In this document: piece after piece, positions 1 to 64,000 of the stretch
Position numbering within the stretch: position 1 is the first letter of the stretch
Layout: every line of letters begins with the position of its first letter
NCBI GenBank assembly: GCA_040905425.1
Contig: JBBDRO010000100.1
Coordinates: 63,124 to 127,123 of the forward strand
Source of the DNA: Gemmatimonadota bacterium
Lineage (GTDB): Bacteria > Gemmatimonadota > Gemmatimonadetes > Longimicrobiales > RSA9
Length of the DNA: 64,000 bases
Reading direction: 5' to 3'
The notes under the pieces: generated by a model
What the model was told of the DNA's origin: nothing
Database searches by the model: none
Seen by the model: the letters and a program-made list of their open reading frames with translations, nothing else
Made by a program: the position numbers and the translations under genes

Positions 1-48
1 GTCCCCCGAAGCCGCGTCCCCCGAAGCCGCGTCCCCCGAAGCCGCCTC
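1..48. repeat. 15-bp tandem repeat (gtcccccgaagccgc) x3 inside miaB, encoding an AASGD linker
   Basis: Seen directly; may continue beyond the window edge. Confidence 0.85.
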
Positions 49-483
49 CCCGGGCCCGGCCAGCGCCGGCCGCAACCGCGCCAGCGCCGCCGGCAGGCGC
101 CGATAGCCGTCCGGTCCCACGACCAGGTCCACGTAGCCGGCACGCTCGAGCAGACGCTCGCCCAGGCGCTGCGCCATGCATCCCGTGACCCCGATCACCA
201 GGTCGGGATTCGCCAGCTTGAGCCGGTTCAGCTCGCCCACACGCCCGAGCACGCGCTGCTCAGCATGCTCACGGATGGCGCAGGTGTTCACCAGCACCAC
301 GTCCGCGTCCTCGGGACGAGTCACGATCTCGAAGCCATCGGCCGCCAGGATGCCCTGCATCAGCTGGCCATCACCGATGTTCATCTGACAACCGTAGGTC
401 TCGACGAAGGCGGTGCGCCGGGGCGTGTCGGTAGGATGCTGCCTTCCCCGGGGCGTATCCATGGCTGCGGGGGACGACGTCAT
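1..483 (-). CDS. miaB: tRNA-2-methylthio-N6-dimethylallyladenosine synthase MiaB, N-terminal part (runs off the window start)
   Basis: Manual translation gives AFVETYGCQMN...DVVLVNTCAIREHAEQR...GVTGCMAQR...VDLVVGPD, the UPF0004 domain with its three conserved Cys. The ATG at 483 overlaps the upstream stop (ATGA); an alternative ATG lies at 462. Confidence 0.93.
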   Translation of the reverse strand, partial: MTSSPAAMDTPRGRQHPTDTPRRTAFVETYGCQMNIGDGQLMQGILAADGFEIVTRPEDADVVLVNTCAIREHAEQRVLGRVGELNRLKLANPDLVIGVTGCMAQRLGERLLERAGYVDLVVGPDGYRRLPAALARLRPALAGPGEAASGDAASGDAASGD

Positions 484-1670
484 TGGCCGAACACCGCCAC
501 GGCAAAGGTGAAGCGCCAGAAGGACTCGCTCAGACCGCTCGCATTGGCGGTGGCCAGCCCGGACCTGCGACCCCGCTCCACAGTGAGATCGGCCAGCGCC
601 AGCGGTGCGCTGGCCTCACCGAAGCGGAAGCCCCCGCCTCCACCGAAGGCCCATTCCGTGGCCGGCCCCTCGTCCACCCGATGGAAGGGCAATTGCAGCC
701 AACTCCCGCCCAGCCGCAATGGATAGGTGCGTGCGCCGCGGCGCACGCCCGTGTACTCCAGCCCACCGCCCAGCCGCCAGGTCTCCCGCTCGGTTACCGT
801 GGCGGTCTCCTGGGATGGATCGGTTCGCGTGGCGGCCACACCGAAGGTGCGTTCCGCACCGAGGGCGGCCATGAGATCGGGGCCCAGCATGGCGCTGGCA
901 CCCACCACCGCGCGGTGCGGCAGATCGAACGTGGCGCTGCGCGCCGGTCCGCCGGCGGAATCGGCCGACAGTTCTCCACTCAACGTGACGGCCGCGCTCA
1001 CCCGCAGTGCCGGATCGGGATCCCAGCGCACCCCCAGCGTGGCGTGGGGCGCGAGATAGTCCCAGCGGAACCGCTCGTCGTAGCCCTGGAGAGGGGGCTC
1101 CGCACCGGGAAAACCACGCGCCACCCGGCGCTCCAGCCCGCCCGTGTAGACGCCGCCGCCCAGGCCCACCGCCAGCGCCGGCGTGAGCGTGTAGGCCAGG
1201 CCGAGTTGCAGGCGTGCGATGCCGCCGCGCGAATCCAGAACGTCGCTTGTGGTGAGGGTGTCCGCACCGACCACGATCCGGCCCTCCGTGCTGATGGCCC
1301 AGGACTGATCCAGGAAGCCGCCGTAGCCGGCCGTGGCCACCAGCCGCGTGCCGATCGGGTAGAGCACGTTCATGACCGGAAAGCGCGCGCCGCCGAAAGC
1401 ATCGGAGGCACCGTTCACCGCCACGGTGCCGGTGATCGGCTGGACGGCCGCCAGCACACCCTTGCGCGGGGCGCCGGCGGCGTCCGCCGGGTTGAGGAAG
1501 GAAGCGCTGGTGCCGAGCAGACCCACACCAATGCCGCCCAGCGCACGACCGCGTGCGTCGACCGGGGCCACCGGGACGCCCAGACCGCGGGTGCCGAGCA
1601 GCGACTGGGCCGCGACGGGCGCCGCGGACACGACCATCAGGATGGCCAGAAGGAGCGCGTGACGGGTCAT
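480..1670 (-). CDS. putative outer-membrane beta-barrel protein (FadL/PorV-like)
   Basis: Signal peptide ending AVAA/AQ; N-terminal DARGRALGG motif; alternating amphipathic beta-strands; aromatic C-terminal strand FWRFTFAVAVF. Confidence 0.6.
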   Translation of the reverse strand: MTRHALLLAILMVVSAAPVAAQSLLGTRGLGVPVAPVDARGRALGGIGVGLLGTSASFLNPADAAGAPRKGVLAAVQPITGTVAVNGASDAFGGARFPVMNVLYPIGTRLVATAGYGGFLDQSWAISTEGRIVVGADTLTTSDVLDSRGGIARLQLGLAYTLTPALAVGLGGGVYTGGLERRVARGFPGAEPPLQGYDERFRWDYLAPHATLGVRWDPDPALRVSAAVTLSGELSADSAGGPARSATFDLPHRAVVGASAMLGPDLMAALGAERTFGVAATRTDPSQETATVTERETWRLGGGLEYTGVRRGARTYPLRLGGSWLQLPFHRVDEGPATEWAFGGGGGFRFGEASAPLALADLTVERGRRSGLATANASGLSESFWRFTFAVAVFGQ

Positions 1671-2953
1671 CGGAGCTGTACCTCTGTGGCCACCGTGAGG
1701 ACGAGTCGCAGGCGGGGCGCGCCACTGAATGCGCCCATACCGAAACGCCCGCCATCCGGCGGGGAGAAGAGGGCCAACCAGTCCGAGGCGGCGGCCTGCG
1801 CGTCACTGCCCAGCAGCGGGCGCATGAAACCCGTCACATCCACGACCACGGTGGCCTCGGAGTCCCCACCGAAGGCGCTGGCCGGTATAGCGTCGGCGAT
1901 CCCGACCACCTGCGCCAGCGGTGAGCGCTCCAGCGGCACGAAAGCCGGCCTGAGCACCGTGGTGGCCGTGAGTGCCACGGAATCCGTGGGTGCGTACCCC
2001 GCCGGCGGGGGCACCGGCTCGAGCAACAGCTCCGCGCGATTCAGCACCGCGTCACCCAGGCGCACGGTGCACGATCCGGGATCCCCGCTGGGCCCGCACG
2101 GCACCACGAGGTCCTCCAGCGTGGGCGCCATGCGCAGGAACGTGCGCCACCCCTCCACGCCGCCCACCCGCGGCGTGCCGGCCCGCTCGGCCAACTGCGG
2201 CGTGTAGACGCTCGTCCGGCGCGTCACGGGCACGAGCATACGAATCACCGTGTCGGGCCGGGTGGACGGCCGGAAGTCCACGTGTAGTGACATGTTGCGG
2301 ATGCGCAGCCGCCCCTGCCCTCCCATCATGGAGAGGAGCAGGCCCTGTTCGTCATCGGACGCCTCCGCCAGCGCCGCCGCCGTGGCCGAGTCGAACACGA
2401 GCAGCAGCGAATCCTGCCCCGCGGCCCACGCTAGCGTGGACCCCGACGCGGTGCGCGTCCCCCCCGGTTGTTCCCAGAGCGTACGCACGGAGGCGGTATC
2501 CACGGCGTGCGTCCACGTGGCACTGCCCGGGTCCCAGGCCTGCCGGACGGCGTGCAGGTGCACCTCCACCTCACCCTCCACGACCGAACGCAGGGTGTCC
2601 ACGACGGCGGTGAGCTGACCACCCACGAAGGTCAGGTTGCGATCCCACGCCATGCCCCCACCAGCCTGCACCACCTGCTGCGAATCGGGCAGACTCACGA
2701 ACCGGGTCAGGCTGTGCGCCTGCAGGGCCCCCCCGAACGCGTTGGCAACCACCTGATAGCCCGCCCCGGCCGGCCCGGCGTAGCCCGCGATGGCCGTGTC
2801 CAACGCCAGGAACTGACCGGCCTCGAGCACGACCTCGAAGGTCCTCAATTCACCACCCTTGACCAGACCGCCGCCCACCGCGGTTGGGCCCTCCTCCGTG
2901 CAGGCAGCGGCCGCCAGGGCCAGGACCAGGGCAACGGCCAGGGTCCCCCTCAC
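1667..2953 (-). CDS. hypothetical lipoprotein
   Basis: GTG start overlaps the cdd stop (GTGA); lipobox LAAAAC follows a hydrophobic stretch; beta-rich body; coupled to the downstream barrel gene. Confidence 0.7.
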
Positions 2954-3357
2954 GAGACACCCCCCGCCGCGCCATCGGAGCGGAGCGTGAACCGCTCCGG
3001 CAGCAGCGCGTCGAGGCTCCAGGTGGCGTGCGCGCCGCCCAGCGTCAGCGACTGGACCTCCAGCGCCGGGGCAAATTCGGCCAGCGCCTGCCGACACGCG
3101 CCGCACGGCGGTGTAGGGGTGGCCGCATCGGTCACCAGCACGAGCGAGCGGAAGCGGCGCGCACCAGCGGCCACCGCCGCTCCCAGCGCCACCCGCTCGG
3201 CGCACATGGTCAACGGCAGCGCCGCGTTCTCAACATTGCACCCCGCGTACACGGCGCCATCCTCCGCCTCGAGGGCGCAGCCTACCTGGAAGCCGGAGTA
3301 CGGCGCATAGGCACGCTCCCGCGCCGTCCGTGCCGCCGCAGCCGCTGTATCTTTCAT
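2950..3357 (-). CDS. cdd: cytidine deaminase
   Basis: [24 protein letters not shown] and PCGACRQ zinc motifs. Confidence 0.95.
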
Positions 3358-3421
3358 TACCGCCACGTTCGCTCTTTCTCTTTCTGGCAAGCGACGATGC
3401 CCGTCCACCGCTCCGCGTGCG

Positions 3422-4543
3422 TCAGGTTTCCACGCGGGGCAGCCTCGTGGTGAGCCCCGTCAGAATTTCGTAGCTGATGGTACCGGCGCACTCGGCCACC
3501 TCGTCCACCGTGATCTCCGCGTCAGCTTCGCGTCCCACGAAGGTCACGATCTCCCCCGGCTCGGCTTCGAGGTCCGACATGTCTACCACGGTCATGTCCA
3601 TGGAGATCCGTCCGACCACCGGAATGCGCCGCCCGCGCAGCAGGGCGGAGCCCCGGTTGGCCAGCGTCCGGGGCAGACCGTCACCGTAGCCGATGGCCAC
3701 GGTACCCCACCGCTCCCATCCGCGTGCCTGATGCGTGGCCCCATACCCCACGGTGCTGCCGGGCGGCACGCTGCGTACCTGGACCAGCCGGGCCCGCACG
3801 GCGGCCACGGCGCGCGGCCGTGGCACGCCGGCCACGCCCGGCGCCGCCGCCCCGCCGTAGAGGAAGATGCCCGGACGAACCGCGTCAGCGCCGTATTCGG
3901 GCCAGCGCATCGAGGCCGCGCTGTTGCATGCGTGCACGCACAGATCTCCCAGCTTCACGGGAAGCTGCGCCAGCGCGTCCTGGAAGCGGCGCCACTGCGA
4001 AGCTACGCCCATGGCGTCGGCGGCGTCGGCGCTGTGAAAGTGCGTGAACACCCCCGTCCAACGGAGCCGCGCTCCCGTGCGCGCCTGCACCGCCGCGGCC
4101 CACTCGCTGGTGTCGCGCCAGTCGAAGCCGGCTCTGCCCATGCCGGTGTCGACCTCCACGTGGAACTCGAGGGGGCCGTGACGCTCCGCCGCGGCCGCCC
4201 ACGCTTCCAGCCCGGCCACGCTGGATACCGATGCCACCAGCCGTGCGCGGGCCGCCGTCTCGACGGCCCCGGGCGCCAGCGGGGTGAATACGTGAACGGG
4301 GCGCCGCACCCCGAGTTCCCGCAGGGCGGCGCCCTCCATGGCCGTGGCTACCCCGTACCCCCACGGCTCCAGCGGCTCCAGCGCACGCACCACGCGCGCG
4401 GCACCGAGGCCGTAGGCGTCCGCCTTCACCATGGGCAGCACGCTCCGCTCGGCGCCCACGTGGCGGCGCACCGTCTCATAATTGGCGCGCACCGCGTCGA
4501 GGTTCACCTCGACCCAGGCGCGCTCTCGCAAGTCGTTTGACAT
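3422..4543 (-). CDS. alr: alanine racemase
   Basis: [10 protein letters not shown] (PLP lysine), [36 protein letters not shown]. Confidence 0.96.
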
Positions 4544-4561
4544 GGCCGACAAAGAACGCCT

Positions 4562-4590
4562 AGTATAGAGTTACCGTGACCCCCGGGCAA
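4562..4590 (-). promoter_or_regulatory. sigma70-type promoter for the alr operon
   Basis: TTGCCC-17bp-TATACT on the minus strand just upstream of alr. Confidence 0.65.
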
Positions 4591-4647
4591 GGCAGCGTGG
4601 CGCGCTTTTCCGCGTCCCTGAGCCACCTCCGACCCACTCCCGACGAC

Positions 4648-5676
4648 ATGGCCGCAAACAGCTCGCTGGACGGTCCCGTGCTGGACCGCGCCCTGGACCT
4701 CGTGCGCTTCCTGCGCGCGCGCTGCCCGTGGGACGCCAGGCAGACACCCGCCTCGCTCGTGCCCTATCTCCTGGAGGAGGCGCACGAGGCCGCGGACGCC
4801 ATCGTGGAGGAGGATGACGGGGCCCTTCCGGGCGAACTCGGCGATCTGCTCCTGAACCTGGCCTTCCAGGTGGTGCTGGCCGAGGAGCGGGAGGCGTTCG
4901 ACGCCGCAACTGTCGTGGAGCGTCTGGAGGCCAAGATGCGCCGGCGCCACCCGCAGCTGTACGGCGACGGACCCGCCCGGGACTGGGAGGCCATGAAGGC
5001 GGCGGAGCGAACCGCCGAGGACGCGGGAGCCTCCGTCCTGCATGGCCTGCCGCGGGGGCTCGAGCCGCTGTCTCGCGCACAGCGCATCCAGGACCGGGTG
5101 GCCGGTGTGGGCTTCGACTGGGCCGACGTGGAAGGTGCCCTGGCCAAGGTGGAGGAAGAACTGGCGGAGGTCCGTGGCGCGCTGGCCGCGGAACCCTCAC
5201 CGGCGCTCGAGGAGGAGCTCGGGGATCTGCTCTTTGCCGTGGTCAATGTGGCGCGCCTGTCGGGTGCCCACGCCATGCGCGCCCTGCAGCGGGCCAATGC
5301 CAAGTTCACGGGCCGCTTCGAGGCGCTCGAGCGGCGGGCCGGTGAGCGCGGCCTGGTGCTGGGCCAGGCCACGCTCGAGGAACTGGACGCCGTGTGGGAC
5401 GAAGTAAAGGCCGCGGAGGCCGCGCGGCGCACCGCGGAGGCTGAGCCCGCCCCGGAGGCTGAGCCCGCCCCGGAGGCTGAGCCCGCCCCGGATGGTGAGC
5501 GCGCCCCGGAGCGGCAGCCCGCCCCGGAGGGTGAGCGCGCCCCGGCGCGGCAGCCCGCCCCGGACGGTGAGCGCGCCCCGGCGCGGCAGCCCGCCCCGGA
5601 GGGTGAGCGCGCCCCGGAGCGGCAGCCCGCCGCCGAGCGTCCGCGCGCCGAGGGTGAAGGACGCCACGTGGACTGA
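4648..5676 (+). CDS. mazG: nucleoside triphosphate pyrophosphohydrolase MazG with a repetitive C-terminal tail
   Basis: CPWDARQT, LLEEAHE, two ELGDLL motifs, RRHP, GFDW, ANAKF. Confidence 0.93.
   Translation: MAANSSLDGPVLDRALDLVRFLRARCPWDARQTPASLVPYLLEEAHEAADAIVEEDDGALPGELGDLLLNLAFQVVLAEEREAFDAATVVERLEAKMRRRHPQLYGDGPARDWEAMKAAERTAEDAGASVLHGLPRGLEPLSRAQRIQDRVAGVGFDWADVEGALAKVEEELAEVRGALAAEPSPALEEELGDLLFAVVNVARLSGAHAMRALQRANAKFTGRFEALERRAGERGLVLGQATLEELDAVWDEVKAAEAARRTAEAEPAPEAEPAPEAEPAPDGERAPERQPAPEGERAPARQPAPDGERAPARQPAPEGERAPERQPAAERPRAEGEGRHVD
5435..5632 (+). repeat. 11 x 18-bp tandem repeat in the mazG 3' end (EAEPAP / ERQPAP / GERAP units)
   Basis: cggaggctgagcccgccc x3, then alternating cggaNggtgagcgcgccc and cggNgcggcagcccgccc units. 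Confidence 0.92.
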
Positions 5677-5728
5677 GCGCGCGGCGGGGCCGCGCTGGGA
5701 CGTCGCTTACGACCGGGCGCCGCGGCCC

Positions 5729-7024
5729 TCAGGGGTAGATGCGGTTCAGCATGCGCGGGAAGGGAATCAACTCGCGGATGTGGTGCCGGCCGGCGATCCA
5801 TCCCACGGTGCGCTCCACGCCCAGCCCGAAGCCGGCATGGGGAAAGGAACCGTAGCGGCGCAGTTCGAGATACCATTTGTAGGCCGCCTCGGGCAGCTTC
5901 TCCTCGTGGATGCGCTCCAGCAGCCGCGCATGATCGTCCTCGCGCTGGCTGCCGCCGATGATCTCCCCGTAGCCTTCCGGCGCCAGCAGGTCGTTGCACA
6001 GCACCGTGCGGGGGTCGTCGGGGTTCTCCTTCATATAGAAGGCCTTGGCCTGCTTGGGGTAGTTGTAAACGAACACCGGTCGATCGTGCAGCTCCGCCAG
6101 CGCCGTCTCGTGGGGCGCGCCCAGGTCATCCCCCCAGCTGATGTCGTGCCCCTTCTCCTGCAGAATCTTGACCGCGTCGGTATAGTCCACACGGGGGAAC
6201 GGCGCGGCCACGCGCTCGAGGGTGGTGGTGTCCCGCTCCAGGACATCCAACTCGTCACGGCAGCGCTCCAGCGCGCGTTCCACGAGATAGGTGACGAAGG
6301 TCTCCTGGAGGCGCATGTTGTCCTCCGAGTCGGCCCAGGCCACCTCGGGCTCCACCATCCAGAACTCGGTGAGGTGGCGGCGCGTCTTGGACTTCTCGGC
6401 GCGAAAGGTGGGTCCGAAGCAGTACACCTTGCCGAACGCGGCGGCGGCGGCCTCCACATAGAGCTGGCCCGTCTGCGCCAGGTAGGCGGGCTCACCGAAG
6501 TAGTCGATCTCGAACAGTCCGGCGCCACCCTCCCCGATGGCGGAGGTGATAATGGGCGTGTCGATGCGGGTGAAGCCGTTCGTGTAGAAGAAATCGTGGA
6601 TGGCCTGCTCCACCTCGTGGCGGATGCGGAGGCCCGCGCGCTGCTGGGCCGAGCGCAGCCAGAGGTGACGGTGATCCAGGAGGAAGTCCACCCCGTGTTC
6701 CTTCGGCTGGATGGGGTACTCCTCGCTGGCCGCGACCAGTTCCACGTCCCGCACCACGAGTTCGTAGCCACCGGGGGCGCGCGCGTCCGCCTTCACGCTT
6801 CCGGTGATGCACACGGTGCTCTCCTGGGTCAGCGCCGTGAACGATTCCCATGCAGGCTCGGAGAGCTCCTTGCGGGCAAAGACGCACTGGACGATGCCGG
6901 TACCGTCACGCACCACGGCAAAGCCGATCTTGCCGTGGGTCCGGGTGGTATGCACCCAGCCCCGGATGATGACATCGTTTCCTTCGTGGTCCCCCAGGGA
7001 CCGGATCTCGGCTAGGACGGCCAT
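5729..7024 (-). CDS. asnS: asparagine--tRNA ligase
   Basis: OB-fold RGWV...RDGTG; YLAQTGQLY; motif 2 FRAEKSKTRRHLTEFWMVEPE; EIIGGSQRE; motif 3 GFGLGVER. Confidence 0.96.
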   Translation of the reverse strand: MAVLAEIRSLGDHEGNDVIIRGWVHTTRTHGKIGFAVVRDGTGIVQCVFARKELSEPAWESFTALTQESTVCITGSVKADARAPGGYELVVRDVELVAASEEYPIQPKEHGVDFLLDHRHLWLRSAQQRAGLRIRHEVEQAIHDFFYTNGFTRIDTPIITSAIGEGGAGLFEIDYFGEPAYLAQTGQLYVEAAAAAFGKVYCFGPTFRAEKSKTRRHLTEFWMVEPEVAWADSEDNMRLQETFVTYLVERALERCRDELDVLERDTTTLERVAAPFPRVDYTDAVKILQEKGHDISWGDDLGAPHETALAELHDRPVFVYNYPKQAKAFYMKENPDDPRTVLCNDLLAPEGYGEIIGGSQREDDHARLLERIHEEKLPEAAYKWYLELRRYGSFPHAGFGLGVERTVGWIAGRHHIRELIPFPRMLNRIYP

Positions 7025-7087
7025 GGACCTGCTCGGCAGATGATCGGTGCGGACGAATGCCCGTGCCCCGCAGCCGCGGGGTGCGAA

Positions 7088-7116
7088 AAGGTAGACGGGC
7101 CGTCGGAGAGGGTCAA
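7088..7116 (-). promoter_or_regulatory. sigma70-type promoter for asnS
   Basis: TTGACC-17bp-TACCTT on the minus strand. Confidence 0.65.
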
Positions 7117-7147
7117 TCGGGGGCGCGCCGCCTGGCGGACCCCCGGC

Positions 7148-8218
7148 GTGGCGCTGGCCGTACTCCTGCTGGAGGGCTGCCTGGCGGCGCCGCGCCCGGT
7201 GCCCGTGGCCGACGTGGCGCCGCCCGCAGGGTCCGTGCCCGCCGCGGCCCCGGCCGCGCCGGTGGAGGCGTGGCGCACGGACGTGGGCAACGGACTCGAG
7301 TACGGCATCACGGTGCACGGCCCGGTGATCCTGGCCACAACCACGGACCGCATGCTGGTGGCCCACGCGGCGGCGGACGGCCGGCGTTTCTGGGGCCGCC
7401 GCTACGGCTCGCCGCTGGTGGGCGCGCCCGTACCCGTGGCAGGGCACGTCCACTTCGGCACGGGCTACCGGGACCGGAAGATCCACGCCGTGGAGCTGGA
7501 ACTGGGGCGCGCGGGCTGGGAGCGCCGCACGGGGGAGGCGCGCACGCCCGTAACCGTGGGATCCGACGACCTCTACGTGGGCATGGAGGACGGACGCGTG
7601 CTGGCGCTCTCCCTGGAGGACGGGACCGTGCGCTGGGAGCGCCGTCTGCCGGACAGGGCCGCGTGGGCGCCCGTGCTCCAAGGAGATCAGGTCATCGTGG
7701 CCACCTACCACGACACCCTCTACTCCCTGGACGCGGCCACCGGCCAGGTACGCGGCCGCCTGCCGTTGCCGGGCACCCCGTCGGCACCGCCCCTCGTGGT
7801 GGAGGCCACCCTGTATCTGCCGCTCCATCCAGGCGTGCTGGCCGCGGTGGTCCTTTCGGGAACACAGCCCGCGCTGGCGTGGCGCGCCGAGCTGGCCGAC
7901 CCCGTGCTCGCCGCGCCCGTCCGCATGCCCGGCGGCGGCCTGCTGCTGCTGGATCGAGCGGCACGCCTGTGGACCGTGGACGCGGCCGGGAGCGCGCGGC
8001 AGCTCGTGGAGCTGGGCGGCGCCGCCACGGGCTCCCTGGCGGCGGCGGCGCAGGGCGCCGTCGTGGGCCGTCTGGATGGCGCGCTCTTCCTGGTCGGCGC
8101 CGACGGCGTGGTACGCTGGCGGCTGGAGTTGGGCGACGCGATCGTGAGCCCGGTAACCGTGCGCGCCGACGGCCTGTACGTACCGCTCCTTCACGGTGAG
8201 ATCGTGAAATTCAGATGA
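7148..8218 (+). CDS. PQQ-like beta-propeller repeat protein (BamB-like), possible lipoprotein; start uncertain (ATG 7040 or GTG 7148)
   Basis: Repeated blade motifs such as ALSLEDGTVRWE, LDAATGQVRG and GADGVVRWR; hydrophobic N-terminus ending LEGC. Confidence 0.75.
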   Translation: MALAVLLLEGCLAAPRPVPVADVAPPAGSVPAAAPAAPVEAWRTDVGNGLEYGITVHGPVILATTTDRMLVAHAAADGRRFWGRRYGSPLVGAPVPVAGHVHFGTGYRDRKIHAVELELGRAGWERRTGEARTPVTVGSDDLYVGMEDGRVLALSLEDGTVRWERRLPDRAAWAPVLQGDQVIVATYHDTLYSLDAATGQVRGRLPLPGTPSAPPLVVEATLYLPLHPGVLAAVVLSGTQPALAWRAELADPVLAAPVRMPGGGLLLLDRAARLWTVDAAGSARQLVELGGAATGSLAAAAQGAVVGRLDGALFLVGADGVVRWRLELGDAIVSPVTVRADGLYVPLLHGEIVKFR

Positions 8219-8877
8219 GGCTGACAAGGCGCTCTACCGGATTGCTGCTGGGCACGCTGGTGGCGGCTCAGGGATCGGCCGCGGCTCAGGGATCGGCCGC
8301 GGCCCAGGGATCAGGATCAGCCGCGGCCCAGGGATCAGCCGCGGCCCAGGTCGCGGGGCTGGAGGGTCCAGCGCCTTTCCAGGCGCGCGCGACCGCGGCA
8401 GGCCTGGTGTGGGCGTCCGAACCCGAGCGCGAGTGGACCGCGGGGGCCGTTGTAGAGCGCGCCGCGGGCGGCCCGTTCCGCCCCGTGGCGGTGGCCAAAT
8501 GGGGATTCCTCGGCGGCGCAGCCGGGGTCGCGGTGTGGGGTGTCCTCGAGAGCCGCCGCGCGGACGACGCGTACGAGGCGCTCGAGGCGCGCTGCGCCGC
8601 GGACGAAGCGGCGTGCGCGGCACGCCTGGCCTCGGGCGCCTACGCCGACGCCGGCCTGGAGGCGGCCTACGGGGACGTGCTGGCCGCGGATCGCCGCGCC
8701 GGCCGTGCGCTGCTGGCCGCCGAGGTGGCGTTTGCCGCCAGTGTGGTGCTCTTCGTACTGGACCTACGCAACGCTGGGGCGCCGGAAGATATTCCCTACG
8801 AACCCCGGCTGCGGACGGGCCGGATGGAAGACGGTGGTGTGCGTCTCTCGCTCCACCTTCGCCTCCCGCACCGCTGA
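8215..8877 (+). CDS. hypothetical membrane protein
   Basis: ATGA overlap with the upstream gene; signal-like N-terminus; two hydrophobic segments flanking a Cys pair. Confidence 0.65.
   Translation: MRLTRRSTGLLLGTLVAAQGSAAAQGSAAAQGSGSAAAQGSAAAQVAGLEGPAPFQARATAAGLVWASEPEREWTAGAVVERAAGGPFRPVAVAKWGFLGGAAGVAVWGVLESRRADDAYEALEARCAADEAACAARLASGAYADAGLEAAYGDVLAADRRAGRALLAAEVAFAASVVLFVLDLRNAGAPEDIPYEPRLRTGRMEDGGVRLSLHLRLPHR
8263..8350 (+). repeat. 18-bp tandem repeat encoding AAQGSA, about 4.5 copies
   Basis: gcggc(t/c)cagggatc(g/a)gcc repeated, one copy with a 6-bp insertion. Confidence 0.85.
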
Positions 8878-9921
8878 TTCCGCGGCGGCCGGCACAAGCT
8901 CCTCCTGACCCGCGAGCTCGAGCAACACATCCACGATCCGCGGGTCGAACTGCCGCCCGCGCTGGGCCGTTATCTCCGCCAGTGCCCGCTTCCGTGACCA
9001 TGCCGCCTTGTAGGGGCGGACATGGGTGAGGGCGTCGAACACGTCCGCCACGGCCACGATGCGCCCCTCGAGCGGAATCTCCTCGCCGCGCAGCCCACGC
9101 GGGTAACCGGTTCCGTCCCAGCGCTCGTGGTGGGTGAGCGCAATGCTTTCGGCCATGCGCAGCACGGGAAAGCGGCTCCCCGCCAGGATGGCGGCACCCA
9201 CCACCGTGTGCTGACGCACATTCTCCAGTTGGTCATCCGTCAGCGAGCCCTGCTTTTGGAGCACCGCGTCACTCACGGCGATCTTGCCCAGATCGTGAAG
9301 CGGCGCGGCGCGCGCGATCCGCCGCACCGCCGCCGCGCTCATGCCCAGGCGGCGGGCGATTCCGGCCGACAGCGCCGCCACGCGCTCCGTGTGCCCCCGG
9401 GTGGGCCCATCGTGCAAGCGGGTGGCCTCCTCCAGCCGCGCGATGATCTCGTCCTCCGCCAGGTCGGCCCGGCGCCGCTGCCGCACCGCGTCCGCGGAAG
9501 TGCGGCGCTGCCACCGGATGAACTCCAGCAGCCGCTCCACCCGCATGACGAGGTCAGCGCCCATGTAGGGCTTCACGACGAAGTCCGCGGCACCGAGTTC
9601 GTGGGCGCGACGCCGGGAGGGCGCGGTGCCGTCGGCGCTGACCACGATGACGGGTACCACTCCCTCCTCACCCAGCGCCTCACGCAGGGCGGTCAGGAAG
9701 TCGAAGCCGTCATGCCGGGGCATGTGCAGGTCCAGGAGCACCACGTCGTGTCGGTGCGCCTGGAAGAGCGCCAGCGCCGTCTCACCCTCCCCCGCAACAT
9801 CCACGTGCGGACAGCCGGCACGCTCCAGGAGGCGTACCAGGAGGCGGGCGTTGGATGCCTCATCGTCCACCACGAGGAGGCGGGCGTCAGCCAGCACGTT
9901 GTCCAGCGCCTGATCCGGCAT
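8764..9921 (-). CDS. response regulator with receiver and HD-GYP domains (RpfG-like c-di-GMP phosphodiesterase)
   Basis: Receiver: LVVDDE, LLDLHMP, FVVKP. HD-GYP: HTERV, LHDLGK, HHERWDGTGYP, VADVFDAL, RPYK, FDP. Confidence 0.9.
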   Translation of the reverse strand: MPDQALDNVLADARLLVVDDEASNARLLVRLLERAGCPHVDVAGEGETALALFQAHRHDVVLLDLHMPRHDGFDFLTALREALGEEGVVPVIVVSADGTAPSRRRAHELGAADFVVKPYMGADLVMRVERLLEFIRWQRRTSADAVRQRRRADLAEDEIIARLEEATRLHDGPTRGHTERVAALSAGIARRLGMSAAAVRRIARAAPLHDLGKIAVSDAVLQKQGSLTDDQLENVRQHTVVGAAILAGSRFPVLRMAESIALTHHERWDGTGYPRGLRGEEIPLEGRIVAVADVFDALTHVRPYKAAWSRKRALAEITAQRGRQFDPRIVDVLLELAGQEELVPAAAESAVREAKVERETHTTVFHPARPQPGFVGNIFRRPSVA

Positions 9922-10287
9922 GGTGATTCTCCCGCTCGCCCTGCGGGCGGAGCGCCGTGTGATGATAGGGGCTACGCCGTGGGCGCCGATGCGCTTCATG
10001 GTGCGTGTCACGCCACACCCATAAGGCGAGGCTCATGCCGTATTCGCGAAAGCGCTGCACATGTTGTGGGAGAAGAACATCCACCGGTTCGGCCTGCCAC
10101 CGGGACTGTCCAGAATCAGGACATATGCCCGCGGCGTGGAGCCACCGGGCGAACGGCGAGTGCTGGCGCACGCGAGTCCCGGCCTGGCTGTATGGTATCC
10201 GGACAGTGTCGGGAATCTCCACAGCGGCGACGGGAGGGTCGGCCAACGCAGACCGGGAAACCGGCTCATCGTACCGGGAGGGCCGGC

Positions 10288-12381
10288 TCAGCCCACGTCG
10301 TAGAGCCGCGCGCGCTCCGCCCAGCGCGCACGCAGCGCGGCGGCCACCGCGGCGTGCTCCGGCGTGCGCAGCTCGGGATCCGCCGCCACGGCGGCCCGGG
10401 CGTCCCGCCGGGCCAGCAGCAGCAGATCCTCGTCTCGCTCAGGGTCGAAGTGGCGCAGCTCGGGCAGTCCGTGCTGGCGTGCGCCGAAGAAGTCTCCCAT
10501 GCCGCGCAGACGTAGATCGGCGAGCGCGATGGCAAAGCCGTCCTCCGTGCCCGCGAACAGTTGCAGACGTTCGGCCGCCTCCCCGCCGCCGGTGAGCAGG
10601 ACGCAATAGCTCTCCTCCCCGCCCCGGCCCACCCGCCCCCGCAACTGGTGCAGCTGCGAGAGTCCGAAGCGTTCCGCGTGCTCCACCACCATCACGGTGG
10701 CGTTGGGCACGTCGATACCCACTTCGATGACCGTGGTGGCCACGAGCACATCCAGCTCACCCGCCGCGAAGGAGCGCATGACCGCCTCCTTCTCCTGGCC
10801 CGCGAGCTGGCCGTGCAGGAGCCCCACCCGGAAGTCCGGAAAGACGTCCGTGGAGAGCCGCTCGTACTCCTCTGTAGCAGCCCGTCCGTCCACGTGCTCC
10901 GAGGCCTCCACCAGTGGGTAGACCAGGTACGCCTGCCGGCCGCGGCCGAGCTGCTCACGCACGAAGGCGTGCACGGCGCCGCGCTTCTCCTCCCCGCGCA
11001 GCGCGGTGCGCACCGGTAGCCGGCCCGGCGGCCGCTCGTCCAGCACGGACAGCTCCAGGTCCCCGTAGAGGGTGAGGGCCAGGGATCTGGGGATGGGCGT
11101 GGCCGACATGACGAGCACGTCGGGATCCCCCCCGGGCTCGGCCGCGCCGGGCGGTTCCGCAAGCGCCAGGCGCTGACGTACCCCGAAGCGATGCTGCTCG
11201 TCCACGATGGCCAGCCCCAGCCGGTGCCAGCGCACACCCTCCTGGATGAGCGCGTGGGTGCCCACGACCAGTTGCGCCCGGCCGCTCTCCACGCCCTCCC
11301 GCGCGGCGCGCCGCTCCGCCTGCGTCAAGCGCCCGGTCAGGAGCTCCACGCTCACCGGCAGCTCTCCCAGCAGGGTGCGCAGCGTACGGGCGTGCTGCTC
11401 GGCCAGGATCTCGGTGGGGGCCATGAGCGCCGCCTGATAGCCATTCTCCACTGCCAGCAGCATGGCCAGCAGCGCCACCACCGTCTTGCCCGAGCCCACG
11501 TCCCCCTGCAGGAGGCGGTTCATGCGCAGCGGAGCGGCCATGTCGGTGAAGATCTCCCGCAGCGCACGCGTCTGCGCGGCGGTGAGCTGGAAGGGCAGCG
11601 CGCGGTAGAGCGCGCCCACGAGCCGATCCGAGCGCTGGAAGGATATGCCGCCGCGCCCCGCGGTGGCGCGATCGGCCGCCAGCGCATGCAGGAGCTGGAG
11701 GAAGAAGAGTTCCTCATACGCCAGGCGGCGCCGTCCGCGCTCGGCATCCGCCAGCTTTTCCGGCCGGTGCAGCAGCGCCATAGCCTGCATGAGCGTGGGC
11801 AGGCCGGCCGCCTCGAGCTGCGCGCGTGGAAAGATCTCGGCGGGCTGCAGCAGTGGCAGGTGGCGGTCCAGATTCTGCTCCACGATGGCCCGTACCACCT
11901 TCTGGGAGAGGCCCTCCGTGGTGGGGTAGATGGGCAGGACCTTACCGCCCGCCTCCGCCTCCTCCGCACGCCCCAGGACCACGTACTCGCGCGGCTGCAT
12001 CTGCTTGCCGTGGAAGAAGCGCACGGGCCCGGTCACGAGCAGCAGGTCCCCCCGCCGGATGGTGCGCTCCAGGAAGGGTTGCCCCGGCCAGGAACACTCC
12101 AGCACGCCCGAGCGATCGCGCAGCACCGCCTGGAAGATGCGCAGCCCCCTGCGGGTGGGCAGGACGCCCTTGTCCATTACCTCACCGATAACGGTGGCGT
12201 CCGTGCCCAGCTCCACCTTCCCGATGGGCGTCACCGTGCTGGCGTCCTCGTAGCGGCGGGGCAGGTGGAAGAGGAGGTCGCGCACCGTGTGGACGCCGAT
12301 GCGCCCCAACGCTTCGGCCCTCCGGGGACCCACCCCCTTGAGGAATTGTACCGATCCATCCAGAGGAGACGGGCCGCTCAT
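10288..12381 (-). CDS. recG: ATP-dependent DNA helicase RecG
   Basis: LQGDVGSGKT, DEQHRFG, MSATPIPR, TTVIEVGIDVP, QLHQLRGRVGRG. Confidence 0.97.
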   Translation of the reverse strand: MSGPSPLDGSVQFLKGVGPRRAEALGRIGVHTVRDLLFHLPRRYEDASTVTPIGKVELGTDATVIGEVMDKGVLPTRRGLRIFQAVLRDRSGVLECSWPGQPFLERTIRRGDLLLVTGPVRFFHGKQMQPREYVVLGRAEEAEAGGKVLPIYPTTEGLSQKVVRAIVEQNLDRHLPLLQPAEIFPRAQLEAAGLPTLMQAMALLHRPEKLADAERGRRRLAYEELFFLQLLHALAADRATAGRGGISFQRSDRLVGALYRALPFQLTAAQTRALREIFTDMAAPLRMNRLLQGDVGSGKTVVALLAMLLAVENGYQAALMAPTEILAEQHARTLRTLLGELPVSVELLTGRLTQAERRAAREGVESGRAQLVVGTHALIQEGVRWHRLGLAIVDEQHRFGVRQRLALAEPPGAAEPGGDPDVLVMSATPIPRSLALTLYGDLELSVLDERPPGRLPVRTALRGEEKRGAVHAFVREQLGRGRQAYLVYPLVEASEHVDGRAATEEYERLSTDVFPDFRVGLLHGQLAGQEKEAVMRSFAAGELDVLVATTVIEVGIDVPNATVMVVEHAERFGLSQLHQLRGRVGRGGEESYCVLLTGGGEAAERLQLFAGTEDGFAIALADLRLRGMGDFFGARQHGLPELRHFDPERDEDLLLLARRDARAAVAADPELRTPEHAAVAAALRARWAERARLYDVG

Positions 12382-12390
12382 GGCACGCGC

Positions 12391-13308
12391 CTACGGCGCC
12401 AACACGCCCCGCACGAAATCAGCGGGGCGGAAGGGTTCCAGATCCGCCGCGGCCTCGCCCGTACCGACCAGTTTGACGGGCACGTCCAGCTCCGTCTCCA
12501 GCGCTACCACGATGCCGCCCCGGGCCGTGCTGTCCAGCTTGGCCAGGGCAAAACCGGAGACCTCCAGTGCCCCGGCAAAGGTACGGGCCTGCGCCACGGC
12601 GTTCTGCCCCACGGTGGCGTCCAGCACGAGCAGCGTCTCGTGCGGCGCGCCCGGCAGGCGGCGCGCCAGCACCCGCTCGACCTTGGTCAGTTCGCTCATC
12701 AGGTCACGCTGCGTGTGCAGGCGCCCGGCCGTGTCCACCAGCACCACGTCGTGGCCCCGCGCCTCGGCCGCGTCCACCGCGTCGAAGGCCACCGCGGCCG
12801 GGTCGGCGCCCGGGCGGGCGCCCACGAAGCCCGCGTCCACCCGTTCGGCCCATACCCGCAGCTGGTCCACGGCGCCAGCCCGGAAGGTGTCGGCGGCCGC
12901 CAGCAGCGGCCGCTGCCCCGCCGCGTGCAGCCGGTGCGCGAGCTTGGCCAGCGTGGTGGTCTTGCCCACGCCGTTGACGCCCACGAACAGGTAGACCGTG
13001 GGTCCCGCCGCCGCCGTGGCGAGCGTACGGTCCCGTCCCTCGAGGAGGGCCAGGAGCTCGCCCTCCAGGGCATCCCGGAAGTCCTGCTCGGTGCGGACCT
13101 TTCCGCCCCGGGAAACGCTCTCCATCCGATCCACGAGCCGCAGCGTGGCCGCCACGCCGAAATCCGCCTCCAGCAGGAGTTCCTCGATGGCCTCGAGCGA
13201 GCCCTCGTCCAGGCCGCGGACCAGCACCCCCACGTCCGTGAGGGCCACATCCCGGATGCGGCCCCAGAGCGAGCGCCCTTCTTCTGCGCGGCGCGCCAGT
13301 CGACTCAT
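12391..13308 (-). CDS. ftsY: signal recognition particle receptor FtsY
   Basis: GVNGVGKTTT, DTFRAGA, DTAGR, KLDSTARGG, GTGE. Confidence 0.96.
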   Translation of the reverse strand: MSRLARRAEEGRSLWGRIRDVALTDVGVLVRGLDEGSLEAIEELLLEADFGVAATLRLVDRMESVSRGGKVRTEQDFRDALEGELLALLEGRDRTLATAAAGPTVYLFVGVNGVGKTTTLAKLAHRLHAAGQRPLLAAADTFRAGAVDQLRVWAERVDAGFVGARPGADPAAVAFDAVDAAEARGHDVVLVDTAGRLHTQRDLMSELTKVERVLARRLPGAPHETLLVLDATVGQNAVAQARTFAGALEVSGFALAKLDSTARGGIVVALETELDVPVKLVGTGEAAADLEPFRPADFVRGVLAP

Positions 13309-13332
13309 GGTTTCCTTGCTTCGTGAGGCATG

Positions 13333-15300
13333 TCAGCGGAGCCCCCAACGGCGGCGCAGCGTCCACTCCGTGGCCAGGAGGAGGAGCAGCGCCAGCCAGG
13401 GCCAGGGCGAGGAGCGCAGCGGCGCGCCCCGTCCCGTGCGAGCGGCACCGTTGGCCAGCGCGGCACCCGCCGGCGCCAGCCCCTCGAGCGGTACCGCCGG
13501 ACGTACCCACTCGGCGGCGAAGGGTTCGACGGTGAGCGGGCCCGTGTACTGCTGATCCCCGAGCGCCGCCCGGTAGGCGTAATGCCCCGGCATCAGCGGA
13601 GGCGTGACGGCCGTGCCGTCGCGTGCCAGCACGAGCGTGGTGTCCATCACCGTCCCGCCTGCGCTGTCCGCCACCTGGACGCGCACCGTGTCTCCGGCAA
13701 AGCCCGGCGCACGCCATGCCATCTCCTCGCCGCGCGGCACGGCACGGCGCACCGGCTCCACCACGTCCCCGTCCACCACGGCCGGATCCCGGGCGAGCCA
13801 GCCGGCCAGCGCCGCCCACAGGCGAAGATGGACGGTGCGCGCCTGACCACCCCGAAAGGCCCACCGCCAGTAATCCTCCCCCAGGGCCACGACCCAGCGC
13901 CGCCCAGCGCCCTCGCCGGCCAGCGCCAACGGTGCGGAAGGGCCCCTGGTGCCCCGGCGGACCCGGAGCGGGGCCCAGGCACCCTCGGGCACCGCCGCGG
14001 GGCTCCTGAGGGCCGTCAGGGGCGGTACGCCGGCCGTTTCCAGGCCGGCCAGATGGGGGGCCACCGGTGAGGCGGGCACATCCGGGTCGAGGTACCAGTC
14101 CGCCTCCACGCGCGCGCCCACCACGACCGGCGTACCGGGGACGGCTCCCTCCGCGGCTGGAAATACCACCGCCCGGCGCGCCGCCGCGGCCGCGGCGCTC
14201 ACCCAGGAGGGCGCATCCGACCCGGTGCCGTGGAAGACCGCCACGCGGGCTTCCGCGAGGGCGGCGCGCACCGCCGCTTCCGACACTGGCGCCCCGGCGT
14301 CCCCGCCCGCGCCACCGCGCACCCAACGCCCCTCGGCAACGCGCAGGTAGGCCGCCACCGGCACCCCGAGGGCGCCGGCCAGCGCGGGTTGCAGGAAGCG
14401 GGGCTCCTGGTCGGGCAGCAGGGACACGATCACCACGCCCGCCGGCCGCGGTCCTACCCGTACGTACGCCGACCTGCTCCAGGGGGATGGGCCGGTGGCG
14501 TCCTGAAGCGCCGCGTCCAGCCGCACCAGACCGCCGCCGCCCGGCGCCGGCGGGGTGACGCGCAGCGTGCCGGTGGCCACCCGCCCCGGCACGGGCGTCG
14601 CCACCGCGGCCCGACCCAGCTCCCGGCCCCCGGCGCGCAGCACCACGGTGAGCGAATCCGCCCGGGGCTCACCCGCCGGCGCACGCACCCCGAAGCGCAC
14701 GTCCACCGGCTCACCCGCCTCCGCCCAGGCGGGCGCGTCCAGCTCGGCCAACATGGGCGGGCGCCCGCCGCCGGCCACGTCCCGGACCTCCAGCTCCAGC
14801 CCCAGGCGCGGCAGCCAGCGCGCCACCTCCGCGGCATCCTCCACGCCCCGGTCGGTGACCACCAGTACCCGCCGGGCGCCCAGTTCCGCGGCGGCCTTGA
14901 GCGCCGGCAACAGCCGGGTGACCGGAGCGGCCGGGGTGAGCGCCTCCAGCGAGTCGGCTGGCACCGGCCGCACCGCCGCGCCGAAGACCAGCACCGGCGC
15001 TCCATCGGCCCGGTCCCGCGCGGCCGCCACGCCCCGCTCCCAGGCGGTGGCGCCATCCGTGGCCGCCGACATGCTGAGCGAGCCGTCGAGAAGAACCGCC
15101 TGCCGCGCATCCGCCCCGCCGCCGGCCGATCGATGGGGATCCAGGAGGAGGAGCGCCACGAGCGTGAGCGCTAGCGCTCGCAGCGCCGCCAGCAAGGGAC
15201 GGCCGCGGCCGGGCGCCTCACGGTTCCGGTACAGGTACAGCGCACCCGCGGCAAAGGAGGCCGCGGCCAGTACCAGGAGGATCCAGTCGGTTGCGCTCAT
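13333..15300 (-). CDS. membrane-anchored vWA-like hypothetical protein
   Basis: Two N-terminal TM helices; MIDAS-like LLDGSLSM and VVTD; C-terminal TM ending LATEWTLRRRWGLR. Confidence 0.65.
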   Translation of the reverse strand: MSATDWILLVLAAASFAAGALYLYRNREAPGRGRPLLAALRALALTLVALLLLDPHRSAGGGADARQAVLLDGSLSMSAATDGATAWERGVAAARDRADGAPVLVFGAAVRPVPADSLEALTPAAPVTRLLPALKAAAELGARRVLVVTDRGVEDAAEVARWLPRLGLELEVRDVAGGGRPPMLAELDAPAWAEAGEPVDVRFGVRAPAGEPRADSLTVVLRAGGRELGRAAVATPVPGRVATGTLRVTPPAPGGGGLVRLDAALQDATGPSPWSRSAYVRVGPRPAGVVIVSLLPDQEPRFLQPALAGALGVPVAAYLRVAEGRWVRGGAGGDAGAPVSEAAVRAALAEARVAVFHGTGSDAPSWVSAAAAAARRAVVFPAAEGAVPGTPVVVGARVEADWYLDPDVPASPVAPHLAGLETAGVPPLTALRSPAAVPEGAWAPLRVRRGTRGPSAPLALAGEGAGRRWVVALGEDYWRWAFRGGQARTVHLRLWAALAGWLARDPAVVDGDVVEPVRRAVPRGEEMAWRAPGFAGDTVRVQVADSAGGTVMDTTLVLARDGTAVTPPLMPGHYAYRAALGDQQYTGPLTVEPFAAEWVRPAVPLEGLAPAGAALANGAARTGRGAPLRSSPWPWLALLLLLATEWTLRRRWGLR

Positions 15301-15443
15301 CTCTCAACGATCGGGGGCGCGCGCGGGCGGCGCCATGGCAAACGCGGCCGGCAAGCGCAAAAGCAGGAGCCCGCCGGCTGCCGCCCGCGGGCTCTCCTGC
15401 GCAGATCGCGCCACCGCGCCCTCGGCGCGCCGCCCGGCCCGCC

Positions 15444-16733
15444 TCAGGATCCGGCGGCGGCCGCGGGTGCGGGCGTGTCAGCCTTCCGCTCGGCCGACCA
15501 GCCGACCCCCAGCAGTTGCCATCGTGCCGCCGCCACGCTGTCGAACGCCGCGCGCGCGGCACCCGCGATGGCCGGCGCGTCCGGCAGCTTCACCTTGCGG
15601 GCGTCGATGGCCACGCCGTTTTCACGCAATTCGTAATGCAGGTGCGCGCCGGTAACCAGGCCGGTGGCGCCCACCCGGCCCACCACGTCGCCGAGCTTGA
15701 CCTTGTCCCCGCGCCTGACCTGGATGCGCGACAGGTGGGCGTAGCGGGTCTCGTAACCGCTGAAATGGCGAACCCGCACCAGGTTGCCGTAGCCGCCGTC
15801 GGCGCCAGCGAAGCTGACCGTGCCGTTGGCGGTTGCCTTTACGGGCGTCCCCGCCGGAGCGCCGTAATCCGTGCCCTGGTGGGCCCGGTAGATCCCCAGC
15901 ACCGGATGGTAGCGGCGCGGATTGAAGCCGGACGTCACGCCGTAGTCCACCGGGTAGCGACTGAAGCCCTGCTGAATGGACCTGCCCTCGTGCGTGTAGT
16001 AGCCGGCCACGTTCGCATCCCGCGGCGATTCGTACCAGATGGCCGGGTAGGACTGGCCGCCGCTCGTCATCTCGGCGGCCAGGATCATGGTGCCGCGCGC
16101 CGTGCCGTCGGGGCGCGCCTCGCGCTCGTAGACAAAGCGGAAGCCGTCTCCGGGCTGGATCTCGCGATTAAAGTCGAGCTGGAACTGGTAGACGTCCGCC
16201 AGGCCCCGGGCCAGCACGTAGCGGTCGGAGACGGGCGCGGTGGACTCCAGGACGAGGGCGTCCCAGAGCGACGTGGTGATGCTGCCCTCCACCACGACGG
16301 TATCCACCCTGGTGGGAGTGAGCAGGAGCTGGCTCTGCCAGCCGAAGTCGGAACGCGCCAGGCGCACGGTGCTGTCCGCGTTCACCCGCACGTCCACCAG
16401 GCGCGGCTCCGCCGTGTTCTGCCAGCGCCGCACCGTGACCTCCGCCCCCGGCTTCAGCCTGCGTGGACTGTGCTGCTGGCGGAGCGCCAGCAGCAGATCG
16501 GCCAGTTCGTTGCCCGTGATGGCCGCCCTGGAGAGCACGGCACCGAGCGTCTGGCCCGGCTCCAGGACGTGCGTCTCCACGTCCTCCACCGGCCGGGCGT
16601 AGACGGCGTCCAGGATGGGCGTGTCCACCGTGGGCGCCGGCATGTCGGCGGGGCGTTCCAGAATGGTGACGCCGCCGAGCCCTACCAGCGTGGCCACGGC
16701 CAGCACGGCCGCCTTGTATGGGTTCCCCTTCAA
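15444..16733 (-). CDS. M23 family peptidoglycan endopeptidase (MepM-like)
   Basis: N-terminal TM; HQGTDYGA (HxxxD); GYGN; YAHLS; GAHLHYE (HxH). Confidence 0.92.
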   Translation of the reverse strand: MKGNPYKAAVLAVATLVGLGGVTILERPADMPAPTVDTPILDAVYARPVEDVETHVLEPGQTLGAVLSRAAITGNELADLLLALRQQHSPRRLKPGAEVTVRRWQNTAEPRLVDVRVNADSTVRLARSDFGWQSQLLLTPTRVDTVVVEGSITTSLWDALVLESTAPVSDRYVLARGLADVYQFQLDFNREIQPGDGFRFVYEREARPDGTARGTMILAAEMTSGGQSYPAIWYESPRDANVAGYYTHEGRSIQQGFSRYPVDYGVTSGFNPRRYHPVLGIYRAHQGTDYGAPAGTPVKATANGTVSFAGADGGYGNLVRVRHFSGYETRYAHLSRIQVRRGDKVKLGDVVGRVGATGLVTGAHLHYELRENGVAIDARKVKLPDAPAIAGAARAAFDSVAAARWQLLGVGWSAERKADTPAPAAAAGS

Positions 16734-16761
16734 ACCTGTTGTCCCCGTCTTCGGGTGTCGA

Positions 16762-17973
16762 TCAATCCATCTGCCGGCGGATGAACGTCGGAATGTCCAG
16801 GTCCGTGAGCTGCTGCCGCCCCAGCGGCACCGCCGAGGGCCGCGCGAAGGGCATGGCCTCCTCGTAGGCGCCCGCGCTCATGGCGGGGCCAGCGGAGCCT
16901 CCCCCCACCGCCGCGCGCCGCGGCTGCTCAGCCCCCGCCGCGGCCATGGCCGGCGCCCTGGTGCGCCGTCCGAAATCGGGGCGGACCAGGTTGTCCCTCG
17001 GCTGTTCCTCTTCCTTTTCCAGCCCGGTGGCAATGACGGTGCAGCGCACCTTCCCTTCGAGGGAAGGATCGTGGACGGCGCCGAAGATGATCTCACTCTC
17101 GTCACCGGCCGCCTCCTGGATAATGGAGGCTATAGTGGTGACTTCGTCAATGGTCAGGTCCATGCCACCGGTGATGTTGATGAGCACGCCGGCGGCGCCC
17201 TCGATGGTCACATTGTCCAGCAGCGGGCTCGAAATGGCCTCCTGGGCGGCCTCCACGGCGCGGTTCTCACCCGTGCCGAAGCCGCTGCCCATGAGCGCCG
17301 GTCCGCGGCTCTGCATGACCGTGCGTACGTCCGCGAAGTCCACGTTCACGTCACCGGTCACGTGGATCAGGTCACTGATCCCCTGGGTGGCGTGCAGCAG
17401 CACCTCGTCCGCCTTCTTCAGGGCGTCACGGAAGGAGGTACCCTTCCCCACCACCGAGAGGAGCCGTTCGTTGGGCACCACGATGACCGTGTCCGCGCAG
17501 CGCTTCAGTTCCGCCAGGCCCATATCGGCCTGCCGCATGCGCTTCTTGCCCTCGAAGAGGAACGGGCGCGTCACGATACCGATGGTGAGCGCCCCCATCT
17601 CGCGGGCGATCTCCGCGATGACGGGCGCGGCGCCGGTACCGGTGCCGCCCCCCATACCCGCGGTGATGAAGACAAGGTCCGCGCCGGCCAGGTACTCGGC
17701 CATCTCCTCGCGGCTCTCCTCGATGGCCTGGCGGCCGATTTCCGGACGCGCCCCCGCGCCCAGGCCGCGCGTCAGCTTCTTGCCGATCTGCACCTTGATG
17801 GGCGCCTTGTTGAGCTTGAGCGACTGGGAATCCGTGTTGACGCTCAGGAACTCCACGCCTTCGAGGTCCTCGTCGATCATGCGGTTGATGGCGTTGCCGC
17901 CGCCGCCGCCCACGCCGATGACCTTCATCTTGGCGTTCTGTACGGCACCCTCTTCGAATTCGAAGATCATCAT
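16762..17973 (-). CDS. ftsZ: cell division protein FtsZ
   Basis: [25 protein letters not shown]-terminal [10 protein letters not shown]. Confidence 0.99.
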
Positions 17974-18107
17974 GGTCAGGACCTCCTGCAGGTGATCGCC
18001 GGCCGCGCCCTCGCGGCGGCGGTCGTGAAAATGTCGGTTCGGATCTATGTGCAGCCGGCCGCGCCGCGCGCGCTCGTAGCGCGCCGGAGCGTGCCGGACG
18101 TCGTCGC

Positions 18108-19334
18108 TTAAAAGAACTCCTTCAACCAGTCCATCACGCGTCCCATGGCGCCCGTACCCAGGCGCGAACCGGCGGCGTAGCCCACCGCCTCCGCGCCCAT
18201 CAGGGTGAGCCCCGTGGCGGTGGCGAACTGCGGGCGGCGCACCGAGTCCGCCAGCCCGCCCAACCCCTCCGCGGGAATGCCTACGCGCACCGGCATACCG
18301 AAGACGTGCTGGGCCACCTCCACGGCCCCCGCCAGGCCGGCACCGCCCCCCGTGAGCACGGCCCCGGCACCCAGCTTGCCCTCCTCGCCGGCGTTCTCCA
18401 GCTCCCGCGCCACCAGCCCCAGGATCTCGTCCAGACGCTGCTCGATGATGTGCGCGATGAGCTCGCGGGCCACGGTACGCGTGGTCCCGGGGCCGGGCCC
18501 AGGCAGCTCCACCGTCTCGCGCGGGTCCACCAGCTGGGCGAACGCCACGCCGTGCTTCTCCTTGGCCTTCTCCGCCTCCGCGTAGGTGATCGACAGGCCC
18601 TTGGCCAGGTCATTGGTCACAGTGCCGCCGCCCCAGGGGATGGAGGCCAGGTGGCGCATCTTGCCGTCCCGGAAGACGGCCAGCTCCGTGGTGGCCCCGC
18701 CCAGGTCCACCAGCGCCACACCCACGTCCTTCTCGTCCGCACTCACCACCGCATGGGAGGTGGCCAGCGGCTCGTGGATGGTGGCCGCGATGCGGTAGCC
18801 CGCGCGGCTCACCGCCTTGCGCAGGTTCTGCGAGGCTGCAATGGAGGAGGTGATGATGTAGACCTCCGCCTCCAGGCGCGTGCCGGCCATCCCCACGGGG
18901 TCGTGGATGCCCTTCTGGTGGTCCACCACGTACTCCTGCGGGAGCACGTGCAGCACCTCGCGGTCGGCGGGCACCACCACGGCGCGCGCCACCTCGTGCA
19001 CGCGCTTGACGTCGGCGGCGGCAATCTCCTCCCCGCCGACCGCCACCACGCCGGTGGACGTGCGGGCGTGGATGTACTCCCCCGCCACACCGGTGAAGAC
19101 GTCCTGCACCTGCACGCCGGCCATGAGCTCCGCCTCCTTCATGGCGGCGCGCACGGAGGCGGTAGTGCCCTCGATGTCGGTCACCACCTCGCGGCGCATG
19201 CCGCCGGTGCGGCTCTGCCCCACGCCCAGGATCTTGATGGCGGGGCCCGCACGGGTGCCCGCCAGCACCTCGGCGATCACGGCGCAGGTCTTGGTACTGC
19301 CGATGTCGAGTCCGGCTACCACGTTGGGTCGCAT
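18108..19334 (-). CDS. ftsA: cell division protein FtsA
   Basis: [23 protein letters not shown]-terminal amphipathic WLKEFF. Confidence 0.97.
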
Positions 19335-19335
19335 G

Positions 19336-20100
19336 TCAGCCTGCTGTTTCGTCACGGACGGCGCCGCCGCCCTGGAGCTTCACGATCACCTGCTCGGGGC
19401 CACGCGCGTCCAGGCGCGTCAGCCGGCCCAGCTCGCCCCGCGCGGCCAGGTCCGCCAGCGTGAGCCGCACCTGCTGCAGCATGCGCGGCGAGGGGAGCGC
19501 GGGGAGCCACACCTCGGGCGCGCCGGCCGAGCGGAGCACCCAGCGCACGTCCATGCCCGCCGCCGGCGCCAGTTCGGAGATCCACCCCGCCAGCGCGGGA
19601 TCCAGGCGCCGGACGAGCGCGGCGGCCTCCGCCAGGCGCCGCCCGGTCTCGTCCAGCCGGCCCGCGGCACCGGGCACGGCCACGGTGGACAGCACCGGCA
19701 GGTCCAGACCGGCCGCCGCGGGATCGATCGGCAGCAGCCGGCCCTGGGCGTCCACGGGCACCAGCTCAGGCGTGCGCGCCAGCGCCACCGGCTCGGTCTC
19801 GCGCAGCTCCAGGCGCACCGTCCCCGGCAGCCGGCGCTCGATACGCGCATCAGCCACCATGGGATGATCGAGCAGCGCCAGGCGCCACGGCTCGGCGCTG
19901 TCGAAGACGCTGGTCTCAGCGGTGATGCCGCTGGCGGCGATGGCGTCGGCAACGGGCAGCAGGCGCGTCCCGGTCACCTCCACGTGCGCCACGCGGAAGG
20001 CGTCGGCGCGCCGCAGCGCCAGCGGCGCGGCGGCCCCCGCGCCGGTCAGCAGGACGGCCGCGCCGCCCACCACCAGGATGCGCCCCAGGTGCGTGTTCAT
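19336..20100 (-). CDS. ftsQ: cell division protein FtsQ/DivIB
   Basis: N-terminal TM; POTRA-like VEVTG...IERRLPGTVRLELRE; position between murC and ftsA. Confidence 0.88.
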   Translation of the reverse strand: MNTHLGRILVVGGAAVLLTGAGAAAPLALRRADAFRVAHVEVTGTRLLPVADAIAASGITAETSVFDSAEPWRLALLDHPMVADARIERRLPGTVRLELRETEPVALARTPELVPVDAQGRLLPIDPAAAGLDLPVLSTVAVPGAAGRLDETGRRLAEAAALVRRLDPALAGWISELAPAAGMDVRWVLRSAGAPEVWLPALPSPRMLQQVRLTLADLAARGELGRLTRLDARGPEQVIVKLQGGGAVRDETAG

Positions 20101-21515
20101 ACGCCCGCTCCCGAACTGCTCAGGCGGGCCAGCAGGCGGCGCGACGCCTGATCGATGTTGCCGGCGCCCATGAGGATGCACACGTCCTCCGGCCGCAGTT
20201 CCGCGTAGAGCGCGTTCTCGAGCTGCGCCAGGGTGGGTGTGTAGCGTACGCGCTCGGCCCCGCCGGCCTCGGCCGCATGGGCCACCAGCGCACCGTCCAC
20301 CCCCTCGATGGGGGCCTCGCGCGCCGGGAAGACGTCCGCCACGAAGACCGCGTCGGCGAGCGCCAGAGCGGCGCCGAAATCCTCGTGGTGATCACGGGTG
20401 CGGGTGTAGAGGTGGGGCTGGAACGCCGCCACCAGCCGCCGGTCCGGATAGGCCCCGCGGGCGGCGACGAGCGTGGCCCGCACTTCGGTGGGATGGTGCG
20501 CGTAGTCGTCCACCAGCGTCACGCCGGCCGCCGTACCGAGCTCCTGGAAGCGGCGTCCCACGCCCTGGAAGTGCGTCAGCGCCCGGCGCGCGGCGTCCAG
20601 GTCCGCACCGGCCCAGCGCGCCAGCGCCAGGGCGGCCACGGCGTTCAGGACGTTGTGGCGGCCGGGGCAGCCCAGCTCGAAGGCGCCCAGCTCCGCGCCG
20701 TCCTCGAGCAGCCGGAAGCGCGTGGTCCGGCCCGCCGGCTCGAGCTCCACCGCCCGCAGCGCCGCGTCCTCGCCCGTGCCATAAGCGACGACGGGTGCTT
20801 CCACGCCACCGGCCAGGAGGGCACGCACGCCGGCGTCATCCACGCACGCGGCCACCAGTCCGCTGCCGGGCACGTGGGACAGGAAGCTGCGGAAGCCGTC
20901 GTGCAGGACCTCCACGGAGCCGTAGATCTCCATGTGATCGGCCTCGAGTGACGTCACCGCCGCCGCGTTCGCTCGCAGCGTCAGGAAGGCGCGGTCGTAT
21001 TCGTCGGCCTCCGCCACGTAGAGGCGGTCCCCGCCGGCGCGCAGGCCGCTCCCCCAGCCCGTCACCTTGCCCCCCACGAAGGCCGTGGGATCCAGGCCCG
21101 CCTCCACCAGGATGGCCGTGGTCATGGCCGTGGTGGTGGTCTTGCCGTGGGTGCCCGCCACCGCCAGCAGCGTGGCGCGATTCACCAGCGCCCCCAGCGC
21201 TTCCGCGCGGCGCAGCACCGGGATGCCCTGGGCGTGCGCGGCGGCGATCTCCGGGTGGTCCGCCGGCACGGCGGCGGTGCGCACCACGGCCGCCGCGCCC
21301 TGCACGTGCGCCGGATCGTGACCGCGCTGCATGGTGGCGCCCAGACTGGCCAGGTGCTCCGTGACCTCGCCCGGAGCGTTGTCACACCCGCTCACCGTGG
21401 CGCCGCCGCGCAGGAGCGCCTCCGCCAGCGCCGACATGCCGGCGCCGCCCACCCCCACGAAGTGGACGGGCCCGCGTGCCGCGAGCGCGAGCAGGTCCGG
21501 CAGTGACGCGCTCAC
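20097..21515 (-). CDS. murC: UDP-N-acetylmuramate--L-alanine ligase
   Basis: HFVGVGGAGMS, GTHGKTTT, EADEYD, DDYAHHPTE, FQPHLYTRT. Confidence 0.97.
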   Translation of the reverse strand: MSASLPDLLALAARGPVHFVGVGGAGMSALAEALLRGGATVSGCDNAPGEVTEHLASLGATMQRGHDPAHVQGAAAVVRTAAVPADHPEIAAAHAQGIPVLRRAEALGALVNRATLLAVAGTHGKTTTTAMTTAILVEAGLDPTAFVGGKVTGWGSGLRAGGDRLYVAEADEYDRAFLTLRANAAAVTSLEADHMEIYGSVEVLHDGFRSFLSHVPGSGLVAACVDDAGVRALLAGGVEAPVVAYGTGEDAALRAVELEPAGRTTRFRLLEDGAELGAFELGCPGRHNVLNAVAALALARWAGADLDAARRALTHFQGVGRRFQELGTAAGVTLVDDYAHHPTEVRATLVAARGAYPDRRLVAAFQPHLYTRTRDHHEDFGAALALADAVFVADVFPAREAPIEGVDGALVAHAAEAGGAERVRYTPTLAQLENALYAELRPEDVCILMGAGNIDQASRRLLARLSSSGAGV

Positions 21516-22648
21516 GGGGCGTCCACCAGTTCGAGGAACCGACGGGCGATCTGGCGGGCGGCGTCGGGGCGGGCGCGCTGCCGTGCCGCCGCCGCCATCG
21601 AGGTGCGGCGCTCGGCGTCCCCGGCCAGGTCGGTGAGCGCCGACCAGAGTCGCTCGGCGGTGAGCTCCCGCTCGGTGAGCATCACCGCGGCGCCCGCCTC
21701 CTCCAGGGCACGGGCATTATGGGTCTGATGGTCCGCCGCGGCCGTGGGCAACGGCACCAGGATCATGGGGATCCCCCACGCCTCCAACTCGGCCGTGCCC
21801 ATGGCGCCCGCGCGGCTCACCGCCAGGTCGGCGGCCGCCAGCGCGCGCGGCATGTTTTCGATGTACCCGATGGGCCGGACCCATGGGGCATCGAGCGGCT
21901 CCAGCGCCTGCTGGACACCGTGGATGTGTGCGGGCCCCGTGGCCCACACCAGATAAAGCTCCCCGCGACGGAACGCGAGCCTCCCCCCGGAAACATCCCG
22001 AACCGCCTCGAGGAGCTTTTCGTTGATGGACCTGGCACCCTGGCTGCCTCCTATCACGAGGACCACGGTGGCGTCCACCGGTATGTCGAAATCACGCCGG
22101 CATGCGGCCCGGTCCAGCGACCGGTCCGGGGGCGCGATGGGATTGCCGAGCGCCAGCACCTCCGTGCGCTCGCCCGGCGAGAGATGCTTCTCGGCCTCGG
22201 GGAAACCCAGGTGGACCTGACGCGCACGGCGCGACAGCATCCGGGTCGTGAACCCCGGCCATGAATTCTGTTCCTGCAACGCCAGCGGCACCCCGCGCAG
22301 TACGGCCCAGGCTCCGGCCGGACCGCTGGCGTAGCCGCCGGTCCCCACCACCAGTGAGGGGCAGAAATCCCGGAAGAGCGTGTTCAGACCCACGAGAGCA
22401 CGACCCATGGCAAAGGGCAGTGTCACGTTGCGCCACACCCGGTCGCGATGGATGGGACGCAGGTCCAGGAGCGTGTGCGGCACCCCGCGCTGCGGCAGCA
22501 CACGCGCCTCCACGCCCCGGCGCGCACCCACGAAATGGCATGCCGTGCCAGGACGCTCGGCCGCCAGCGCGTCGGCCAGCGCCAGGGCGGGATAGAGATG
22601 GCCGCCCGTACCGCCACCGGCGAACAGGACCCGCGGCGCCGCGCTCAC
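21512..22648 (-). CDS. murG: undecaprenyl-PP-MurNAc-pentapeptide GlcNAc transferase
   Basis: GGGTGGHLYP, GGYASGP, QEQN, GGSQGA, SRAGA, DHQTHNA; GTG start overlaps the ftsW stop. Confidence 0.97.
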   Translation of the reverse strand: MSAAPRVLFAGGGTGGHLYPALALADALAAERPGTACHFVGARRGVEARVLPQRGVPHTLLDLRPIHRDRVWRNVTLPFAMGRALVGLNTLFRDFCPSLVVGTGGYASGPAGAWAVLRGVPLALQEQNSWPGFTTRMLSRRARQVHLGFPEAEKHLSPGERTEVLALGNPIAPPDRSLDRAACRRDFDIPVDATVVLVIGGSQGARSINEKLLEAVRDVSGGRLAFRRGELYLVWATGPAHIHGVQQALEPLDAPWVRPIGYIENMPRALAAADLAVSRAGAMGTAELEAWGIPMILVPLPTAAADHQTHNARALEEAGAAVMLTERELTAERLWSALTDLAGDAERRTSMAAAARQRARPDAARQIARRFLELVDAP

Positions 22649-23808
22649 GTGGCCACCTGGGCCGAACGACGCGCCACGCTGAGCAGCACGCCCACCCCGA
22701 GCAGGCTCACCAGGATGCTGGTGCGGCCGTAGGACATGAGCGGCAGCGTCACCCCGGTGGTGGGGATGAGCGCCGTGTTCACGAGCATGTGCAGCAGCGC
22801 CTGGACCACGATGAGGTTGGTCATGCCGATGGCCAGGAGCGTACCGAAGAGGTCGGGCGCGCCGCGCGCCACGCGATAGCCCACCAGGGCAAAGAGGACG
22901 TAGAGCGTGACCACCATGAGCACGCCCAGGAAGCCCCACTCCTCGCCGATGGTGGCAAAAAGGAAGTCATTGTGCGGTTCGGGGAGGAAGCCGAACTTCT
23001 GCTGCCCGCGCCCGATGCCCCGCCCCAGGATGCCGCCGCTGCCCAGCGCGATGAGTGCCTGGTTGATCTGATAGCTGACGCCCGCCGGGTCCTGCGCGGG
23101 ATCGAAGAAGGCGGCCATGCGGCGCACCCGGTACGCCGCACCGCCCACGGCGTTCAGGAAGAGCGGCAGCCCCACCAGACCAAGCAGCAGGAAGTGGCCG
23201 ATGCGGGCGCCGGCCGCGTACACCACCAGCACGCTGAAGAGGATGGTCAGCATGGCCGCCGACAGCGACGGCTCGAGGAAGATGAGCCCCGCCACGACGG
23301 CCCAGACGATGAGGAACGGACCCAGCCCCCGCGACAGGCTGTGCAGCCGGTCCTGCTTCTTCACCGCGATGGCCGCGGTCCACACGATCAGCACACCCTT
23401 GGCCAGCTCGGAGGGCTGCAGCGAGACCGGACCCACGACCAGCCAGCGCCGGGCGCCGTTGTCCTCGGGGGCAATGCCTTCGAGGCCCGGTATCAGGAGC
23501 ACCACCAGCATGGCCGTGACCACGGCCAGCAGCGGCCAGGCCAGCAGCCGCAGGTGGCGGTAATCCAGGCGCGCGACCAGGGCCAGCGCCACCAGGCCGA
23601 GCGCCGCGCCCACCGCCTGCTGGACGAAGAAATGGTAGTCCGGCAGGCCGGCCACCTGCGCCTTCACGGCGCTGGCGCTGTAGAGACTCACCAGGCCGAA
23701 GGAGAGCAGCAGCACGGTCAGCGTGAGCAGCGCCGGCGCCTCCCAGCCCACGCTCAGGCGGCCCGGCCGCACCGCGGCGCATTGCAGCGCCATGGCCGCG
23801 CTACCCAT
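22645..23808 (-). CDS. ftsW: peptidoglycan polymerase FtsW
   Basis: NGARRW, QPSELAK, FLPEPHNDF, GEEWG, LPLMSYG; multiple TM helices. Confidence 0.96.
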   Translation of the reverse strand: MGSAAMALQCAAVRPGRLSVGWEAPALLTLTVLLLSFGLVSLYSASAVKAQVAGLPDYHFFVQQAVGAALGLVALALVARLDYRHLRLLAWPLLAVVTAMLVVLLIPGLEGIAPEDNGARRWLVVGPVSLQPSELAKGVLIVWTAAIAVKKQDRLHSLSRGLGPFLIVWAVVAGLIFLEPSLSAAMLTILFSVLVVYAAGARIGHFLLLGLVGLPLFLNAVGGAAYRVRRMAAFFDPAQDPAGVSYQINQALIALGSGGILGRGIGRGQQKFGFLPEPHNDFLFATIGEEWGFLGVLMVVTLYVLFALVGYRVARGAPDLFGTLLAIGMTNLIVVQALLHMLVNTALIPTTGVTLPLMSYGRTSILVSLLGVGVLLSVARRSAQVAT

Positions 23809-25162
23809 GGGCGTTCTCCGGCGCCCGGGCGGCCAGCGCCTTGAAGCGGCGGCCACGTTCCTCGTAATCCCGGAACATGTCGAAGGAAGCGCAGGCGGGC
23901 GCCAGCAGCAGGGCGTCACCGGAACGCGCCAGCGCGGCGGCAGCCTCCACCACGTCCTCGAAGGGGCCGTCCACGCGCTCCACGTCCACGTGGGCCGCCA
24001 ACGATTCCTCGATCAGCGCGGCCGCCTCGCCGTAGGCCACGACCGCCCGGACGCGGTCCTTCATATCGGCCAGCAGATCGGTGTAGGGCTCCCCCTTGTG
24101 GCGGCCGCCCAGCAGCAGCACGATGGGGCGCTCGACGGCCCGGAGCGCCACGCGCGTGGCGCCCACATTCGTCGCTTTGGAATCATTGATCCAGAGCACG
24201 CCGGCGCGCTCGCCGAGCACCTCCAGCCGGTGCTCCAGGCCGCGGAAGGAGGTGAGCCCCCCGCTCACGGCATCGATGTCCGCGCCCATGGCCAGGGCGG
24301 CCAGCGCGGCGGCCAGGGCATTGGCGTGGTTGTGCGCGCCGAGCAGGCTCAGTTCCGCCACGTTGGCCAGCGGCAGCCCGGCGCCGTGCAGGCTCACCAC
24401 CAGGTTCCCGCCGGCGTCCACGAAGCCGCCGTCCTCGTCCCCGGCCAGCGGCGAGGCCACGCGGAACCAGAGGCGCTCCCCCGGCGCGTCCCCCACGAGC
24501 TCCCGCACGGCGGTGTCCTCACCATTCAATACCCACGTGCTGGTAGCGTCCGCATTGTCGAACAGGTGCGCCTTGTCCGCGTAGTAGGCGGCCAGCGAGG
24601 GATACCGGTCCTGGTGATCGGGAGCCAGGTTGGTGACCACACCCACGAGCGGCGCGAAGATGTCCACCGCGCCCAGCTGGTAGGAACTGGCTTCCACGAC
24701 CACCGCGTCGGGGGCGGGCTCGCGGAGCGCCACCTCGGAGAGGGCCGTGCCGATGTTGCCGGCGGAGGGGGCGTCCATGCCCGCGGCCTGGAGGAGATGC
24801 GCCAGCAGCGCCGTGGTGGTGGTCTTGCCATTCGTTCCTGTGACGGCCGCGAGCGGGGCCGCGATGTAGCGCGCCGCATACTCCAGTTCGGAGACCACCG
24901 GCACGCCTGCCTCCCGCACCGCCTGGACCACGGGTACGTCGAGTGGGATGCCGGGACTCACGACCACCAGCGTGCAGGCCTCCAGCTTGCGGGCGTCGTG
25001 GCCGCCGGTGGCGGCGTCGGCGCCGGCGGCGCGCAGTTCGGCCGCAGCACGCTCGAGCTCCGGCGTGGCGCCGCTGTCCGAGGCGTAGACCTGCTCGCCC
25101 CGCGCGAGCGCCAGGCGGGCGGCGGCCGTCCCGCTCCGGGCCAATCCCAGGACGCCGATCAT
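23801..25162 (-). CDS. murD: UDP-N-acetylmuramoyl-L-alanine--D-glutamate ligase
   Basis: GLARSG, VVSPG, TGTNGKTTT, NDSKATN, PACASFDMF. Confidence 0.97.
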   Translation of the reverse strand: MIGVLGLARSGTAAARLALARGEQVYASDSGATPELERAAAELRAAGADAATGGHDARKLEACTLVVVSPGIPLDVPVVQAVREAGVPVVSELEYAARYIAAPLAAVTGTNGKTTTTALLAHLLQAAGMDAPSAGNIGTALSEVALREPAPDAVVVEASSYQLGAVDIFAPLVGVVTNLAPDHQDRYPSLAAYYADKAHLFDNADATSTWVLNGEDTAVRELVGDAPGERLWFRVASPLAGDEDGGFVDAGGNLVVSLHGAGLPLANVAELSLLGAHNHANALAAALAALAMGADIDAVSGGLTSFRGLEHRLEVLGERAGVLWINDSKATNVGATRVALRAVERPIVLLLGGRHKGEPYTDLLADMKDRVRAVVAYGEAAALIEESLAAHVDVERVDGPFEDVVEAAAALARSGDALLLAPACASFDMFRDYEERGRRFKALAARAPENAHG

Positions 25163-26265
25163 CGGATCTTAAGGGTGCTGAAGGCGGCCAGCGCGAACAG
25201 GATCCCCAGGATCCAGAAGCGCATGATGACCTTGCTCTCCGCCCAGCCGACCTTTTCGAAGTGGTGATGTAGGGGGGCCATCCGCAGGATCCGGCGGCCC
25301 CTTCCATAGCGCCGCGCCGTGAACTTGAACCAGCCCACCTGCGCCATGACCGACGCCGCCTCCATCACGAACACGCCGCCTACGATCACCAGGAGGAATT
25401 CGGTTTTCAACAGGATCGACACCACGCCCAGCGCCCCACCCACCGCCAGCGAGCCCGTGTCCCCCATGAAGACGTCGGCCGGGTGGGCGTTGTACCACAG
25501 GAAGCCGAGCGTGGACCCCGCCAGAGCCAGGCAGAAGATGGACAGTTCACCGCTGCCCGGCAGATAGATGAGACCCAGGTAGGAGGACGTGTCCACGCGG
25601 CCGATCACGTAGGCGAACATGCCGAACGCACCCGCCGCGATGGCGCCCAGGCCGCCGGCGAGACCGTCCAGCCCATCCGTGAGGTTCACCGCGTTGGAGC
25701 TGCCCGCCACCACCAGCATCACCCACGGGATGAAGAGCGGCCACCACATCCACAGCCGCCAGTCGGCGAAGAAGGGGATGCTCGTCTCCGTCACCGGGAA
25801 ATCGACCGGCGGGAACAGCAGGAGGAAGACGGCCACCAGCAGACCCACCAGTCCCTGGCCCACCAGCTTGTAGCGGGCCACGAGTCCCTCGGTGCGGCGG
25901 CGGACCACCTTCAGGTAGTCGTCCAGGAAGCCGAGCACCCCCAGCCACACCAGCACCACCATGGCGATGGTCGTGTACGGGTTGACCAGCTCCGCCCAGA
26001 GAATCGTGGTGAGCACGGTGGGAACGATGATGAGCACCCCGCCCATGGTGGGCGTGCCGGCCTTCACCAGGTGGCTCTGCGGCCCCTCCTCGCGCACCAC
26101 CTGTCCCACCCGCAGCTGCCGCAGGTAGCGGATCATGGGCGGGCCCATGACGAAGGAGACCAGGATGGCCGTGGCCATCCCCCCCGCAGCACGGAAGGTG
26201 ATGTAGGAGAACAGATTGAACGCAATGTGCCGTTCGGCCAGGGGCGGCAGGAAGTATTCGAACAC
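25159..26265 (-). CDS. mraY: phospho-N-acetylmuramoyl-pentapeptide transferase
   Basis: KAGTPTMGG, DDYLK, NAVNLTDGLDGL, FMGDTGS, MAPLHHHFE. Confidence 0.98.
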   Translation of the reverse strand: MFEYFLPPLAERHIAFNLFSYITFRAAGGMATAILVSFVMGPPMIRYLRQLRVGQVVREEGPQSHLVKAGTPTMGGVLIIVPTVLTTILWAELVNPYTTIAMVVLVWLGVLGFLDDYLKVVRRRTEGLVARYKLVGQGLVGLLVAVFLLLFPPVDFPVTETSIPFFADWRLWMWWPLFIPWVMLVVAGSSNAVNLTDGLDGLAGGLGAIAAGAFGMFAYVIGRVDTSSYLGLIYLPGSGELSIFCLALAGSTLGFLWYNAHPADVFMGDTGSLAVGGALGVVSILLKTEFLLVIVGGVFVMEAASVMAQVGWFKFTARRYGRGRRILRMAPLHHHFEKVGWAESKVIMRFWILGILFALAAFSTLKIR

Positions 26266-26267
26266 GC

Positions 26268-27782
26268 TCAGCCCTCCGTGTCCGTGGCGCCGCCGGCGCC
26301 GGCAGAAGTTCCGGGATGGGGGCGCTCCGCCGGATGCGCTTCATCACGCTCTCCGGTGCGCGTCATGCTCGCCCGCGGCCCATGGGCCTCCCCGTGCGGG
26401 TGGAGCACCCCCATACCCAGTTGTTCCAGGCGCGGCAGCAGGCGCTCCAGCGCCACGCCGCGCGATCCCTTGAGCAGTACCGTTTCGGTGCCGCCGAGCC
26501 GCTCCGACAGCGGCTCCCAGACGGCCTCGGCGTCGGCGGCCGTGAGCAGCCGCTCGCCCAGCTCGTCCCGGAGCGGCTCGAAGGCCGCCACGAACGCTCC
26601 GGTGGCCACGATCAGGTCCACGTCGTGCGCGGCCGCCTGGCGCGCCGCTTCCGCGTGCACCGCGTCACTCTCGGCGCCCATCTCCAGCATGCTGCCCAGG
26701 ACCGCCACACGGCCGCCGACGCGGGGCAGACCCACGAGCAGCTCCAGCGCGGCCGCCGTGCTGCCCGGGTTGGCGTTGTAGCAGTCCGCCACCACGGTGA
26801 GGCTGCCGTAACGGTGCATCTCCCCGCGCATAGCAGACGCCGGCAGCTCGCGGAGCGCGGCCACGGCGGCGTCCGGATCCACGCCCCACGCCTGGCCCAG
26901 TTCCAGGGCCAGCAGCGCATTGCCGGCATTGTGCCGGCCGCGTAGCTGGAGCTGGACCTGCCGGCCGCGCCAGGTGAAGGACACGCGGCCTTCCCCGTCC
27001 AGGGCCACCTGGCTGCCGCGCGCCTCGGGCGGCGCGCCGCTGCCCGTACCGGCCACCGTGACGGCGTCGTGCAGCGCGCGCACGCGCTCGGCCAGTGCGG
27101 CCGGCTCGTCCGTCACCACCGCGGGCGCACCGGCGGGCAGCCAACTCACGATGGACGTCTCTTCGCGCAGCACGCCGTCCAGGCTGCCGAGCCCCTCGAG
27201 GTGCTCCGCGGAGACGCTCGTGATGATGGCCGCGTCCGGCTCGCAGATGGCGGCGATCTCGGCCACCTCGCCGGGGATGTTGGTGCCCACCTCGGCCACC
27301 ACCACCTCCGTATCCGACGGCGTGGCGAGCAGCGTGAGCGGCACCCCGATCTGGTTGTTCAGGTTGCCGGTGGTGGCGTGGACCCGATAACGGGCGCCCA
27401 GCACGGCGCGCAACAGGTCCTTGGTGGTGGTCTTGCCGTTCGAGCCGGCCACGACGCAGACGCGGGCGCCCACGACGCGCCGCCGGCAGCGGCCCAGCCG
27501 GCCCAACGCCGCCAGGGTGCTGTCCACCCGGTAGTAGCGCAGCGTCCCGGGGGCGCCGTCGGGCAGCCGCTCCACCACCGCGCCCGTGGCGCCCGCTGCG
27601 GCGGCGTCCGCCAGGTGATCGTGACCGTCGTGGCGCTCGCCGCGCAGCGCCACGAAGAGGTCCCCCTCCGCCAGCGTGCGGGTGTCCGTGCTCACCGCCC
27701 CGTGCGCCAGCCCATCCTCCTCGGGCGCGCCCAGACCCAGCGCGGCGCACACCGCGGCCTCCGTCCAGGGACGCGCGCTCAT
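26268..27782 (-). CDS. murF: UDP-N-acetylmuramoyl-tripeptide--D-Ala-D-Ala ligase
   Basis: STDTR, GSNGKTTTK, NLNNQIGVP, DCYNANP, LKGSRG. Confidence 0.96.
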   Translation of the reverse strand: MSARPWTEAAVCAALGLGAPEEDGLAHGAVSTDTRTLAEGDLFVALRGERHDGHDHLADAAAAGATGAVVERLPDGAPGTLRYYRVDSTLAALGRLGRCRRRVVGARVCVVAGSNGKTTTKDLLRAVLGARYRVHATTGNLNNQIGVPLTLLATPSDTEVVVAEVGTNIPGEVAEIAAICEPDAAIITSVSAEHLEGLGSLDGVLREETSIVSWLPAGAPAVVTDEPAALAERVRALHDAVTVAGTGSGAPPEARGSQVALDGEGRVSFTWRGRQVQLQLRGRHNAGNALLALELGQAWGVDPDAAVAALRELPASAMRGEMHRYGSLTVVADCYNANPGSTAAALELLVGLPRVGGRVAVLGSMLEMGAESDAVHAEAARQAAAHDVDLIVATGAFVAAFEPLRDELGERLLTAADAEAVWEPLSERLGGTETVLLKGSRGVALERLLPRLEQLGMGVLHPHGEAHGPRASMTRTGERDEAHPAERPHPGTSAGAGGATDTEG

Positions 27783-29248
27783 GCGCCCCTCGCGGCCGTG
27801 AGCTCCGCCACCACGTCCCGCTCGTCAAAGGGGCGCTTCTCGGTGCCCACGATCTGATAGGTCTCGTGCCCCTTGCCGGCCAGCAGGATGACGTCCTCGG
27901 GGCCGGCCAGCTCGAGTGCGCGGCGGATGGCGGCGCGCCGCTCCACCACGCGCTCGAAGCCCGCGGACATCCCCGCGGTGATGTCATCCACGATGGCGGC
28001 GGGATCCTCGGTGCGTGGATTGTCCGAGGTCACGATGGCCAGGTCGGCCAGCGCCGAGGCCACCCGCCCCATCTCGGCACGCTTGCCCCGGTCCCGGTCC
28101 CCACCGGCGCCGAACACCACCAGCAGGCGGCCCGGCGTGAGCGTCCGTAGAGCCTCCAGCACGCCCGCCAGCGCGGCCGGGGTATGGGCGTAGTCGCGAT
28201 AAATGGGACATGGCGCCTCGGCAATGCGCTCCAGCCGCCCCGGTACCTGCGGGATGCCCGCCAGCCGGTCCGCCACCTCATGGCGGCTGAAGCCCAGCGC
28301 CAGGCAGGCGGCCGCCGCGCCCAGGGCGTTCTCCACGTTGAAGCGGCCCACCAGCGGCAGTTGCACCGGGCTCTCGCCGTCGGCGCATACCAGCGCGAAG
28401 GAACTGCCCGCCGGACCGAGGTCCAGCCGTGCCGCCGTCACGTCGGCGGCCGTATCGGTGCCGATGGCAAAGGTGAGCGCGCGCGGCGCCGCGGCCGGAA
28501 TGCCGGCCCATGCGGGGTCCTGGGCATTCACAACGGCCGTGCCCTCGGGCTTCAGGTGATCCACCAGCAGACGCTTGGCCGCGGTGTACTCCTCCACCGT
28601 GCCGTGATAGTCCAGATGATCGCGCGTGAGGTTGATGAAGACACCCACGTCGAAGCGCACCGCGTGCACCCGCCCCTGGTGAAGCGCGTGGGAGGAGACC
28701 TCCATGGCCACGGCCGCCACGCCCTGATCCACGAGCACCCGGAGCGTGCGCGCCAGCTCCACGGGTCCCGGCGTGGTGAGTGAGGCGCCCTCCATGGGGC
28801 CGCTGCGCCCGAAGGCGCCCAGCGTACCGATGGTGGCCGTGGGCCACCGTCCTTCCAGCAGGTGGCGCAGCACCCAGACCGTGGAGGTCTTACCGTTCGT
28901 ACCCGTGACGCCCACCACCCGCAGCCGCTCCGCGGGGTCCCCGTAGAAGGCGGCGGCCACGGTGGCGGCGGCCCTGCGCCCGTCCCGCACCACGAGCTGC
29001 GGCACCGGCGTGTCGGAGGCCCGCTCCACCAGGACGGCCGCCGCACCCGCGGCCACGGCGGCGGGCACGTAGTCGTGCGCGTCGGCCAGGCTGCCGGCCC
29101 AGGCGCAGAAGAGATCACCGGGCGCCACGCGGCGGCTGTCATCGGCCACGCCGCCGATGCGCGCGGCCCCGCCGCGCCGCTCCAGCAGCAGCCCCTCGGC
29201 CTCCAGCCGCGTGGCCAGCGTGGCCAGCTCCCGCGCGTCCCCGCTCAC
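27779..29248 (-). CDS. murE: UDP-N-acetylmuramoyl-dipeptide--meso-DAP ligase
   Basis: TGTNGKTS, MEVSSH, DHLDYH, DYAHTP, DNPR (meso-DAP-type motif), AGKGHE. Confidence 0.97.
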   Translation of the reverse strand: MSGDARELATLATRLEAEGLLLERRGGAARIGGVADDSRRVAPGDLFCAWAGSLADAHDYVPAAVAAGAAAVLVERASDTPVPQLVVRDGRRAAATVAAAFYGDPAERLRVVGVTGTNGKTSTVWVLRHLLEGRWPTATIGTLGAFGRSGPMEGASLTTPGPVELARTLRVLVDQGVAAVAMEVSSHALHQGRVHAVRFDVGVFINLTRDHLDYHGTVEEYTAAKRLLVDHLKPEGTAVVNAQDPAWAGIPAAAPRALTFAIGTDTAADVTAARLDLGPAGSSFALVCADGESPVQLPLVGRFNVENALGAAAACLALGFSRHEVADRLAGIPQVPGRLERIAEAPCPIYRDYAHTPAALAGVLEALRTLTPGRLLVVFGAGGDRDRGKRAEMGRVASALADLAIVTSDNPRTEDPAAIVDDITAGMSAGFERVVERRAAIRRALELAGPEDVILLAGKGHETYQIVGTEKRPFDERDVVAELTAARGA

Positions 29249-31245
29249 CGGGACCCTCCCGTGACGACGCGCACCACGCCCGCCCGGCCGATGCTCTCGC
29301 CGGCGGCGGGATCGGTGTGCCGCACCGTGCCGCTGCCCTCGGCCCGCACCCGCATGCCCAGCGCGTGCAGCCGCGCCGCGGCGTCGCGCAGCGGCAGCCC
29401 CGTCACATCGGGAACCACACCCTCGGCAGCCATCCGCGGCGCCTCGGCCTGCGCCGCGCTGAGGCTCACGACCAGCGCGTCGCGTGTCCGTGCCGGCCAG
29501 CGGGCTTCCTCACGCGGGCCGCCGCCCTCGGGAAGCGCCGACGCGGCCACGGCCATGACGCGCTTGTCGAGCGGCGTGCCGCGCGCCGCCAGCGCCGCTT
29601 CCAACGTGGTCCGTGTGACGGGCGCCGCCGTAGCGCCGCCATAGTAGACGCCCTCCGGTTCGTCCAGTTTCACCAGGAACACGATCTGGGGATCCTCCGC
29701 CGGGAAGAAGCCGGCAAAGGAGGAGACGTACGCCCCGACCCGGTACCCGCCGGCCGATGCCACGCGCGCCGTGCCCGTCTTGCCCGCCACCGCAAAGCGA
29801 CCCAGTCCGGCCGCGCGGCCCGAGCCGTCGCGGACGGCATCAGCCAGCACGTCGCGGATGGCCGCCGTGACCTCGGTCGTGAACACGCGGCGGACTGGAC
29901 GCGGGGAGAAAGCACGCTCCACCCGGCCGTTCCTGGAACGCACCTCCCGCACCAGCCGCGGCTCCATGAGCATGCCGCCGTTGGCCAGGGCACCGTACGC
30001 CAGCGCCATCTGCAGCGGTGTGACCGCCACCTCGTAGCCGAACGCCAGGCTCTGCTGGGAGATGGCCGTCCATGTAGCGGGCCGATGCAGCAGGCCTGCC
30101 GACTCGACCGGGAAGGTCACCGCCGTGGGCGTCCCGAAGCCCAGACCACGCAGATAGGTGAAGTGGCGCTCGGCGGGCAGCCGCGCGCTCAGCTTGGCCA
30201 TGGCAATGTTGGAGGAATTGCGCAGCGCGTCCGCCACGCTCATCCAGCCGGCGCCGTGCACGTCCCGGATGGGCTTCGACCGGTGCGGCGCCATGAAGTG
30301 GCCATCCTCACCGTAGACGCTGTCGGTCAGCGCCACCCTGCGCTCCTGCAGGAGCATGGCCACGGTGAAGGGCTTGATGGTGGATCCGGGCTCGTAGGGG
30401 TCGGTGACGGCCCGCCAGCCGCGCGCGCCGGCCGCACTCCGGCTCACCGCCGCCAGCAGCTCGCCCGTGGTCGGGTCCAATAGCAGCAGCTCGCCGCCGC
30501 GCGCGCCGGTGGCCTCCACCGCGTCGCGCAGCGCGTCGTTGGCAATCTCCTGGAGCTCGTAGTCGATGGTCAGGTAGACGTCGCGCCCGGGCGTGGGCTC
30601 CCGCACCATCACCGTGGCCCCGGGGATCACCCGCCCGCGGGAATCCCGCCCCACGGTGGCCTGGCCGTCCGTGCCAGCCAGAATGCTGTCCAGCTCCTCC
30701 TCGAGTCCGCCCAGCGGCACGCCGTCCCCCGCCACGCGGCCCAGCACTTCACGGGCCAGCTCGCCGTGCGGATAGAAGCGCTCCGAGACGCGGGTGATAT
30801 GGATGCCAGGGACGCCCGCCAGCGCGTCGCGGGCGCGGCCGTCGTAGCGCCCCGGGATCGGCACCCAGCTGTCCCTCGTGAGCCGGCGCGCACGCGCCTC
30901 ACTGAGCCTTGTGTGCCGGCGGAGGAGCACCAGCACGGCCGCCGTGTCACGCATCTCCCGCGGCGCCACCGCCACCGTCCAGGCGCTCCGGCTGGCCGCC
31001 AGCGGCACGCCGTCGCGGTCGTAGATGCCGCCGCGCGCGGCCGGCAGCGGCACGCGGTCCGCCTGCTGGTCCAGCGCGCGGGAGTGGTAGTTGCCCCACT
31101 CCACCACCTGCAGCTGCGCCGCCCGCGCCACCACGGTGAGCGCGGCCAGGAGGATGCCCGCCAGCAGCAGGCGGCGCCGCATGGGCGTGGCCCGCACGCC
31201 CTCACCGGAACGCTCCGCACCGGCGCGGCTCGCACGCCCGCTCAC
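29245..31245 (-). CDS. ftsI: peptidoglycan transpeptidase FtsI (PBP3-like) with C-terminal PASTA domain
   Basis: RGGIYDR, EPGSTIK (SxxK), SSN (SxN), GKTGTA (KTG), VPDVTG (PASTA). Confidence 0.94.
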   Translation of the reverse strand: MSGRASRAGAERSGEGVRATPMRRRLLLAGILLAALTVVARAAQLQVVEWGNYHSRALDQQADRVPLPAARGGIYDRDGVPLAASRSAWTVAVAPREMRDTAAVLVLLRRHTRLSEARARRLTRDSWVPIPGRYDGRARDALAGVPGIHITRVSERFYPHGELAREVLGRVAGDGVPLGGLEEELDSILAGTDGQATVGRDSRGRVIPGATVMVREPTPGRDVYLTIDYELQEIANDALRDAVEATGARGGELLLLDPTTGELLAAVSRSAAGARGWRAVTDPYEPGSTIKPFTVAMLLQERRVALTDSVYGEDGHFMAPHRSKPIRDVHGAGWMSVADALRNSSNIAMAKLSARLPAERHFTYLRGLGFGTPTAVTFPVESAGLLHRPATWTAISQQSLAFGYEVAVTPLQMALAYGALANGGMLMEPRLVREVRSRNGRVERAFSPRPVRRVFTTEVTAAIRDVLADAVRDGSGRAAGLGRFAVAGKTGTARVASAGGYRVGAYVSSFAGFFPAEDPQIVFLVKLDEPEGVYYGGATAAPVTRTTLEAALAARGTPLDKRVMAVAASALPEGGGPREEARWPARTRDALVVSLSAAQAEAPRMAAEGVVPDVTGLPLRDAAARLHALGMRVRAEGSGTVRHTDPAAGESIGRAGVVRVVTGGSR

Positions 31246-31598
31246 GGCCGGCCTCCGCTACCCATGACGACCGCACCGCGCTCCAGCGCCACACCGCCCG
31301 CGACCGGCTCGGGCGGCGACACTGAGACGGGCAGGAACACGATCTCCGCGGTGCTGGGCACGCGCATGCCCAGGCGCTCACCAGCGTCACGCACCACGCG
31401 CGTCCGGCTCTCCAGCCACTGGATGGAGGCGGCCAGCGCCGCGCGCTCGGCCTCCACCACCGCGCGCTCGCTGCGCAGGGCGTCCAGCTCGCGCAGCGTC
31501 ACCAGCGCGGCGCTCTGGCGGTGCACCACGAGCGCCAGCGCGCCCAGCAGCGCCGCGAAGGCCAGCGCCATCCGGAGCGTCCCCTGCGCGCTGCTCAT
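31242..31598 (-). CDS. ftsL: cell division protein FtsL-like
   Basis: Short TM followed by a coiled coil ending LESRTRV...A..RLGM; position between rsmH and ftsI. Confidence 0.75.
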   Translation of the reverse strand: MSSAQGTLRMALAFAALLGALALVVHRQSAALVTLRELDALRSERAVVEAERAALAASIQWLESRTRVVRDAGERLGMRVPSTAEIVFLPVSVSPPEPVAGGVALERGAVVMGSGGRP

Positions 31599-32524
31599 GC
31601 GGCCTTCCTCCAGCCCCGCAACCGCGCGCTCCGGGCCCTGGGGTTGGCCGCCACCTCGTCCTGGGCGGCCTCCACCGGCTTGCGCGTCAGCGTCTCCCCG
31701 AGCGCCTCCCCGCGGCACATGCACACGGGCAACTCCGGCGGACAGACGCACGCCCGGCTCCACGCGCGGAAGGCATGCTTCACGCGCCGATCCTCGAGCG
31801 AATGATAGGAGAGCACCGCCAGCACACCGCCGGGACGGAGCGCCTCGCGCAGCGCGGGCAGCGCACGGTCCAGAGCATCCAGCTCGGCGTTCACGGCTAT
31901 GCGGAGCGCCTGGAAGATGCGGGCAAAGTCGGCGGGGCCGGAGCGCGGCCCCAGCACGGCGCGCACCGCGCCCACCAGATGGTCACTGGTGGTGAACGGA
32001 AGATTCCTGCGGCGACGCACCACCTCGGCCGCCAGGCGCCGGGCGCGGCGCTCCTGGCCGAAGTGATGGAAGATGTCGGCCAGCTCGGCCTCGGACGCCT
32101 CGTTCAGCAGGTCGGCGGCGGACACCGCGTCCTCGGCCGCCCCGGCCATACGCATGTCCAGCGGCGCGCCCTCGCGGAAGGTGAAGCCGCGCCGGTCGGC
32201 GTCGATCTGGTGGGAGGAGACCCCCAGGTCGAGCAGCGCTCCGGCCAGGCGCACGTCCAGCCGCTCCGCCGCGTCGGCGAAGCTGGCGCGCACCAGCTCC
32301 AGGCGCTCTCCGAACCGTGCCAGCCGGCGTTCAGCCACCTGCAGTGCCTCCGGGTCCCGGTCCACGCCTACGACCCGCGCATCCGCGCCGGTCTCGAGTA
32401 TGGCCTCCGTGTGCCCCCCGCCCCCCAGCGTACCGTCGAAAAAGGTGCCTCCGCGCGCCGGGTCGAGCAGCTCCAGGACCTCCCGGACCATGACCGGCAC
32501 GTGGTAGCTCGCGGGCGTCTCCAC
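31595..32524 (-). CDS. rsmH: 16S rRNA m4C1402 methyltransferase
   Basis: HVPVM, DGTLGGGGH, DLGVSSHQID, PLDMRM, FQALRIAVN, HSLEDR, NPRARSA. Confidence 0.97.
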   Translation of the reverse strand: METPASYHVPVMVREVLELLDPARGGTFFDGTLGGGGHTEAILETGADARVVGVDRDPEALQVAERRLARFGERLELVRASFADAAERLDVRLAGALLDLGVSSHQIDADRRGFTFREGAPLDMRMAGAAEDAVSAADLLNEASEAELADIFHHFGQERRARRLAAEVVRRRRNLPFTTSDHLVGAVRAVLGPRSGPADFARIFQALRIAVNAELDALDRALPALREALRPGGVLAVLSYHSLEDRRVKHAFRAWSRACVCPPELPVCMCRGEALGETLTRKPVEAAQDEVAANPRARSARLRGWRKAA

Positions 32525-32952
32525 TAGCGGAAGATCTTTCCCGCGAACTTCTGGAAGGTGCCCGCTTCCTGACTGCGGGCCTGTTCGAAGGTGGCCGGAT
32601 TCCACAGGTCCACCTTGTCGATCATCCCCACGAGCTGCACCTGCCCATCCAGCTCGGCCGCCTCCTTCAGCCGGGCGGGCACCAGGATGCGGCCCTGCGC
32701 GTCGGGGCTCACCTCGACCGCGTTGGACATCATGTCCGCCACCCACATGCGCGCGTCCGGATTGTGCTGGAGCAGGTCACGCATGCGCTCCTCCACCTCC
32801 AGCCACGAGGTCTCCGGGTAAAGCGAGAGCGCCGGCGGATAGGCCTGGATGAGCACGAAGCGCTGATCGGCCGCCTCGCGGCGGAAGGACGCAGGGAGGC
32901 TCACCCGGCCCTTGTCATCGAGCTGGTGCAGATAGCTTCCCAGGAACTTCAC
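32524..32952 (-). CDS. mraZ: transcriptional regulator MraZ (alternative ATG start at 32982)
   Basis: Two DxxGR motifs (LDDKGRVSLP, DAQGRILVP); first gene of the dcw cluster. Confidence 0.96.
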   Translation of the reverse strand: MKFLGSYLHQLDDKGRVSLPASFRREAADQRFVLIQAYPPALSLYPETSWLEVEERMRDLLQHNPDARMWVADMMSNAVEVSPDAQGRILVPARLKEAAELDGQVQLVGMIDKVDLWNPATFEQARSQEAGTFQKFAGKIFR

Positions 32953-33016
32953 TCCCCGGTTCGGGGAGCGGGGTCCTTCCATGGGTTCTCTCGTGTGCGT
33001 GGAGTGTGCCCTGCTA

Positions 33017-33095
33017 TCCCATAACGTCCCACTTCATCCCACCCGACGCCACCATGATACGGTTCCCATCCCACAGCGTCAAGAGTCTTATCCCA
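33017..33095 (-). promoter_or_regulatory. dcw promoter with MraZ-box repeats
   Basis: TTGACG (33077-33082)-17bp-TATCAT (33054-33059). TGGGA pentamers at 10-bp spacing (33017, 33027, 33037, degenerate 33047), with further copies at 33064, 33069 and 33091. Confidence 0.85.
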
Positions 33096-33298
33096 CCACC
33101 GAACGGATACCGAAAGCGTTGCGGGATGGGGACTGTTGACCTTGCCCCCATGGCTGGAAGCGGCATTTTGCCCGCATGGTGGGATGAAATCCCATGGGGC
33201 AGTGGTGCTCTGCTCGGAGCGCGTGGGCGCGCGCCCCCTGTCCGTCCCACCGGGGCCGGGTCGCGTTCTTGCACGCGCGCCCCGCCATGGGACTCCGG

Positions 33299-34183
33299 AT
33301 GGCACTTGTGATCAAGCCACCCGCCGACGAGGCGCGCCTGGACGAGCTGCGCCACGAGGTGGCCTCCCTGCGGCGGCGCGGCCACCAAGTGCGTGCCCGG
33401 CTGACGTTCGAGCGCGGGGACGCCCGGCGCTTCGCGCGCGGCGCGGCGCGGGCCCGCTATGACGTGGTGGTGGCGGTGGGCGGGGACGGGACCATCAACG
33501 AGGTGGTGAACGGGCTGGTGGCCGCACCCTGGCGGCCGCGGCTGGGCATACTCCCTTTCGGCACGGCCAACGACTTCGCCACCGGGCTGGGCATACCGCC
33601 GAGCCCCGCCGCGGCCCTGGACGTCACGGTGCGGGGGCGGGTCGTGGCGGCCGATGTGGGCGTGGTGAACGAACGCTGCTTCATCAACGTCTCCACGGGC
33701 GGCTTCGGCGCCGCGGCGGCCGAACGGGTACCGGCCGGCTGGAAGCGCCTGCTGGGCCGCTTTGCCTACCTCATCACCGGCGCCCACAGCCTCATGCACT
33801 GGGAGCCCGGCCACGCCCGCTTCCTGGCGGAGGGCCGCCTCATCCACGACGGGCCGTTCGCGTTCTTCGCGGTGGGCAATGCGTGGCGCACGGGGGGCGG
33901 TACGCGCGTCACCCCGCGGGCGGAGTTCGGTGACGGCCGGCTGGACGTCACCGTGGTGCGGGGCGTCTCACGACTGGATTTTCTGGCCCTGCTACCCGAC
34001 CTGCGCGCCGGCACCCACCTGGAGAGTCCGCATGTGCTCTACCTGCGCACCGAGCGTTTCGAGGTCCTGGCGGCCACGCCGCTGGGCGTCAACGCGGACG
34101 GTGAGCCGCTCAGCGGCGCGCGCTACACCTACCGGCTGCTGCCGCGCGCGCTCAGGCTGATGGTGCCCCGGGAGGAAGGGTAA
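33299..34183 (+). CDS. diacylglycerol kinase family lipid kinase (YegS/DagK-like)
   Basis: VGGDGTINEVVNG, LPFGTANDFA, FINVSTGG, GGG, DGRLDV, NADGE. Confidence 0.92.
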   Translation: MALVIKPPADEARLDELRHEVASLRRRGHQVRARLTFERGDARRFARGAARARYDVVVAVGGDGTINEVVNGLVAAPWRPRLGILPFGTANDFATGLGIPPSPAAALDVTVRGRVVAADVGVVNERCFINVSTGGFGAAAAERVPAGWKRLLGRFAYLITGAHSLMHWEPGHARFLAEGRLIHDGPFAFFAVGNAWRTGGGTRVTPRAEFGDGRLDVTVVRGVSRLDFLALLPDLRAGTHLESPHVLYLRTERFEVLAATPLGVNADGEPLSGARYTYRLLPRALRLMVPREEG

Positions 34184-34207
34184 GGAGCCCGGCGGCACTC
34201 CAGGGCA

Positions 34208-34241
34208 AGAAAAAAGGGCCGGGGGATCGCTCCCCCGGCCC
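34208..34241 (-). terminator. intrinsic terminator of the TPR gene (the hairpin could also act on the convergent kinase gene)
   Basis: Stem gggccggggga / tcccccggccc followed by a U-tract on the minus strand. Confidence 0.85.
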
Positions 34242-34270
34242 TGCCGTCAAGATGGACTGCCGTCAGGTGT

Positions 34271-35986
34271 TCAACGGCACTTCGAGTCGATGAGCAGCCC
34301 CTCGATCTCCACGTACGTCTTGGCGTTCTCGATCAGGCCCGCTCTGTCCGGCTGGTCATAGGCGGTGCTGTTCTGGAGAAGCTCCAGCGCGCGCCGGAAG
34401 ATCGGCAGCGTGGCGCGTGCCGACGCGCACGTCTCGGGCGTATGCGCCGCCCTGCCGCGCTGCAGATGGGCGTAGCCCTCGAAGAAGTTCATCATGTGCC
34501 GCGTGCGCTGCTCGGTGGCCAGCGGGCGGGCGGCCTCGTACCAGCGCAGCGCCTCGTCGTTCCGACCATGCTGACCGAACTTCGACCATCCACCATTCAC
34601 GCCGATGATCTGGGCGGCCCGGTCACTTTCAAAGCCCTGCTCGACCGCCTGCTCGGCCGCGGCCACAGCCTCGGCCCGGTTGCCGGCGGCCACGTGCAGG
34701 GTGAACAGCTTGGCGTGCGCCGACGGATACTGGGGATCCAGCTCCACTACCCGCTTGAGCGCCTCGAGCGCCTCGTCCATGCGCTCCGCCATCTCGAGCG
34801 AGCGGGCGTGCACCCACCAGAGGCCCGCGTCGCTGCCGTGCGTGGCCAGCGCCTGCTCACCGAAGCTCAGCGCCTGGTCCAGCTCCCCCGTCTCGCGATA
34901 CATGAGCATCACGTTTTTCAGCAGGTCCGCGCTGGCCTCCGCGCCCTGCACCTCGTACACCTGGCGGTAGTAGCCGAGCGCCTTGCGGTAGAGCTCCACG
35001 GCCTCCGCCGGCGCCTCCTCGGCCTCACCGCGCAGATCGTTGGCGGCGTTCTTGGCAAAGTGACCGGAGAACTCGATGAGGGGCAGGTGCACACTGTCGG
35101 CGGGTAGCTCCTGCATGCCCTGCTCCGCCATCACGAGCGCGCTGGCGTTGTCCCCCGCCTGCGCAAGCTGATGCGCCAGGACGAGGCGCAGGTCGGCGTT
35201 CCCCGGGTTCAACTCCAGGTAGAGATTGTAGTACCCGCGCGACTTCTCCTGCTGACCGAGCACCGCGGCTATGTAGCCGGCGGCGTAGAGGGCGTCCTCG
35301 TGGAGATCGTTCTGGGCGAGCACCTGCTCGAAGGCCGCGAGGGCCTCCTCGTTGCGGTCGAGGTTGCGGAGCACGTCACCCTTCAGCAGCAGCGCCGGCA
35401 TGTAGGTGGGGTTGATGGCCAACGCCACGTCGCACTGCCGGAGCGCTTCCTGCCACTGCTCGCTCTGCTGTGAGTCACTGCAGTAGGTAAGATACTCGAT
35501 CTGGCGCGTGTACTCCGCGAAAGCCGCCACGAGCTGCTGGGCCGCGTCGCGCTCGTTGCGCGCCTGGATGGCCGGCACGCTGAAGCAGGTGGTCATGTTG
35601 GCGCAGAACTCACCCTGCACCTCGTAGAGGTCCTTGCCCAACTCGATGTACGTGCCGCAGAAGGTGAGGTTGAGCTGCTCGGCGATCTGGAACTGCTTGG
35701 CGTCGATGCAGTTGAACTCGTCCTCCTTCATCTCGTACTTCTTGAGGCTCTGCTCGAGCTCCTTCTTGTCGAGGGCGCGGTATTTCTCGTTCTCAATGGC
35801 GTCGCGCAGCTCCTCGGCGGTCTTCTCGCCGAACTTCTTGCTGAAGTCACCCCTGGGCTGCAGCCGCGGCACCACGACGGTGTGCCGGCTGTCCTGCGCC
35901 TGGGCCGGGGCCGCACCGAAGGCCACCGCGGCCACGGCCAGCGAGAGAATACCCGTCAACCACCTTCCGAAACTCGTACGATTCAT
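34271..35986 (-). CDS. exported tetratricopeptide repeat protein
   Basis: Signal peptide ending AQA; GGAG Shine-Dalgarno; TPR units such as ALAINP, YLELNP and VVELDP. Confidence 0.85.
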   Translation of the reverse strand: MNRTSFGRWLTGILSLAVAAVAFGAAPAQAQDSRHTVVVPRLQPRGDFSKKFGEKTAEELRDAIENEKYRALDKKELEQSLKKYEMKEDEFNCIDAKQFQIAEQLNLTFCGTYIELGKDLYEVQGEFCANMTTCFSVPAIQARNERDAAQQLVAAFAEYTRQIEYLTYCSDSQQSEQWQEALRQCDVALAINPTYMPALLLKGDVLRNLDRNEEALAAFEQVLAQNDLHEDALYAAGYIAAVLGQQEKSRGYYNLYLELNPGNADLRLVLAHQLAQAGDNASALVMAEQGMQELPADSVHLPLIEFSGHFAKNAANDLRGEAEEAPAEAVELYRKALGYYRQVYEVQGAEASADLLKNVMLMYRETGELDQALSFGEQALATHGSDAGLWWVHARSLEMAERMDEALEALKRVVELDPQYPSAHAKLFTLHVAAGNRAEAVAAAEQAVEQGFESDRAAQIIGVNGGWSKFGQHGRNDEALRWYEAARPLATEQRTRHMMNFFEGYAHLQRGRAAHTPETCASARATLPIFRRALELLQNSTAYDQPDRAGLIENAKTYVEIEGLLIDSKCR

Positions 35987-36331
35987 CTGTCTAATCTCCA
36001 CTCCCGATGGAACAGGTTGTCGGGACCGCGCGCACGGCCCGTGCTGGTATCTATGTACACCCGCGTGCCTGGAATATGCCCGAAGGGTCGGGTCCTGGTC
36101 GCACGGGCCTGTGGCTGCATTCATCGGGGCATACAGGCGTGCTGGTCGCACAGTGTATACGCCGACTGCTCTGGTTGCAAGGTTCGTGCTCTATACACGG
36201 TTGCGGGCGGCAAGGTCCGGCACGGGGAACGCCGCTTGCACCGCTCTGGCACACACGCGGGCCCGATTCCCACCGTGGCCGCCGCACATGAGAACACCAC
36301 AGGGGGTGCGCACGTTCCCCGGAGGAGGCAG

Positions 36332-36799
36332 ATGGACACGAGGGAGGGCCGTGAGGAAGCCGTCCTGGAGGCGCTGGCCCGGTGCAGGACGGCGTTTCCG
36401 GACGCACCCAGTATCGACGGCCAGCAGGGCCGCCGCCGGGAGGAACTGGTGGCGCGCGCCGAGATGGAACTGGGCTGGGCACGCCGCGATGCGGAACGCG
36501 TCTACGACACCGCCCGCGAGGAGGGACTCGACCCCGCGCTGGCGGTGGAGCTCGTGCGCAGCGGCGTGGCGGTCTGCGAGCCCGAACCGGATGACAACGC
36601 GGCCATGGAAGGTACGGTGGAGCCCGGCCCGCCCGACTGGCTCACCCCGCCCACCGCACTGCCGGCCGACCCGCTGCGGGAGCGCCGCATGCGGGAGAGC
36701 TTCCGCCGGGTGCGCTCGCTACTGGCCGAGTCGGCCGGCGCCTCCGAGGCGCTGTGCAGGTTCGCCGCGGCGGAAGACGTGGAGCGCTGCGGCTACTGA
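36332..36799 (+). CDS. hypothetical protein
   Basis: Strong GGAGGAGG Shine-Dalgarno before the ATG; charged helical composition. Confidence 0.7.
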   Translation: MDTREGREEAVLEALARCRTAFPDAPSIDGQQGRRREELVARAEMELGWARRDAERVYDTAREEGLDPALAVELVRSGVAVCEPEPDDNAAMEGTVEPGPPDWLTPPTALPADPLRERRMRESFRRVRSLLAESAGASEALCRFAAAEDVERCGY

Positions 36800-37064
36800 A
36801 TCACCCGAGGGCGGGGTGCCGGCCGGTGCGCTCCACCGCCGCCACGCCATCCCCGTCCGGCCGCTCGAGGCGGGCGCGGCGCACCGGCACGTACAGGCGC
36901 TCGGCGTACTCCATGCGCTCCACCAGCAGGTCCATGCGCGTGGCGATCCGGTCCAGCGCGGTGACGAGGCGGCTCGTCTCCGGAACCGCACCGCGCCCTT
37001 GCCGCCCTGGCAGGCCCACCCGAACTTGCCCGCTCCCATCGCACGCCCCCGAACCGGTGCCGCC

Positions 37065-37916
37065 ATGCTGCTGAGAGACGACGCCCTCCAGGACAAGGTG
37101 ATCCTCGTGACGGGAGGCGGCTCCGGGCTGGGGCTCTCCATGAGCACCGGCTTCGCGCGGCTGGGTGCGCGTGTGGCCATCACGGGGCGCAGCGAGGCCC
37201 GCCTCGAGGAGGCGGCCCCGCGCATCCACGCCTCCGGGGAACGGGTGCATGCGCATGCCGCGGACGTGCGGGACGCGGAGGCGGTTGCGGGCCTCGTCGC
37301 TTCCGTAGTGGGACGCTTCGGCCGCATCGACGTGCTGGTGAACAACGCCGCGGGCAACTTCCTGGCGGCCACCGAGGACCTCTCCCCCAACGCCTTCGAC
37401 GCCGTGGTGCGCACGGTGCTCTACGGCACCTTCAACGCCACGCAGGCCGTGGGTCGGCACATGATCGAGCGCGGCGGCGGCGGGACCGTGCTGAGCATCA
37501 CCACCACGTACGCGTGGACCGGTTCGGCCTTCGTGGTGCCGTCCGCGGTGAGCAAGGCCGGGGTGCTGGCGCTGACCCGCTCGCTGGCCGTGGAGTGGGC
37601 CACCTACGGCATCCGCCTGAACGCCCTGGCGCCGGGGCCCTTCCCCACCGAGGGCGCGTGGGAGCGTCTCATGCCCACGCCCGAGATCGAGGAGCGGGCG
37701 CGGCGCCGCATCCCCGCCGGCCGCTTCGGTGAGCATCACGAACTGGTAGAGCTGGCCGCCTTCCTGGTGTCCGACGCCGCGCCCTTCATCACGGGGGCGT
37801 GCGTGACCATTGACGGCGGCGAATGGATGGGCTCGGGCGGGCAGTTCAATGGCCTGCTGCAGGTGCCGCGCGAGGAGCTGAAGGGCGCGCTGCGCACGTT
37901 CCGCCGACGGGAGTGA
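37065..37916 (+). CDS. SDR oxidoreductase, 2,4-dienoyl-CoA reductase-like
   Basis: TGGGSGLG, NNAAGNF, LSPNAF, SAVSKAG (no catalytic Tyr, as in DECR-type enzymes), APGPF, IDGG. Confidence 0.88.
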   Translation: MLLRDDALQDKVILVTGGGSGLGLSMSTGFARLGARVAITGRSEARLEEAAPRIHASGERVHAHAADVRDAEAVAGLVASVVGRFGRIDVLVNNAAGNFLAATEDLSPNAFDAVVRTVLYGTFNATQAVGRHMIERGGGGTVLSITTTYAWTGSAFVVPSAVSKAGVLALTRSLAVEWATYGIRLNALAPGPFPTEGAWERLMPTPEIEERARRRIPAGRFGEHHELVELAAFLVSDAAPFITGACVTIDGGEWMGSGGQFNGLLQVPREELKGALRTFRRRE

Positions 37917-37928
37917 GGCGGCGGGCGC

Positions 37929-39092
37929 TCAGCCGCGTGCCGCGCGCAGCGCTTCCACCAGCGCCGCCGCGTCCCCGGCGTCATTGTAGACGTTGGGCGC
38001 CACCCTGAGCGCCGTGCCGCGCAGCGAGGCGCGCACGCGGCGGCGTTCCAGGGCGGCGTGCAGCGCGGCGAGCTCCAACCCCGCCGGCGCACGCAGGCCG
38101 AAGAGATGCGCCGCCCGCCAGCGGTCCTCCTCCACGCCGTAGCCCAGCTCCCGCGCCTCCGCGATGGCATCCGTCATGAGGGCGCCGCAGTAGTCCCGCA
38201 CCGCCTCCGGCCCCCAACCCCCCACGAGCTCCAGCGCCGCCACCACCATGGGCAGCAGGATGAAATTGCTGCGCTCCCCCACGTCGAAGCGAATGGCGCC
38301 CGGCTCGTAGTCGTCACGGTAATCCACCAGGCCCTGGAAATCGCGGCTGCCGCCGCGCGTGATCCAGCCCTCCTCCAGCGGCTCGCCGTCATCGAAGGCG
38401 GGCCCGAACCAGCCGAGCGCCATGCCGTACGGTCCGAGCAGCCACTTGTAGGCCGCCACGATGAGGGCGTCGGGCCGCGCCTCGGTGACGTCGAAAGGCA
38501 TGGCACCCACCGCCTGGGTGCCGTCCAGCACGAAGCGGGCGCCCACCTGACGGGCGCGCGCGCCGAGCGCGGCCACGTCGAAGATGGTGCCGTCCGTCCA
38601 GTGCAGCGGGGCCAGCGCCACGAGCGCCGTGGCGCCGTCCACGGCCTCCAGCAGCGCCTCGTTCCAGGCCTGACCGGGCGTGGCGGAGACGGGGCGCGCC
38701 ACCACGCGCAACTCGGCGCCGGCCCGAGCGCATGCCTTCCGCCACGGATAGACGTTGCTCGGGAACTGCTCGGCGGCCGTCACCACGTTGGCGCCGGCCG
38801 CGAGCGTCACATTGCGCGCCACGACGGCCATGCCGTAGGAGACCGAGGGCAGGATGGCCACGCGCTCGGGGCGCGGCGCGGCGATGAGGTCGGCGAAGAG
38901 GGCGCGCGCGCGATCGGCGTCGCGGAAGAAATCCTCCGGCCCGATGGCCAGCGGCGCGGCCTTGGCGCGGATGCCCGCCACGCCCGCTTCCTGCACCGTG
39001 CGCGGCAGCGGGCCCATGTAGGCGCAGTTCAGGAAGTGCTCTCCGGCCGGCAGGTCGAAGCGCTCCTTCTGGCAGGCGAGCGAGGGGGCCAC
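37929..39092 (-). CDS. class V PLP-dependent aminotransferase-family enzyme
   Basis: FLNCAYMGP, EQFPSN, DGTQAVG, AYKWLLGP (PLP lysine), LRVAPNVYN. Confidence 0.88.
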   Translation of the reverse strand: MAPSLACQKERFDLPAGEHFLNCAYMGPLPRTVQEAGVAGIRAKAAPLAIGPEDFFRDADRARALFADLIAAPRPERVAILPSVSYGMAVVARNVTLAAGANVVTAAEQFPSNVYPWRKACARAGAELRVVARPVSATPGQAWNEALLEAVDGATALVALAPLHWTDGTIFDVAALGARARQVGARFVLDGTQAVGAMPFDVTEARPDALIVAAYKWLLGPYGMALGWFGPAFDDGEPLEEGWITRGGSRDFQGLVDYRDDYEPGAIRFDVGERSNFILLPMVVAALELVGGWGPEAVRDYCGALMTDAIAEARELGYGVEEDRWRAAHLFGLRAPAGLELAALHAALERRRVRASLRGTALRVAPNVYNDAGDAAALVEALRAARG

Positions 39093-39106
39093 GCTCGGCG
39101 CGCTGC

Positions 39107-40879
39107 TCAGAACGCCCTGCGGTTGTTATCCGGCTGCACGTCGATGAGCACGCGCTCCGGATCAAGCACCGCCTCCGCCGGCCGCGCGTCCAGCGTGAAG
39201 CGGACCGCCTGCGTCCGCTCCCGGGACTCCAGGCGGATTGTCTCATCCCCCACCCGGAGGTCCACCGGCATCCAGATGTCCCCTTCGCGAATCACCTCCA
39301 CGGTGGCCACCCACTGCCCCCCCTCCTGCCTGAGGGAGGCGGCCCCCACCCGGTAATCGAGCTGGTCCGTGGTGCGGATCCACTGCTCGAAGAACCAGTC
39401 CAGCGGTTCGGGATGCCACGCCTCCATGCTCGCGCGGAAGTCCGCCTCCCGGACGTGCTGGAGCTGGTGCAGGGCAAAGTAGGTGCGTAGCCCCCTGCGG
39501 AAATCCTCCTCACCCATGAGCCAGCGCAGCATGCGGTAGACCAGCTGCGGCTTGGTGTAGGTCATGGCGCTGTAGGTGCCCGGATCCACGAAGTCCGCTC
39601 CGGCCAGGCCGATCGGCTGCGTGGCGCCCGCCTGCTCGCGCTGCACCACGCTGCGCATGGCGCCGGCCCACGGATCGCCGCCCTCGTGCTCCTCCACCCA
39701 CCAGGCGGAGAGGAAGGAGGAGAAGCCCTCGTCCAGCCAGCCCTCCAGCCACTCGTTGTTGCCGAAGATGCCGTGCACGTAGTTGTGTGCCACCTCGTGC
39801 AGGATGAGGCCCTGGGAGGCGGAGCCGTCCATGACCATCATGGGGAACTCGGTGCCGCCGCCCTCGATGCGGTGCAGGTTGGTGAGCTGCGGCCAGGGAA
39901 AGTCACCGAAGAGTTCGTGGAACCAGTCCAGCGCCACGCGCGTACGCTCGAGCGCCGTGTGGTCCTCCACCCAGTCGTCGTCGCCCGGCTGGAAGAGCAC
40001 ATGGATGGCAATGTCCTCCCAGCGGCCGCCGTCGTAGCCGTAATCCGGGTTGGCGCTCCAGGCAAAGTGGTGCACCTCCTCGGCGCGCCAGCGCACCTGC
40101 TTGTGTCCGGCCGCGGGAGCACCCTCCAGCAGGCCCAGCCGCTCGGCCGGCTCGCTGGCGTAGTAGTCGCGCCGGTACCATGGCTCCGCGCTCCGCGGGT
40201 GGCGGGCCGCCGCCCAGCCGGGATCCCCGTCGACCGGCACACCGGTGGCGCCCACCACCTGGTCCGCGGCCAGTTCCAGCGTCACGTCGAAGCTGCCGAA
40301 TTCGCCGTAGAATTCCCCCTGCGGCATGAGCGGCTGCACGCGCCAGCCGCCGCGATCCACCACCGCCAGGCGCGGATACCACTGGGCAAAGTCATAGTGC
40401 CGGTCACGCCTGCCCTGGCGCCGAGGCAGCGTGGAGGGGCGCGCATCCCAGTCCACCTCCACCGTAAGCGTGTCACCGGTGCCCAGCGCACGCGGCAGCG
40501 GAAAGCCCACCACCGTGGAGTCGGGGGCCAGGGGATAGACGGGGGCAATGCTCCGCCCGCCGGCCTCCACCCGCGTCAGGCGCTCGAAGGCGTGCTCGTC
40601 GGGCCCCAGGTCCGTGAAGCGACGCTCCCCGTATTCCAGCTCCCGCTCCGCCCACCGGCTGTGCGGCCGGAAGGCGTTCAGGTGCAGATGCAGCCAGAGC
40701 GTGTCCAGCGTGAAGGGGGAACGGTTCTCATAGCGCAGGCGTGCCCGGCCGTGCAGCACCTCCGCGGCTTCGTCGAGGCGCGCCTCGATGCGGTACGCCA
40801 CGCCCTGCTGGAAGTAGGCGGTATCGGCGGGCGCCTGCTGGGCGGCCGCGGCCAGGAGGAGTGCGGCGAATGCGGTCAT
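39107..40879 (-). CDS. M1 family zinc aminopeptidase, exported
   Basis: QWYPR, GGTEFP (GxMEN-like), LHEVAH...WLDEG, YTKP; signal peptide. Confidence 0.9.
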   Translation of the reverse strand: MTAFAALLLAAAAQQAPADTAYFQQGVAYRIEARLDEAAEVLHGRARLRYENRSPFTLDTLWLHLHLNAFRPHSRWAERELEYGERRFTDLGPDEHAFERLTRVEAGGRSIAPVYPLAPDSTVVGFPLPRALGTGDTLTVEVDWDARPSTLPRRQGRRDRHYDFAQWYPRLAVVDRGGWRVQPLMPQGEFYGEFGSFDVTLELAADQVVGATGVPVDGDPGWAAARHPRSAEPWYRRDYYASEPAERLGLLEGAPAAGHKQVRWRAEEVHHFAWSANPDYGYDGGRWEDIAIHVLFQPGDDDWVEDHTALERTRVALDWFHELFGDFPWPQLTNLHRIEGGGTEFPMMVMDGSASQGLILHEVAHNYVHGIFGNNEWLEGWLDEGFSSFLSAWWVEEHEGGDPWAGAMRSVVQREQAGATQPIGLAGADFVDPGTYSAMTYTKPQLVYRMLRWLMGEEDFRRGLRTYFALHQLQHVREADFRASMEAWHPEPLDWFFEQWIRTTDQLDYRVGAASLRQEGGQWVATVEVIREGDIWMPVDLRVGDETIRLESRERTQAVRFTLDARPAEAVLDPERVLIDVQPDNNRRAF

Positions 40880-40963
40880 GGTGTCCTGCTTCCCGGTTCA
40901 CTGGCGCGGTCCGGGCGGGCGCGGTTGCCCGGCCGGGGCGAAAGGCATAGTGTCCCGCCCCGC

Positions 40964-41860
40964 ATGCCCGGTCAAGCTGAGCCCGCGCCGTCCGCCACCC
41001 CGCCGAGCGGCGTCCGTCACATGGTGGCGGCCGCCTTCTTCTTCAGCGTCATGAGCCTGCTCGTCAAGGTGGCCGGCCAGCGTCTGCCCAGCCAGGAGCT
41101 GGTGCTGGGGCGCTCGGTGATCATGCTCGGCCTGGCCGCCGCCATGGTGAAGTACCGGGGCCTCTCTTTCCTGGGTAAGCGACCCGGCCTCCTCCTCCTG
41201 CGCGGGCTGCTCGGCTTCGCCGCCCTGTCCTGCTACTACTACGCCGTGGTGCACCTGCCCCTGGCCGATGCCACCACCATCCAGTACACCAATCCGGCCT
41301 TCACCGCCGTGCTCGCGGCGCTCCTCCTGGGCGAGCACATCCGCGCCCGGGAGGCGTTGCTCGTGGGCACCAGCCTGGTGGGTGTCCTGCTGATGGCCCA
41401 CCCCTCGTTCGTGTTCGGTGCCAACGGCAGCCGCCTGCCCCTCGGGGCGGTGGTCGTGGCGCTGGGCGGCGCCGTCTTCAGCGCCGGCGCGTACGTGGCC
41501 GTCCGTGAGCTGCGCCACTCCGACGATCCCTACGTCATCATCTTCTACTTCGCGCTGGTGAGCGCACTCGGCTCGCTGCTCCCCACGGCGCTCACGGCCG
41601 TGGCGCCCACGTCCCGGGAGTGGCTCCTGCTGCTGGGCATCGGCGGCAGCACGCATCTCGGCCAGCTCCTCCTCACGCGCGGCCTGGCACTCGAGCAGGC
41701 GGGCCGGGCCATGACCATCAGCTACGTACAGATTGTCTTCGCCGCCCTCTGGGGCGCGCTGTGCTTCGGCTACGTGCCGGACGTCTGGGCGCTGGGCGGG
41801 GCCGCGCTGGTGGTGGGCGGCACGGTGGCGCTGGGGCGCGGCGCGCGGGGTGCCCCGTGA
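40964..41860 (+). CDS. DMT/EamA family transporter
   Basis: About 10 TM helices; LPLADATTIQYTNP, LLGE and YVQIVFA patterns; upstream TTGCCC-17bp-TAGTGT. Confidence 0.88.
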   Translation: MPGQAEPAPSATPPSGVRHMVAAAFFFSVMSLLVKVAGQRLPSQELVLGRSVIMLGLAAAMVKYRGLSFLGKRPGLLLLRGLLGFAALSCYYYAVVHLPLADATTIQYTNPAFTAVLAALLLGEHIRAREALLVGTSLVGVLLMAHPSFVFGANGSRLPLGAVVVALGGAVFSAGAYVAVRELRHSDDPYVIIFYFALVSALGSLLPTALTAVAPTSREWLLLLGIGGSTHLGQLLLTRGLALEQAGRAMTISYVQIVFAALWGALCFGYVPDVWALGGAALVVGGTVALGRGARGAP

Positions 41861-41863
41861 CGC

Positions 41864-41892
41864 GAGCCCCCCGTCGCGCGCGACGGAGGGCT
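41864..41892. terminator. GC-rich hairpin between the convergent EamA and tRNA genes
   Basis: Inverted repeat gagccccccgtcg-cgcg-cgacggagggctc. Confidence 0.55.
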
Positions 41893-41902
41893 CGTTCGGG
41901 GA

Positions 41903-41977
41903 TGGGCGCGGAGGGATTTGAACCCCCGACCTTCCGGGTGTAAACCGGACGCTCTGAACCAACTGAGCTACGCGCCC
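41903..41977 (-). tRNA. tRNA-Val(TAC); CCA not encoded
   Basis: GGGCGCG acceptor stem, TAGCTCAGTTGG D-arm, anticodon arm TCCGG-TTTACAC-CCGGA, GGTTCAAATCC T-arm; upstream TGGACG-17bp-TACGAT promoter. Confidence 0.97.
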
Positions 41978-42020
41978 GCGAGGGCAAATCGTAGCGCCCG
42001 TCGGCCGCGGCGTCCAGCGC

Positions 42021-42581
42021 TCAACGCCCTCCCGGCGGGCCCGGCACCGGCTGGTGACAGGCCGCGCACACCGCGGCGCGGTAGCGCACCTGCCAGAGCG
42101 TGGGCTCGGGGGCCGGCGGCGGACCCGTAGCGGCCGCACGCTCCCAGGCGCGCGGCGGCACGCCCTCACCGCCCCCGGTGTGGCATACCAGGCAATCGTG
42201 ACCGCCACCGGGGATGCGGGCATCGTGGGGATCATGGCAGCGCATGCAGTTGGCCAGCACGGTAGGCGGATGGCCGCCGTGGAAGGGAGTCAGCGTTCCG
42301 GGGAAGGCATGGCATCCGGCGGATGTGCAGGTGGCCACCGCATCGGCCAGGCTCGGCTGCACGAAGAGGTCGTGGCAGGTGGCACACACCGCGCCGTGCG
42401 GCTCGTCGCGGGGCACGGGGGTGGTCAGGCACTGCCCCGGCTGATCGCTCAGGCAGCGCAGGTCTTCGACGCCGCGCTGCGGCTGCTGCGCCTGCTGCGC
42501 CGCCAGCGGCCCGCCGGCGGACGACACCACCGTCAGGAGCACCGCAACGTGCCCGGCGGCCCGCTTCATCCCGCCCCTCAT
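42021..42581 (-). CDS. small exported multiheme cytochrome c
   Basis: Signal peptide; CATCH, CTSAGCH, CMRCH, CLVCH and CAACH motifs; GGAGG Shine-Dalgarno. Confidence 0.85.
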   Translation of the reverse strand: MRGGMKRAAGHVAVLLTVVSSAGGPLAAQQAQQPQRGVEDLRCLSDQPGQCLTTPVPRDEPHGAVCATCHDLFVQPSLADAVATCTSAGCHAFPGTLTPFHGGHPPTVLANCMRCHDPHDARIPGGGHDCLVCHTGGGEGVPPRAWERAAATGPPPAPEPTLWQVRYRAAVCAACHQPVPGPPGGR

Positions 42582-42779
42582 GGTTCCGCCTCCCTTCTCC
42601 GTCCCCGACGCCCGCACCGGGTACACCCAAAACTACGACGCGGCGGCGGCCGATCACATGGGAGGTTTTCCGGAATCGGTGTGGGGAGCTTTCCGGCTCC
42701 TGTGGGCCGGCTCGATGCGCACGCGCGCGTGTGCCCGATGCAGTGTGACGGGCGCCCCCGGCGGTGCCGGAGAGCGTGG

Positions 42780-42995
42780 CTAGCGGATGATGCCCAGCGG
42801 CAGGAGAACCGCGTAGCCGAGCACCAGCAGCAGCGGCGCGCCGACCGTGGAGCCACCCGCCAGCAGCACGTAGCCGGCCACCACGGCGAGCAGCCCGGCC
42901 ACGAGCAGTACGGCGTTCACGGTGGAGAATTCCAGCGAGCCCCGTTGCTGATCGGGGCGGGTTGGCTTCGCGCGCGTGCCGGTGCGTATATTCAT
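42780..42995 (-). CDS. small two-TM membrane protein (DUF3098-like)
   Basis: 71 aa; F..VN..LL.AGL...GYVLL...APLLLVLGY..LLPLGII pattern; its own promoter TTGACC-17bp-CAGTTT. Confidence 0.65.
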   Translation of the reverse strand: MNIRTGTRAKPTRPDQQRGSLEFSTVNAVLLVAGLLAVVAGYVLLAGGSTVGAPLLLVLGYAVLLPLGIIR

Positions 42996-43027
42996 GCGCC
43001 GGAAACTGGCGGCGCTACGGGCGGCGG

Positions 43028-44059
43028 TCAAGGTGGCGGCTGTCCCGAGGGTGGCGGCGGTGGCGGCGGTGGTGGCGCTGTCCCGGGGTCCTCTCCCAAC
43101 CAGTAGGCGGGTCGATCGGGAAGCTCGCTGGCGCGCAGGCGCTCCAGCCGCTCGCGGTTGCGGCGCCGCCGCAGGTAGGTGAGCGCCACCACCAGCACGG
43201 CCAGGAAGGCCCACAGCACCACGCTCTGCGCCAGAAAGACCAGCCAGCCGTAGCGGCTCCGCACCCGCTCCAGCCAGAGCCGCTCGAACTGCGTGGAGGA
43301 GACAGCGTACGTGGCGCGCATGGCCTGCTCGAAGGAACCCGTGGCCCGCCAGCGCTCCAGGAACGGTCCGAAGCCGCTCCCCCCGCCCTGCTCCGCCAGG
43401 TAGCGGACGGCATCGGCGGCCAGGAGGTAGGCCACCCGGGCCTGGCTGGTCCCGCGCGGCCAGGCCAGCGTGAGCTCGTCCAGCGACGGGGCGCTGCCGG
43501 TCAGGAACGCCACCCTGAGCATCCATCCCGCCGCCGGATCCAGCTCGCCCGCGGCCCACGTGGCGTACCCCTCGGAGAACCAGCGCGGTACCGCCGCGCG
43601 GCCCACCCGACGCTGCAACCCCACGTGCGCCAGTTCGTGCTTGAGAATGCGGGCCAGCTCGTTCATGGCGGCCGTACGCGGCGCGTGCAGGGGCAGCACG
43701 ATGCGGCCCTCGAAGGGCAGCGCCACCCCCGCGCCCCACTCGGGGACCTGGCCGCCGGTCAACGCGTCGAAGGCCGCCTCGTCGGCCACCAGATGGATGT
43801 CCACCGTGTCGCCGCCCGGCCACCACCCCGCGGGGAAGCCGGGCAGCGGCAGGGCGTCCACCGCGCTCGCCAGCAGACGTTCGGCCAGTTCCCGCGCGGC
43901 GGCCGGCGCATACATGCGCATGCCGGGCCCGCGCAGCACGATGGTGGCGTCCTCCTGCCGGGCACCCGGTGCCGCGCGCCCGCCGAGGGGGGCAGCGGCG
44001 AAGAGCAGGAGAACGGCCGCGGCAACGACCCCCGTGCGGCGCGGACTACGCCTGCGCAC
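43028..44059 (-). CDS. membrane-anchored gluzincin-type (peptidase MA-like) metalloprotease
   Basis: Signal peptide; PEWGAGVA; KHELAH (HExxH); PRWFSEG; C-terminal TM followed by RRRR; overlaps the end of cheB. Confidence 0.75.
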   Translation of the reverse strand: MRRRSPRRTGVVAAAVLLLFAAAPLGGRAAPGARQEDATIVLRGPGMRMYAPAAARELAERLLASAVDALPLPGFPAGWWPGGDTVDIHLVADEAAFDALTGGQVPEWGAGVALPFEGRIVLPLHAPRTAAMNELARILKHELAHVGLQRRVGRAAVPRWFSEGYATWAAGELDPAAGWMLRVAFLTGSAPSLDELTLAWPRGTSQARVAYLLAADAVRYLAEQGGGSGFGPFLERWRATGSFEQAMRATYAVSSTQFERLWLERVRSRYGWLVFLAQSVVLWAFLAVLVVALTYLRRRRNRERLERLRASELPDRPAYWLGEDPGTAPPPPPPPPPSGQPPP

Positions 44060-44696
44060 GGCGGGCCAGGAGCCGCATCCTGGTGACCACGGCGGCGCCC
44101 AGTTCGCTCAGCGGCAGGACGAGCTGCGCGTGCTCCGCGGCGGCGCGCGGCATGCTGCCCATGGTGGCGCTGGCCTCGTCCTGCGCCACGGTCCAGCCCC
44201 CCGCCTCCCGGATGGCGCGCATGCCCTCCGCGCCATCCCTCCCCATGCCCGTCAGCACCACGCCCGCCCCCGCCGGACCGAAGTGGCTCGCCACGGCGTG
44301 GAACAACAGGTCGGCCGTGGGGCGTAGGCCGCCCACGGGGTCCCCGTCGAGCGCCGTGAAGACCACGCCGGCCGCCGTCCTGGCCAGACCCAGATGCGCA
44401 CCGCCCGGCGCCAGGTAGACGGTGCCGGAGCGGACAAGTTCTCCCGGCACGGCCTGGCGTACCGGGAGCGGCGTCAGGCCGTTCAGCCGGGCCGTGAGGG
44501 AGCGTGTAAAGAAGGCCGGGATGTGCTGGATGACGATCACGGCGGCGGGAAAATCACCGGGCAGCTCGGCGATCAGGCGGGCCAGTGCGGAGGGCCCACC
44601 GGTGGAGGCGGCCACGGCCACCGCCGCGACCGCCGGGGCCGATGCCGCCGGATCGGCATGCGGCGGCGACCCCCGGGTGGACTCAGAGTTCGACAT
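44046..44696 (-). CDS. cheB: CheB-type methylesterase, catalytic domain only (no receiver domain)
   Basis: Ser-His-Asp triad motifs AASTGGP, IQHIP and LTGMGRDGA; also APGG, AQDE and MPRAA. Confidence 0.9.
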   Translation of the reverse strand: MSNSESTRGSPPHADPAASAPAVAAVAVAASTGGPSALARLIAELPGDFPAAVIVIQHIPAFFTRSLTARLNGLTPLPVRQAVPGELVRSGTVYLAPGGAHLGLARTAAGVVFTALDGDPVGGLRPTADLLFHAVASHFGPAGAGVVLTGMGRDGAEGMRAIREAGGWTVAQDEASATMGSMPRAAAEHAQLVLPLSELGAAVVTRMRLLARRAQA

Positions 44697-45174
44697 CGGG
44701 CGCTCGCATGGAGCTTACCAGGAGGCGGCCGTCGGTCGTGTGCAGGAAGACCGAGCGGCCGTAGCCGCCGCCCACGTCCTTGGCCACGAGCGGGATGCGG
44801 ACAGCATCGAGCGCGCGCGTGGCGGCTGCCACATTGCGCTGTCCCAGGTTGCGGCGGTGCTCCTCCGCCACCGATTCGAACATGCTGGCCCCGCCAACCA
44901 GGCGGGCGCGCAGGCGGCCCGGGGCCGCGCCAGCCGTACGCATCTGGTCGATCAGGACCTGCACCGCTGTGGCGGCAAAGCGTCCCAGGGGCGTGGGGCG
45001 CCGTCCATCGGCGGGATCGGGCAGCATGGCGTGGGCCATCCCGCCCACACGGGCCTCCGGGTCCCACAGGGTGATGGCCACGCAGGATCCCAGACCCAGC
45101 GCACAGAGCACCTCCCCGCTACGCCCCACCTTCACCTCGCCGATGCGGACGGGGACGCGAATGGGCCGCGTCAT
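44683..45174 (-). CDS. cheD: chemoreceptor glutamine deamidase CheD
   Basis: LGLGSCVA, GGMAHAMLP, LVGGASMF, LGQRN, DVGGGYGR. Confidence 0.93.
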   Translation of the reverse strand: MTRPIRVPVRIGEVKVGRSGEVLCALGLGSCVAITLWDPEARVGGMAHAMLPDPADGRRPTPLGRFAATAVQVLIDQMRTAGAAPGRLRARLVGGASMFESVAEEHRRNLGQRNVAAATRALDAVRIPLVAKDVGGGYGRSVFLHTTDGRLLVSSMRAPDVEL

Positions 45175-46088
45175 GTACGGCGGTACACGCGTTCACGCGG
45201 GGCCACCGGGCTGAACAGTCCCGTGGCGCTACCGAAGAGGGCCTCCACCTTCCCCAGCACCAGGAATCCCCCTGGCGCCAGAGCCGCGTGAAGGCGGCGG
45301 AAGAGATCCTCCTGCACCCGCCGTTCGAAGTAGATGATCACGTTCCGGCAGAGGATGAGGTGCTGCTCGCGTGGGAAGGGATCGCGTAGCAGATCCAGCG
45401 GCCGGAAACGAACCCTGGCGTGCAGTTGCTCGTCGACCGTGCGTTGATCAGGGCCGCCGAACCAGCGCCGGCGCCGTCCCGCATCCAGATCACCCATGGC
45501 ATACTCGGCGTAGGTTCCGGAGGCGGCCGCGGCCAGCGCACCGCGGTCCACGTCGGTGGCCAGAATGCGGCAACGCTGCGGCTCCAGGCTGCCAGCACTC
45601 TCCTCCACGAGCATGGCCAGCGAATAGGCTTCCTCGCCCGCCGCGGTGCCCGCGCTCCACAGCCGTACCTCGCCCCGGACCACGGCCAGCTCCGGGACCA
45701 CCGCATCACGCAGGACCTTCCAGACCTCCGGATTGCGGAGAAACTTGCTCACGTTGATGGTCACGGCGTTCAGGAGCCGCTCGAGTTCCTCCGGCTGGCC
45801 CTCGAGCAACCGCTGGTAGGCGGCGTAATCGTGCACACCACAGGCACGCATGCGCACGGCCACGCGGCGCCGCATGCAGCGCTCCTTGTAGCTGGCGCAC
45901 GCCAGGCCGGTGCGGTTCTCCACGTAGCCCAGGAGGGCACCCAGCTCCGCCACTTCACGCTCGGTCAGCGGACCGTGCGCCAGCGGGAGGATGGCGTTCG
46001 GAGCGGCCCGGCGGTCCGCGGGCGGACGGACCACGCGGCCCGCCCGCGGGGGCGGCGTGGCGCCGTTGGCGCGCTCCTCAGCCGGCAT
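45171..46088 (-). CDS. cheR: chemotaxis methyltransferase CheR
   Basis: TINVSKFLRN, LWSAGTAAGEEAYS, ATDVD, ILCRNVIIYF, LAPGGFLVLG. Confidence 0.93.
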   Translation of the reverse strand: MPAEERANGATPPPRAGRVVRPPADRRAAPNAILPLAHGPLTEREVAELGALLGYVENRTGLACASYKERCMRRRVAVRMRACGVHDYAAYQRLLEGQPEELERLLNAVTINVSKFLRNPEVWKVLRDAVVPELAVVRGEVRLWSAGTAAGEEAYSLAMLVEESAGSLEPQRCRILATDVDRGALAAAASGTYAEYAMGDLDAGRRRRWFGGPDQRTVDEQLHARVRFRPLDLLRDPFPREQHLILCRNVIIYFERRVQEDLFRRLHAALAPGGFLVLGKVEALFGSATGLFSPVAPRERVYRRT

Positions 46089-47697
46089 GCTCCACGATCT
46101 CCAGATTGTTGCGCACCACGCGATTGTGCGGGTTGAGCTCCAGGGCGCGGGTCCAGTGGCGCACCGCCTCCTCCCGCTGCCGTCCCTTGTAGAGCACATT
46201 GCCCATCTTGGCGTGCAGGTCATCCCCCAGGTCGGGATCCAGCTCGGCGGCGCGCTGATAGTGCTCCAGGGCGTCCTCGTGGAGGCCGCGCCGATAGATC
46301 ACGTCCCCCAGGTTCTTGTGTGCCTGCGCCAGGCCGGGCTCTTCCTCTGAAGCGCGCCGATAACAGGCCTCCGCATGATCCAGGTTGCCACGCCGCTCGT
46401 GCACCAGCCCAGCCAGGAGGTGGACAGAGGCGGCATTGGGATGCGCCTCGACCGCCTCACCGGCCAGCGCGGCGGCACGGTCCAGGTCCCCGCCAAGCGC
46501 CGCAGCGAGCCCCGCGAAATGGTAGTACTGGGGAGAGGGCACCGCCGTGCCCAGCCGCCTGCGATACTCGGCATAGGCCTCGGCCGCTTCCGCGGGCCGC
46601 AGGGCATGGGTGAGCGTGAGGCCGCGTGCCAGCGCCACGGTCGGCGTGCCCGCCCGCAGCGTCTCCGCCTCATCCAGCACCAGGAGAGCGTCATCGAAGC
46701 GCTCCAGCGCGCGTAGGGAAACGGCCAGATTCACGAAGGCGGCGAACTGCGGGCCGTGATCCTCCAGCAGGGACTTGAGCTGCCGCACCGCGGCGCGGTG
46801 GCGGCCGTCGCGCATGGCGGACAGCGCCAGATGGAAGCGGGCGGAGAGATCGTGCGGTTCCAGTTCCAGCACCCGCCCGAACTCACGCTGCGCATCCTCC
46901 AGCATGCCTGCGCGGAAGAACGCGGTCCCCAGGTTGCGGCGCTCCGCCAACTCCGCCGCCTTGCCGCGGCCACCCTCCTTTTCCTTGCGGCGCCCCACCC
47001 GATGGCAGAATCCCGCCTGGATGAGGCCGAAGAGCGCCTGCCCCACGGTGAACTCCACCAGCCCGCTCTCGTCCACCAGATCCTGAACGCTGCGCTCCCC
47101 GTCCAGCAGCAGGACAATGCGCTGCTGCTCCGCGGTGAGTTCCACATCGGAGGTGAGCAAACGCTCACTCTCCACTTCGAAGACCAGATCCAGGGAGGGG
47201 ATCTTCTTCTCGATCAGGCTCCACTCGTCCACCCGGCGGGCGGCCTCCAGCAGGAGACTCTCCGGATTGATGGACACCAGGATGTCCGCCGAGTCGGGCT
47301 GCTCCCCCACCTCGAAGTAGAAGCTGCCGCGCGACCAGGTGAAGAGATGGTAGATGGCCTCTTCGATCTGCAGCCGGACGTAGCGCTCCAGATCCGCGCT
47401 GGTGATGTGGCCCTGCTCCACGAGCAGCTCTCCCACGCGGCGGTCAGGCTGCTGTGTCTGCAGCGCCAGTACCGCCTCGAGCTGCTCCTGCGTGAGGACG
47501 TCGTCGCGCACCAGGAGATCACCCAGGCGGTCCCGTCGGTTCACGACCTGTGCATACGTGATGCGGCCGGCTTCGAAGTAGATCTGACCGAAGCGCGAGC
47601 GATCCGTAACGGAAAGGCAACCGGTCTTCTGACCGAGCGCCAGGAGCTGGCACACGTCGGCCAGACTGGCCTCCTTCAGACTCCCCTTGATGGCCAT
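46078..47697 (-). CDS. DUF4388 / MshEN-like / wHTH-like / TPR protein
   Basis: MAIKGSL..SLADVCQLL..KTGCL, GSFYF and SLLLEAARRVDEW (DUF4388-type); internal RLGDLL...Q and RVGELL...Q motifs; multiple TPRs. Confidence 0.85.
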   Translation of the reverse strand: MAIKGSLKEASLADVCQLLALGQKTGCLSVTDRSRFGQIYFEAGRITYAQVVNRRDRLGDLLVRDDVLTQEQLEAVLALQTQQPDRRVGELLVEQGHITSADLERYVRLQIEEAIYHLFTWSRGSFYFEVGEQPDSADILVSINPESLLLEAARRVDEWSLIEKKIPSLDLVFEVESERLLTSDVELTAEQQRIVLLLDGERSVQDLVDESGLVEFTVGQALFGLIQAGFCHRVGRRKEKEGGRGKAAELAERRNLGTAFFRAGMLEDAQREFGRVLELEPHDLSARFHLALSAMRDGRHRAAVRQLKSLLEDHGPQFAAFVNLAVSLRALERFDDALLVLDEAETLRAGTPTVALARGLTLTHALRPAEAAEAYAEYRRRLGTAVPSPQYYHFAGLAAALGGDLDRAAALAGEAVEAHPNAASVHLLAGLVHERRGNLDHAEACYRRASEEEPGLAQAHKNLGDVIYRRGLHEDALEHYQRAAELDPDLGDDLHAKMGNVLYKGRQREEAVRHWTRALELNPHNRVVRNNLEIVEHAG

Positions 47698-47719
47698 CAG
47701 CCGCCTTCCTTCCGGCGCC

Positions 47720-49504
47720 TCATTCGCCCTCCTCCAGCGGTACGTCCTGATGGCCGGGCCAGTCCCAGAGCGCCTTTTCACGGCTCGTGAACCAGTGGTC
47801 CAGCGCCCCCCCCCGCCCCACCAGGGCGCCAGCTTCCCGCGGCGCGGGATCGGCGATGGGACGCAGACCCGCTGGCGCGGCCACCGGCTCCGTCCCGGAG
47901 GCCTCCTCATCCACGCTGCCGGAGGCGGTGAGTTCCACCACCAGCCCGGTCTCGAGGCGCCCACGGAGCCGATCCTCCAGGCCGTCGATCAAAGCCGGCG
48001 GGCCGGCGGCGCTGAAGAGCAGACGGGCCCCCGCACGACGTAGATGGTCGAAGAGGTGGAAGAGCTCCTCCTGGGCGCCCTCGGTGTCCGCCAACTCGTC
48101 CACGTCGGGCATGACCAGTACCCCCACCCGGCGCAGCCGGGCGCGCCAGGCCTCTACACCGTCGTGACCGAGCGCGTCCACCAGTTCGGAAGCAAATTCA
48201 CGGCCTGGCAGCCAGGCCACGGTGAGCCCCTTCTGCAATTCCGCGATCTCGCGTGCCACGGCGGCCAGCACACGCTCGGCCAGTTCCCGGTCCCCGTGCA
48301 GGAAGTAGGGCACGTACCGGTCTCCGGTCCCCTGGGCCACCGCCGCACCGGCGCGCACGGCAAGATGGTTGGCGGGCAACGGCAACTCGGCCAACGTGGG
48401 CCCGGGTGGCGGCCGGGGCACGGGACGGGTGCGCGCCTGCACGGCCACCAGCAGTCCTTCCGCCTCCGTCACCCGCGCCGGGTCGCGCAGCACGTCGGTG
48501 CGCTCCAGCTCCGGGGCGTCACCCTCCGCTTCACGAATGAGGCGGGCCACGGTGCGCAGCCGCTCCACGCGTGACGCGAACCCCGTCAGGAACGCCTCCA
48601 CCGCGGCCTCGGCCGGCGGGCTCGCCAACGCCTCCTCAAGCAGGCGGGTGCGGAAGCCCTCCCCCTCCCAGCGGAGGATGGCCTCGGCCAGTTTGGCCTC
48701 GCTGCCGCCCGGCGAGACCACCTGACCGATCGTGCCGGTGATCTCCGTCAGGAAGGCGCCGAACTCGTCGGGACCGCGCCGGTCCAGGGCCAGGCCGAGG
48801 AGACGACCCGCCTCCTCCATGCTCACCTGGCGGCCCTCCAGTTCCTGGATGGCCAGGATCCGGTTGAGTGCGCCCTGCAGCTCCCGCACGTTCGCGAAGG
48901 CGCCGCGCGCCAGGGCCTCCGTCACCCCATCGCCGAGGGCCTGCCCGCGCTCCTCCGCCTTGCGGCGCACGATGGCCGCGCGGGTCTCCATGTCAGGCGG
49001 TGCCAGATCCGCTATAAGCCCCCCGGAGAAGCGGCTGAGGAGCCGATCGTCCAGTTCGTCGATCTCCGTGGGCGGACGGTCGCTGGCCAGCACCACCTGC
49101 CCGCCGCGCGACGCCATGCCGTCCCACGCCCGCAGCAACTCCTCCTGAACGGCTCGCCGTCCCGCCAGGAACTGGATATCGTCGAGCAGGAGGAGATCCG
49201 CGGCGTGGATCCGCTCCCGGAAGGCATCGCGCTGCCCGGACCGGATGGCACTCATCACGCCCTCCACCAGATGCTCCATGGTGTCGTAGGTGATGCGCAG
49301 GTCCGGATGGATGGTGCGCGTATGCTGCCCGATGGCCATGACCAGGTGCGTCTTGCCCAGCCCCGAGGCACTGTAGAGGAAGAGCGGGTTGTAGGCGGAG
49401 CCGGGCGTGTCGGCAACGCGCCGCGCTGCCGCAGCCGCGAGACGATTGGACGTCCCGACAATGAAGCTCTCGAAGGTGAGACGAGGGTCCAGCTCCAGCG
49501 ACAT
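47720..49504 (-). CDS. DnaA/Hda-like protein with two tandem AAA+ domains and no DNA-binding domain IV
   Basis: TFESFIVG.SN, YNPLFLYSASGLGKTHL, LLLLDDIQFL, QEEL, SDRPP, RLLSRF, NVRELQGAL; a second degenerate copy N.LA...YVPYFLHG...QEELFHLFD...LEDRLRGRL. Confidence 0.88.
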   Translation of the reverse strand: MSLELDPRLTFESFIVGTSNRLAAAAARRVADTPGSAYNPLFLYSASGLGKTHLVMAIGQHTRTIHPDLRITYDTMEHLVEGVMSAIRSGQRDAFRERIHAADLLLLDDIQFLAGRRAVQEELLRAWDGMASRGGQVVLASDRPPTEIDELDDRLLSRFSGGLIADLAPPDMETRAAIVRRKAEERGQALGDGVTEALARGAFANVRELQGALNRILAIQELEGRQVSMEEAGRLLGLALDRRGPDEFGAFLTEITGTIGQVVSPGGSEAKLAEAILRWEGEGFRTRLLEEALASPPAEAAVEAFLTGFASRVERLRTVARLIREAEGDAPELERTDVLRDPARVTEAEGLLVAVQARTRPVPRPPPGPTLAELPLPANHLAVRAGAAVAQGTGDRYVPYFLHGDRELAERVLAAVAREIAELQKGLTVAWLPGREFASELVDALGHDGVEAWRARLRRVGVLVMPDVDELADTEGAQEELFHLFDHLRRAGARLLFSAAGPPALIDGLEDRLRGRLETGLVVELTASGSVDEEASGTEPVAAPAGLRPIADPAPREAGALVGRGGALDHWFTSREKALWDWPGHQDVPLEEGE

Positions 49505-49511
49505 TGCTCTC

Positions 49512-50141
49512 CTAGGTAGTGGCTGCGCCCGTCGGCGGCGCTTCGATCTTCTGACGGAAGCGGCGCGACAGGCTCTGCAACGTGAGCTGGCTGACCGCCT
49601 TCAGGGTGTCGAAGACGCCGTCCCCGGTGAGCGCCGCGGCCGGGAACGCCGGTACGTCACGAAAGTTCAACGTGTCATCCAGGTCGGCCACGCTCATGAT
49701 CCCCGGCAGGTCCCGCTTGTTGTACTGCAGGACCATGGGGAAGTCTTCCAGCTCCACGTTTTCCTCCAGGAGATTCTCGTGGAGATTGCGCAGACTGTCC
49801 ACGTTCTCCTCCATCTTCTCCCGCTGCGAATCGGCCACGAAGACCACGCCGTCGGCCCCGCGCAGTACCAGCTTGCGGGTGGCGTTGTAGTACACCTGAC
49901 CGGGCACCGTGTACAGTTGTACGCGCGTCCGGAACCCTGAGATCGTGCCCAGGTCGAGCGGCAGGAAATCGAAGAAGAGCGTGCGGTCTGTCTCCGTGGC
50001 CAGGGAGACCATGGGTCCCTTCCGCTCGTCCGGCACGTACGCGTGCACGTACTGGAGGTTGCTCGTCTTGCCGGACCGCCCCGGCCCGTAATAGACAATC
50101 TTGCAGGTGATCTCACGGGTGGAATAATTGACCAGGGACAT
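49512..50141 (-). CDS. mglA: MglA-family small Ras-like GTPase
   Basis: KIVYYGPGRSGKTSNL, TETDRTLFFDFLP (catalytic Arg), YTVPGQ, NKRDL; closely resembles my recollection of Myxococcus/Thermus MglA. Confidence 0.95.
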   Translation of the reverse strand: MSLVNYSTREITCKIVYYGPGRSGKTSNLQYVHAYVPDERKGPMVSLATETDRTLFFDFLPLDLGTISGFRTRVQLYTVPGQVYYNATRKLVLRGADGVVFVADSQREKMEENVDSLRNLHENLLEENVELEDFPMVLQYNKRDLPGIMSVADLDDTLNFRDVPAFPAAALTGDGVFDTLKAVSQLTLQSLSRRFRQKIEAPPTGAATT

Positions 50142-50171
50142 GGTTCGATTCCTGGGAGGGGGAGGCGTTCG

Positions 50172-50657
50172 TCAATCCGGGTCCGACTCGAAGACCCGCT
50201 GGATCCCCGCTTCGAGATCTCGCTCGAAACTGGCCTGATCCGTGGATCCCAGGTCGGCGCCGAATATGGGCAATGCGGCCAGGTCGGCCGCCAGACGGTC
50301 GAAGAAGAACTGTACCAGACCGAGCGTGGAGCCGCCGTCGAAGATCGTCACCACGATCAATTCCTCTACCGGAGTCTTCACGGGTGCCAGGAAGAGCTGC
50401 CGCTCCCTGCCCGCATGGTAGAGATGGGTCCACCGCCCCGCGCCCGAAATCTCGGCGAGCATACGGGAGGAGGCGTGTGCCGCCGCGGCCAGCGATGCCA
50501 CGTTCACCACTTCGTAGCTGCTGGCAAACCCGTGCTGCGCCAGCACCTGCCCCGAGTGGTTCACCAGCAGCGCCAGGCGGACCCGCGCCTCGCGTACGAA
50601 GCCATGCATGGGCTCGCGCACCGCACCCATGATGGCGGGCAGTTCGTCACTTCTCAT
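50172..50657 (-). CDS. mglB: Roadblock/LC7 protein, MglB-like (likely the cognate GAP)
   Basis: ALLVNHSGQVLA, VASLAAA, STLGLV Roadblock pattern; lies directly upstream of mglA. Confidence 0.75.
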   Translation of the reverse strand: MRSDELPAIMGAVREPMHGFVREARVRLALLVNHSGQVLAQHGFASSYEVVNVASLAAAAHASSRMLAEISGAGRWTHLYHAGRERQLFLAPVKTPVEELIVVTIFDGGSTLGLVQFFFDRLAADLAALPIFGADLGSTDQASFERDLEAGIQRVFESDPD

Positions 50658-51004
50658 TGCAGCCCCGCCGCCGCGCGCTCGGCCTCAACGCGGATCATAC
50701 CCAGCTGAGCGTCGGATTCGGCGATGGCCACCACCACGAGCGGACCCGCGCCCGCCATCACCACATGGCCGCCCGCGGCCTCGAGCTGTACGGCCGTGAG
50801 CGCACCCATGGAACCGGCGGCCGTGGCATGGCCGGCCCGTTGGAAGAGGGAAGCGGCCAGGGCCGCCAGCGGGCCACCGTCCACGCCGGCGGCCAGTTCG
50901 GCGGTCACCGGGACACCCGTCTCGGCCTCCACCACCATGGCGCCCCGTACACCCTGTACACGGGTGAGGGCGGCAACAGCCGCATCGAACGCGTCGGGAT
51001 TCAT
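50654..51004 (-). CDS. Roadblock/LC7 domain protein
   Basis: VQGVRGAMVV...GVPV, LAALAASL, AQLGMIRVE; ATGA overlaps on both sides. Confidence 0.85.
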   Translation of the reverse strand: MNPDAFDAAVAALTRVQGVRGAMVVEAETGVPVTAELAAGVDGGPLAALAASLFQRAGHATAAGSMGALTAVQLEAAGGHVVMAGAGPLVVVAIAESDAQLGMIRVEAERAAAGLQ

Positions 51005-51978
51005 GCGTAGCTCTCCAGGAAGCGGCTGGCCAGTTCGCGCGCCCGCGCGGCCCCGCGCATCACCCATCCCACGGGCGCATCGCGCCGGGCCGCCAGGACC
51101 ACCACGGTATCACCCGGAGCCGGCGCCAGGTGCAGCAGGGCCACCTCCGTGTGCAGCAGGATGCCCTCCCATGCGCCCAGGCTCAGGTGCTCGGCCGTGC
51201 GAGCCGCTTCCTCCACGGCGTCGCCCAGACCGGCGCCCAGCCCTTCCGCCGAGGCATCGGCCGGCTCCCGCAGCGTGCCCGCCAGGATGAGGCCCTGCGC
51301 ATCCAGCAGCAGCGCGCCGAGCACCGGCCCGCGCATCACGGCGTCGAAGAGGCGCGTGGGGTCCTCGGCCAGGACCGCCGCGTGCGCCGCGTGCGCCGCG
51401 TGCGCCGCCTCCGCCGCCTCCACCGCCGCCGCGTCGACGGGCGGAGACGGCCGCGGGGCGGGAGCCACCTCGGCCGCCGCGGCCCCGGAGGGATGGCCGT
51501 CGGCGCCATGGCCCGCGGTCGTGGTGCCACCGAACGGATCCGGCGCGGCCTTGACCTTGCGCGCCTCCTGACGCTGCCGCAGCAACTGCAGCGCCTCCCG
51601 CACCGCGGGATCGGCCGGCCGGGTCAGCGCGGCCGCTTCCAGATGCTGCCGCGAACGCTCCAACTCGCCCGTCTCAAGGTAACAGAAACCAAGACCGCGC
51701 AGCGCATCGAAGTTGCCGGGGTCCAGGCGCAGCACCATGGACCACTCGTCCGCGGCGCGCTCCCGATCCCCCGCTTCCAGGTAGAGCAGCGCCAGCAGCC
51801 CGTGACCCTCCACGTTCATGGGGTGCGCTTCCAACCCGCGCAGGCAGAGATTGAGTGCGGCGTCGCGCTGCCCCTGGCGCCGGTAGGCGCGGGCCAGCGG
51901 CAGGAACGCCAGCGAGCCGGGGTCACTGGCCACCTCCTGGCTCCAGCGTTGCAGATCCGCCGTCACGGGTCGCGTCAT
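51001..51978 (-). CDS. TPR + Roadblock/LC7 fusion protein
   Basis: N-terminal TPRs (FLPLARAYRRQG, VLRLDP); Ala/Pro/His linker; C-terminal VLGALLLDAQGLILAG...PVGWV Roadblock domain. Confidence 0.82.
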   Translation of the reverse strand: MTRPVTADLQRWSQEVASDPGSLAFLPLARAYRRQGQRDAALNLCLRGLEAHPMNVEGHGLLALLYLEAGDRERAADEWSMVLRLDPGNFDALRGLGFCYLETGELERSRQHLEAAALTRPADPAVREALQLLRQRQEARKVKAAPDPFGGTTTAGHGADGHPSGAAAAEVAPAPRPSPPVDAAAVEAAEAAHAAHAAHAAVLAEDPTRLFDAVMRGPVLGALLLDAQGLILAGTLREPADASAEGLGAGLGDAVEEAARTAEHLSLGAWEGILLHTEVALLHLAPAPGDTVVVLAARRDAPVGWVMRGAARARELASRFLESYA

Positions 51979-52009
51979 TGCCACTCCTCGTTGCCGCCAT
52001 GCAGGAAGC

Positions 52010-53134
52010 TCATCGGGCCCCGCTCTCGACCACCCGCGTCAGCACGCGCAGGGCGGCCAACCCCTCATCCACGACCTTCCGCTCATCACCATCGGGCATC
52101 AGGCGCAGGTAGGTGTCCCATGCGCGCGCGCCGCGCTCCAGGTCCCCGGTGCGCACGGCCGAGAAGCCCAGGCGGAAGTGCCCTTCGGTGGAGAGCGGAT
52201 CCAGCCCCACGGCCCGTGCGTAAGCCTCCGTTGCCGCGCGCATGCGCCGCTGCGCCTCCAGGGCCCGACCCGCCAGCAGGGCAATCTCCGCGTGCTCGGG
52301 GTATGCGGTCTCGAGTTCCGCGGCCAGTTTCTGCGCCTCCTCCACACGGCCGTCGGCCAGGTGTTGCTCGGCCCGCGCCATGGCCTCCCGGAGCTCACCT
52401 TCCGGTACGTGGCTGCGCTGCTCCTGCACCTGCAGCACACCCGTGCTCACCAGTCCGTAGATCGTCTTGGCCACGTCGAACGCGCTGCGTCCCAGGTCCG
52501 CCGCGATCTGCCGGATATCCCGGTGCGCGTCGATTTCCGCGAGCACCTCCCACTCCTCCGTGCGCAGGTCGAGCGGCGCCGCCTCGCGCTCGGCGGCCGG
52601 GGCCAGCACCGGCACCGCCTCGGGACCGGGCACCTTGGATTCCAGCCGCGTCCATTCATCGATCCGCCGGGCACCCTCCATGAGCAGCGACTCCACCCGC
52701 ACCTGGGCCAGCAGGCGGCCCTGACCGATGCCGGCACGCTCCTCGAAGCGGAAGTACCCCTCGTCCCAGCCCATCAGTTCGTAGACGGTCTCCTCCATCT
52801 GGAAGCGGAGTTGCCGCTCCAGTTCTTCCTCCGTGATGCTCCCCATCTCCAGGAGGATCTCGGCCAGTCGGCGCGTGGGGTCGGTGCGCTGCAGTTCGAG
52901 CGCGCGATCCAACTCCCGCTGCGTGAGTCGACCGGCCCGGATGAGCAGCTGCCCCAGCCGCCGCGGCGAGCGCCGCCGTACCGCGAACACGATGGCGCCC
53001 CGACTGAAGTGGACGATGGCCTCGTCGTTCAAACGATCCGAGCGAACCGTCAGCACGCCGGTCTTGTGCGCCAGTTCGAGGAGCTGGAGCACGTCCTGGA
53101 TGCTGAGTTCCTCGAGGGGCCCCTCGATGGCCAC
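52010..53134 (-). CDS. DUF4388 / MshEN-like / wHTH-like / TPR protein
   Basis: GTG start; AIEGPLEELSIQDVLQLL..KTGVL; RLGQLLIRAG...Q; GYFRF; SLLMEGARRIDEW; C-terminal TPRs. Confidence 0.85.
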   Translation of the reverse strand: MAIEGPLEELSIQDVLQLLELAHKTGVLTVRSDRLNDEAIVHFSRGAIVFAVRRRSPRRLGQLLIRAGRLTQRELDRALELQRTDPTRRLAEILLEMGSITEEELERQLRFQMEETVYELMGWDEGYFRFEERAGIGQGRLLAQVRVESLLMEGARRIDEWTRLESKVPGPEAVPVLAPAAEREAAPLDLRTEEWEVLAEIDAHRDIRQIAADLGRSAFDVAKTIYGLVSTGVLQVQEQRSHVPEGELREAMARAEQHLADGRVEEAQKLAAELETAYPEHAEIALLAGRALEAQRRMRAATEAYARAVGLDPLSTEGHFRLGFSAVRTGDLERGARAWDTYLRLMPDGDERKVVDEGLAALRVLTRVVESGAR

Positions 53135-53147
53135 GCGCCCTCCCCGC

Positions 53148-55841
53148 CTACGTGGCCGCGACCGGCGCCGCGCCCGGCGCCGCGCTCTGGAGCCGCTCCA
53201 GCGCAGCGCTGGCGTCCGCGTTGCCGGGGTCGAAGCCGAGGGCGCGCCGATAGGCCACGCGCGCCTTGCCGTGCATGCCGGCATCCTCCAGCACCGCCCC
53301 CAGGCGAACCAGACCCTGGAGGTGGTAGGGATCCACCGTGAGGAGATCCACCAAGGCGGCGATGGCCTCGCGGTGGTGCCCGCGCCCGCGCTCGACCTCC
53401 GCCAGCCCGAGCGCGGCCTCACCGTAGCTGGGCAGGACCGCCAGCGCCACGCGGTACTCCGCCGCCGCCGCCGCCGCGTCCCCCCGCCGCGTCAGCACCC
53501 GTGCCAGAGCCGTGCGCGCCGCCGGCGCGTCCCCGCCACGCTCCAGAGCGTCACGCAACGCCCGCTCGGCGCGGGCCGTTTCGCCGGCCTCCAGGGCGGC
53601 GCGACCGAGCTGCGTGAGCAGGCCGGGATTGGCCGGTCCGGTGTCCACGGCCTCCTCCAGGACCAGCATGGCCCGGCCGTGGTCGCCCACCTGGGTCAGT
53701 CCCTCCGCCAGCGTGCGCAGCGCCACCACGTCACCCGGGAACAGCTCGGTGAGTCGCTCGGCCGCCTCCACCGCTTCCCGCGGCCTGTCGAGCTGGAGCA
53801 GCGAGCGGGCGGCGCCGAGCAACGCCCTGCCGAGGGCGGCCTCGCCCTCGTCGTCCTCGTCGCTCGCCGTACCACCTCGCGCCACCTCGGCCAGGGCGGC
53901 CTCGAAACGCTCCACCGCCTCACCCGCCGCGCCGCGGCGCAGGAAAGCCTCACCCTGCAGAAGGAGGCCCTGCACCCGGGGGCCGCCCTCCTGGATCATG
54001 TGCAGGGCCTCACGCTGCACCGCCTCCAGGTCTCCCCGGTCGAGCGCGGCCTGCGCCGCGGCCAGCCGGCTCCGGCCGCCCGCGGGGGAAGCGGCCTGGC
54101 CCGAACCCTCCCGGGCAAAGACCGAATCCAGCTCGCCCGCATCAGGCACGAAGGCCTCGATGGGCTGCCCGGGGCGGACCTCCTCCGCCGCGTCCAGCTC
54201 GGGCGCCAGCACGCTCGTCTCCTCGTACTGCAGGTCGATGAGCAGCCGGTGGCGCGCGGGGGGGATGAAGGGGCTCTTCTCCAGGGCGTGCCGGGTCTCC
54301 CGCAGCGCACCCTCGTAGTCCCCCAGTGCGGACAGGGCGAACGCCAGGTTGTAGCGTGCCTCGGCCAGGTCGGGGTCGAGCTCTACCGCGCGTACGAGAG
54401 CATCGCGCGCTCCGGAGGCATCGCCACCCTCCATGAGCGCGGCGCCCAGCCCGGCCCAGGCGGGGGCGGCGCCGTCATCGGCCTGCAGGGCCACGCGAAA
54501 GGTCTCGACCGCCTCGCCATGGCGGCCGGCGCGTTGCAGCAGGAGCGCCAGGTTGCGGGCCACGTCGGCCGTGGCCCGTCCGCCCTCGAGTGCTCGCCGC
54601 AGCAGTTGCTCGGCCGGCTGCGGCCGCCCCTGGTGCAGCTCCGCGACGGCCAGGTTGTTCAGGACCAGGACGTAACTACCGTCCAGTTCGAGCCCGCGCC
54701 GGTAGGCGGCCGCGGCACCGTCCAGATCCCCCTGCTGGTGCCGCGCCACGCCAAGCTCGTTCCACAGCTTGGGAGAATCAGCCTGCTGCCGCGTGAGCGC
54801 CTCGTAGAGACTGACGGCTTCCGCGTCCCCCCGCAGCAGCAGCATCTCCGCCTGGGCCTGCTGCACCAGTTGAGCGTCCTCCCCCCTTTCCGTGGCCAGG
54901 CGGAACTCCCGCAGCGCCTCGTCGAAAAGCGCCTTCTGCCGGAAGGCAATGCCCAGATTGTAGTGGGCCAGCGCCGCGTTCTCGGCCACGGCGGGTCCCT
55001 CGCCACGCTCGCCCACCAGCTCCTGATACCGGGCGTTGCTGTGGCTGTCCAGGGACAGATTGGTCTCGGCGCGGGACAGTGACGGGTTGAGCTCGGACGC
55101 ACGGGCCGCAGCGCTGCCCGCCTGTTCCTCCATGCCCAGGTCACCGTAAACGAAGGCCAGGAGGTGATGCGCCTCCGCCAGCGACGGCTGGAGCTGGACC
55201 GCCATCTCCAGCGGTCCCCGCGCCTCGGCGCTTCGTCCCTGCTGGTACTTCACCTCCCCCATGAGGAGGTGTGCGCGGGCGTTCGAAGCGTCCAGCGCCG
55301 CCGCGTTGCCCAGCGCCACCAGCGCCTCGTCCGGACTGCCCCGCCGCAGCTCGGCGCGCGCCAGCATGAGGTAGACGGCGGCGTCGCGCGGACGACCCGT
55401 CTGGACGGCACGCCACTCACGCACCGCCGCCTCGGCGTCCCCCGAATGGTAGTAGGCGCGCGCGAGCCGCTCCCGGGCCACGAGGTCATCGGCGTCGCGA
55501 GCCAGCGCGGCGCGGGCATCGGCCACCAGCCGCTCGAAGTAGCCGGTGCCGAAGAAGACGATGCGCAGATTGCGCTCCGCCACCTGCATGCGGGGATCCA
55601 GTTCGAGGGCGCGCTCGAACTGTTCCGCGGCATCCCCGAAGAGTCCCTTGTGATAGTAGACCACGCCCAGGTTGTTGTGGGCGTTCGGGTCATCCTGCTT
55701 GATACGGCGGGCCAGGCCGCGGAGCAACTCGGCGTCCCGCTCCGAACGCGGCTGTGCGCCCTGGGGCCGGCTGCGCGGACCGTCGCCTCGATCCCGCCAG
55801 GGAAGCGTGGGCTGCTGCGGCTCGGGCCGGGGCGTACTCAC
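53148..55841 (-). CDS. large cytoplasmic TPR repeat protein (897 aa)
   Basis: Many canonical TPRs (AHNNLGVVYY...ALELDP, AHYNLGIAF, LWNELGV, ARYNLAF); no signal peptide; ATG overlaps the cheC stop. Confidence 0.9.
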   Translation of the reverse strand: MSTPRPEPQQPTLPWRDRGDGPRSRPQGAQPRSERDAELLRGLARRIKQDDPNAHNNLGVVYYHKGLFGDAAEQFERALELDPRMQVAERNLRIVFFGTGYFERLVADARAALARDADDLVARERLARAYYHSGDAEAAVREWRAVQTGRPRDAAVYLMLARAELRRGSPDEALVALGNAAALDASNARAHLLMGEVKYQQGRSAEARGPLEMAVQLQPSLAEAHHLLAFVYGDLGMEEQAGSAAARASELNPSLSRAETNLSLDSHSNARYQELVGERGEGPAVAENAALAHYNLGIAFRQKALFDEALREFRLATERGEDAQLVQQAQAEMLLLRGDAEAVSLYEALTRQQADSPKLWNELGVARHQQGDLDGAAAAYRRGLELDGSYVLVLNNLAVAELHQGRPQPAEQLLRRALEGGRATADVARNLALLLQRAGRHGEAVETFRVALQADDGAAPAWAGLGAALMEGGDASGARDALVRAVELDPDLAEARYNLAFALSALGDYEGALRETRHALEKSPFIPPARHRLLIDLQYEETSVLAPELDAAEEVRPGQPIEAFVPDAGELDSVFAREGSGQAASPAGGRSRLAAAQAALDRGDLEAVQREALHMIQEGGPRVQGLLLQGEAFLRRGAAGEAVERFEAALAEVARGGTASDEDDEGEAALGRALLGAARSLLQLDRPREAVEAAERLTELFPGDVVALRTLAEGLTQVGDHGRAMLVLEEAVDTGPANPGLLTQLGRAALEAGETARAERALRDALERGGDAPAARTALARVLTRRGDAAAAAAEYRVALAVLPSYGEAALGLAEVERGRGHHREAIAALVDLLTVDPYHLQGLVRLGAVLEDAGMHGKARVAYRRALGFDPGNADASAALERLQSAAPGAAPVAAT

Positions 55842-56455
55842 ACGAGCCTCAGCGCCCGGAGCATGGCCTCCAGCGACGCGTCATCCGGAATGAGCAGGAA
55901 GTGGGCGCCCATCTCCGTTTTACCGTCCAGCATGAGGTCCGTATTCATGACGAAGACAAAGTCCTGGTCCGCACCGAAATTCACATAGCTGGTGGACAGC
56001 ACCGCGCCCACCATGTCCATGGCAAAGGAGGGCACGGACATGATGAGCAGCATGCCCATGAACTCGGAGAGCGCGTTCAGGTAGGCGCCCACGATGATGT
56101 TGCCCACCTCTTCCAGGATGGACTGCTCGGCCGGTCCGAGATCACGTGGGAACTCCAGGCCCTTGCGGCCTCCCATGATCTCCACCAGTACGGCGGCGGT
56201 GCCAGCGGGGAAAAGCTGGAGGGTTCGTCCGGTGACGTCCCCCAGGACCTTCATCACCACGGCGGAGACGGGCTCCTGGGGGTCGCCCATGGCCGAGGAA
56301 ACATCCTCGAGTGCCACTACCTTCACCTCGGGCACTGACACGGTGATGGCCCGCGTGGTCATGTCCGACAACGCCGTGGCCGCGTGCCCCGCGCCGATAT
56401 TGGCGATCTCGCGGAGCGCGGAGTACTGGATCTCGGTGAGGCCGCGCACGTCCAT
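55838..56455 (-). CDS. cheC: CheC-family CheY-P phosphatase
   Basis: Two ExxN active-site motifs: LREIANIGAGHAATALS and LEEVGNII...YLNAL. Confidence 0.92.
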   Translation of the reverse strand: MDVRGLTEIQYSALREIANIGAGHAATALSDMTTRAITVSVPEVKVVALEDVSSAMGDPQEPVSAVVMKVLGDVTGRTLQLFPAGTAAVLVEIMGGRKGLEFPRDLGPAEQSILEEVGNIIVGAYLNALSEFMGMLLIMSVPSFAMDMVGAVLSTSYVNFGADQDFVFVMNTDLMLDGKTEMGAHFLLIPDDASLEAMLRALRLV

Positions 56456-56459
56456 TCGA

Positions 56460-58271
56460 TCAGCTCACACTCAGGGGGTCCAGCACCAGGGCGGGCCTGC
56501 CATCCGCCAGCAGCGTGGCGCCGGAGAAGAGCGGCAGCGCCCCCACGCCCGGATGGAAGGCCTTCACGAGGATCTGCTCGCGGCGTACGATCTCGTCCAC
56601 GCCCAACGCAAAGCGACGTTCGCCCGACTCGGCCACCACCGCCGCCCGCTCGCCCCCCTCCGGATCCACCCCCAGGACGGCGCGCATGCGGATGAGCCGG
56701 ACCGGCTCGTCACGCAGTACGAGCCATTCCCCCGTGCCGTCCACGCGCACCGAAGTGAGGGCAAAATCCACCGCCTCCGATACGTGCGTGAGCGGCACGG
56801 CGTAGATCTCCTGGCCCACCCGCACCTGCAGGGCGGGCGCCACGGCCAGCGTGAGCGGCAGCCGCATCACGAAGTCGGTGCCCTGCCCCGTCCGGGTCCG
56901 CATGTCGATAGCGCCGCCGAGCGCGCGCACACGGTTCACCACCGCGTCCAGCCCCACCCCACGGCCTGAGACCTCCGTCACCGCGGCGGCCGTGGAGAAG
57001 CCGGGGTGGCTGAGGATCCGAAAGAGCTCGTCGTCTTCCAGCACGCCGTCGAAATCGGCGGGCAGGATGCCACGCTCCTGTGCGCGTTCCACCACCGTCT
57101 CCTGATGCACGCCGCCGCCATCGTCCTGCAGGGTGATCCGCACGCTCGTGCGCTCGCGCTCGGCGGCCAGGCGGATCTGCCCGCGGGGAACCTTGCCAGC
57201 GGCACGGCGCGCCTCGTTGCCCTCCAGGCCGTGGTCTACGGCGTTGCGCAGGAGATGGACGATGGGATCCACGATCTCGTCGAGGATGGCACGGTCGAGT
57301 TCGATGTCCTGCCCCTCCATGACCAGTTCCACGTCCTTGCCGAGCGAGCGGGCCGCGTCCCGCACCACGCGGGGGAAGCGCTGGAAAACGTCGGCCACCG
57401 GGACCATGCGCATCGAGAGCACTGCGTGCTGCAGCTCGGACGCCACGGTACTGATGCGGGAAGCGACGTCCCCCATCCCGTTCACGGCGGCTACGTCCAG
57501 CTCTCCGGCATACTCCGCCAGCCGGCCCTGCAGCACGGCCAGTTCCGCCACGCGCTCGGCCACCTCGTCGAGGCGCCGCTGATCCACGCGCACCTGGGTA
57601 GCGGTGGCCCGAGCCGGACCGGACCGCCCGGCCGCCTGCGAGTCCCCCCGCTCGACCGTGGCGCTGGCCACCTCCCCCGCCGCGCGCAGCGCCACCGTGA
57701 CGGCCTCCGCGTCGGCATCCTCCTCGAGCAGAACCAGAAAACGTCCGTCGAAGGCCTCGTCGAACTCCGCGGGTAGCGTACCTACGACTCCTCCCACCGC
57801 GCGCGCCGCGACCACCGCGAGCAGCGCGCGCGCGGCTTTGATGGGCGCGTCCTCTTCCAGGCGCACGCGCACGGCGGGCACGCCGGCCGGGCGGGCCGGT
57901 CCGGCACGGTCCCGCCCCGCGGTCCCCGCGGGTGCGGCCGCGGCGGCCACGTCGGGTGACGGATCCAGCGCGGCGGCCTGGAGCCGGTCGGCCGCGGCCA
58001 GCAAGGCGTCCACGAGTTCCGGGTCCACCTCCAGCGTGCCAGCACGCACCGCGTCCAAGCGGTCCTCGAGCGCGTGTGCCTGCTCGGTCACCAGGGTGTA
58101 GCCCATGCTCGCGGCCATCCCCTTCAGGGTGTGGGCGGCACGGAACGCCGCGGCCACCGCCTGGCGCGCCTCCTCCCCGCCCGCTTCCAGGGCCAGGATG
58201 CTCTGGGTCAGCCGCTGCAGATGCTCTTCGGCCTCGGCTGCGTAGAGGGCGCGGAAGCGGTCGACATCCAT
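56460..58271 (-). CDS. cheA: chemotaxis histidine kinase CheA
   Basis: HPt FRAAHTLKG; RMVP; HLLRNAVDHG; DDGGG; GFST; SGRGVGLD; C-terminal CheW domain. Confidence 0.96.
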   Translation of the reverse strand: MDVDRFRALYAAEAEEHLQRLTQSILALEAGGEEARQAVAAAFRAAHTLKGMAASMGYTLVTEQAHALEDRLDAVRAGTLEVDPELVDALLAAADRLQAAALDPSPDVAAAAAPAGTAGRDRAGPARPAGVPAVRVRLEEDAPIKAARALLAVVAARAVGGVVGTLPAEFDEAFDGRFLVLLEEDADAEAVTVALRAAGEVASATVERGDSQAAGRSGPARATATQVRVDQRRLDEVAERVAELAVLQGRLAEYAGELDVAAVNGMGDVASRISTVASELQHAVLSMRMVPVADVFQRFPRVVRDAARSLGKDVELVMEGQDIELDRAILDEIVDPIVHLLRNAVDHGLEGNEARRAAGKVPRGQIRLAAERERTSVRITLQDDGGGVHQETVVERAQERGILPADFDGVLEDDELFRILSHPGFSTAAAVTEVSGRGVGLDAVVNRVRALGGAIDMRTRTGQGTDFVMRLPLTLAVAPALQVRVGQEIYAVPLTHVSEAVDFALTSVRVDGTGEWLVLRDEPVRLIRMRAVLGVDPEGGERAAVVAESGERRFALGVDEIVRREQILVKAFHPGVGALPLFSGATLLADGRPALVLDPLSVS

Positions 58272-58281
58272 GGAGGTCGGT

Positions 58282-58644
58282 TCAGCCCAGCACGCGCTGT
58301 ACGGCTTCGAGCACGCGGGAAGGCTGGAACGGTTTGACCACGAAGTCGCGCGCCCCCGCCTGGATAGCTTCGATGACCAGCGCCTGCTGTCCCATGGCGC
58401 TGCACATGAGGATACGGGCTTTGGGGAACTCCTTGACGATCGCGCGCACGGCATCGATACCGCCCATGTCCGGCATCACGATGTCCATGGTGACCAGATC
58501 CGGTTTCAACTCGCGGTATTGTTCCACCGCCTCGGAGCCGGTCTGCGCTTCACCGACCACCTCGAAGCCCGCCTGCTTCAGGATCTCTCCCAGCATGGTG
58601 CGCATGAAGAGTGCGTCATCGCAGATCAGAACGGTTCGTGCCAT
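58282..58644 (-). CDS. cheY: single-domain response regulator CheY
   Basis: ICDDALFMR, TMDIVMP, MCSAMGQ, FVVKPF (F1/Dif-type CheY pattern). Confidence 0.93.
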   Translation of the reverse strand: MARTVLICDDALFMRTMLGEILKQAGFEVVGEAQTGSEAVEQYRELKPDLVTMDIVMPDMGGIDAVRAIVKEFPKARILMCSAMGQQALVIEAIQAGARDFVVKPFQPSRVLEAVQRVLG

Positions 58645-58678
58645 GGTTCCTCGATGGGATGGTTCGTGCGGCGGCGCC

Positions 58679-59171
58679 TCATGCGGCCAGCAGCCGTTCG
58701 ATGAGCGCATCGGGGTTCAGCAGCAGCGCGCGGTGCCCGGCCAGTTCCGCCACGCCCAGGACGTCCCCGGGTTCGAGCCCCATGCCGCGGAGTTCGTCCT
58801 CGTCGAGCGCCGCCCAGTCGGCGGCGCCCGGCGCCCCCCGGAGCCATCCGGAGCACTTCCTCCACGGCCAGAGCCAGCGGGCGCTCGCCGTCGTCCACGA
58901 AGACGAGCCGGTGCCCCGGCCGCGCGGCGGCCGGCCGTAGGCGCAGCACCACGCCCAGGTCACAGACGGTGACTACGAGGCCGCGCAGCCCTACCAGCCC
59001 GCACACTTCCGGACCGCAGCCGGGCAGCCGCGTGACCGGCCGCGGCGTGGTGATCTCGCGCACCCGGTCGAGCGGCAAGCCAAGCCGGTGGCCGTCACAC
59101 GTGAGCAGCACCCAGCGCGGTAGCGGGGCCGTGGTCGATCCCCCGTCGGACGTGACCGCCGTGCTCTCCAT
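58679..59171 (-). pseudogene. cheW: CheW adaptor, frameshifted at a G6 run (58834-58839); real lesion or sequencing error
   Basis: The N-terminal CheW part (VREI..PVTRLPG..VCGLVGLRG.VVTVCDL..ALAVEEV) is in one frame. The C-terminal part (VLGVAELAGHRALLLNPDALI) is in another. Deleting one G fuses them. Confidence 0.85.
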
Positions 59172-59203
59172 CGATCGTCCGGCTCAGGGTTCAGTGAGGG
59201 CGC

Positions 59204-59233
59204 AAGATAGCGCGCCGCGAGCGAGCGGGTCAA
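59204..59233 (-). promoter_or_regulatory. sigma70-type promoter for the che/mgl operon
   Basis: TTGACC-18bp-TATCTT, ending 32 bp upstream of the cheW ATG. Confidence 0.6.
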
Positions 59234-59307
59234 CCGCGCGCCCACGCGTGTGGGGGCCGGCCTCCGAACCATGGGACCATGCGTGCGCGCGCGCCGGCCT
59301 GCGGACG

Positions 59308-59368
59308 CGGGCCGGGCGCCGGTGGCTAGCGGGCCGGGCGCCGGTGGCTAGCGGGCCGGGACGCCGGT
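59308..59368. repeat. 22-bp direct repeat (gggccgggcgccggtggctagc), about 2.5 copies, intergenic
   Basis: Seen directly between the rluD stop and the cheW promoter. Confidence 0.8.
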
Positions 59369-59370
59369 AA

Positions 59371-60354
59371 CTATTGGGCCGGCGTGGAGCTCTCGCGTGC
59401 CCACTGGGCCGCATCCTCGAGGGCCGCCGGCAGGGGAGCGCTGAAGCGGAGCGGCAGACCCGTGACGGGATGCAGGAATGCCAGCTCCGCGGCATGCAGG
59501 AACTGGCGCGGCACGCGCCGCGCCAGCTCCTCGGCCCACATGCGGTCCCGCCCGCTCACGCGCCGCGCGCCGCCGCCGCCGTAGGCCTCGTCCCCCACCA
59601 CGGGATGGCCGATGTGCGCCAGGTGGACCCGGATCTGGTGCGTGCGGCCGGTTTCCAGGCGCGCGCGGATGAGGTCGGCCGCCCGCCACCGCTCCAGGAC
59701 CCGGAAGCGCGTGCGCGCCTGACGCCCCCCCTCCACCACCGCCATGCGCTTGCGCTCCCGGGGGGAGCGCCCGATGGGGGCGTCCACCAGCAGCTCTTCC
59801 TCGGCCAGATGCCCCCACGCTACGACCAGGTAGCTGCGCTCGATTTCGCGCCGCTTCAGCGCGCCGGCCAGCCCCCGGTGGGCCGCGTCCGTCTTGGCCA
59901 CCACCAGCAGACCGGAGGTGTCCCGGTCCAGGCGGTGTACGATGCCCGGGCGGAGCACCCCGCCGATGCCGGACAGGTCGTCCAGATGATGGAGAAGTGC
60001 GTTGACCATGGTCCCGGTGCGGTTGCCGGGGGCGGGGTGGACCACCAGGCCGGCGGGCTTGTCCACCACGGCCAGGTGCTCGTCCTGGTGGATGATGCGC
60101 AGCGGGATGGGCTCGGCCGCCACGCCGGCGGCCGTGGGTTCGGGGAGCAGCAGCTCCACGCGGTCCCCCGCCTCGACTGGATAGCTCTTGCGGGCCGGTT
60201 CGCGATTGACGCGCACGGCGCCGTCCTCGATCAGGCGGGCGGCGCGGGAGCGGGACAGGTCCGGCAGGCGGGTAGCCAGGAAGGCGTCCAGGCGGGTGCC
60301 GGCGTCGGGCGCGGCCACGGTTACGGTGGTCCGCCTAACCTCCCTCGGACGCAC
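59371..60354 (-). CDS. rluD: RluA/RluD family 23S rRNA pseudouridine synthase
   Basis: S4 domain RLDAFL..SRSR; KPAGLVVHP; RPGIVHRLDRDTSGL; TGRTHQIRVH; LHA. Confidence 0.93.
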   Translation of the reverse strand: MRPREVRRTTVTVAAPDAGTRLDAFLATRLPDLSRSRAARLIEDGAVRVNREPARKSYPVEAGDRVELLLPEPTAAGVAAEPIPLRIIHQDEHLAVVDKPAGLVVHPAPGNRTGTMVNALLHHLDDLSGIGGVLRPGIVHRLDRDTSGLLVVAKTDAAHRGLAGALKRREIERSYLVVAWGHLAEEELLVDAPIGRSPRERKRMAVVEGGRQARTRFRVLERWRAADLIRARLETGRTHQIRVHLAHIGHPVVGDEAYGGGGARRVSGRDRMWAEELARRVPRQFLHAAELAFLHPVTGLPLRFSAPLPAALEDAAQWARESSTPAQ

Positions 60355-60880
60355 GCCGCTCTTCGTTCCACAGGGAGAGGGCCAGGATGATGGCCCCGGT
60401 CGTGACCGCCACGTCCGCTACGTTGAAGACCGGCCAGCGTAGGGTGCCCACGCCCACATCCAGAAAGTCGACCACGCCGCGCTCCAGCCGCACGCGATCG
60501 ATCAGGTTGCCGAACGCACCCGCACAGATGAGCGCGATGGCGCTGAGCCGCGACCGATCGGCCGTCGGGGTGAACCAGTACATCACCAGGAGCGCCACCA
60601 ACGCCACCAGTGAAAGTACCAGGAAGATCTCCCGTGAGTACGGCCCGAGCTGGATCCCGAACGCGGCGCCCGGATTGTGGATGTACGTCAGACGCACGTA
60701 CTCCCCCACCACGGGCACCTGGTCGTACTCACGCAGCATGCGCTGGACGGCCGCCTTCGTGACCACGTCCAGGAACAGCACGCCGCCCATGATGCCCGCG
60801 AAGAGGGCAGCCTTCCCGCCCGACCAGCTCTCGGCCGAAGTCTGCGCCACCGCGGTCTCCAGCTCTCCGTTCACGCTCAA
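60335..60880 (-). CDS. lspA: signal peptidase II
   Basis: D..TK, NPGAAFG, GAFGNLIDR, VVDFL, WPVFNVAD. Confidence 0.95.
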   Translation of the reverse strand: MSVNGELETAVAQTSAESWSGGKAALFAGIMGGVLFLDVVTKAAVQRMLREYDQVPVVGEYVRLTYIHNPGAAFGIQLGPYSREIFLVLSLVALVALLVMYWFTPTADRSRLSAIALICAGAFGNLIDRVRLERGVVDFLDVGVGTLRWPVFNVADVAVTTGAIILALSLWNEERRASEGG

Positions 60881-60883
60881 CCT

Positions 60884-63800
60884 CTAATCCGCGCGCGTCA
60901 GTCCGACGCGGCCGCTCATGCCGTCCAGTTCCAGCTCCACCGCGTGGTCCAGGCCGGCCACCGCGTCGGCGCCCGTCCCCACCTCCACGGCCAGCGTCTC
61001 ATGCATGATATAGTCCGCGTATGTTGCCGCCGCCTCGAGCACCGGTTCGGATCCCGCAACGGCCAGGCGGACGCGGTCACTCACCTCCAGGCCGGCGTCA
61101 CGGCGCAGGCGCTGGATGCGGCTCACCAGTTCACGCGCCAGTCCCTCGCGGCGTAGCGCATCATCGAGTGCCGGATCGAGCGCCGCCACATAGCCCGCCT
61201 CGGACTGCACGGCCAGCTCCCCGCGGGCTTCCTCACGCACCTCCACCTCCTCGGCCGACAGCACGTGCCGCTCGCCGTCCACCTCCACCGCCAGCTCGCC
61301 ACCTGAGCGGACGGCCAGGAGCGCGTCCGAGGGAAGCGCGCGGATGGCCTCCGCCACACGCGGCGTGTCAGGACCGAAACGTTTGCCCAGCACCCGGAAG
61401 TTCGGCACACCCTGGAAGCTCACCAGCTCCTCGGCCCCGGCCAGGAAGTGCACCTCCTTCACGTTCAGCTCGTCGCGTAGCACTGCCAGCAGCTCATCGG
61501 TCAGCTCCGCACGGCCGGGGATGACCGCGTGGAGGGCGCGCAGCGGCTGGCGTACCCGGATGCCGATGGCCTCGCGCGCCGCCCGTCCCAGGCTGGCCAG
61601 CATGCGGGTTGCCTCCATGCCCTCCTCGAGCTCCACGTCTCGGGGGGCCACGGCTTCCGGAAAGGAGGCCAGATGCACGCTCTCCCCCACCACGGCGCGG
61701 TGCAGCCAGTCCGCGGTGAAGGGCACGAACGGCGCCAGCAGGCGCGCCACCGTCACGAGCGCCTCGTGGAGCGTGCGGAACGCCGCCCGGGTGTCCGCGG
61801 CGTCGGCGCTGCCCCAGAAGCGGGCGCGCGAACGGCGCACGTACCAGTTGGAGAGGTCGTCCACGACGAAGTCACTGACGGCACGCGCGGCGCGGGTGGC
61901 CTCGTAGGCCTCCATCTCCGCCCCCACCCGCTCCGCCAGTCCGGCGACGCGCGAGAGCACCCACCGGTCCAGCACGGGGCGCGCCTCCACCGGCGGGTCG
62001 TCGTCTGAAGGCGCCCAGCCTTCCAGATTGGCGTAGAGCGCCAGGAACCGATAGGTGTTCGCCAACGTGTCGAAGGTACGCCGCGCCGCTTCCGCGAGCG
62101 CTTCCGGATCGTAGCGCTTGGGGACCCACGGCTGGCTCACGGTCACGAAGTGCCAGCGCAGCGCATCGGCGCCATGCACCGCGATGGCGTCCCAGGGATC
62201 CACCACGTTGCCGCGGGACTTGGACATCTTCCGGCCCTCGGCGTCCAGGATCAGATCGTTGACCACCACGTGCCGGTAGGGGGCCTGGTTGCCCAGCATG
62301 GTGGAGATGGCCAGCAGGGAGTAAAACCAGCCGCGCGTCTGGTCCACGCCTTCACAGATGTAGTCCGCCGGGAAGTGCCGCTCGAAGGCGTCCTGGTTCT
62401 CGAACGGCCAGTGCCACTGGGCGTAGGGCATGCTCCCCGAATCGAACCACACGTCCACCACCTCCGGCGTGCGGCGCATGGTGCCCGCGCACCGGGAACA
62501 GGGCCAGGCCGGCTCGTCGATGTAGGGCTTGTGCGGATCGAAGTCCTCTCCGAGCGGGCCGGCCCGCTCGGCCAACTCCGCGTACGAGCCCATCACCTCG
62601 ATATGCTCCGGTTCCTCGGAGCAGACCCATACCGGCAGGGGCGTGCCCCAGTAGCGCTCGCGTGAGATGGCCCAGTCCACGTTGCCCTCGAGCCACTCGC
62701 CCATGCGCCCGCTGCCCACCTCCGGCGGATGCCAATGGATGCCCCGGTTGGCCGCCACCATCTCGTCCCGCACCGCGGTGGTGCGCAGGAACCAGGAATC
62801 CCGGGCCATGTAGATGAGCGGACTCGAGCAACGCCAGCAGTGGGGGTAGCTGTGCTCCTCGAGGGTGTGCCGGAAGAGCAGCCCCGACTCCGCCAGCGCC
62901 TCCACCAGGACGGGGTCGGCCTCCTTCACGGGCATACCGCCCACCAGGTCGACGGCCTCCCCGAAGCGGCCGTCGTCGCCCACCGGCCGCAGCATGGGCA
63001 GGCCATGGCGCTCCCCCGCCGCGTAGTCGTCGGCGCCGAAGGCCGGCGCCAGGTGGACGATGCCCGTGCCGTCCTCGGCCGTGACGAACGGCTCCAGGTA
63101 GATCTGCCACGCCGTATCCTCCGCCCCGTCCGGTGCGGGCACGAGGTCAAAGGGCCGCCGGTAGCGGACGCCGGCCAGCTGCGCGCCCGCGTGCCGGGCC
63201 ACCACGCGGGCCTCCGCGCCGAACACCGCCTCCACCCGGGCCTCGGCCAGGATGAGCCGGCGGCCCTCGTGCTCCACCTCCGCGTAGGCCAGTTCGGGAT
63301 GCACCGCCAGCGCCACGTTCGAGGGCACGGTCCACGGCGTGGTGGTCCACACCAGGAAGGCGCGGGAGGGATCATCCGCCAGTTCACACAGGAAGTAGAG
63401 CGAGGGATCGAAGACGTCCTCGTACCCCTGCGCCACCTCGTGCGAGGAGAGCGCCGTACCACAACGCGGACAGTAGGGCACGCTCTTGTAGCCGCGGTAG
63501 AGGAAGTCACGCTCCGCCAGGCGCTTCAGTATGGCCCATACGCTCTCCACGTATTCGTCCGAGAAGGTCACGTAGGGCCGCGAGTAGTCCAGCCAGTAGC
63601 CGATCCGCTCGGAGAGGCGCTCCCAGTCCTCCTTGTAGGTGAACACGCTGTCGCGGCAGGCCTTGTTGAAGCGGGCCACGCCCAGCTCCTCGATCTCCTG
63701 CTTGCCGCTGATGCCCAGCTGCTTCTCCGCCGCGATCTCCACCGGCAGCCCGTGCGTGTCCCACCCGGCAATGCGCGTCACGTGCCGTCCCTGCATGGTG

Positions 63801-64000
63801 CGGAAACGCACGAAGAGGTCCTTCAGCGTGCGGCTGATGACGTGGTGGATGCCCGGGCGACCGTTGGCCGTGGGCGGTCCCTCGTAGAAGACGAATTCCT
63901 CCCCGCCCTCGGTGGCCTCGAGCGTACGGCGGAAGAGGTCCTCCTCACGCCAGCGGAGGAGGACCTCTTCCTCGAGTCGGGTAGGGCTGTCTGGATATTC
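60884..64000 (-). CDS. ileS: isoleucine--tRNA ligase, type 2 (5' end lies beyond the window)
   Basis: FYEGPPTANGRPGIHH, GWDTHGLPVE, WTTTPWT, DWAISRERYWG, KMSKS; type-2 C-terminus EGLARELVSRIQ..R with no zinc finger. Confidence 0.97.
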   Translation of the reverse strand, partial: EYPDSPTRLEEEVLLRWREEDLFRRTLEATEGGEEFVFYEGPPTANGRPGIHHVISRTLKDLFVRFRTMQGRHVTRIAGWDTHGLPVEIAAEKQLGISGKQEIEELGVARFNKACRDSVFTYKEDWERLSERIGYWLDYSRPYVTFSDEYVESVWAILKRLAERDFLYRGYKSVPYCPRCGTALSSHEVAQGYEDVFDPSLYFLCELADDPSRAFLVWTTTPWTVPSNVALAVHPELAYAEVEHEGRRLILAEARVEAVFGAEARVVARHAGAQLAGVRYRRPFDLVPAPDGAEDTAWQIYLEPFVTAEDGTGIVHLAPAFGADDYAAGERHGLPMLRPVGDDGRFGEAVDLVGGMPVKEADPVLVEALAESGLLFRHTLEEHSYPHCWRCSSPLIYMARDSWFLRTTAVRDEMVAANRGIHWHPPEVGSGRMGEWLEGNVDWAISRERYWGTPLPVWVCSEEPEHIEVMGSYAELAERAGPLGEDFDPHKPYIDEPAWPCSRCAGTMRRTPEVVDVWFDSGSMPYAQWHWPFENQDAFERHFPADYICEGVDQTRGWFYSLLAISTMLGNQAPYRHVVVNDLILDAEGRKMSKSRGNVVDPWDAIAVHGADALRWHFVTVSQPWVPKRYDPEALAEAARRTFDTLANTYRFLALYANLEGWAPSDDDPPVEARPVLDRWVLSRVAGLAERVGAEMEAYEATRAARAVSDFVVDDLSNWYVRRSRARFWGSADAADTRAAFRTLHEALVTVARLLAPFVPFTADWLHRAVVGESVHLASFPEAVAPRDVELEEGMEATRMLASLGRAAREAIGIRVRQPLRALHAVIPGRAELTDELLAVLRDELNVKEVHFLAGAEELVSFQGVPNFRVLGKRFGPDTPRVAEAIRALPSDALLAVRSGGELAVEVDGERHVLSAEEVEVREEARGELAVQSEAGYVAALDPALDDALRREGLARELVSRIQRLRRDAGLEVSDRVRLAVAGSEPVLEAAATYADYIMHETLAVEVGTGADAVAGLDHAVELELDGMSGRVGLTRAD

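Follow-up and report, generated by a model that had tools for sequence, protein, structure and literature searches.

The locus occupies the minus strand of the window (the whole stretch of 64,000 nucleotides that was analysed) and consists of 16 genes between 43028 and 59171, with gaps of at most 34 nt, behind a single promoter-like site (Table 1, in gene order). Every one of the 16 genes matched its stated family in Pfam comparisons. With the start codons chosen in the analysis, the junctions show either gaps (34, 10, 4, 13, 25, 30, 7 and 22 nt) or overlaps (4, 4, 4, 11, 4, 14 and 14 nt). An earlier note, made from the letters of the DNA, had described 15 or 16 tightly spaced, co-oriented genes with one promoter and in this order, and this description was borne out. 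Between 42400 and 59700 two consensus promoter matches were found, against 0.7 ± 0.8 expected, the second of them within mglA; the site upstream of cheW is called promoter-like from its consensus match, which is no evidence of function.

Table 1. Features of the operon, in gene order, with the match that identifies each of them.
Feature	Positions	Strand	Evidence
Promoter-like site, TTGACC-18 nt-TATCTT	59204..59233	-	33 nt upstream of cheW start; 9/12 consensus positions
cheW, frameshifted as assembled	58679..59171	-	CheW 65 bits
cheY, single receiver domain, 120 aa	58282..58644	-	Response_reg 106.6 bits
cheA: Hpt, P2, dimerisation, HATPase and CheW-like domains; without fused receiver	56460..58271	-	Pfam
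cheC-type CheY-P phosphatase	55838..56455	-	CheC 71.8 bits in 2 stretches; CheX 32.6 bits
All-TPR protein, 897 aa	53148..55841	-	Multiple TPR families
PATAN(DUF4388)-TPR protein 1	52010..53134	-	DUF4388 109.6 bits
TPR protein with C-terminal Roadblock-like domain	51001..51984	-	TPR families; Robl_LC7 19.6 bits, under the 23-bit cut-off
Small Roadblock/LC7 protein, 116 aa	50654..51004	-	Robl_LC7 25.1 bits
MglB-like Roadblock protein, 161 aa	50172..50657	-	Robl_LC7 35.7 bits
mglA	49512..50141	-	Match to M. xanthus MglA 6h17
Tandem DnaA-domain-III ATPase	47720..49504	-	Bac_DnaA 273.7 bits in 2 stretches
PATAN(DUF4388)-TPR protein 2	46078..47697	-	DUF4388 134.8 bits
cheR methyltransferase, without TPR	45171..46088	-	CheR 154.9 bits; CheR_N 45.1 bits
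cheD	44683..45174	-	CheD 94.8 bits
cheB, methylesterase domain only, 216 aa	44046..44696	-	CheB_methylest 188.8 bits
Peptidase_MA_2 zinc peptidase, final gene	43028..44059	-	Pfam 42.5 bits

The chemosensory genes and their state in this genome

The host is a sediment Gemmatimonadota bacterium whose genome is 96.7% complete. The operon encodes the sole Che system of this genome, with one CheA (the only H-kinase_dim match), CheW domains at the operon locus only and one MCP, an orphan transmembrane protein with a HAMP domain encoded on contig C52. The pathway had been called receptor-less; this holds for the operon, which contains no MCP, but not for the genome, since the single orphan MCP is encoded away from it. 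Comparison of CheY with the Thermotoga maritima protein (1tmy) gave an E value of 6.6e-49, and judged by its sequence it is of the classical Thermotoga type. Its identity to relatives, 77-87%, is the highest in the operon.

The copy of the operon in this genome is a trimmed version. The relatives scanned with Pfam have a larger one, with a REC-CheB, two further cheW genes and one more TPR gene; CheB consists of REC plus methylesterase in 3/3 of them, and a receiver-like match was found by tblastn directly before cheB in the 15 of 15 relatives that hold this gene. Here CheB gave no Response_reg match in Pfam, its receiver domain being missing. Besides, the frame of cheW changes between approximately 58800 and 58850 (a run of six G is found at 58834-58839), and of the 138 positions in the CheW profile the ORF 58626-59171 covers just 2-90. 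These losses could mean that the Che arm is decaying and has ceased to signal in this organism; MglA, the DnaA-like ATPase and the PATAN proteins would then be the only functional part, and the operon would be heading for the reduced form described below for f2. The single MCP of the genome points in the same direction, and so does the second Walker A motif of the DnaA-like ATPase, degenerate in 7/19 sequences (this genome, L034 and five f2 loci). However, all che ORFs other than cheW are full length in comparison with relatives, and the conserved C-terminus of CheW is undamaged and continues in the +1 frame. Among the Logan contigs listed, those from two samples end at 58817 and 58815 and restart at 58835 and 58837, that is, they break at the shift site, so the frameshift may stem from an error of assembly or from heterogeneity among strains. 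The strain differences listed for cheB and cheD are synonymous in 11 cases of 11 (all 9 within cheD included), and 31 of the 40 differences listed in total with respect to a second strain, beyond which there are 47 more, are also synonymous; the proportion among those listed suggests purifying selection. Erosion of the Che arm is considered very improbable. If the frameshift in cheW is real, the coupling to the receptor may be broken.

The MglA, PATAN-TPR and DnaA-like proteins

The operon MglA aligns with MglA from Myxococcus xanthus (6h17) over residues 1-193 with an E value of 3e-76 and keeps the P-loop, TDRT, TVPGQ and NKRD motifs. By these features the GTPase is a bona fide, intact MglA, and the joining of a phosphorelay to a GTPase proposed in the earlier note is upheld. 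It is the second MglA paralog of the genome, in which a separate mglB-mglA pair is located on contig C65. The MglB-like protein matches M. xanthus MglB (6h5b_B, E 1.8e-8), and the best solved relative of the 116-aa protein is a Roadblock/LC7 chain (9jue_D, E 1.1e-6). The TPR-Roadblock protein aligns with relatives across residues 3-325. The 897-aa TPR protein, which aligns with its relatives over nearly its full length (35-52% identity), is a candidate MglA effector or scaffold.

Structure comparison of the PATAN helical insert revealed a likeness to the c-di-GMP-binding MshEN module which is new in this analysis: Z 9.3 with c-di-GMP-bound MshE (rmsd 2.2 Å, 59 residues, 34% identity) and Z 8.2 with PilF GSPII-B. 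In PATAN-TPR protein 2 residues 55-114 form this MshEN-like fold and residues 161-237 a winged helix. The inserts contain the 24-residue MshEN motif in tandem, and when scored with the motif as printed in PMC5013675 they reach 10/11 + 8/11 and 10/11 + 9/11, the latter being the scores of PATAN-TPR protein 1. Both proteins are likely c-di-GMP sensors, with binding predicted from these models, and the link to c-di-GMP suggested earlier thus gains real support from the fit to MshE and the tandem motif. There are 11 GGDEF matches in the genome. The module resembles MshEN of Vibrio cholerae MshE and of Thermus PilF GSPII-B in its four helices, its tandem RLGxx..Q motif and its 28-34% identity. On the other hand, it is inserted in the PATAN beta-domain, whereas MshEN is located N-terminally in a secretion ATPase; the motif differs at one or more positions, its spacer has 6 residues instead of 5, and the Pfam MshEN model gave no match to the PATAN proteins at E <= 0.01.

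Only 7 nt separate mglA from the gene of the DnaA-like ATPase that follows it; the dnaA gene proper is found elsewhere, on contig C19. The ATPase is derived from the replication initiator, and its residues 5-233 match Bacillus subtilis DnaA (8bv3, E 1.2e-57). As in the DnaA/Hda clade of AAA+ proteins, the first half has all the domain III motifs (Walker A and B, sensor I, box VII arginine and sensor II). Unlike in that clade, domain III is duplicated in tandem, the second AAA+ half having lost its Walker A motif; the protein also has a linker of helices, a stretch of disorder and a C-terminal WxWP tail that is conserved, and Pfam gave no match to domain I or to the DNA-binding domain IV. In the predicted complex the tail occupies the TPR groove of the neighbouring PATAN-TPR protein 2, a result new in this analysis: the model score was 0.80, versus 0.01 for the best of three controls, the runs share at least 75% of contacts and the pLDDT of the partner is at least 61. 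The mark for this score is reached by 116/157 solved complexes, versus 2/215 mismatched pairs. The contact residues Q458, K461, D465, G491 and D493 are fully or almost fully conserved.

The translation of the final gene, the zinc peptidase, shows a HELAH motif, hydrophobic segments at both termini and a tail rich in proline.

Distribution and related systems

A neighbourhood survey supports the claim that the locus is conserved as a unit: its gene order recurs in families f1, f4 and f5, all of the same class of Gemmatimonadota. The extension to the whole phylum was too wide: an ortholog of PATAN-TPR protein 2 is present in 202/301 sampled genomes, but was not found in 23 genomes of f7 or in the 22 of f9-f12. 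From 20 loci pulled, 14 are complete, one is truncated where its contig ends and five are reduced to the genes for the DnaA-like ATPase, the PATAN-TPR protein and the peptidase; the last of these closes the operon in all 20. In f2 these three genes occur without che and almost without MCPs. The ATPase, the PATAN-TPR protein and the peptidase are a separable core, persisting in relatives that lost che and mgl.

Literature searches found no published description of this che-mgl-PATAN-DnaA-like arrangement, in agreement with the earlier note, which knew of no functional description. The closest system is that of M. xanthus, where Frz and MglA/MglB(/MglC/RomR) also combine a Che-type pathway and a Ras-like switch in one pole-choice circuit, with TPR proteins downstream of MglA and extra Roadblock paralogs. 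Frz and MglA/MglB are, according to the available text of PMC4316618, encoded apart there, whereas here they are interleaved in one operon. Unlike in Frz, CheA carries no fused receiver, CheR is free of TPR repeats and the MCP is a transmembrane protein with HAMP, so the operon is not a Frz ortholog. A RomR-like gene is also missing from the operon, to which PATAN-TPR proteins, a peptidase and the DnaA-like ATPase are added. In the cyanobacterial Tax/Pix systems with PatA-type (PATAN-REC) regulators PATAN is likewise a chemosensory output element, but here it is fused to TPR instead of a receiver, which is a separate CheY, and MglA, Roadblock and DnaA-like partners are co-encoded.

It is said that mglA/mglB genes beside PATAN genes were described by Makarova et al. 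in 2006 and by Wuichet and Sogaard-Andersen in 2014. This neighbourhood is noted in PMC4316618 and 10.1101/2021.06.11.447907, whose available portions make no mention of che genes or a DnaA-like ATPase. Actinobacterial conservons (CvnA-D), as far as the available descriptions go, are also conserved operons, in which a sensor kinase is joined with a Roadblock protein and a GTPase of the MglA family, but differ in kinase type, GTPase group and partner set and have no Che, PATAN or DnaA-like parts.

Proposed function

The operon may be a polarity switch in which the Che pathway, acting through MglA, decides which cell pole is active for type IV pili, in twitching or surface motility, and not for flagella; this is regarded as moderately probable. 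The pilus motor genes pilB (MshEN+T2SSE), pilT and pilC are on contig C26. The connection with pili is drawn by analogy with Myxococcus and Synechocystis. In the latter, following the available text of 10.1101/2021.06.11.447907, PATAN serves as output domain in a chemosensory system, and its binding to PilB1 and the N-terminus of PilC sets the direction of pilus-based movement.

A switch of the same kind could have another polar or envelope process as its output, for example gliding, growth or budding at a pole, selection of the division site, or the secretion of an adhesin or polysaccharide that the terminal peptidase processes. MglA paralogs have other jobs in Myxococcus; there is no pil gene within or beside the operon, a membrane-anchored MA-clan peptidase is always its final gene, the three-gene core is retained in genomes without che, and a protein of 2192 aa that weakly matches SprA_N is encoded beside pilBTC. 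Against this, PilB1 and PilC are the only experimentally known PATAN partners in the available text of the Synechocystis study, pili are activated by MglA and TPR effectors in M. xanthus (available text of PMC7519303 and PMC7668184), and the insert shares its MshEN-like fold with the N-domains of pilus ATPases. A non-pilus output is considered rather unlikely.

In the pilus switch, the orphan MCP would signal through CheW and CheA to CheY; CheY-P would be reset by CheC and the receptor adapted by CheR, CheD and CheB, the last of which, having no receiver, would escape feedback from CheA. CheY-P would act on the embedded module, most likely on a PATAN-TPR protein, because PATAN and receiver are fused in the cyanobacterial PatA-type regulators. 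MglA, MglB and the two further Roadblock proteins would mark the active pole, with the 897-aa TPR protein as the likely MglA effector. The two PATAN-TPR proteins would read c-di-GMP through their MshEN-like insert and, like PATAN in Synechocystis, make contact with PilB/PilC of the pilus motor, and the DnaA-derived ATPase, tethered by its tail in the groove of PATAN-TPR protein 2, might add an ATP-dependent assembly or timing step. Such a switch would not be self-contained, as had been proposed, since the MCP, the second mglB-mglA pair and the likely output pilB-pilT-pilC are encoded elsewhere; the interpretation in the earlier note is, overall, partly supported.

It could also be argued that che is the general, originally flagellar operon of the lineage and the mgl/PATAN/DnaA-like cassette is independent, with no signal flow between them. 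The closeness of CheY to that of T. maritima, the presence of CheC and CheD, typical of such a pathway, and the existence of the f2 core without che fit this explanation, and in 4/5 flagellated carriers checked (G266, G027, G029 and G277) the operon CheA is the only CheA found. Nevertheless, FlhA and flagellin gave no match in this genome, at its 96.7% completeness, start/stop overlaps join the che genes to the cassette at both borders (cheC/TPR, 4 nt; PATAN-TPR/cheR, 11 nt) and the interleaved order is conserved in three families. Besides, 10 of the 16 che-mgl carriers (the window, the 14 complete loci and the cut one) keep che without an FlhA match, and MCPs are common in their families (118/125 f4 and 64/69 f5 genomes). 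Independence of the two parts is judged quite unlikely. The pathway outlives the flagellum, given these carriers without FlhA and the frequency of MCPs in f4 and f5, and in the four flagellated carriers it probably drives flagella as well. The survival of the core in f2, without che and almost without MCPs, indicates that the DnaA-like/PATAN-TPR/peptidase part needs no Che input.

Organisation of the operon and its che genes

The tight, co-oriented operon of che, mgl, PATAN (DUF4388) and DnaA-like genes claimed in the earlier note was confirmed. The ORF chain running on the minus strand from 59171 to 43028 has the Pfam content stated there (see the table), and its intergenic gaps are of 34 nt or less, with seven gene pairs overlapping by 4-14 nt; gene starts were picked from the translations, and these spacing figures depend on the chosen start codons. 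A consensus scan over 17 kb gave two promoter-like matches, where 0.7 ± 0.8 are expected; one is the site ahead of the chain, and the other, at 49801-49773 inside mglA, was taken as chance. No convincing terminator-like site was found 3' of the peptidase gene. The G+C content of the window is about 72%, so that it holds many spurious ORFs. The upstream flank consists of a rluD-like gene and ileS, and a cytochrome-like ORF lies about 400 nt downstream. Logan contigs fragment at the direct repeat listed in the table, and one contig of each of two samples has an extra A behind 59338. In strain X2 one contig is without 9 bases at 43050, in a proline-codon run of the peptidase gene (43028-43060), a difference that reads as an in-frame length polymorphism in the proline-rich tail that follows the peptidase's last hydrophobic segment.

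Features of the operon (Pfam content, in gene order), its surroundings in the window and related loci on other contigs (C-numbers) of the source genome
Feature	Position	Strand	Content
CheW	58626-59171	-	first gene, leads the chain from 59171
CheY		-	single receiver
CheA		-	Hpt, P2, dimerisation, HATPase and CheW-like, all five domains matched
CheC		-	after cheA
All-TPR protein		-	897 aa, after cheC
PATAN-TPR 1	52010-53134	-	DUF4388 and TPR
TPR protein with weak Roadblock		-	Roadblock 19.6 bits, cut-off 23
Small Roadblock, then MglB-like Roadblock		-	two consecutive genes
MglA		-	small GTPase
DnaA-like		-	Bac_DnaA in two stretches
PATAN-TPR 2	46078-47697	-	DUF4388 and TPR
CheR, CheD, CheB methylesterase		-	three consecutive genes
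Peptidase_MA_2	ends 43028	-	last gene
Promoter-like site	59233-59204	-
Short tandem direct repeat	59300-59372		ccggcgcccggcccgctagccac, 2-3 copies, between rluD-like stop and promoter-like site
Small ORF	42021-42626		CXXCH-type haem motifs, weak multihaem-cytochrome matches; downstream of the operon
M1-family peptidase gene	39107-40879		downstream of the operon
MCP	C52:7839-9626		HAMP and MCPsignal, two hydrophobic segments; outside the operon
Gene close to the MCP	C52:12500-14755 (L001)		receiver-like N-terminus, weak GGDEF, EAL; about 3 kb from the sole MCP
cheB-like/cheR-like pairs	C31:31631-33001; C53:23723-25162		two further adjacent pairs, outside any Che operon (tblastn)
mglB-mglA pair	C65 (L132:7468-8670)		second, stand-alone; directly after ybaB-recR
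2192-aa ORF	C26 (L133:448-7026)		weak SprA_N match (32.5 bits); just 5' of a helix-hairpin-helix gene and pilB-pilT-pilC
pil cluster	C26		pilB (MshEN and T2SSE)-pilT-pilC

Two of the che genes deserve comment. The cheW ORF covers positions 2-90 of the 138 of the CheW profile (Pfam) and then continues as an arginine-rich tail, and the conserved CheW C-terminus (...LLLNPDALIERLLAA*) reads in the +1 frame, with its stop at 58679. The frame changes between about 58800 and 58850, a stretch with a G6 run at 58834-58839. Among the Logan contigs listed, those of X1, the probable source run, and those of the second sample X2 break off at 58817/58815 and resume at 58835/58837, and none of the listed pieces, all of them contigs, spans 58818-58834; the assembly graph is thus unsettled exactly there, and the frameshift could have arisen in assembly, reflect strain heterogeneity or be a real lesion.

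CheB, of 216 aa, consists of the methylesterase domain only and has no receiver match (Pfam). In the 15 relatives with cheB a receiver-like match always lies directly before the methylesterase match (tblastn), and the three cheB ORFs of relatives scanned with Pfam all combine REC and methylesterase. In E. coli, CheB without its receiver is active without CheA input, and adaptation here would proceed without feedback if the receiver-less CheB behaves likewise. In three relatives' loci (L033, L041 and L046) REC-CheB is followed by two more CheW genes or one tandem CheW-CheW protein, and in L041 and L046 a TPR gene of about 287 aa stands between the extra CheW and the peptidase. Compared with these three relatives, examined in detail, the window's copy of the operon is trimmed. 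Between the X2 contigs and the window there are 87 single-position differences over the compared stretch; of the 40 listed, 31 are synonymous, each taken singly, among them all 11 in cheB and cheD, and the operon genes, receiver-less cheB included, therefore look maintained.

Distribution in Gemmatimonadota and possible output of the Che pathway

Conservation was followed in 301 genomes of the phylum (the unpublished G157 counts as one unit in the tallies and no claim is based on it). The DnaA-like query found true DnaA throughout and, in many genomes, a longer second match. Twenty loci were pulled from the best-scoring second matches with enough flank, which is a biased choice, and 14 of them, from families f1, f4 and f5, keep the gene order when queried by tblastn with the proteins of the window: che genes, then the block TPR/PATAN/Roadblock/MglB/MglA, DnaA-like, PATAN-TPR 2, cheR/D/B and peptidase. 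One more locus (L034) has the same order up to its contig end, and the synteny proposed in the earlier note is therefore kept by relatives in three families. The remaining five loci, all from family f2, retain only the DnaA-like, PATAN-TPR and peptidase genes. Two of these reduced loci were annotated with Pfam. In L035 the DnaA-like gene is immediately preceded by ileS and rluD, the two genes that flank the whole operon upstream in the window, and L038 has ileS upstream, with two unassigned ORFs in between and no rluD match. These window-like flanks argue that a single chromosomal site lost, or gained, the che and mgl genes in blocks. Beyond the peptidase gene, L035 (2050-4668) carries a REC domain fused to an ABC-F type ATPase and L038 (15696-17099) a REC-sigma54 activator.

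Gene content also varies among the 20 loci, and by sequence comparison this variation appears genuine. With the window's protein queries (tblastn, E <= 1e-6) there was no match for the leading cheW in five f4 loci (L040, L042-L045), for cheR in four f5 loci (L048-L051), or for at least one Roadblock gene in L044, L045, L047 and L049-L051.

A less biased count is offered by the ortholog of PATAN-TPR 2, taken as a full-length, single-copy match at E <= 1e-80. It occurs in 202 of 301 genomes (f1 5/6, f2 11/47, f3 4/4, f4 121/125, f5 56/69, f6 1/1 and f8 3/3) and was not found in f7 (0/23) or f9-f12 (0/22), so that conservation across Gemmatimonadota, as considered in the earlier note, is too wide. 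MglA matches occur in 237 of the 301 genomes, mostly two in each, and MCPs are distributed among the families in step with the che-mgl form (f4 118/125, f5 64/69, f2 1/47, f7 0/23). A DnaA-like profile search of a wider contig collection gave Gemmatimonad* MAGs for at least 16 loci, among the 80 listed, and most listed loci outside Gemmatimonadota match over about 700 nt only, as true dnaA would; a protein atlas returned only clusters named DnaA/Hda, mostly from Gemmatimonadota.

The source assembly (G000; 4.12 Mb, 115 contigs, 96.7% complete, with the window on contig C100) allows the pathway to be placed in its genome. CheW domains and the CheA dimerisation domain were found, genome-wide, at the operon locus only, and this is thus the sole Che pathway of the organism. 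The earlier description of it as receptor-less is correct for the operon and not for the cell, which has a single MCP on C52, among histidine-biosynthesis and ABC-transporter genes that seem unrelated. No match to FlhA or flagellin was found in this genome, in which there are eight T2SSE matches and PATAN domains are confined to the operon. The genome also has 11 GGDEF matches, so that c-di-GMP is made by the cell, and the gene close to the MCP could serve as a link from the phosphorelay to c-di-GMP breakdown.

Of the 301 genomes, 77 have FlhA, 75 of them above the cut-off. Among the 16 che-mgl carriers examined (the window, the 14 complete loci and one cut locus) it was found in six (G266, G027, G029, G103, G257 and G277) and not found in ten (G000, G179, G042, G062, G057, G125, G066, G134, G104 and G040). 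The operon CheA is the sole CheA in four of the five flagellated carriers checked, G103 having three. A single CheA is likewise present in four of the five non-flagellated carriers checked (G104 has two); in G000, G042 and G062 it is an operon gene. The operon contig of G179 is cut, and the CheA of this genome is encoded on a different contig. CheY is close to that of Thermotoga (E 6.6e-49), and taken together these findings suggest an ordinary Che core, probably flagellar in ancestry. Since the Che core and the MCPs are kept in lineages without flagella, another output is to be expected there, and the interleaved cassette of TPR, PATAN, Roadblock, MglB, MglA and DnaA-like genes is the obvious candidate.

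PATAN-TPR proteins and the DnaA-like ATPase

Both PATAN proteins consist of DUF4388 followed by TPR repeats, with no receiver (Pfam). In Synechocystis, PATAN serves chemosensory systems as their output domain, and it binds PilB1 as well as the N-terminus of PilC (10.1101/2021.06.11.447907). The PATAN part of PATAN-TPR 2 was modelled with a pLDDT of 88.8, and Foldseek against the PDB gave no match for it at E <= 0.001; weak rows for chains of the GATOR1/SEA complex (E ~0.01, TM 0.26) go back to the winged-helix part. By VIA-align, residues 55-114 match the c-di-GMP-bound forms of MshE-N from V. cholerae (5htl_B; Z 9.3, rmsd 2.2 A, 59 residues, 34% identity) and of GSPII-B from Thermus PilF (8pdk_A; Z 8.2, rmsd 1.9 A, 57 residues), and residues 161-237 match winged-helix domains (8adl_S; Z 9.5, rmsd 2.4 A, 74 residues); these matches rest on the PATAN-TPR 2 model, and its beta-sheet core (residues 1-51 and 125-130) is barely covered by them.

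Z values of this size are common for helical bundles, and for this reason the sequence motif was examined too. The MshEN motif, as given in PMC5013675, is a tandem of the 24-residue RLGxx(L/V/I)(L/V/I)xxG(L/V/I)(L/V/I)xxxxLxxxLxxQ with a 5-residue spacer. PATAN-TPR 2 agrees with it at 10/11 and 8/11 positions and PATAN-TPR 1 at 10/11 and 9/11, with a spacer of 6 residues instead of 5. Both motifs stand at the same positions, with a spacer of 6 or 7, in 18 of 19 aligned PATAN-TPR 2 sequences (window included), the protein of L039 having no second motif at that position. The c-di-GMP link proposed in the earlier note gains plausibility beyond what the DUF4388 label gives, from fold (Z 9.3) and motif, and the PATAN insert may be a putative MshEN-type c-di-GMP site; Pfam MshEN gave no match on either protein at E <= 0.01. 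The equivalence of PATAN and MshEN was not found stated in the PATAN and MshEN literature consulted.

The DnaA-like protein matches domain III of B. subtilis DnaA over residues 5-233 (E 1.2e-57), and its first AAA+ half is complete, with Walker A, Walker B, sensor I, box VII and sensor II. It thus shares with the replication initiator the ATP motifs of domain III, whereas domain I and the DNA-binding domain IV were unmatched in Pfam, where only Bac_DnaA, AAA and IstB_IS21 were listed; the true dnaA is presumably represented by another DnaA-domain match, on C19. The second AAA+ core has a box-VII-like RLRxRLExGLVV in all 19 aligned sequences, and its Walker A is intact in 12 of them and degenerate in the window, L034 and five f2 proteins. 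The model (pLDDT 84, pTM 0.45) consists of two folded cores, a helical linker and a disordered stretch (529-577), followed by a tail of consensus SREKxVWxWP...EE in which W582 and E591 are invariant.

This tail was chosen for complex prediction because the DnaA-like and PATAN-TPR 2 genes are adjacent in all 20 loci, reduced ones included. Residues 550-594 with full-length PATAN-TPR 2 scored 0.80 (runs of 0.78, 0.81 and 0.80), and the best of three controls 0.01; among solved complexes 116 of 157 attain the score mark, and among mismatched pairs 2 of 215 do so, counts that are rough, own alignments being used. The runs share at least 75% of contacts, with a partner pLDDT of at least 61. In the model, tail residues 568-591 run along the TPR groove (residues 284-531), and the contacts Q458, K461, D465, G491 and D493 are fully or almost fully conserved across the alignment. 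Peptides in TPR grooves are common among solved structures, and part of the score may reflect likeness to such complexes. The prediction supports binding of the tail to PATAN-TPR 2.

A tentative reading, to which we would give somewhat less than even chances, is that the tandem DnaA-derived ATPase, a module of the initiator clade of AAA+ proteins, and PATAN-TPR form a new type of switch. The WxWP tail would sit in the TPR groove, and assembly or disassembly, driven by ATP and by c-di-GMP at the MshEN-like insert, would set cell polarity; the core would work with or without Che and MglA, as a hub of phosphorelay, GTPase and second messenger in most members of the class.

MglA and the relationship to known systems

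The operon MglA matches M. xanthus MglA (6h17) with E 3e-76 over 193 residues and retains the features of MglA group 1, that is, the P-loop, switch-I TDRT, TVPGQ (TxxGQ instead of DxxGQ) and NKRD (NKxD). The switch-I arginine and the glutamine of TxxGQ carry the residue numbers R53 and Q82. Thr78 is a named signature of MglA (PMC3000849). The MglA on C65 is 58% identical to the operon copy and is nearer to M. xanthus MglA (E 4e-89). Upstream of the operon mglA, at 30 nt, the MglB-like gene matches M. xanthus MglB (6h5b_B, E 1.8e-8), and the small Roadblock protein matches other Roadblock/LC7 structures. The 897-aa TPR protein is, by gene position, a candidate MglA effector of the SgmX type, whose TPR proteins bind MglA-GTP and activate pili. 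Two papers state that mglA/mglB often adjoin PATAN genes (10.1101/2021.06.11.447907) and that some group 1 and 5 mglA genes do so (Wuichet and Sogaard-Andersen, PMC4316618).

The operon would work like the Myxococcus Frz system on MglA/MglB, and like the cyanobacterial Tax/Pix-PATAN-PilB route, and is a member of neither. Frz has a CheA-receiver fusion (FrzE), a CheR-TPR protein (FrzF) and a cytoplasmic receptor (FrzCD), whereas here CheA is without Response_reg, CheR is without TPR and the genome's MCP is transmembrane. PatA-type response regulators join PATAN to a C-terminal receiver, whereas in this operon it is fused to TPR. A full-text literature search (subscription-only papers, Makarova et al. 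2006 and table S2 of PMC4316618 lying outside it) returned no paper that places che, mglA and PATAN genes together with a DnaA-like ATPase gene in a single operon, in agreement with the claim that no functional description was known; for Gemmatimonad and MglA it gave only the 2014 survey.

In Myxococcus the coupling of the Che pathway to the MglA switch is still argued, and the two are encoded apart. Here a whole Che-MglA circuit stands in one operon, kept across a large and almost unstudied class of bacteria from soils and sediments, and its PATAN-TPR, Roadblock and TPR proteins amount to an inventory of candidate connectors. Two components are new and testable within it, and both give ideas for the bench: a PATAN domain with a putative MshEN-type c-di-GMP site, and a copy of the replication-initiator ATPase that may be reused in signalling, docked to a TPR scaffold. 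Che pathways that outlast flagella in this class point to a non-flagellar output.

Follow-up and report, generated by a model that had tools for sequence, protein, structure and literature searches.

The AAA+ core of DnaA, domain III, is known as an engine of replication, both in DnaA and in its regulator Hda. Hda is derived from DnaA, has no DNA-binding domain, carries an N-terminal peptide that binds the beta clamp, and acts through an arginine finger on the ATP site of its partner. AAA+ pairs with one inactive module are also known, as in the D1/D2 tandems of NSF or p97 and among the pseudo-ATPase subunits of ORC or clamp loaders. In cell polarity, PATAN genes were noted near group 1 mglA genes by Wuichet and Sogaard-Andersen, and the searched passages of that paper (PMC4316618) make no mention of a DnaA-like ATPase. 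According to the part of a Synechocystis study that we consulted, the PATAN domain provides the output by binding PilB1/PilC, the motor of the pilus (10.1101/2021.06.11.447907). Here we describe a protein with two DnaA-like modules whose gene lies beside mglA and a PATAN gene in a member of the Gemmatimonadota.

Gene context of the DnaA-like protein

The stretch analysed, hereafter the window, comprises 64,000 nt of Gemmatimonadota bacterium GCA_040905425.1 (contig JBBDRO010000100.1, positions 63,124-127,123 of the forward strand), and all features described lie on its minus (-) strand. The tandem DnaA-like gene (47720..49504, ATG start at 49504) encodes 594 aa, as defined by its open reading frame and translation and by two Bac_DnaA matches. 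It begins 7 nt after the stop codon TAG (49512-49514) of mglA, the spacing given in an earlier sequence-only reading of this DNA. The mglA gene (49512..50141, 209 aa) matches the Myxococcus MglA structure 6h17 over residues 1-193 with an E value of 3e-76. Upstream of it, within 50172..51984, are two Roadblock/LC7 (MglB-like) genes (50172-50657 and 50654-51067) and a TPR+Roadblock gene (51001-51984), with Robl_LC7 E values of 7.5e-9, 1.5e-5 and 7.5e-4, the third under Pfam's cut-off. These are preceded by an upstream PATAN-TPR gene (52010-53422), a gene for a large TPR protein (53148-55841), CheC/CheX (55838-56455), CheA (56460-58454) and CheW (58626-59171), all assigned by Pfam. Directly downstream of the tandem gene is a PATAN(DUF4388)-TPR gene of about 538 aa (46078..47694; DUF4388 E 1.1e-39, plus TPR families), followed by CheR (45171-46223), CheD (44683-45174) and CheB (44046-44696), which were also assigned by Pfam and keep their order in relatives. 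The full string reads CheW-CheA-CheC-TPR-PATAN-Roadblock(x3)-MglA-[tandem DnaA-like gene]-PATAN/TPR-CheR-CheD-CheB. With its close MglA relative, Roadblock/MglB-like genes and Che genes it resembles the MglA/MglB and Frz systems of Myxococcus xanthus; it differs in that all components in the window stand within one operon.

We compared this arrangement with the loci of relatives. The association with mglA, which the sequence-only reading had made a point on which its interpretation depended, was present in all 27 loci uncut by a contig end (27 of 29; the remaining 2 are cut), and the PATAN-TPR gene lay downstream in 28 of 29 (1 cut). Of 23 loci, 14 show a 4-nt overlap between the mglA stop and the tandem gene start, 2 show an overlap of 1 nt, and in the remaining 7 the two are 0-14 nt apart. 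Furthermore, the mgl/PATAN/che string was kept in 15 of 18 loci of 20 kb, 14 of which matched all genes or all but one. In 14 of these 18 the upstream PATAN-TPR gene and the gene for the large TPR protein kept the order seen in the window; CheC/CheX, CheA and CheW were mapped in the window only and were not among the queries of this synteny search.

In three loci the tandem gene and PATAN-TPR persist without neighbouring mglA or che genes, at the IleRS...peptidase-MA site where the window has them. MglA therefore need not be the direct partner. Because the PATAN-TPR gene stays with the tandem gene where mglA is gone, it is, by gene order, the tighter partner. The lengths of the PATAN-TPR protein were tabulated for 30 loci (25 with both genes, 3 without the tandem gene, and 2 in which the best match was the upstream paralogue). 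It has 536-572 aa in 24 of the 25 loci with the tandem gene, the 25th being split by a frame shift, and 425, 429 and 476 aa in the three that lost it, a co-variation that comes from two lineages only (genera g41 and g79). Among 12 loci chosen for weak matches, 3 had lost the whole tandem gene and kept mglA and the rest of the operon. The dispensability of the gene in some lineages that retain mglA and the operon counts against the switch or scaffold role proposed below.

Two DnaA domain III modules in unequal states

The tandem protein starts at domain III, residue 5 corresponding to position 1 of Bac_DnaA and position 103 of TIGR00362. In a Pfam scan the first Bac_DnaA stretch covered residues 5-165 (profile 1-161 of 162; E 7.5e-82 for the whole protein), and the C-terminal piece alone matched over residues 377-524 (profile 14-162 of 162; E 1.8e-27, 96.9 bits). 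Neither DnaA_N nor Bac_DnaA_C matched the 594-aa protein at E<=0.01, and residues 241-390 and 530-594 hit no Pfam family even at E<=10. This is exactly the outcome that the sequence-only reading had predicted for such a scan: domains I, II and IV are absent, as it had claimed, and its DnaA-like second domain is recognized by profile. The motifs it had listed were likewise all found in their places, in copy 1 (SASGLGKT 45-52, LLLLDD 104-109, RLLSRF 154, NVRELQGAL 205), in copy 2 (HGDRELAE 403, VLVMPDVD 462, QEELFHLFD 478, DRLRGRL 511) and in the tail (HWFTSREK 570).

Module 1 (residues 1-240, 48785..49504) is a complete DnaA domain III, core plus lid, spanning TIGR00362 positions 103-336. It is 43% identical to domain III of the genome's own DnaA, gapless across 233 aa. 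Its predicted structure (pLDDT 92-98) superposes on B. subtilis DnaA domain III (8bv3) with an rmsd of 1.5 over 233 columns and a TMt of 0.95. The Walker A motif SASGLGKTH (residues 45-53, 49346..49372) has G48, G50, K51 and H53 invariant among 54 sequences, and in Walker B, LLLLDDI (residues 104-110, 49175..49195), D108 and D109 are invariant in the same set (n=54). The box VII or arginine-finger region LDDRLLSRF (residues 151-159, 49028..49054) aligns to RLVSRF of the genome's own DnaA, with R154 invariant and R158 present in at least 90% of rows; the sensor II region ANVRELQ (residues 204-210, 48875..48895) aligns to NVRELEG of DnaA, with R207 invariant (n=54). In the phylogeny against DnaA, module 1 was placed in a clade of its own (SH-aLRT 99), outside every DnaA included and not adjoining the DnaA of the phylum, and modules 1 and 2 were clades separate from every sampled DnaA.

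The canonical dnaA that the sequence-only reading had wanted to see confirmed elsewhere in the genome is on contig C19. It has DnaA_N, Bac_DnaA and Bac_DnaA_C, with dnaN directly downstream, and searching the genome in six frames gave Bac_DnaA_C nowhere else. The tandem gene is placed between mglA and PATAN-TPR, away from dnaA and dnaN. Because domains I, II and IV are absent and a complete dnaA-dnaN pair stands on contig C19, the tandem protein, judged by its sequence, is not the replication initiator. Of the features of DnaA, module 1 has those of domain III (Walker A and B, box VII arginine and sensor II); domain I, domain IV and a dnaA-dnaN or origin context are all lacking. Compared with DnaA structures (8bv3/8btg, 2z4r, 1l8q/2hcb/3r8f), module 1 corresponds to the full domain III with all nucleotide motifs and module 2 to its core, but domain III is here duplicated around a foreign helical module, in a gene of another operon. 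The protein does pass the curated cut-off of TIGR00362 for DnaA (353.7 vs 343.9 bits), which it reaches only through the sum of two domain III stretches; this is why such proteins appear in databases under names like 'chromosomal replication initiator protein', a pitfall for automated annotation.

These likenesses to DnaA might still mean a link to replication, in which DnaA-type AAA+ faces pair with genuine DnaA, by stimulating its ATP hydrolysis as Hda does or by capping DnaA oligomers, and couple polarity or chemosensory state to initiation. The TIGR00362 score, the identity of module 1 to the genome's own DnaA, its intact box VII and sensor II, and the arginine-finger residues kept in both modules are all consistent with this. 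However, the Hda models score far below their cut-offs (TIGR03420, 114.1 vs 194.8 bits; NF005982, 43.9 vs 268) and the best Hda matches in the PDB reach only E 8e-7. Hda consists of one module of about 230 aa and belongs to a replication context, and a protein that starts at domain III would leave no space for an N-terminal clamp-binding peptide. The gene is never beside dnaA or dnaN and always within the Che/MglA/PATAN string, it has been lost in several lineages, and the clade of module 1 stands apart from sampled DnaA. We consider the replication link improbable.

Module 2 (residues 377-530, 47915..48376) comprises only the core of DnaA domain III and is a pseudo-ATPase in the source genome by its motifs. 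It shares 30% identity with the DnaA of the same genome and 26% with module 1, and its terminal branch is long (1.23 vs 0.32 for module 1). The Walker A position reads LHGDRELAERV (residues 402-412, 48269..48301), against GxxGxGK[ST] in 42 of 54 rows of relatives. Walker B reads VLVMPDV (residues 462-468, 48101..48121); relatives have D[DE] in 33 of 54 rows, and others DG or DN. In all, Walker A, Walker B, sensor I and the lid have been lost from module 2 of the window protein, which is thus an alpha/beta core only. The sequence-only reading was right to see a DnaA-like core in the second copy and has to be corrected for the missing lid. The box VII region EDRLRGRLE (residues 510-518, 47951..47977) is retained despite the dead ATP site, and its R512 and R516 are invariant (n=54 sequences).

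Lid loss belongs to the window's own family. In most members of about 650 aa, module 2 still has its lid, a Walker B motif and a sensor-II-like arginine, and in three loci module 2 is wholly absent. Nature thus offers a graded succession within the family, from two live modules through a live one paired with a dead one to a single module and to none. The description of one active and one pseudo-ATPase domain holds for the window protein by its motifs; it does not hold as a family design, given the Walker A motif in 42 of 54 second copies. By these alignments, the dead module 2 is a local decay, and the window protein stands at the decayed end of a gradient. The decayed Walker A is not an assembly slip, since contigs from three further runs of the same study have identical letters, with zero listed differences over 48269-48301.

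A decayed module raises the question of whether the protein of the source genome is a relic that does little and is heading for loss. The missing motifs and lid of module 2, its long branch, and the relatives without module 2 or the entire gene could all be read in this way. However, the gene has an uninterrupted reading frame, conservation is full in module 1 and in the C-terminal peptide, and module 2 is still predicted to fold (pLDDT 90-98). Furthermore, the gene is free of indels in the contigs of the three further runs and is stable across those of all four runs, in which variation consists of substitutions only. A relic is very improbable. Module 2 is, by its pattern of conservation, accessory, yet its arginines matter; the invariance of R512 and R516 fits a dead domain that may act as arginine-finger donor. 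The placement of one module against the other is uncertain in the full-length model (pTM 0.51). NSF or p97, ORC and clamp-loader proteins likewise keep a dead module as a structural or arginine-donating partner; these are ring-forming proteins from other clades of AAA+ ATPases, and in the tandem family the dead state is lineage-specific. Tandem proteins of the p97/NSF type stack two hexameric rings and belong to the classical clade; Foldseek matches of the tandem DnaA-like protein to p97/Rix7 were weak (TM 0.22-0.32, rmsd 15-18).

The state of the two modules also bears on a possible role on DNA. As in other AAA+ proteins of the initiator clade, the modules could assemble on DNA in an ATP-dependent, sequence-independent manner, with the chromosome as the surface that positions the chemosensory or polarity machinery. 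In fold and motifs module 1 is a DnaA domain III, a domain bound to ssDNA in 3r8f and 8btg according to the titles of those structures, and most family members, having two intact modules, could polymerise head to tail. On the other hand, no DNA-binding domain was detected in the tandem protein, and the one dead ATP site of the window protein should block open-ended polymerisation. Assembly on the nucleoid is unlikely on this evidence.

The helical W-EGY module and the C-terminal peptide

Module 1 is followed by a disordered connector (residues 241-267, 48704..48784; pLDDT <50 for residues 241-265) and a helical 'W-EGY' module (residues 268-360, 48425..48703), one unit of a repeat of about 97 aa. 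Taken earlier for a helical linker, this segment is indeed helical, but it is a distinct domain from an unannotated repeat family. It is predicted with pLDDT 93-98 in the full model and, folded alone, with pLDDT 91 and pTM 0.77, and the module itself has no Pfam family even at E<=10. A profile search found 491 proteins. Among the best 150 of these, 38 had 3-25 tandem copies, the longest arrays, of up to 25 copies, being in giant proteins. The best structural likeness was to 4uy3 (VIA-align; 100 aligned residues, rmsd 3.3), with a Z of 6.1 that is within the range of chance for helical bundles, and Foldseek gave no PDB match at E<=0.001. The bundle fold resembles the three-helix repeats of EzrA and spectrin, to which its sequence is unrelated. 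One relative, P0287, has a precomputed EzrA Pfam match. A literature search on DUF835/KaiC gave nothing on the W-EGY repeat.

The same repeat is joined to DnaA domain III in a second set of proteins, of 1084-1653 aa (P0125, P0134, P0136, P0139, P0165, P0288 and others). One of them was placed on a genome, on a Thermoplasmata archaeon contig; a scan of genome contigs with P0125 as query gave no match. These proteins share with the tandem family the W-EGY repeat, the DnaA domain III and the lack of domain IV, but they have 6-8 repeats before a single ATPase module, often have C-terminal zinc ribbons, and had no mglA or PATAN neighbour in the one locus examined. Their ATPase module clusters with canonical DnaA, its closest neighbour being a sequence from the Bacillota, and a tree joining it with module 1 of the Gemmatimonadota was rejected (p-AU 0.0095). 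By this phylogeny, their DnaA domain III is separately acquired. A PATAN-like N-terminus in the long proteins was considered and set aside as unsupported (no Pfam match; profile-profile E 0.51, probability 0.1). A MAG labelled Thermoplasmatales (L143/G301) had no repeat protein and only an ordinary DnaA-like frame of 455 aa, which probably reflects a contig of bacterial origin that was binned with it.

Since the repeat and DnaA domain III were joined again in a second protein family, their pairing may be functional and not accidental. It is conceivable, if rather unlikely, that the two form a recurrent two-part machine, assembled separately by two unrelated lineages, in which the ATPase drives long spectrin-like rods to assemble or remodels them. 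One lineage would be the Gemmatimonadota, where the machine is connected to MglA/PATAN; the other would be the makers of the long proteins, one of which is on the Thermoplasmata contig. If so, the replication initiator would have given rise to a new class of cytoskeletal or scaffold ATPases in prokaryotes, with the window protein as its minimal form, having one repeat and one live and one dead motor.

After module 2, a disordered stretch in the model (residues 536-565) precedes a conserved C-terminal peptide (residues 566-594, 47723..47809; ...HWFTSREKALWDWPGHQDVPLEEGE) of the form SREKxxWDWP...EE. W582 is invariant (n=54), and E576, K577 and P583 are present in at least 90% of rows. The peptide is recognisable in every architecture; among the three forms with a single module, one has a more diverged version.

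A family of Gemmatimonadota and its proposed role

Members of this family have a DnaA domain III, the W-EGY helical module and the SREKxxWDWP...EE peptide, and are encoded directly upstream of PATAN-TPR. A second DnaA domain III is optional, and a disordered stretch before the C-terminal peptide is a further part. The window protein has all of the defining parts. The family was seen only in Gemmatimonadota. A first scan of genome contigs with the window protein alone as query gave no match. We found no paper on the tandem protein in literature on DnaA-like proteins, MglA, PATAN/DUF4388 and Gemmatimonadota (subscription journals lay outside the coverage). The tandem DnaA-like ATPase of Gemmatimonadota is an undescribed family, defined here.

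Its domain content and gene order suggest that the core of a replication ATPase has been reused as a signalling part in a polarity and chemosensory operon. We give a probability of about 0.6 to the reading that the tandem protein, rather than initiating replication, serves the Che-MglA/MglB-PATAN-TPR polarity operon as a scaffold subunit or a switch under ATP control. Module 1 would bind ATP and presumably hydrolyse it. Module 2, nucleotide-blind in the source genome, would persist as a folded partner and, because it keeps its box VII arginines, could complete or cap the ATP site of module 1, as neighbouring DnaA protomers do, the arginines then acting in trans. Such capping would limit assembly, giving a closed pseudo-dimer rather than an open filament. 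The nucleotide state may then gate the docking of the helical module and the C-terminal peptide on putative binding partners, the neighbouring PATAN-TPR protein and perhaps MglA, and the output would probably be a pole-specific, pilus-type behaviour. Known initiator-clade AAA+ proteins act on DNA, and module 1 may bind it too, which counts against a switch or scaffold.

The graded series of modules within the family informs experimenters which parts are essential. The name "chromosomal replication initiator" that tandem proteins bear in databases can mislead origin prediction and gene counts. For the biology of this little-studied phylum, the tandem family would mean that, in much of it, the DnaA engine has become fixed in an operon for polarity and chemosensing.

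Domain architecture and predicted structure

The gene at 47720-49504 (minus strand) is an open reading frame of 594 residues starting with ATG, 7 nt beyond the TAG of the upstream gene mglA (49512-49514), as the sequence-only reading had stated. Pfam matched Bac_DnaA at residues 5-165 (module 1; profile positions 1-161 of 162; whole-protein E 7.5e-82) and, with the C-terminal piece scanned alone, at residues 377-524 (module 2; profile 14-162; E 1.8e-27, 96.9 bits). A scan of the whole protein detected neither DnaA_N nor Bac_DnaA_C, so that the expected composition of two Bac_DnaA copies was borne out; even at E≤10, residues 241-390 and 530-594 had no match in Pfam. Every motif previously listed was found in its place. 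The NCBIfam DnaA model TIGR00362 (437 positions) aligned at 103-336 and scored 353.7 bits, exceeding its equivalog cut-off (343.9) only because the two domain III copies add up.

The canonical dnaA anticipated elsewhere in the genome lies beside dnaN on another contig, C19, with DnaA_N, Bac_DnaA and Bac_DnaA_C; no other Bac_DnaA_C turned up when the whole assembly was searched in all six frames. Scores to the NCBIfam Hda models were far under their cut-offs; we consider the role of a regulator directed at DnaA quite unlikely. Three further runs of the same study gave contigs that differ in the tandem gene by substitutions only. None of the listed differences touches the degenerate Walker A of module 2 (48269-48301), which is therefore not an assembly slip.

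With 54 relatives as input, AlphaFold2 gave a model (mean pLDDT 87.9, pTM 0.51) that is confident for the domains, not for their placement relative to each other. Residues 1-240 form the core and lid of a DnaA domain III (pLDDT 92-98) that superposes on B. subtilis DnaA domain III (8bv3) with an rmsd of 1.5 over 233 columns and aligns without gaps to the genome's own DnaA at 43% identity. By its motifs, module 1 holds a complete DnaA-type ATP site. A disordered stretch (241-267; pLDDT <50 for 241-265) precedes a compact helical module (268-360; pLDDT 93-98) and the second domain III core (377-530; pLDDT 90-98), which is 30% identical to DnaA and 26% to module 1. The second copy is thus DnaA-like by profile, as had been claimed, but is an alpha/beta core only and has no lid. 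Alignments and model show module 2 to be folded, without a nucleotide site and with invariant box VII arginines; they likewise show a conserved helical module and, following a flexible stretch (536-565, disordered in the model), a terminal peptide. This peptide, the last ~25 residues, is conserved in alignments of relatives.

Gene order and PATAN-TPR as a candidate partner

The gene stands in a string of 15 minus-strand genes (43028-59171). By Pfam, it is preceded by CheW (58626-59171), CheA (56460-58454), CheC/CheX (55838-56455), a large TPR protein (53148-55841), an upstream PATAN(DUF4388)-TPR paralogue (52010-53422), TPR+Roadblock (51001-51984) and two Roadblock proteins (50654-51067 and 50172-50657), and directly by MglA (49512-50141; E 3e-76 to 6h17, a close relative of Myxococcus MglA). 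It is followed by a second PATAN-TPR gene (46078-47694), by CheR, CheD and CheB (44046-46223) and by an MA-type peptidase (43028-44059). CheA, CheW, CheR, CheB, CheD and CheC are thus all present, and Pfam found no chemoreceptor (methyl-accepting) or receiver (CheY) domain in the 15 genes. In the helical PATAN insertion of the 46078-47694 protein, the stretches RLGDLLVRDDVLTQEQLEAVLALQ and RVGELLVEQGHITSADLERYVRLQ are reminiscent of the MshEN-type c-di-GMP-binding motif.

Among the best 120 relatives in a word-indexed search, 119 were 50-62% identical to the query and covered 87-100% of it. Those with a name belong to Gemmatimonadota or Longimicrobiales and are called 'DnaA/Hda family protein', 'DnaA ATPase domain-containing protein' or 'chromosomal replication initiator protein', and look-alike clusters in the ESM Atlas (590-663 aa) were likewise Gemmatimonadota. 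When 301 genomes of the phylum were searched with residues 241-594, the best 150 matches (E≤2.7e-35) spanned linker and module 2. The 45 genomes searched from host families f7, f9, f10, f11 and f12 gave almost only one weak match each (E 1e-14 to 1e-23; one genome had none and one had two), the kind given by an ordinary dnaA. MglA-like matches numbered two in most operon-carrying genomes, and those lacking the tandem ATPase often kept just a single weaker one (E about 1e-60), which suggests that a second MglA paralogue is encoded outside the operon. Phylum-wide tallies of the tandem ATPase and MglA include four unpublished genomes (G057, G097, G157 and G182), two of which supplied loci L025 and L030; no claim depends solely on them.

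The link to mglA extends to other genomes: in short loci, mglA lay directly upstream in 27 of 29 (the other two being cut by a contig end) and PATAN-TPR directly downstream in 28 of 29 (one cut). Of 23 loci, 14 had the tandem start overlapping the mglA stop by 4 nt and two by 1 nt; in the other seven the genes were 0-14 nt apart. The run of genes from the one for the large TPR protein through cheB, the mgl/PATAN/che string, was kept in 15 of 18 20-kb loci, 14 of which matched all genes or all but one; the other, L041, lacked matches to four. Fixed co-transcription with mglA and PATAN-TPR is predicted from this gene order. In L043 (G198) and L046 (G127) the gene switches reading frame within linker or module 2, through either assembly error or gene decay.

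Three f2 loci carry the tandem ATPase and PATAN-TPR alone, with mglA and che genes absent within 20 kb; one of these pairs is flanked by IleRS and the MA peptidase, as in the window, and so represents a trimmed operon. Trimmed f2 loci (L034:11225-12364, G249) encode, between IleRS and the tandem ATPase at the che/mgl site of other genomes, a 379-aa protein; that of L034 matched no Pfam family. Across 30 loci, PATAN-TPR measured 536-572 aa in 24 of the 25 with both genes (the 25th, L046, is split by a frame shift) and 425, 429 and 476 aa in three without the tandem ATPase; in L056 and L061 the best match was the upstream paralogue. The lengths are a weak hint, since only two independent lineages contribute, that the tandem ATPase may contact the last TPRs; its acidic C-terminal peptide would be an obvious candidate for such a contact.

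Decay of module 2 and origin of the helical module

In a 54-row alignment, module 1 showed no variation in its Walker A, Walker B, box VII and sensor II residues. Module 2 kept Walker A, G-x(0-2)-GK[ST], in 42 rows, with GKT lacking the upstream glycine in one more, and lost it in 11, the window included, all from the window's order or family f2. The proposed pairing of one active and one pseudo-ATPase domain therefore describes the window protein but not the design of the family; the pseudo-ATPase state is the product of local decay. Walker B of module 2 was D[DE] in 33 rows and DG in many close relatives. Its lid, with a sensor-II-like SVR, is kept in ~650-aa members of f4, f5 and f8 and absent from the window's family (4/4 loci) and two others. 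R512 and R516 (box VII) were invariant in all 54 rows.

Twelve loci were chosen for an mglA orthologue and a weak match to the tandem ATPase. Five were divergent tandems, three had PATAN-TPR straight after mglA, one had nothing recognisable, and three encoded a one-module form in which the C-terminal peptide directly follows module 1 and the helical module. In a quick-search tree of 89 domain III sequences (no bootstrap; SH-aLRT support), module 1 and module 2 each formed one clade (99 and 100) whose inner order mirrors the host families, and ordinary DnaA stood apart (92), the phylum's own (98) included. By this phylogeny the tandem is old within the class and did not arise by recent copying of the resident dnaA. 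The window's end branch was 1.23 for module 2 and 0.32 for module 1. We read module 2 as fast-evolving and dispensable, and the family core as module 1, helical module and tail; that the whole protein is a decaying relic, as the loss of Walker A in module 2 might suggest, is highly improbable beside the invariant motifs of module 1.

Residues 262-372, modelled alone with 28 relatives, gave pLDDT 91 and pTM 0.77. Foldseek returned nothing at E≤0.001, and an exhaustive structural aligner only generic spectrin/EzrA-like bundles (Z 6.1). Against 1.84 billion representative proteins the helical-module profile found 491 at E≤0.001 and 306 at E≤1e-10; 38 of the best 150 carried 3-25 tandem copies (up to 3143 aa), spaced ~97-100 residues and each spanning nearly the whole profile. 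The 'helical linker' of the sequence-only reading is helical, but is one unit of a repeat family with up to 25 tandem copies. The ~97-aa repeat reads W..EGY..LE ... L.DPd..AE (proteins P0122-P0140; L162:8959-13182, on a Thermoplasmata archaeon contig), and no Pfam model matched the repeats of the 38. Seven of the 38 had Bac_DnaA after the repeats, without Bac_DnaA_C and often with C-terminal zinc ribbons; two carried DUF835 and three KaiC-like ATPase matches, one weak. Named sources of repeat proteins were Thermoplasmata archaeon, Candidatus Wallbacteria and Methylacidiphilaceae.

The repeat-plus-DnaA group has at least 15 members (1084-1653 aa). One of them, from a 37.8-kb contig labelled as a Thermoplasmata archaeon, sits among housekeeping genes and has neither mglA nor PATAN near it. 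Five of the group's ATPase modules formed one clade (99), nearest to a Bacillota DnaA, and forcing them with Gemmatimonadota module 1 was rejected (p-AU 0.0095, for a grouping named after the first tree had been inspected). Such a separate origin implies that the repeat and DnaA domain III were fused on at least two occasions. In a MAG labelled Thermoplasmatales, the short contig L160 (G301:C270) carries an ordinary DnaA frame of bacterial type (455 aa) and is probably foreign to that bin.

A proposed mechanism

In DnaA oligomers the next protomer contacts its neighbour's ATP site. We propose that module 1 cycles ATP, that module 2 touches its site as such a protomer would, and that module 2, because its own site is dead, would cap further extension of the oligomer. 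The nucleotide state would then gate docking of the helical module and tail onto PATAN-TPR, perhaps MglA. Output would probably be pole-specific and pilus-related. In Synechocystis, PilB1 and PilC are bound through the PATAN domain (10.1101/2021.06.11.447907). We put the mechanism as a whole at 0.6; its arginine-in-trans step, taken singly, is doubtful. The protein lacks a Bac_DnaA_C match, and its reading as a DNA-matrix ATPase is unlikely.

We found no paper on the tandem ATPase in the literature searched. A 2014 survey of prokaryotic small GTPases places PATAN genes near group 1 mglA, and its searched passages do not mention a DnaA-like ATPase (PMC4316618). New here are the decay series, the C-terminal peptide and the one-module forms, together with the identification of the linker as a repeat common to long repeat-plus-DnaA proteins. 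In a public source, relatives of the tandem ATPase carry the label 'chromosomal replication initiator protein'.
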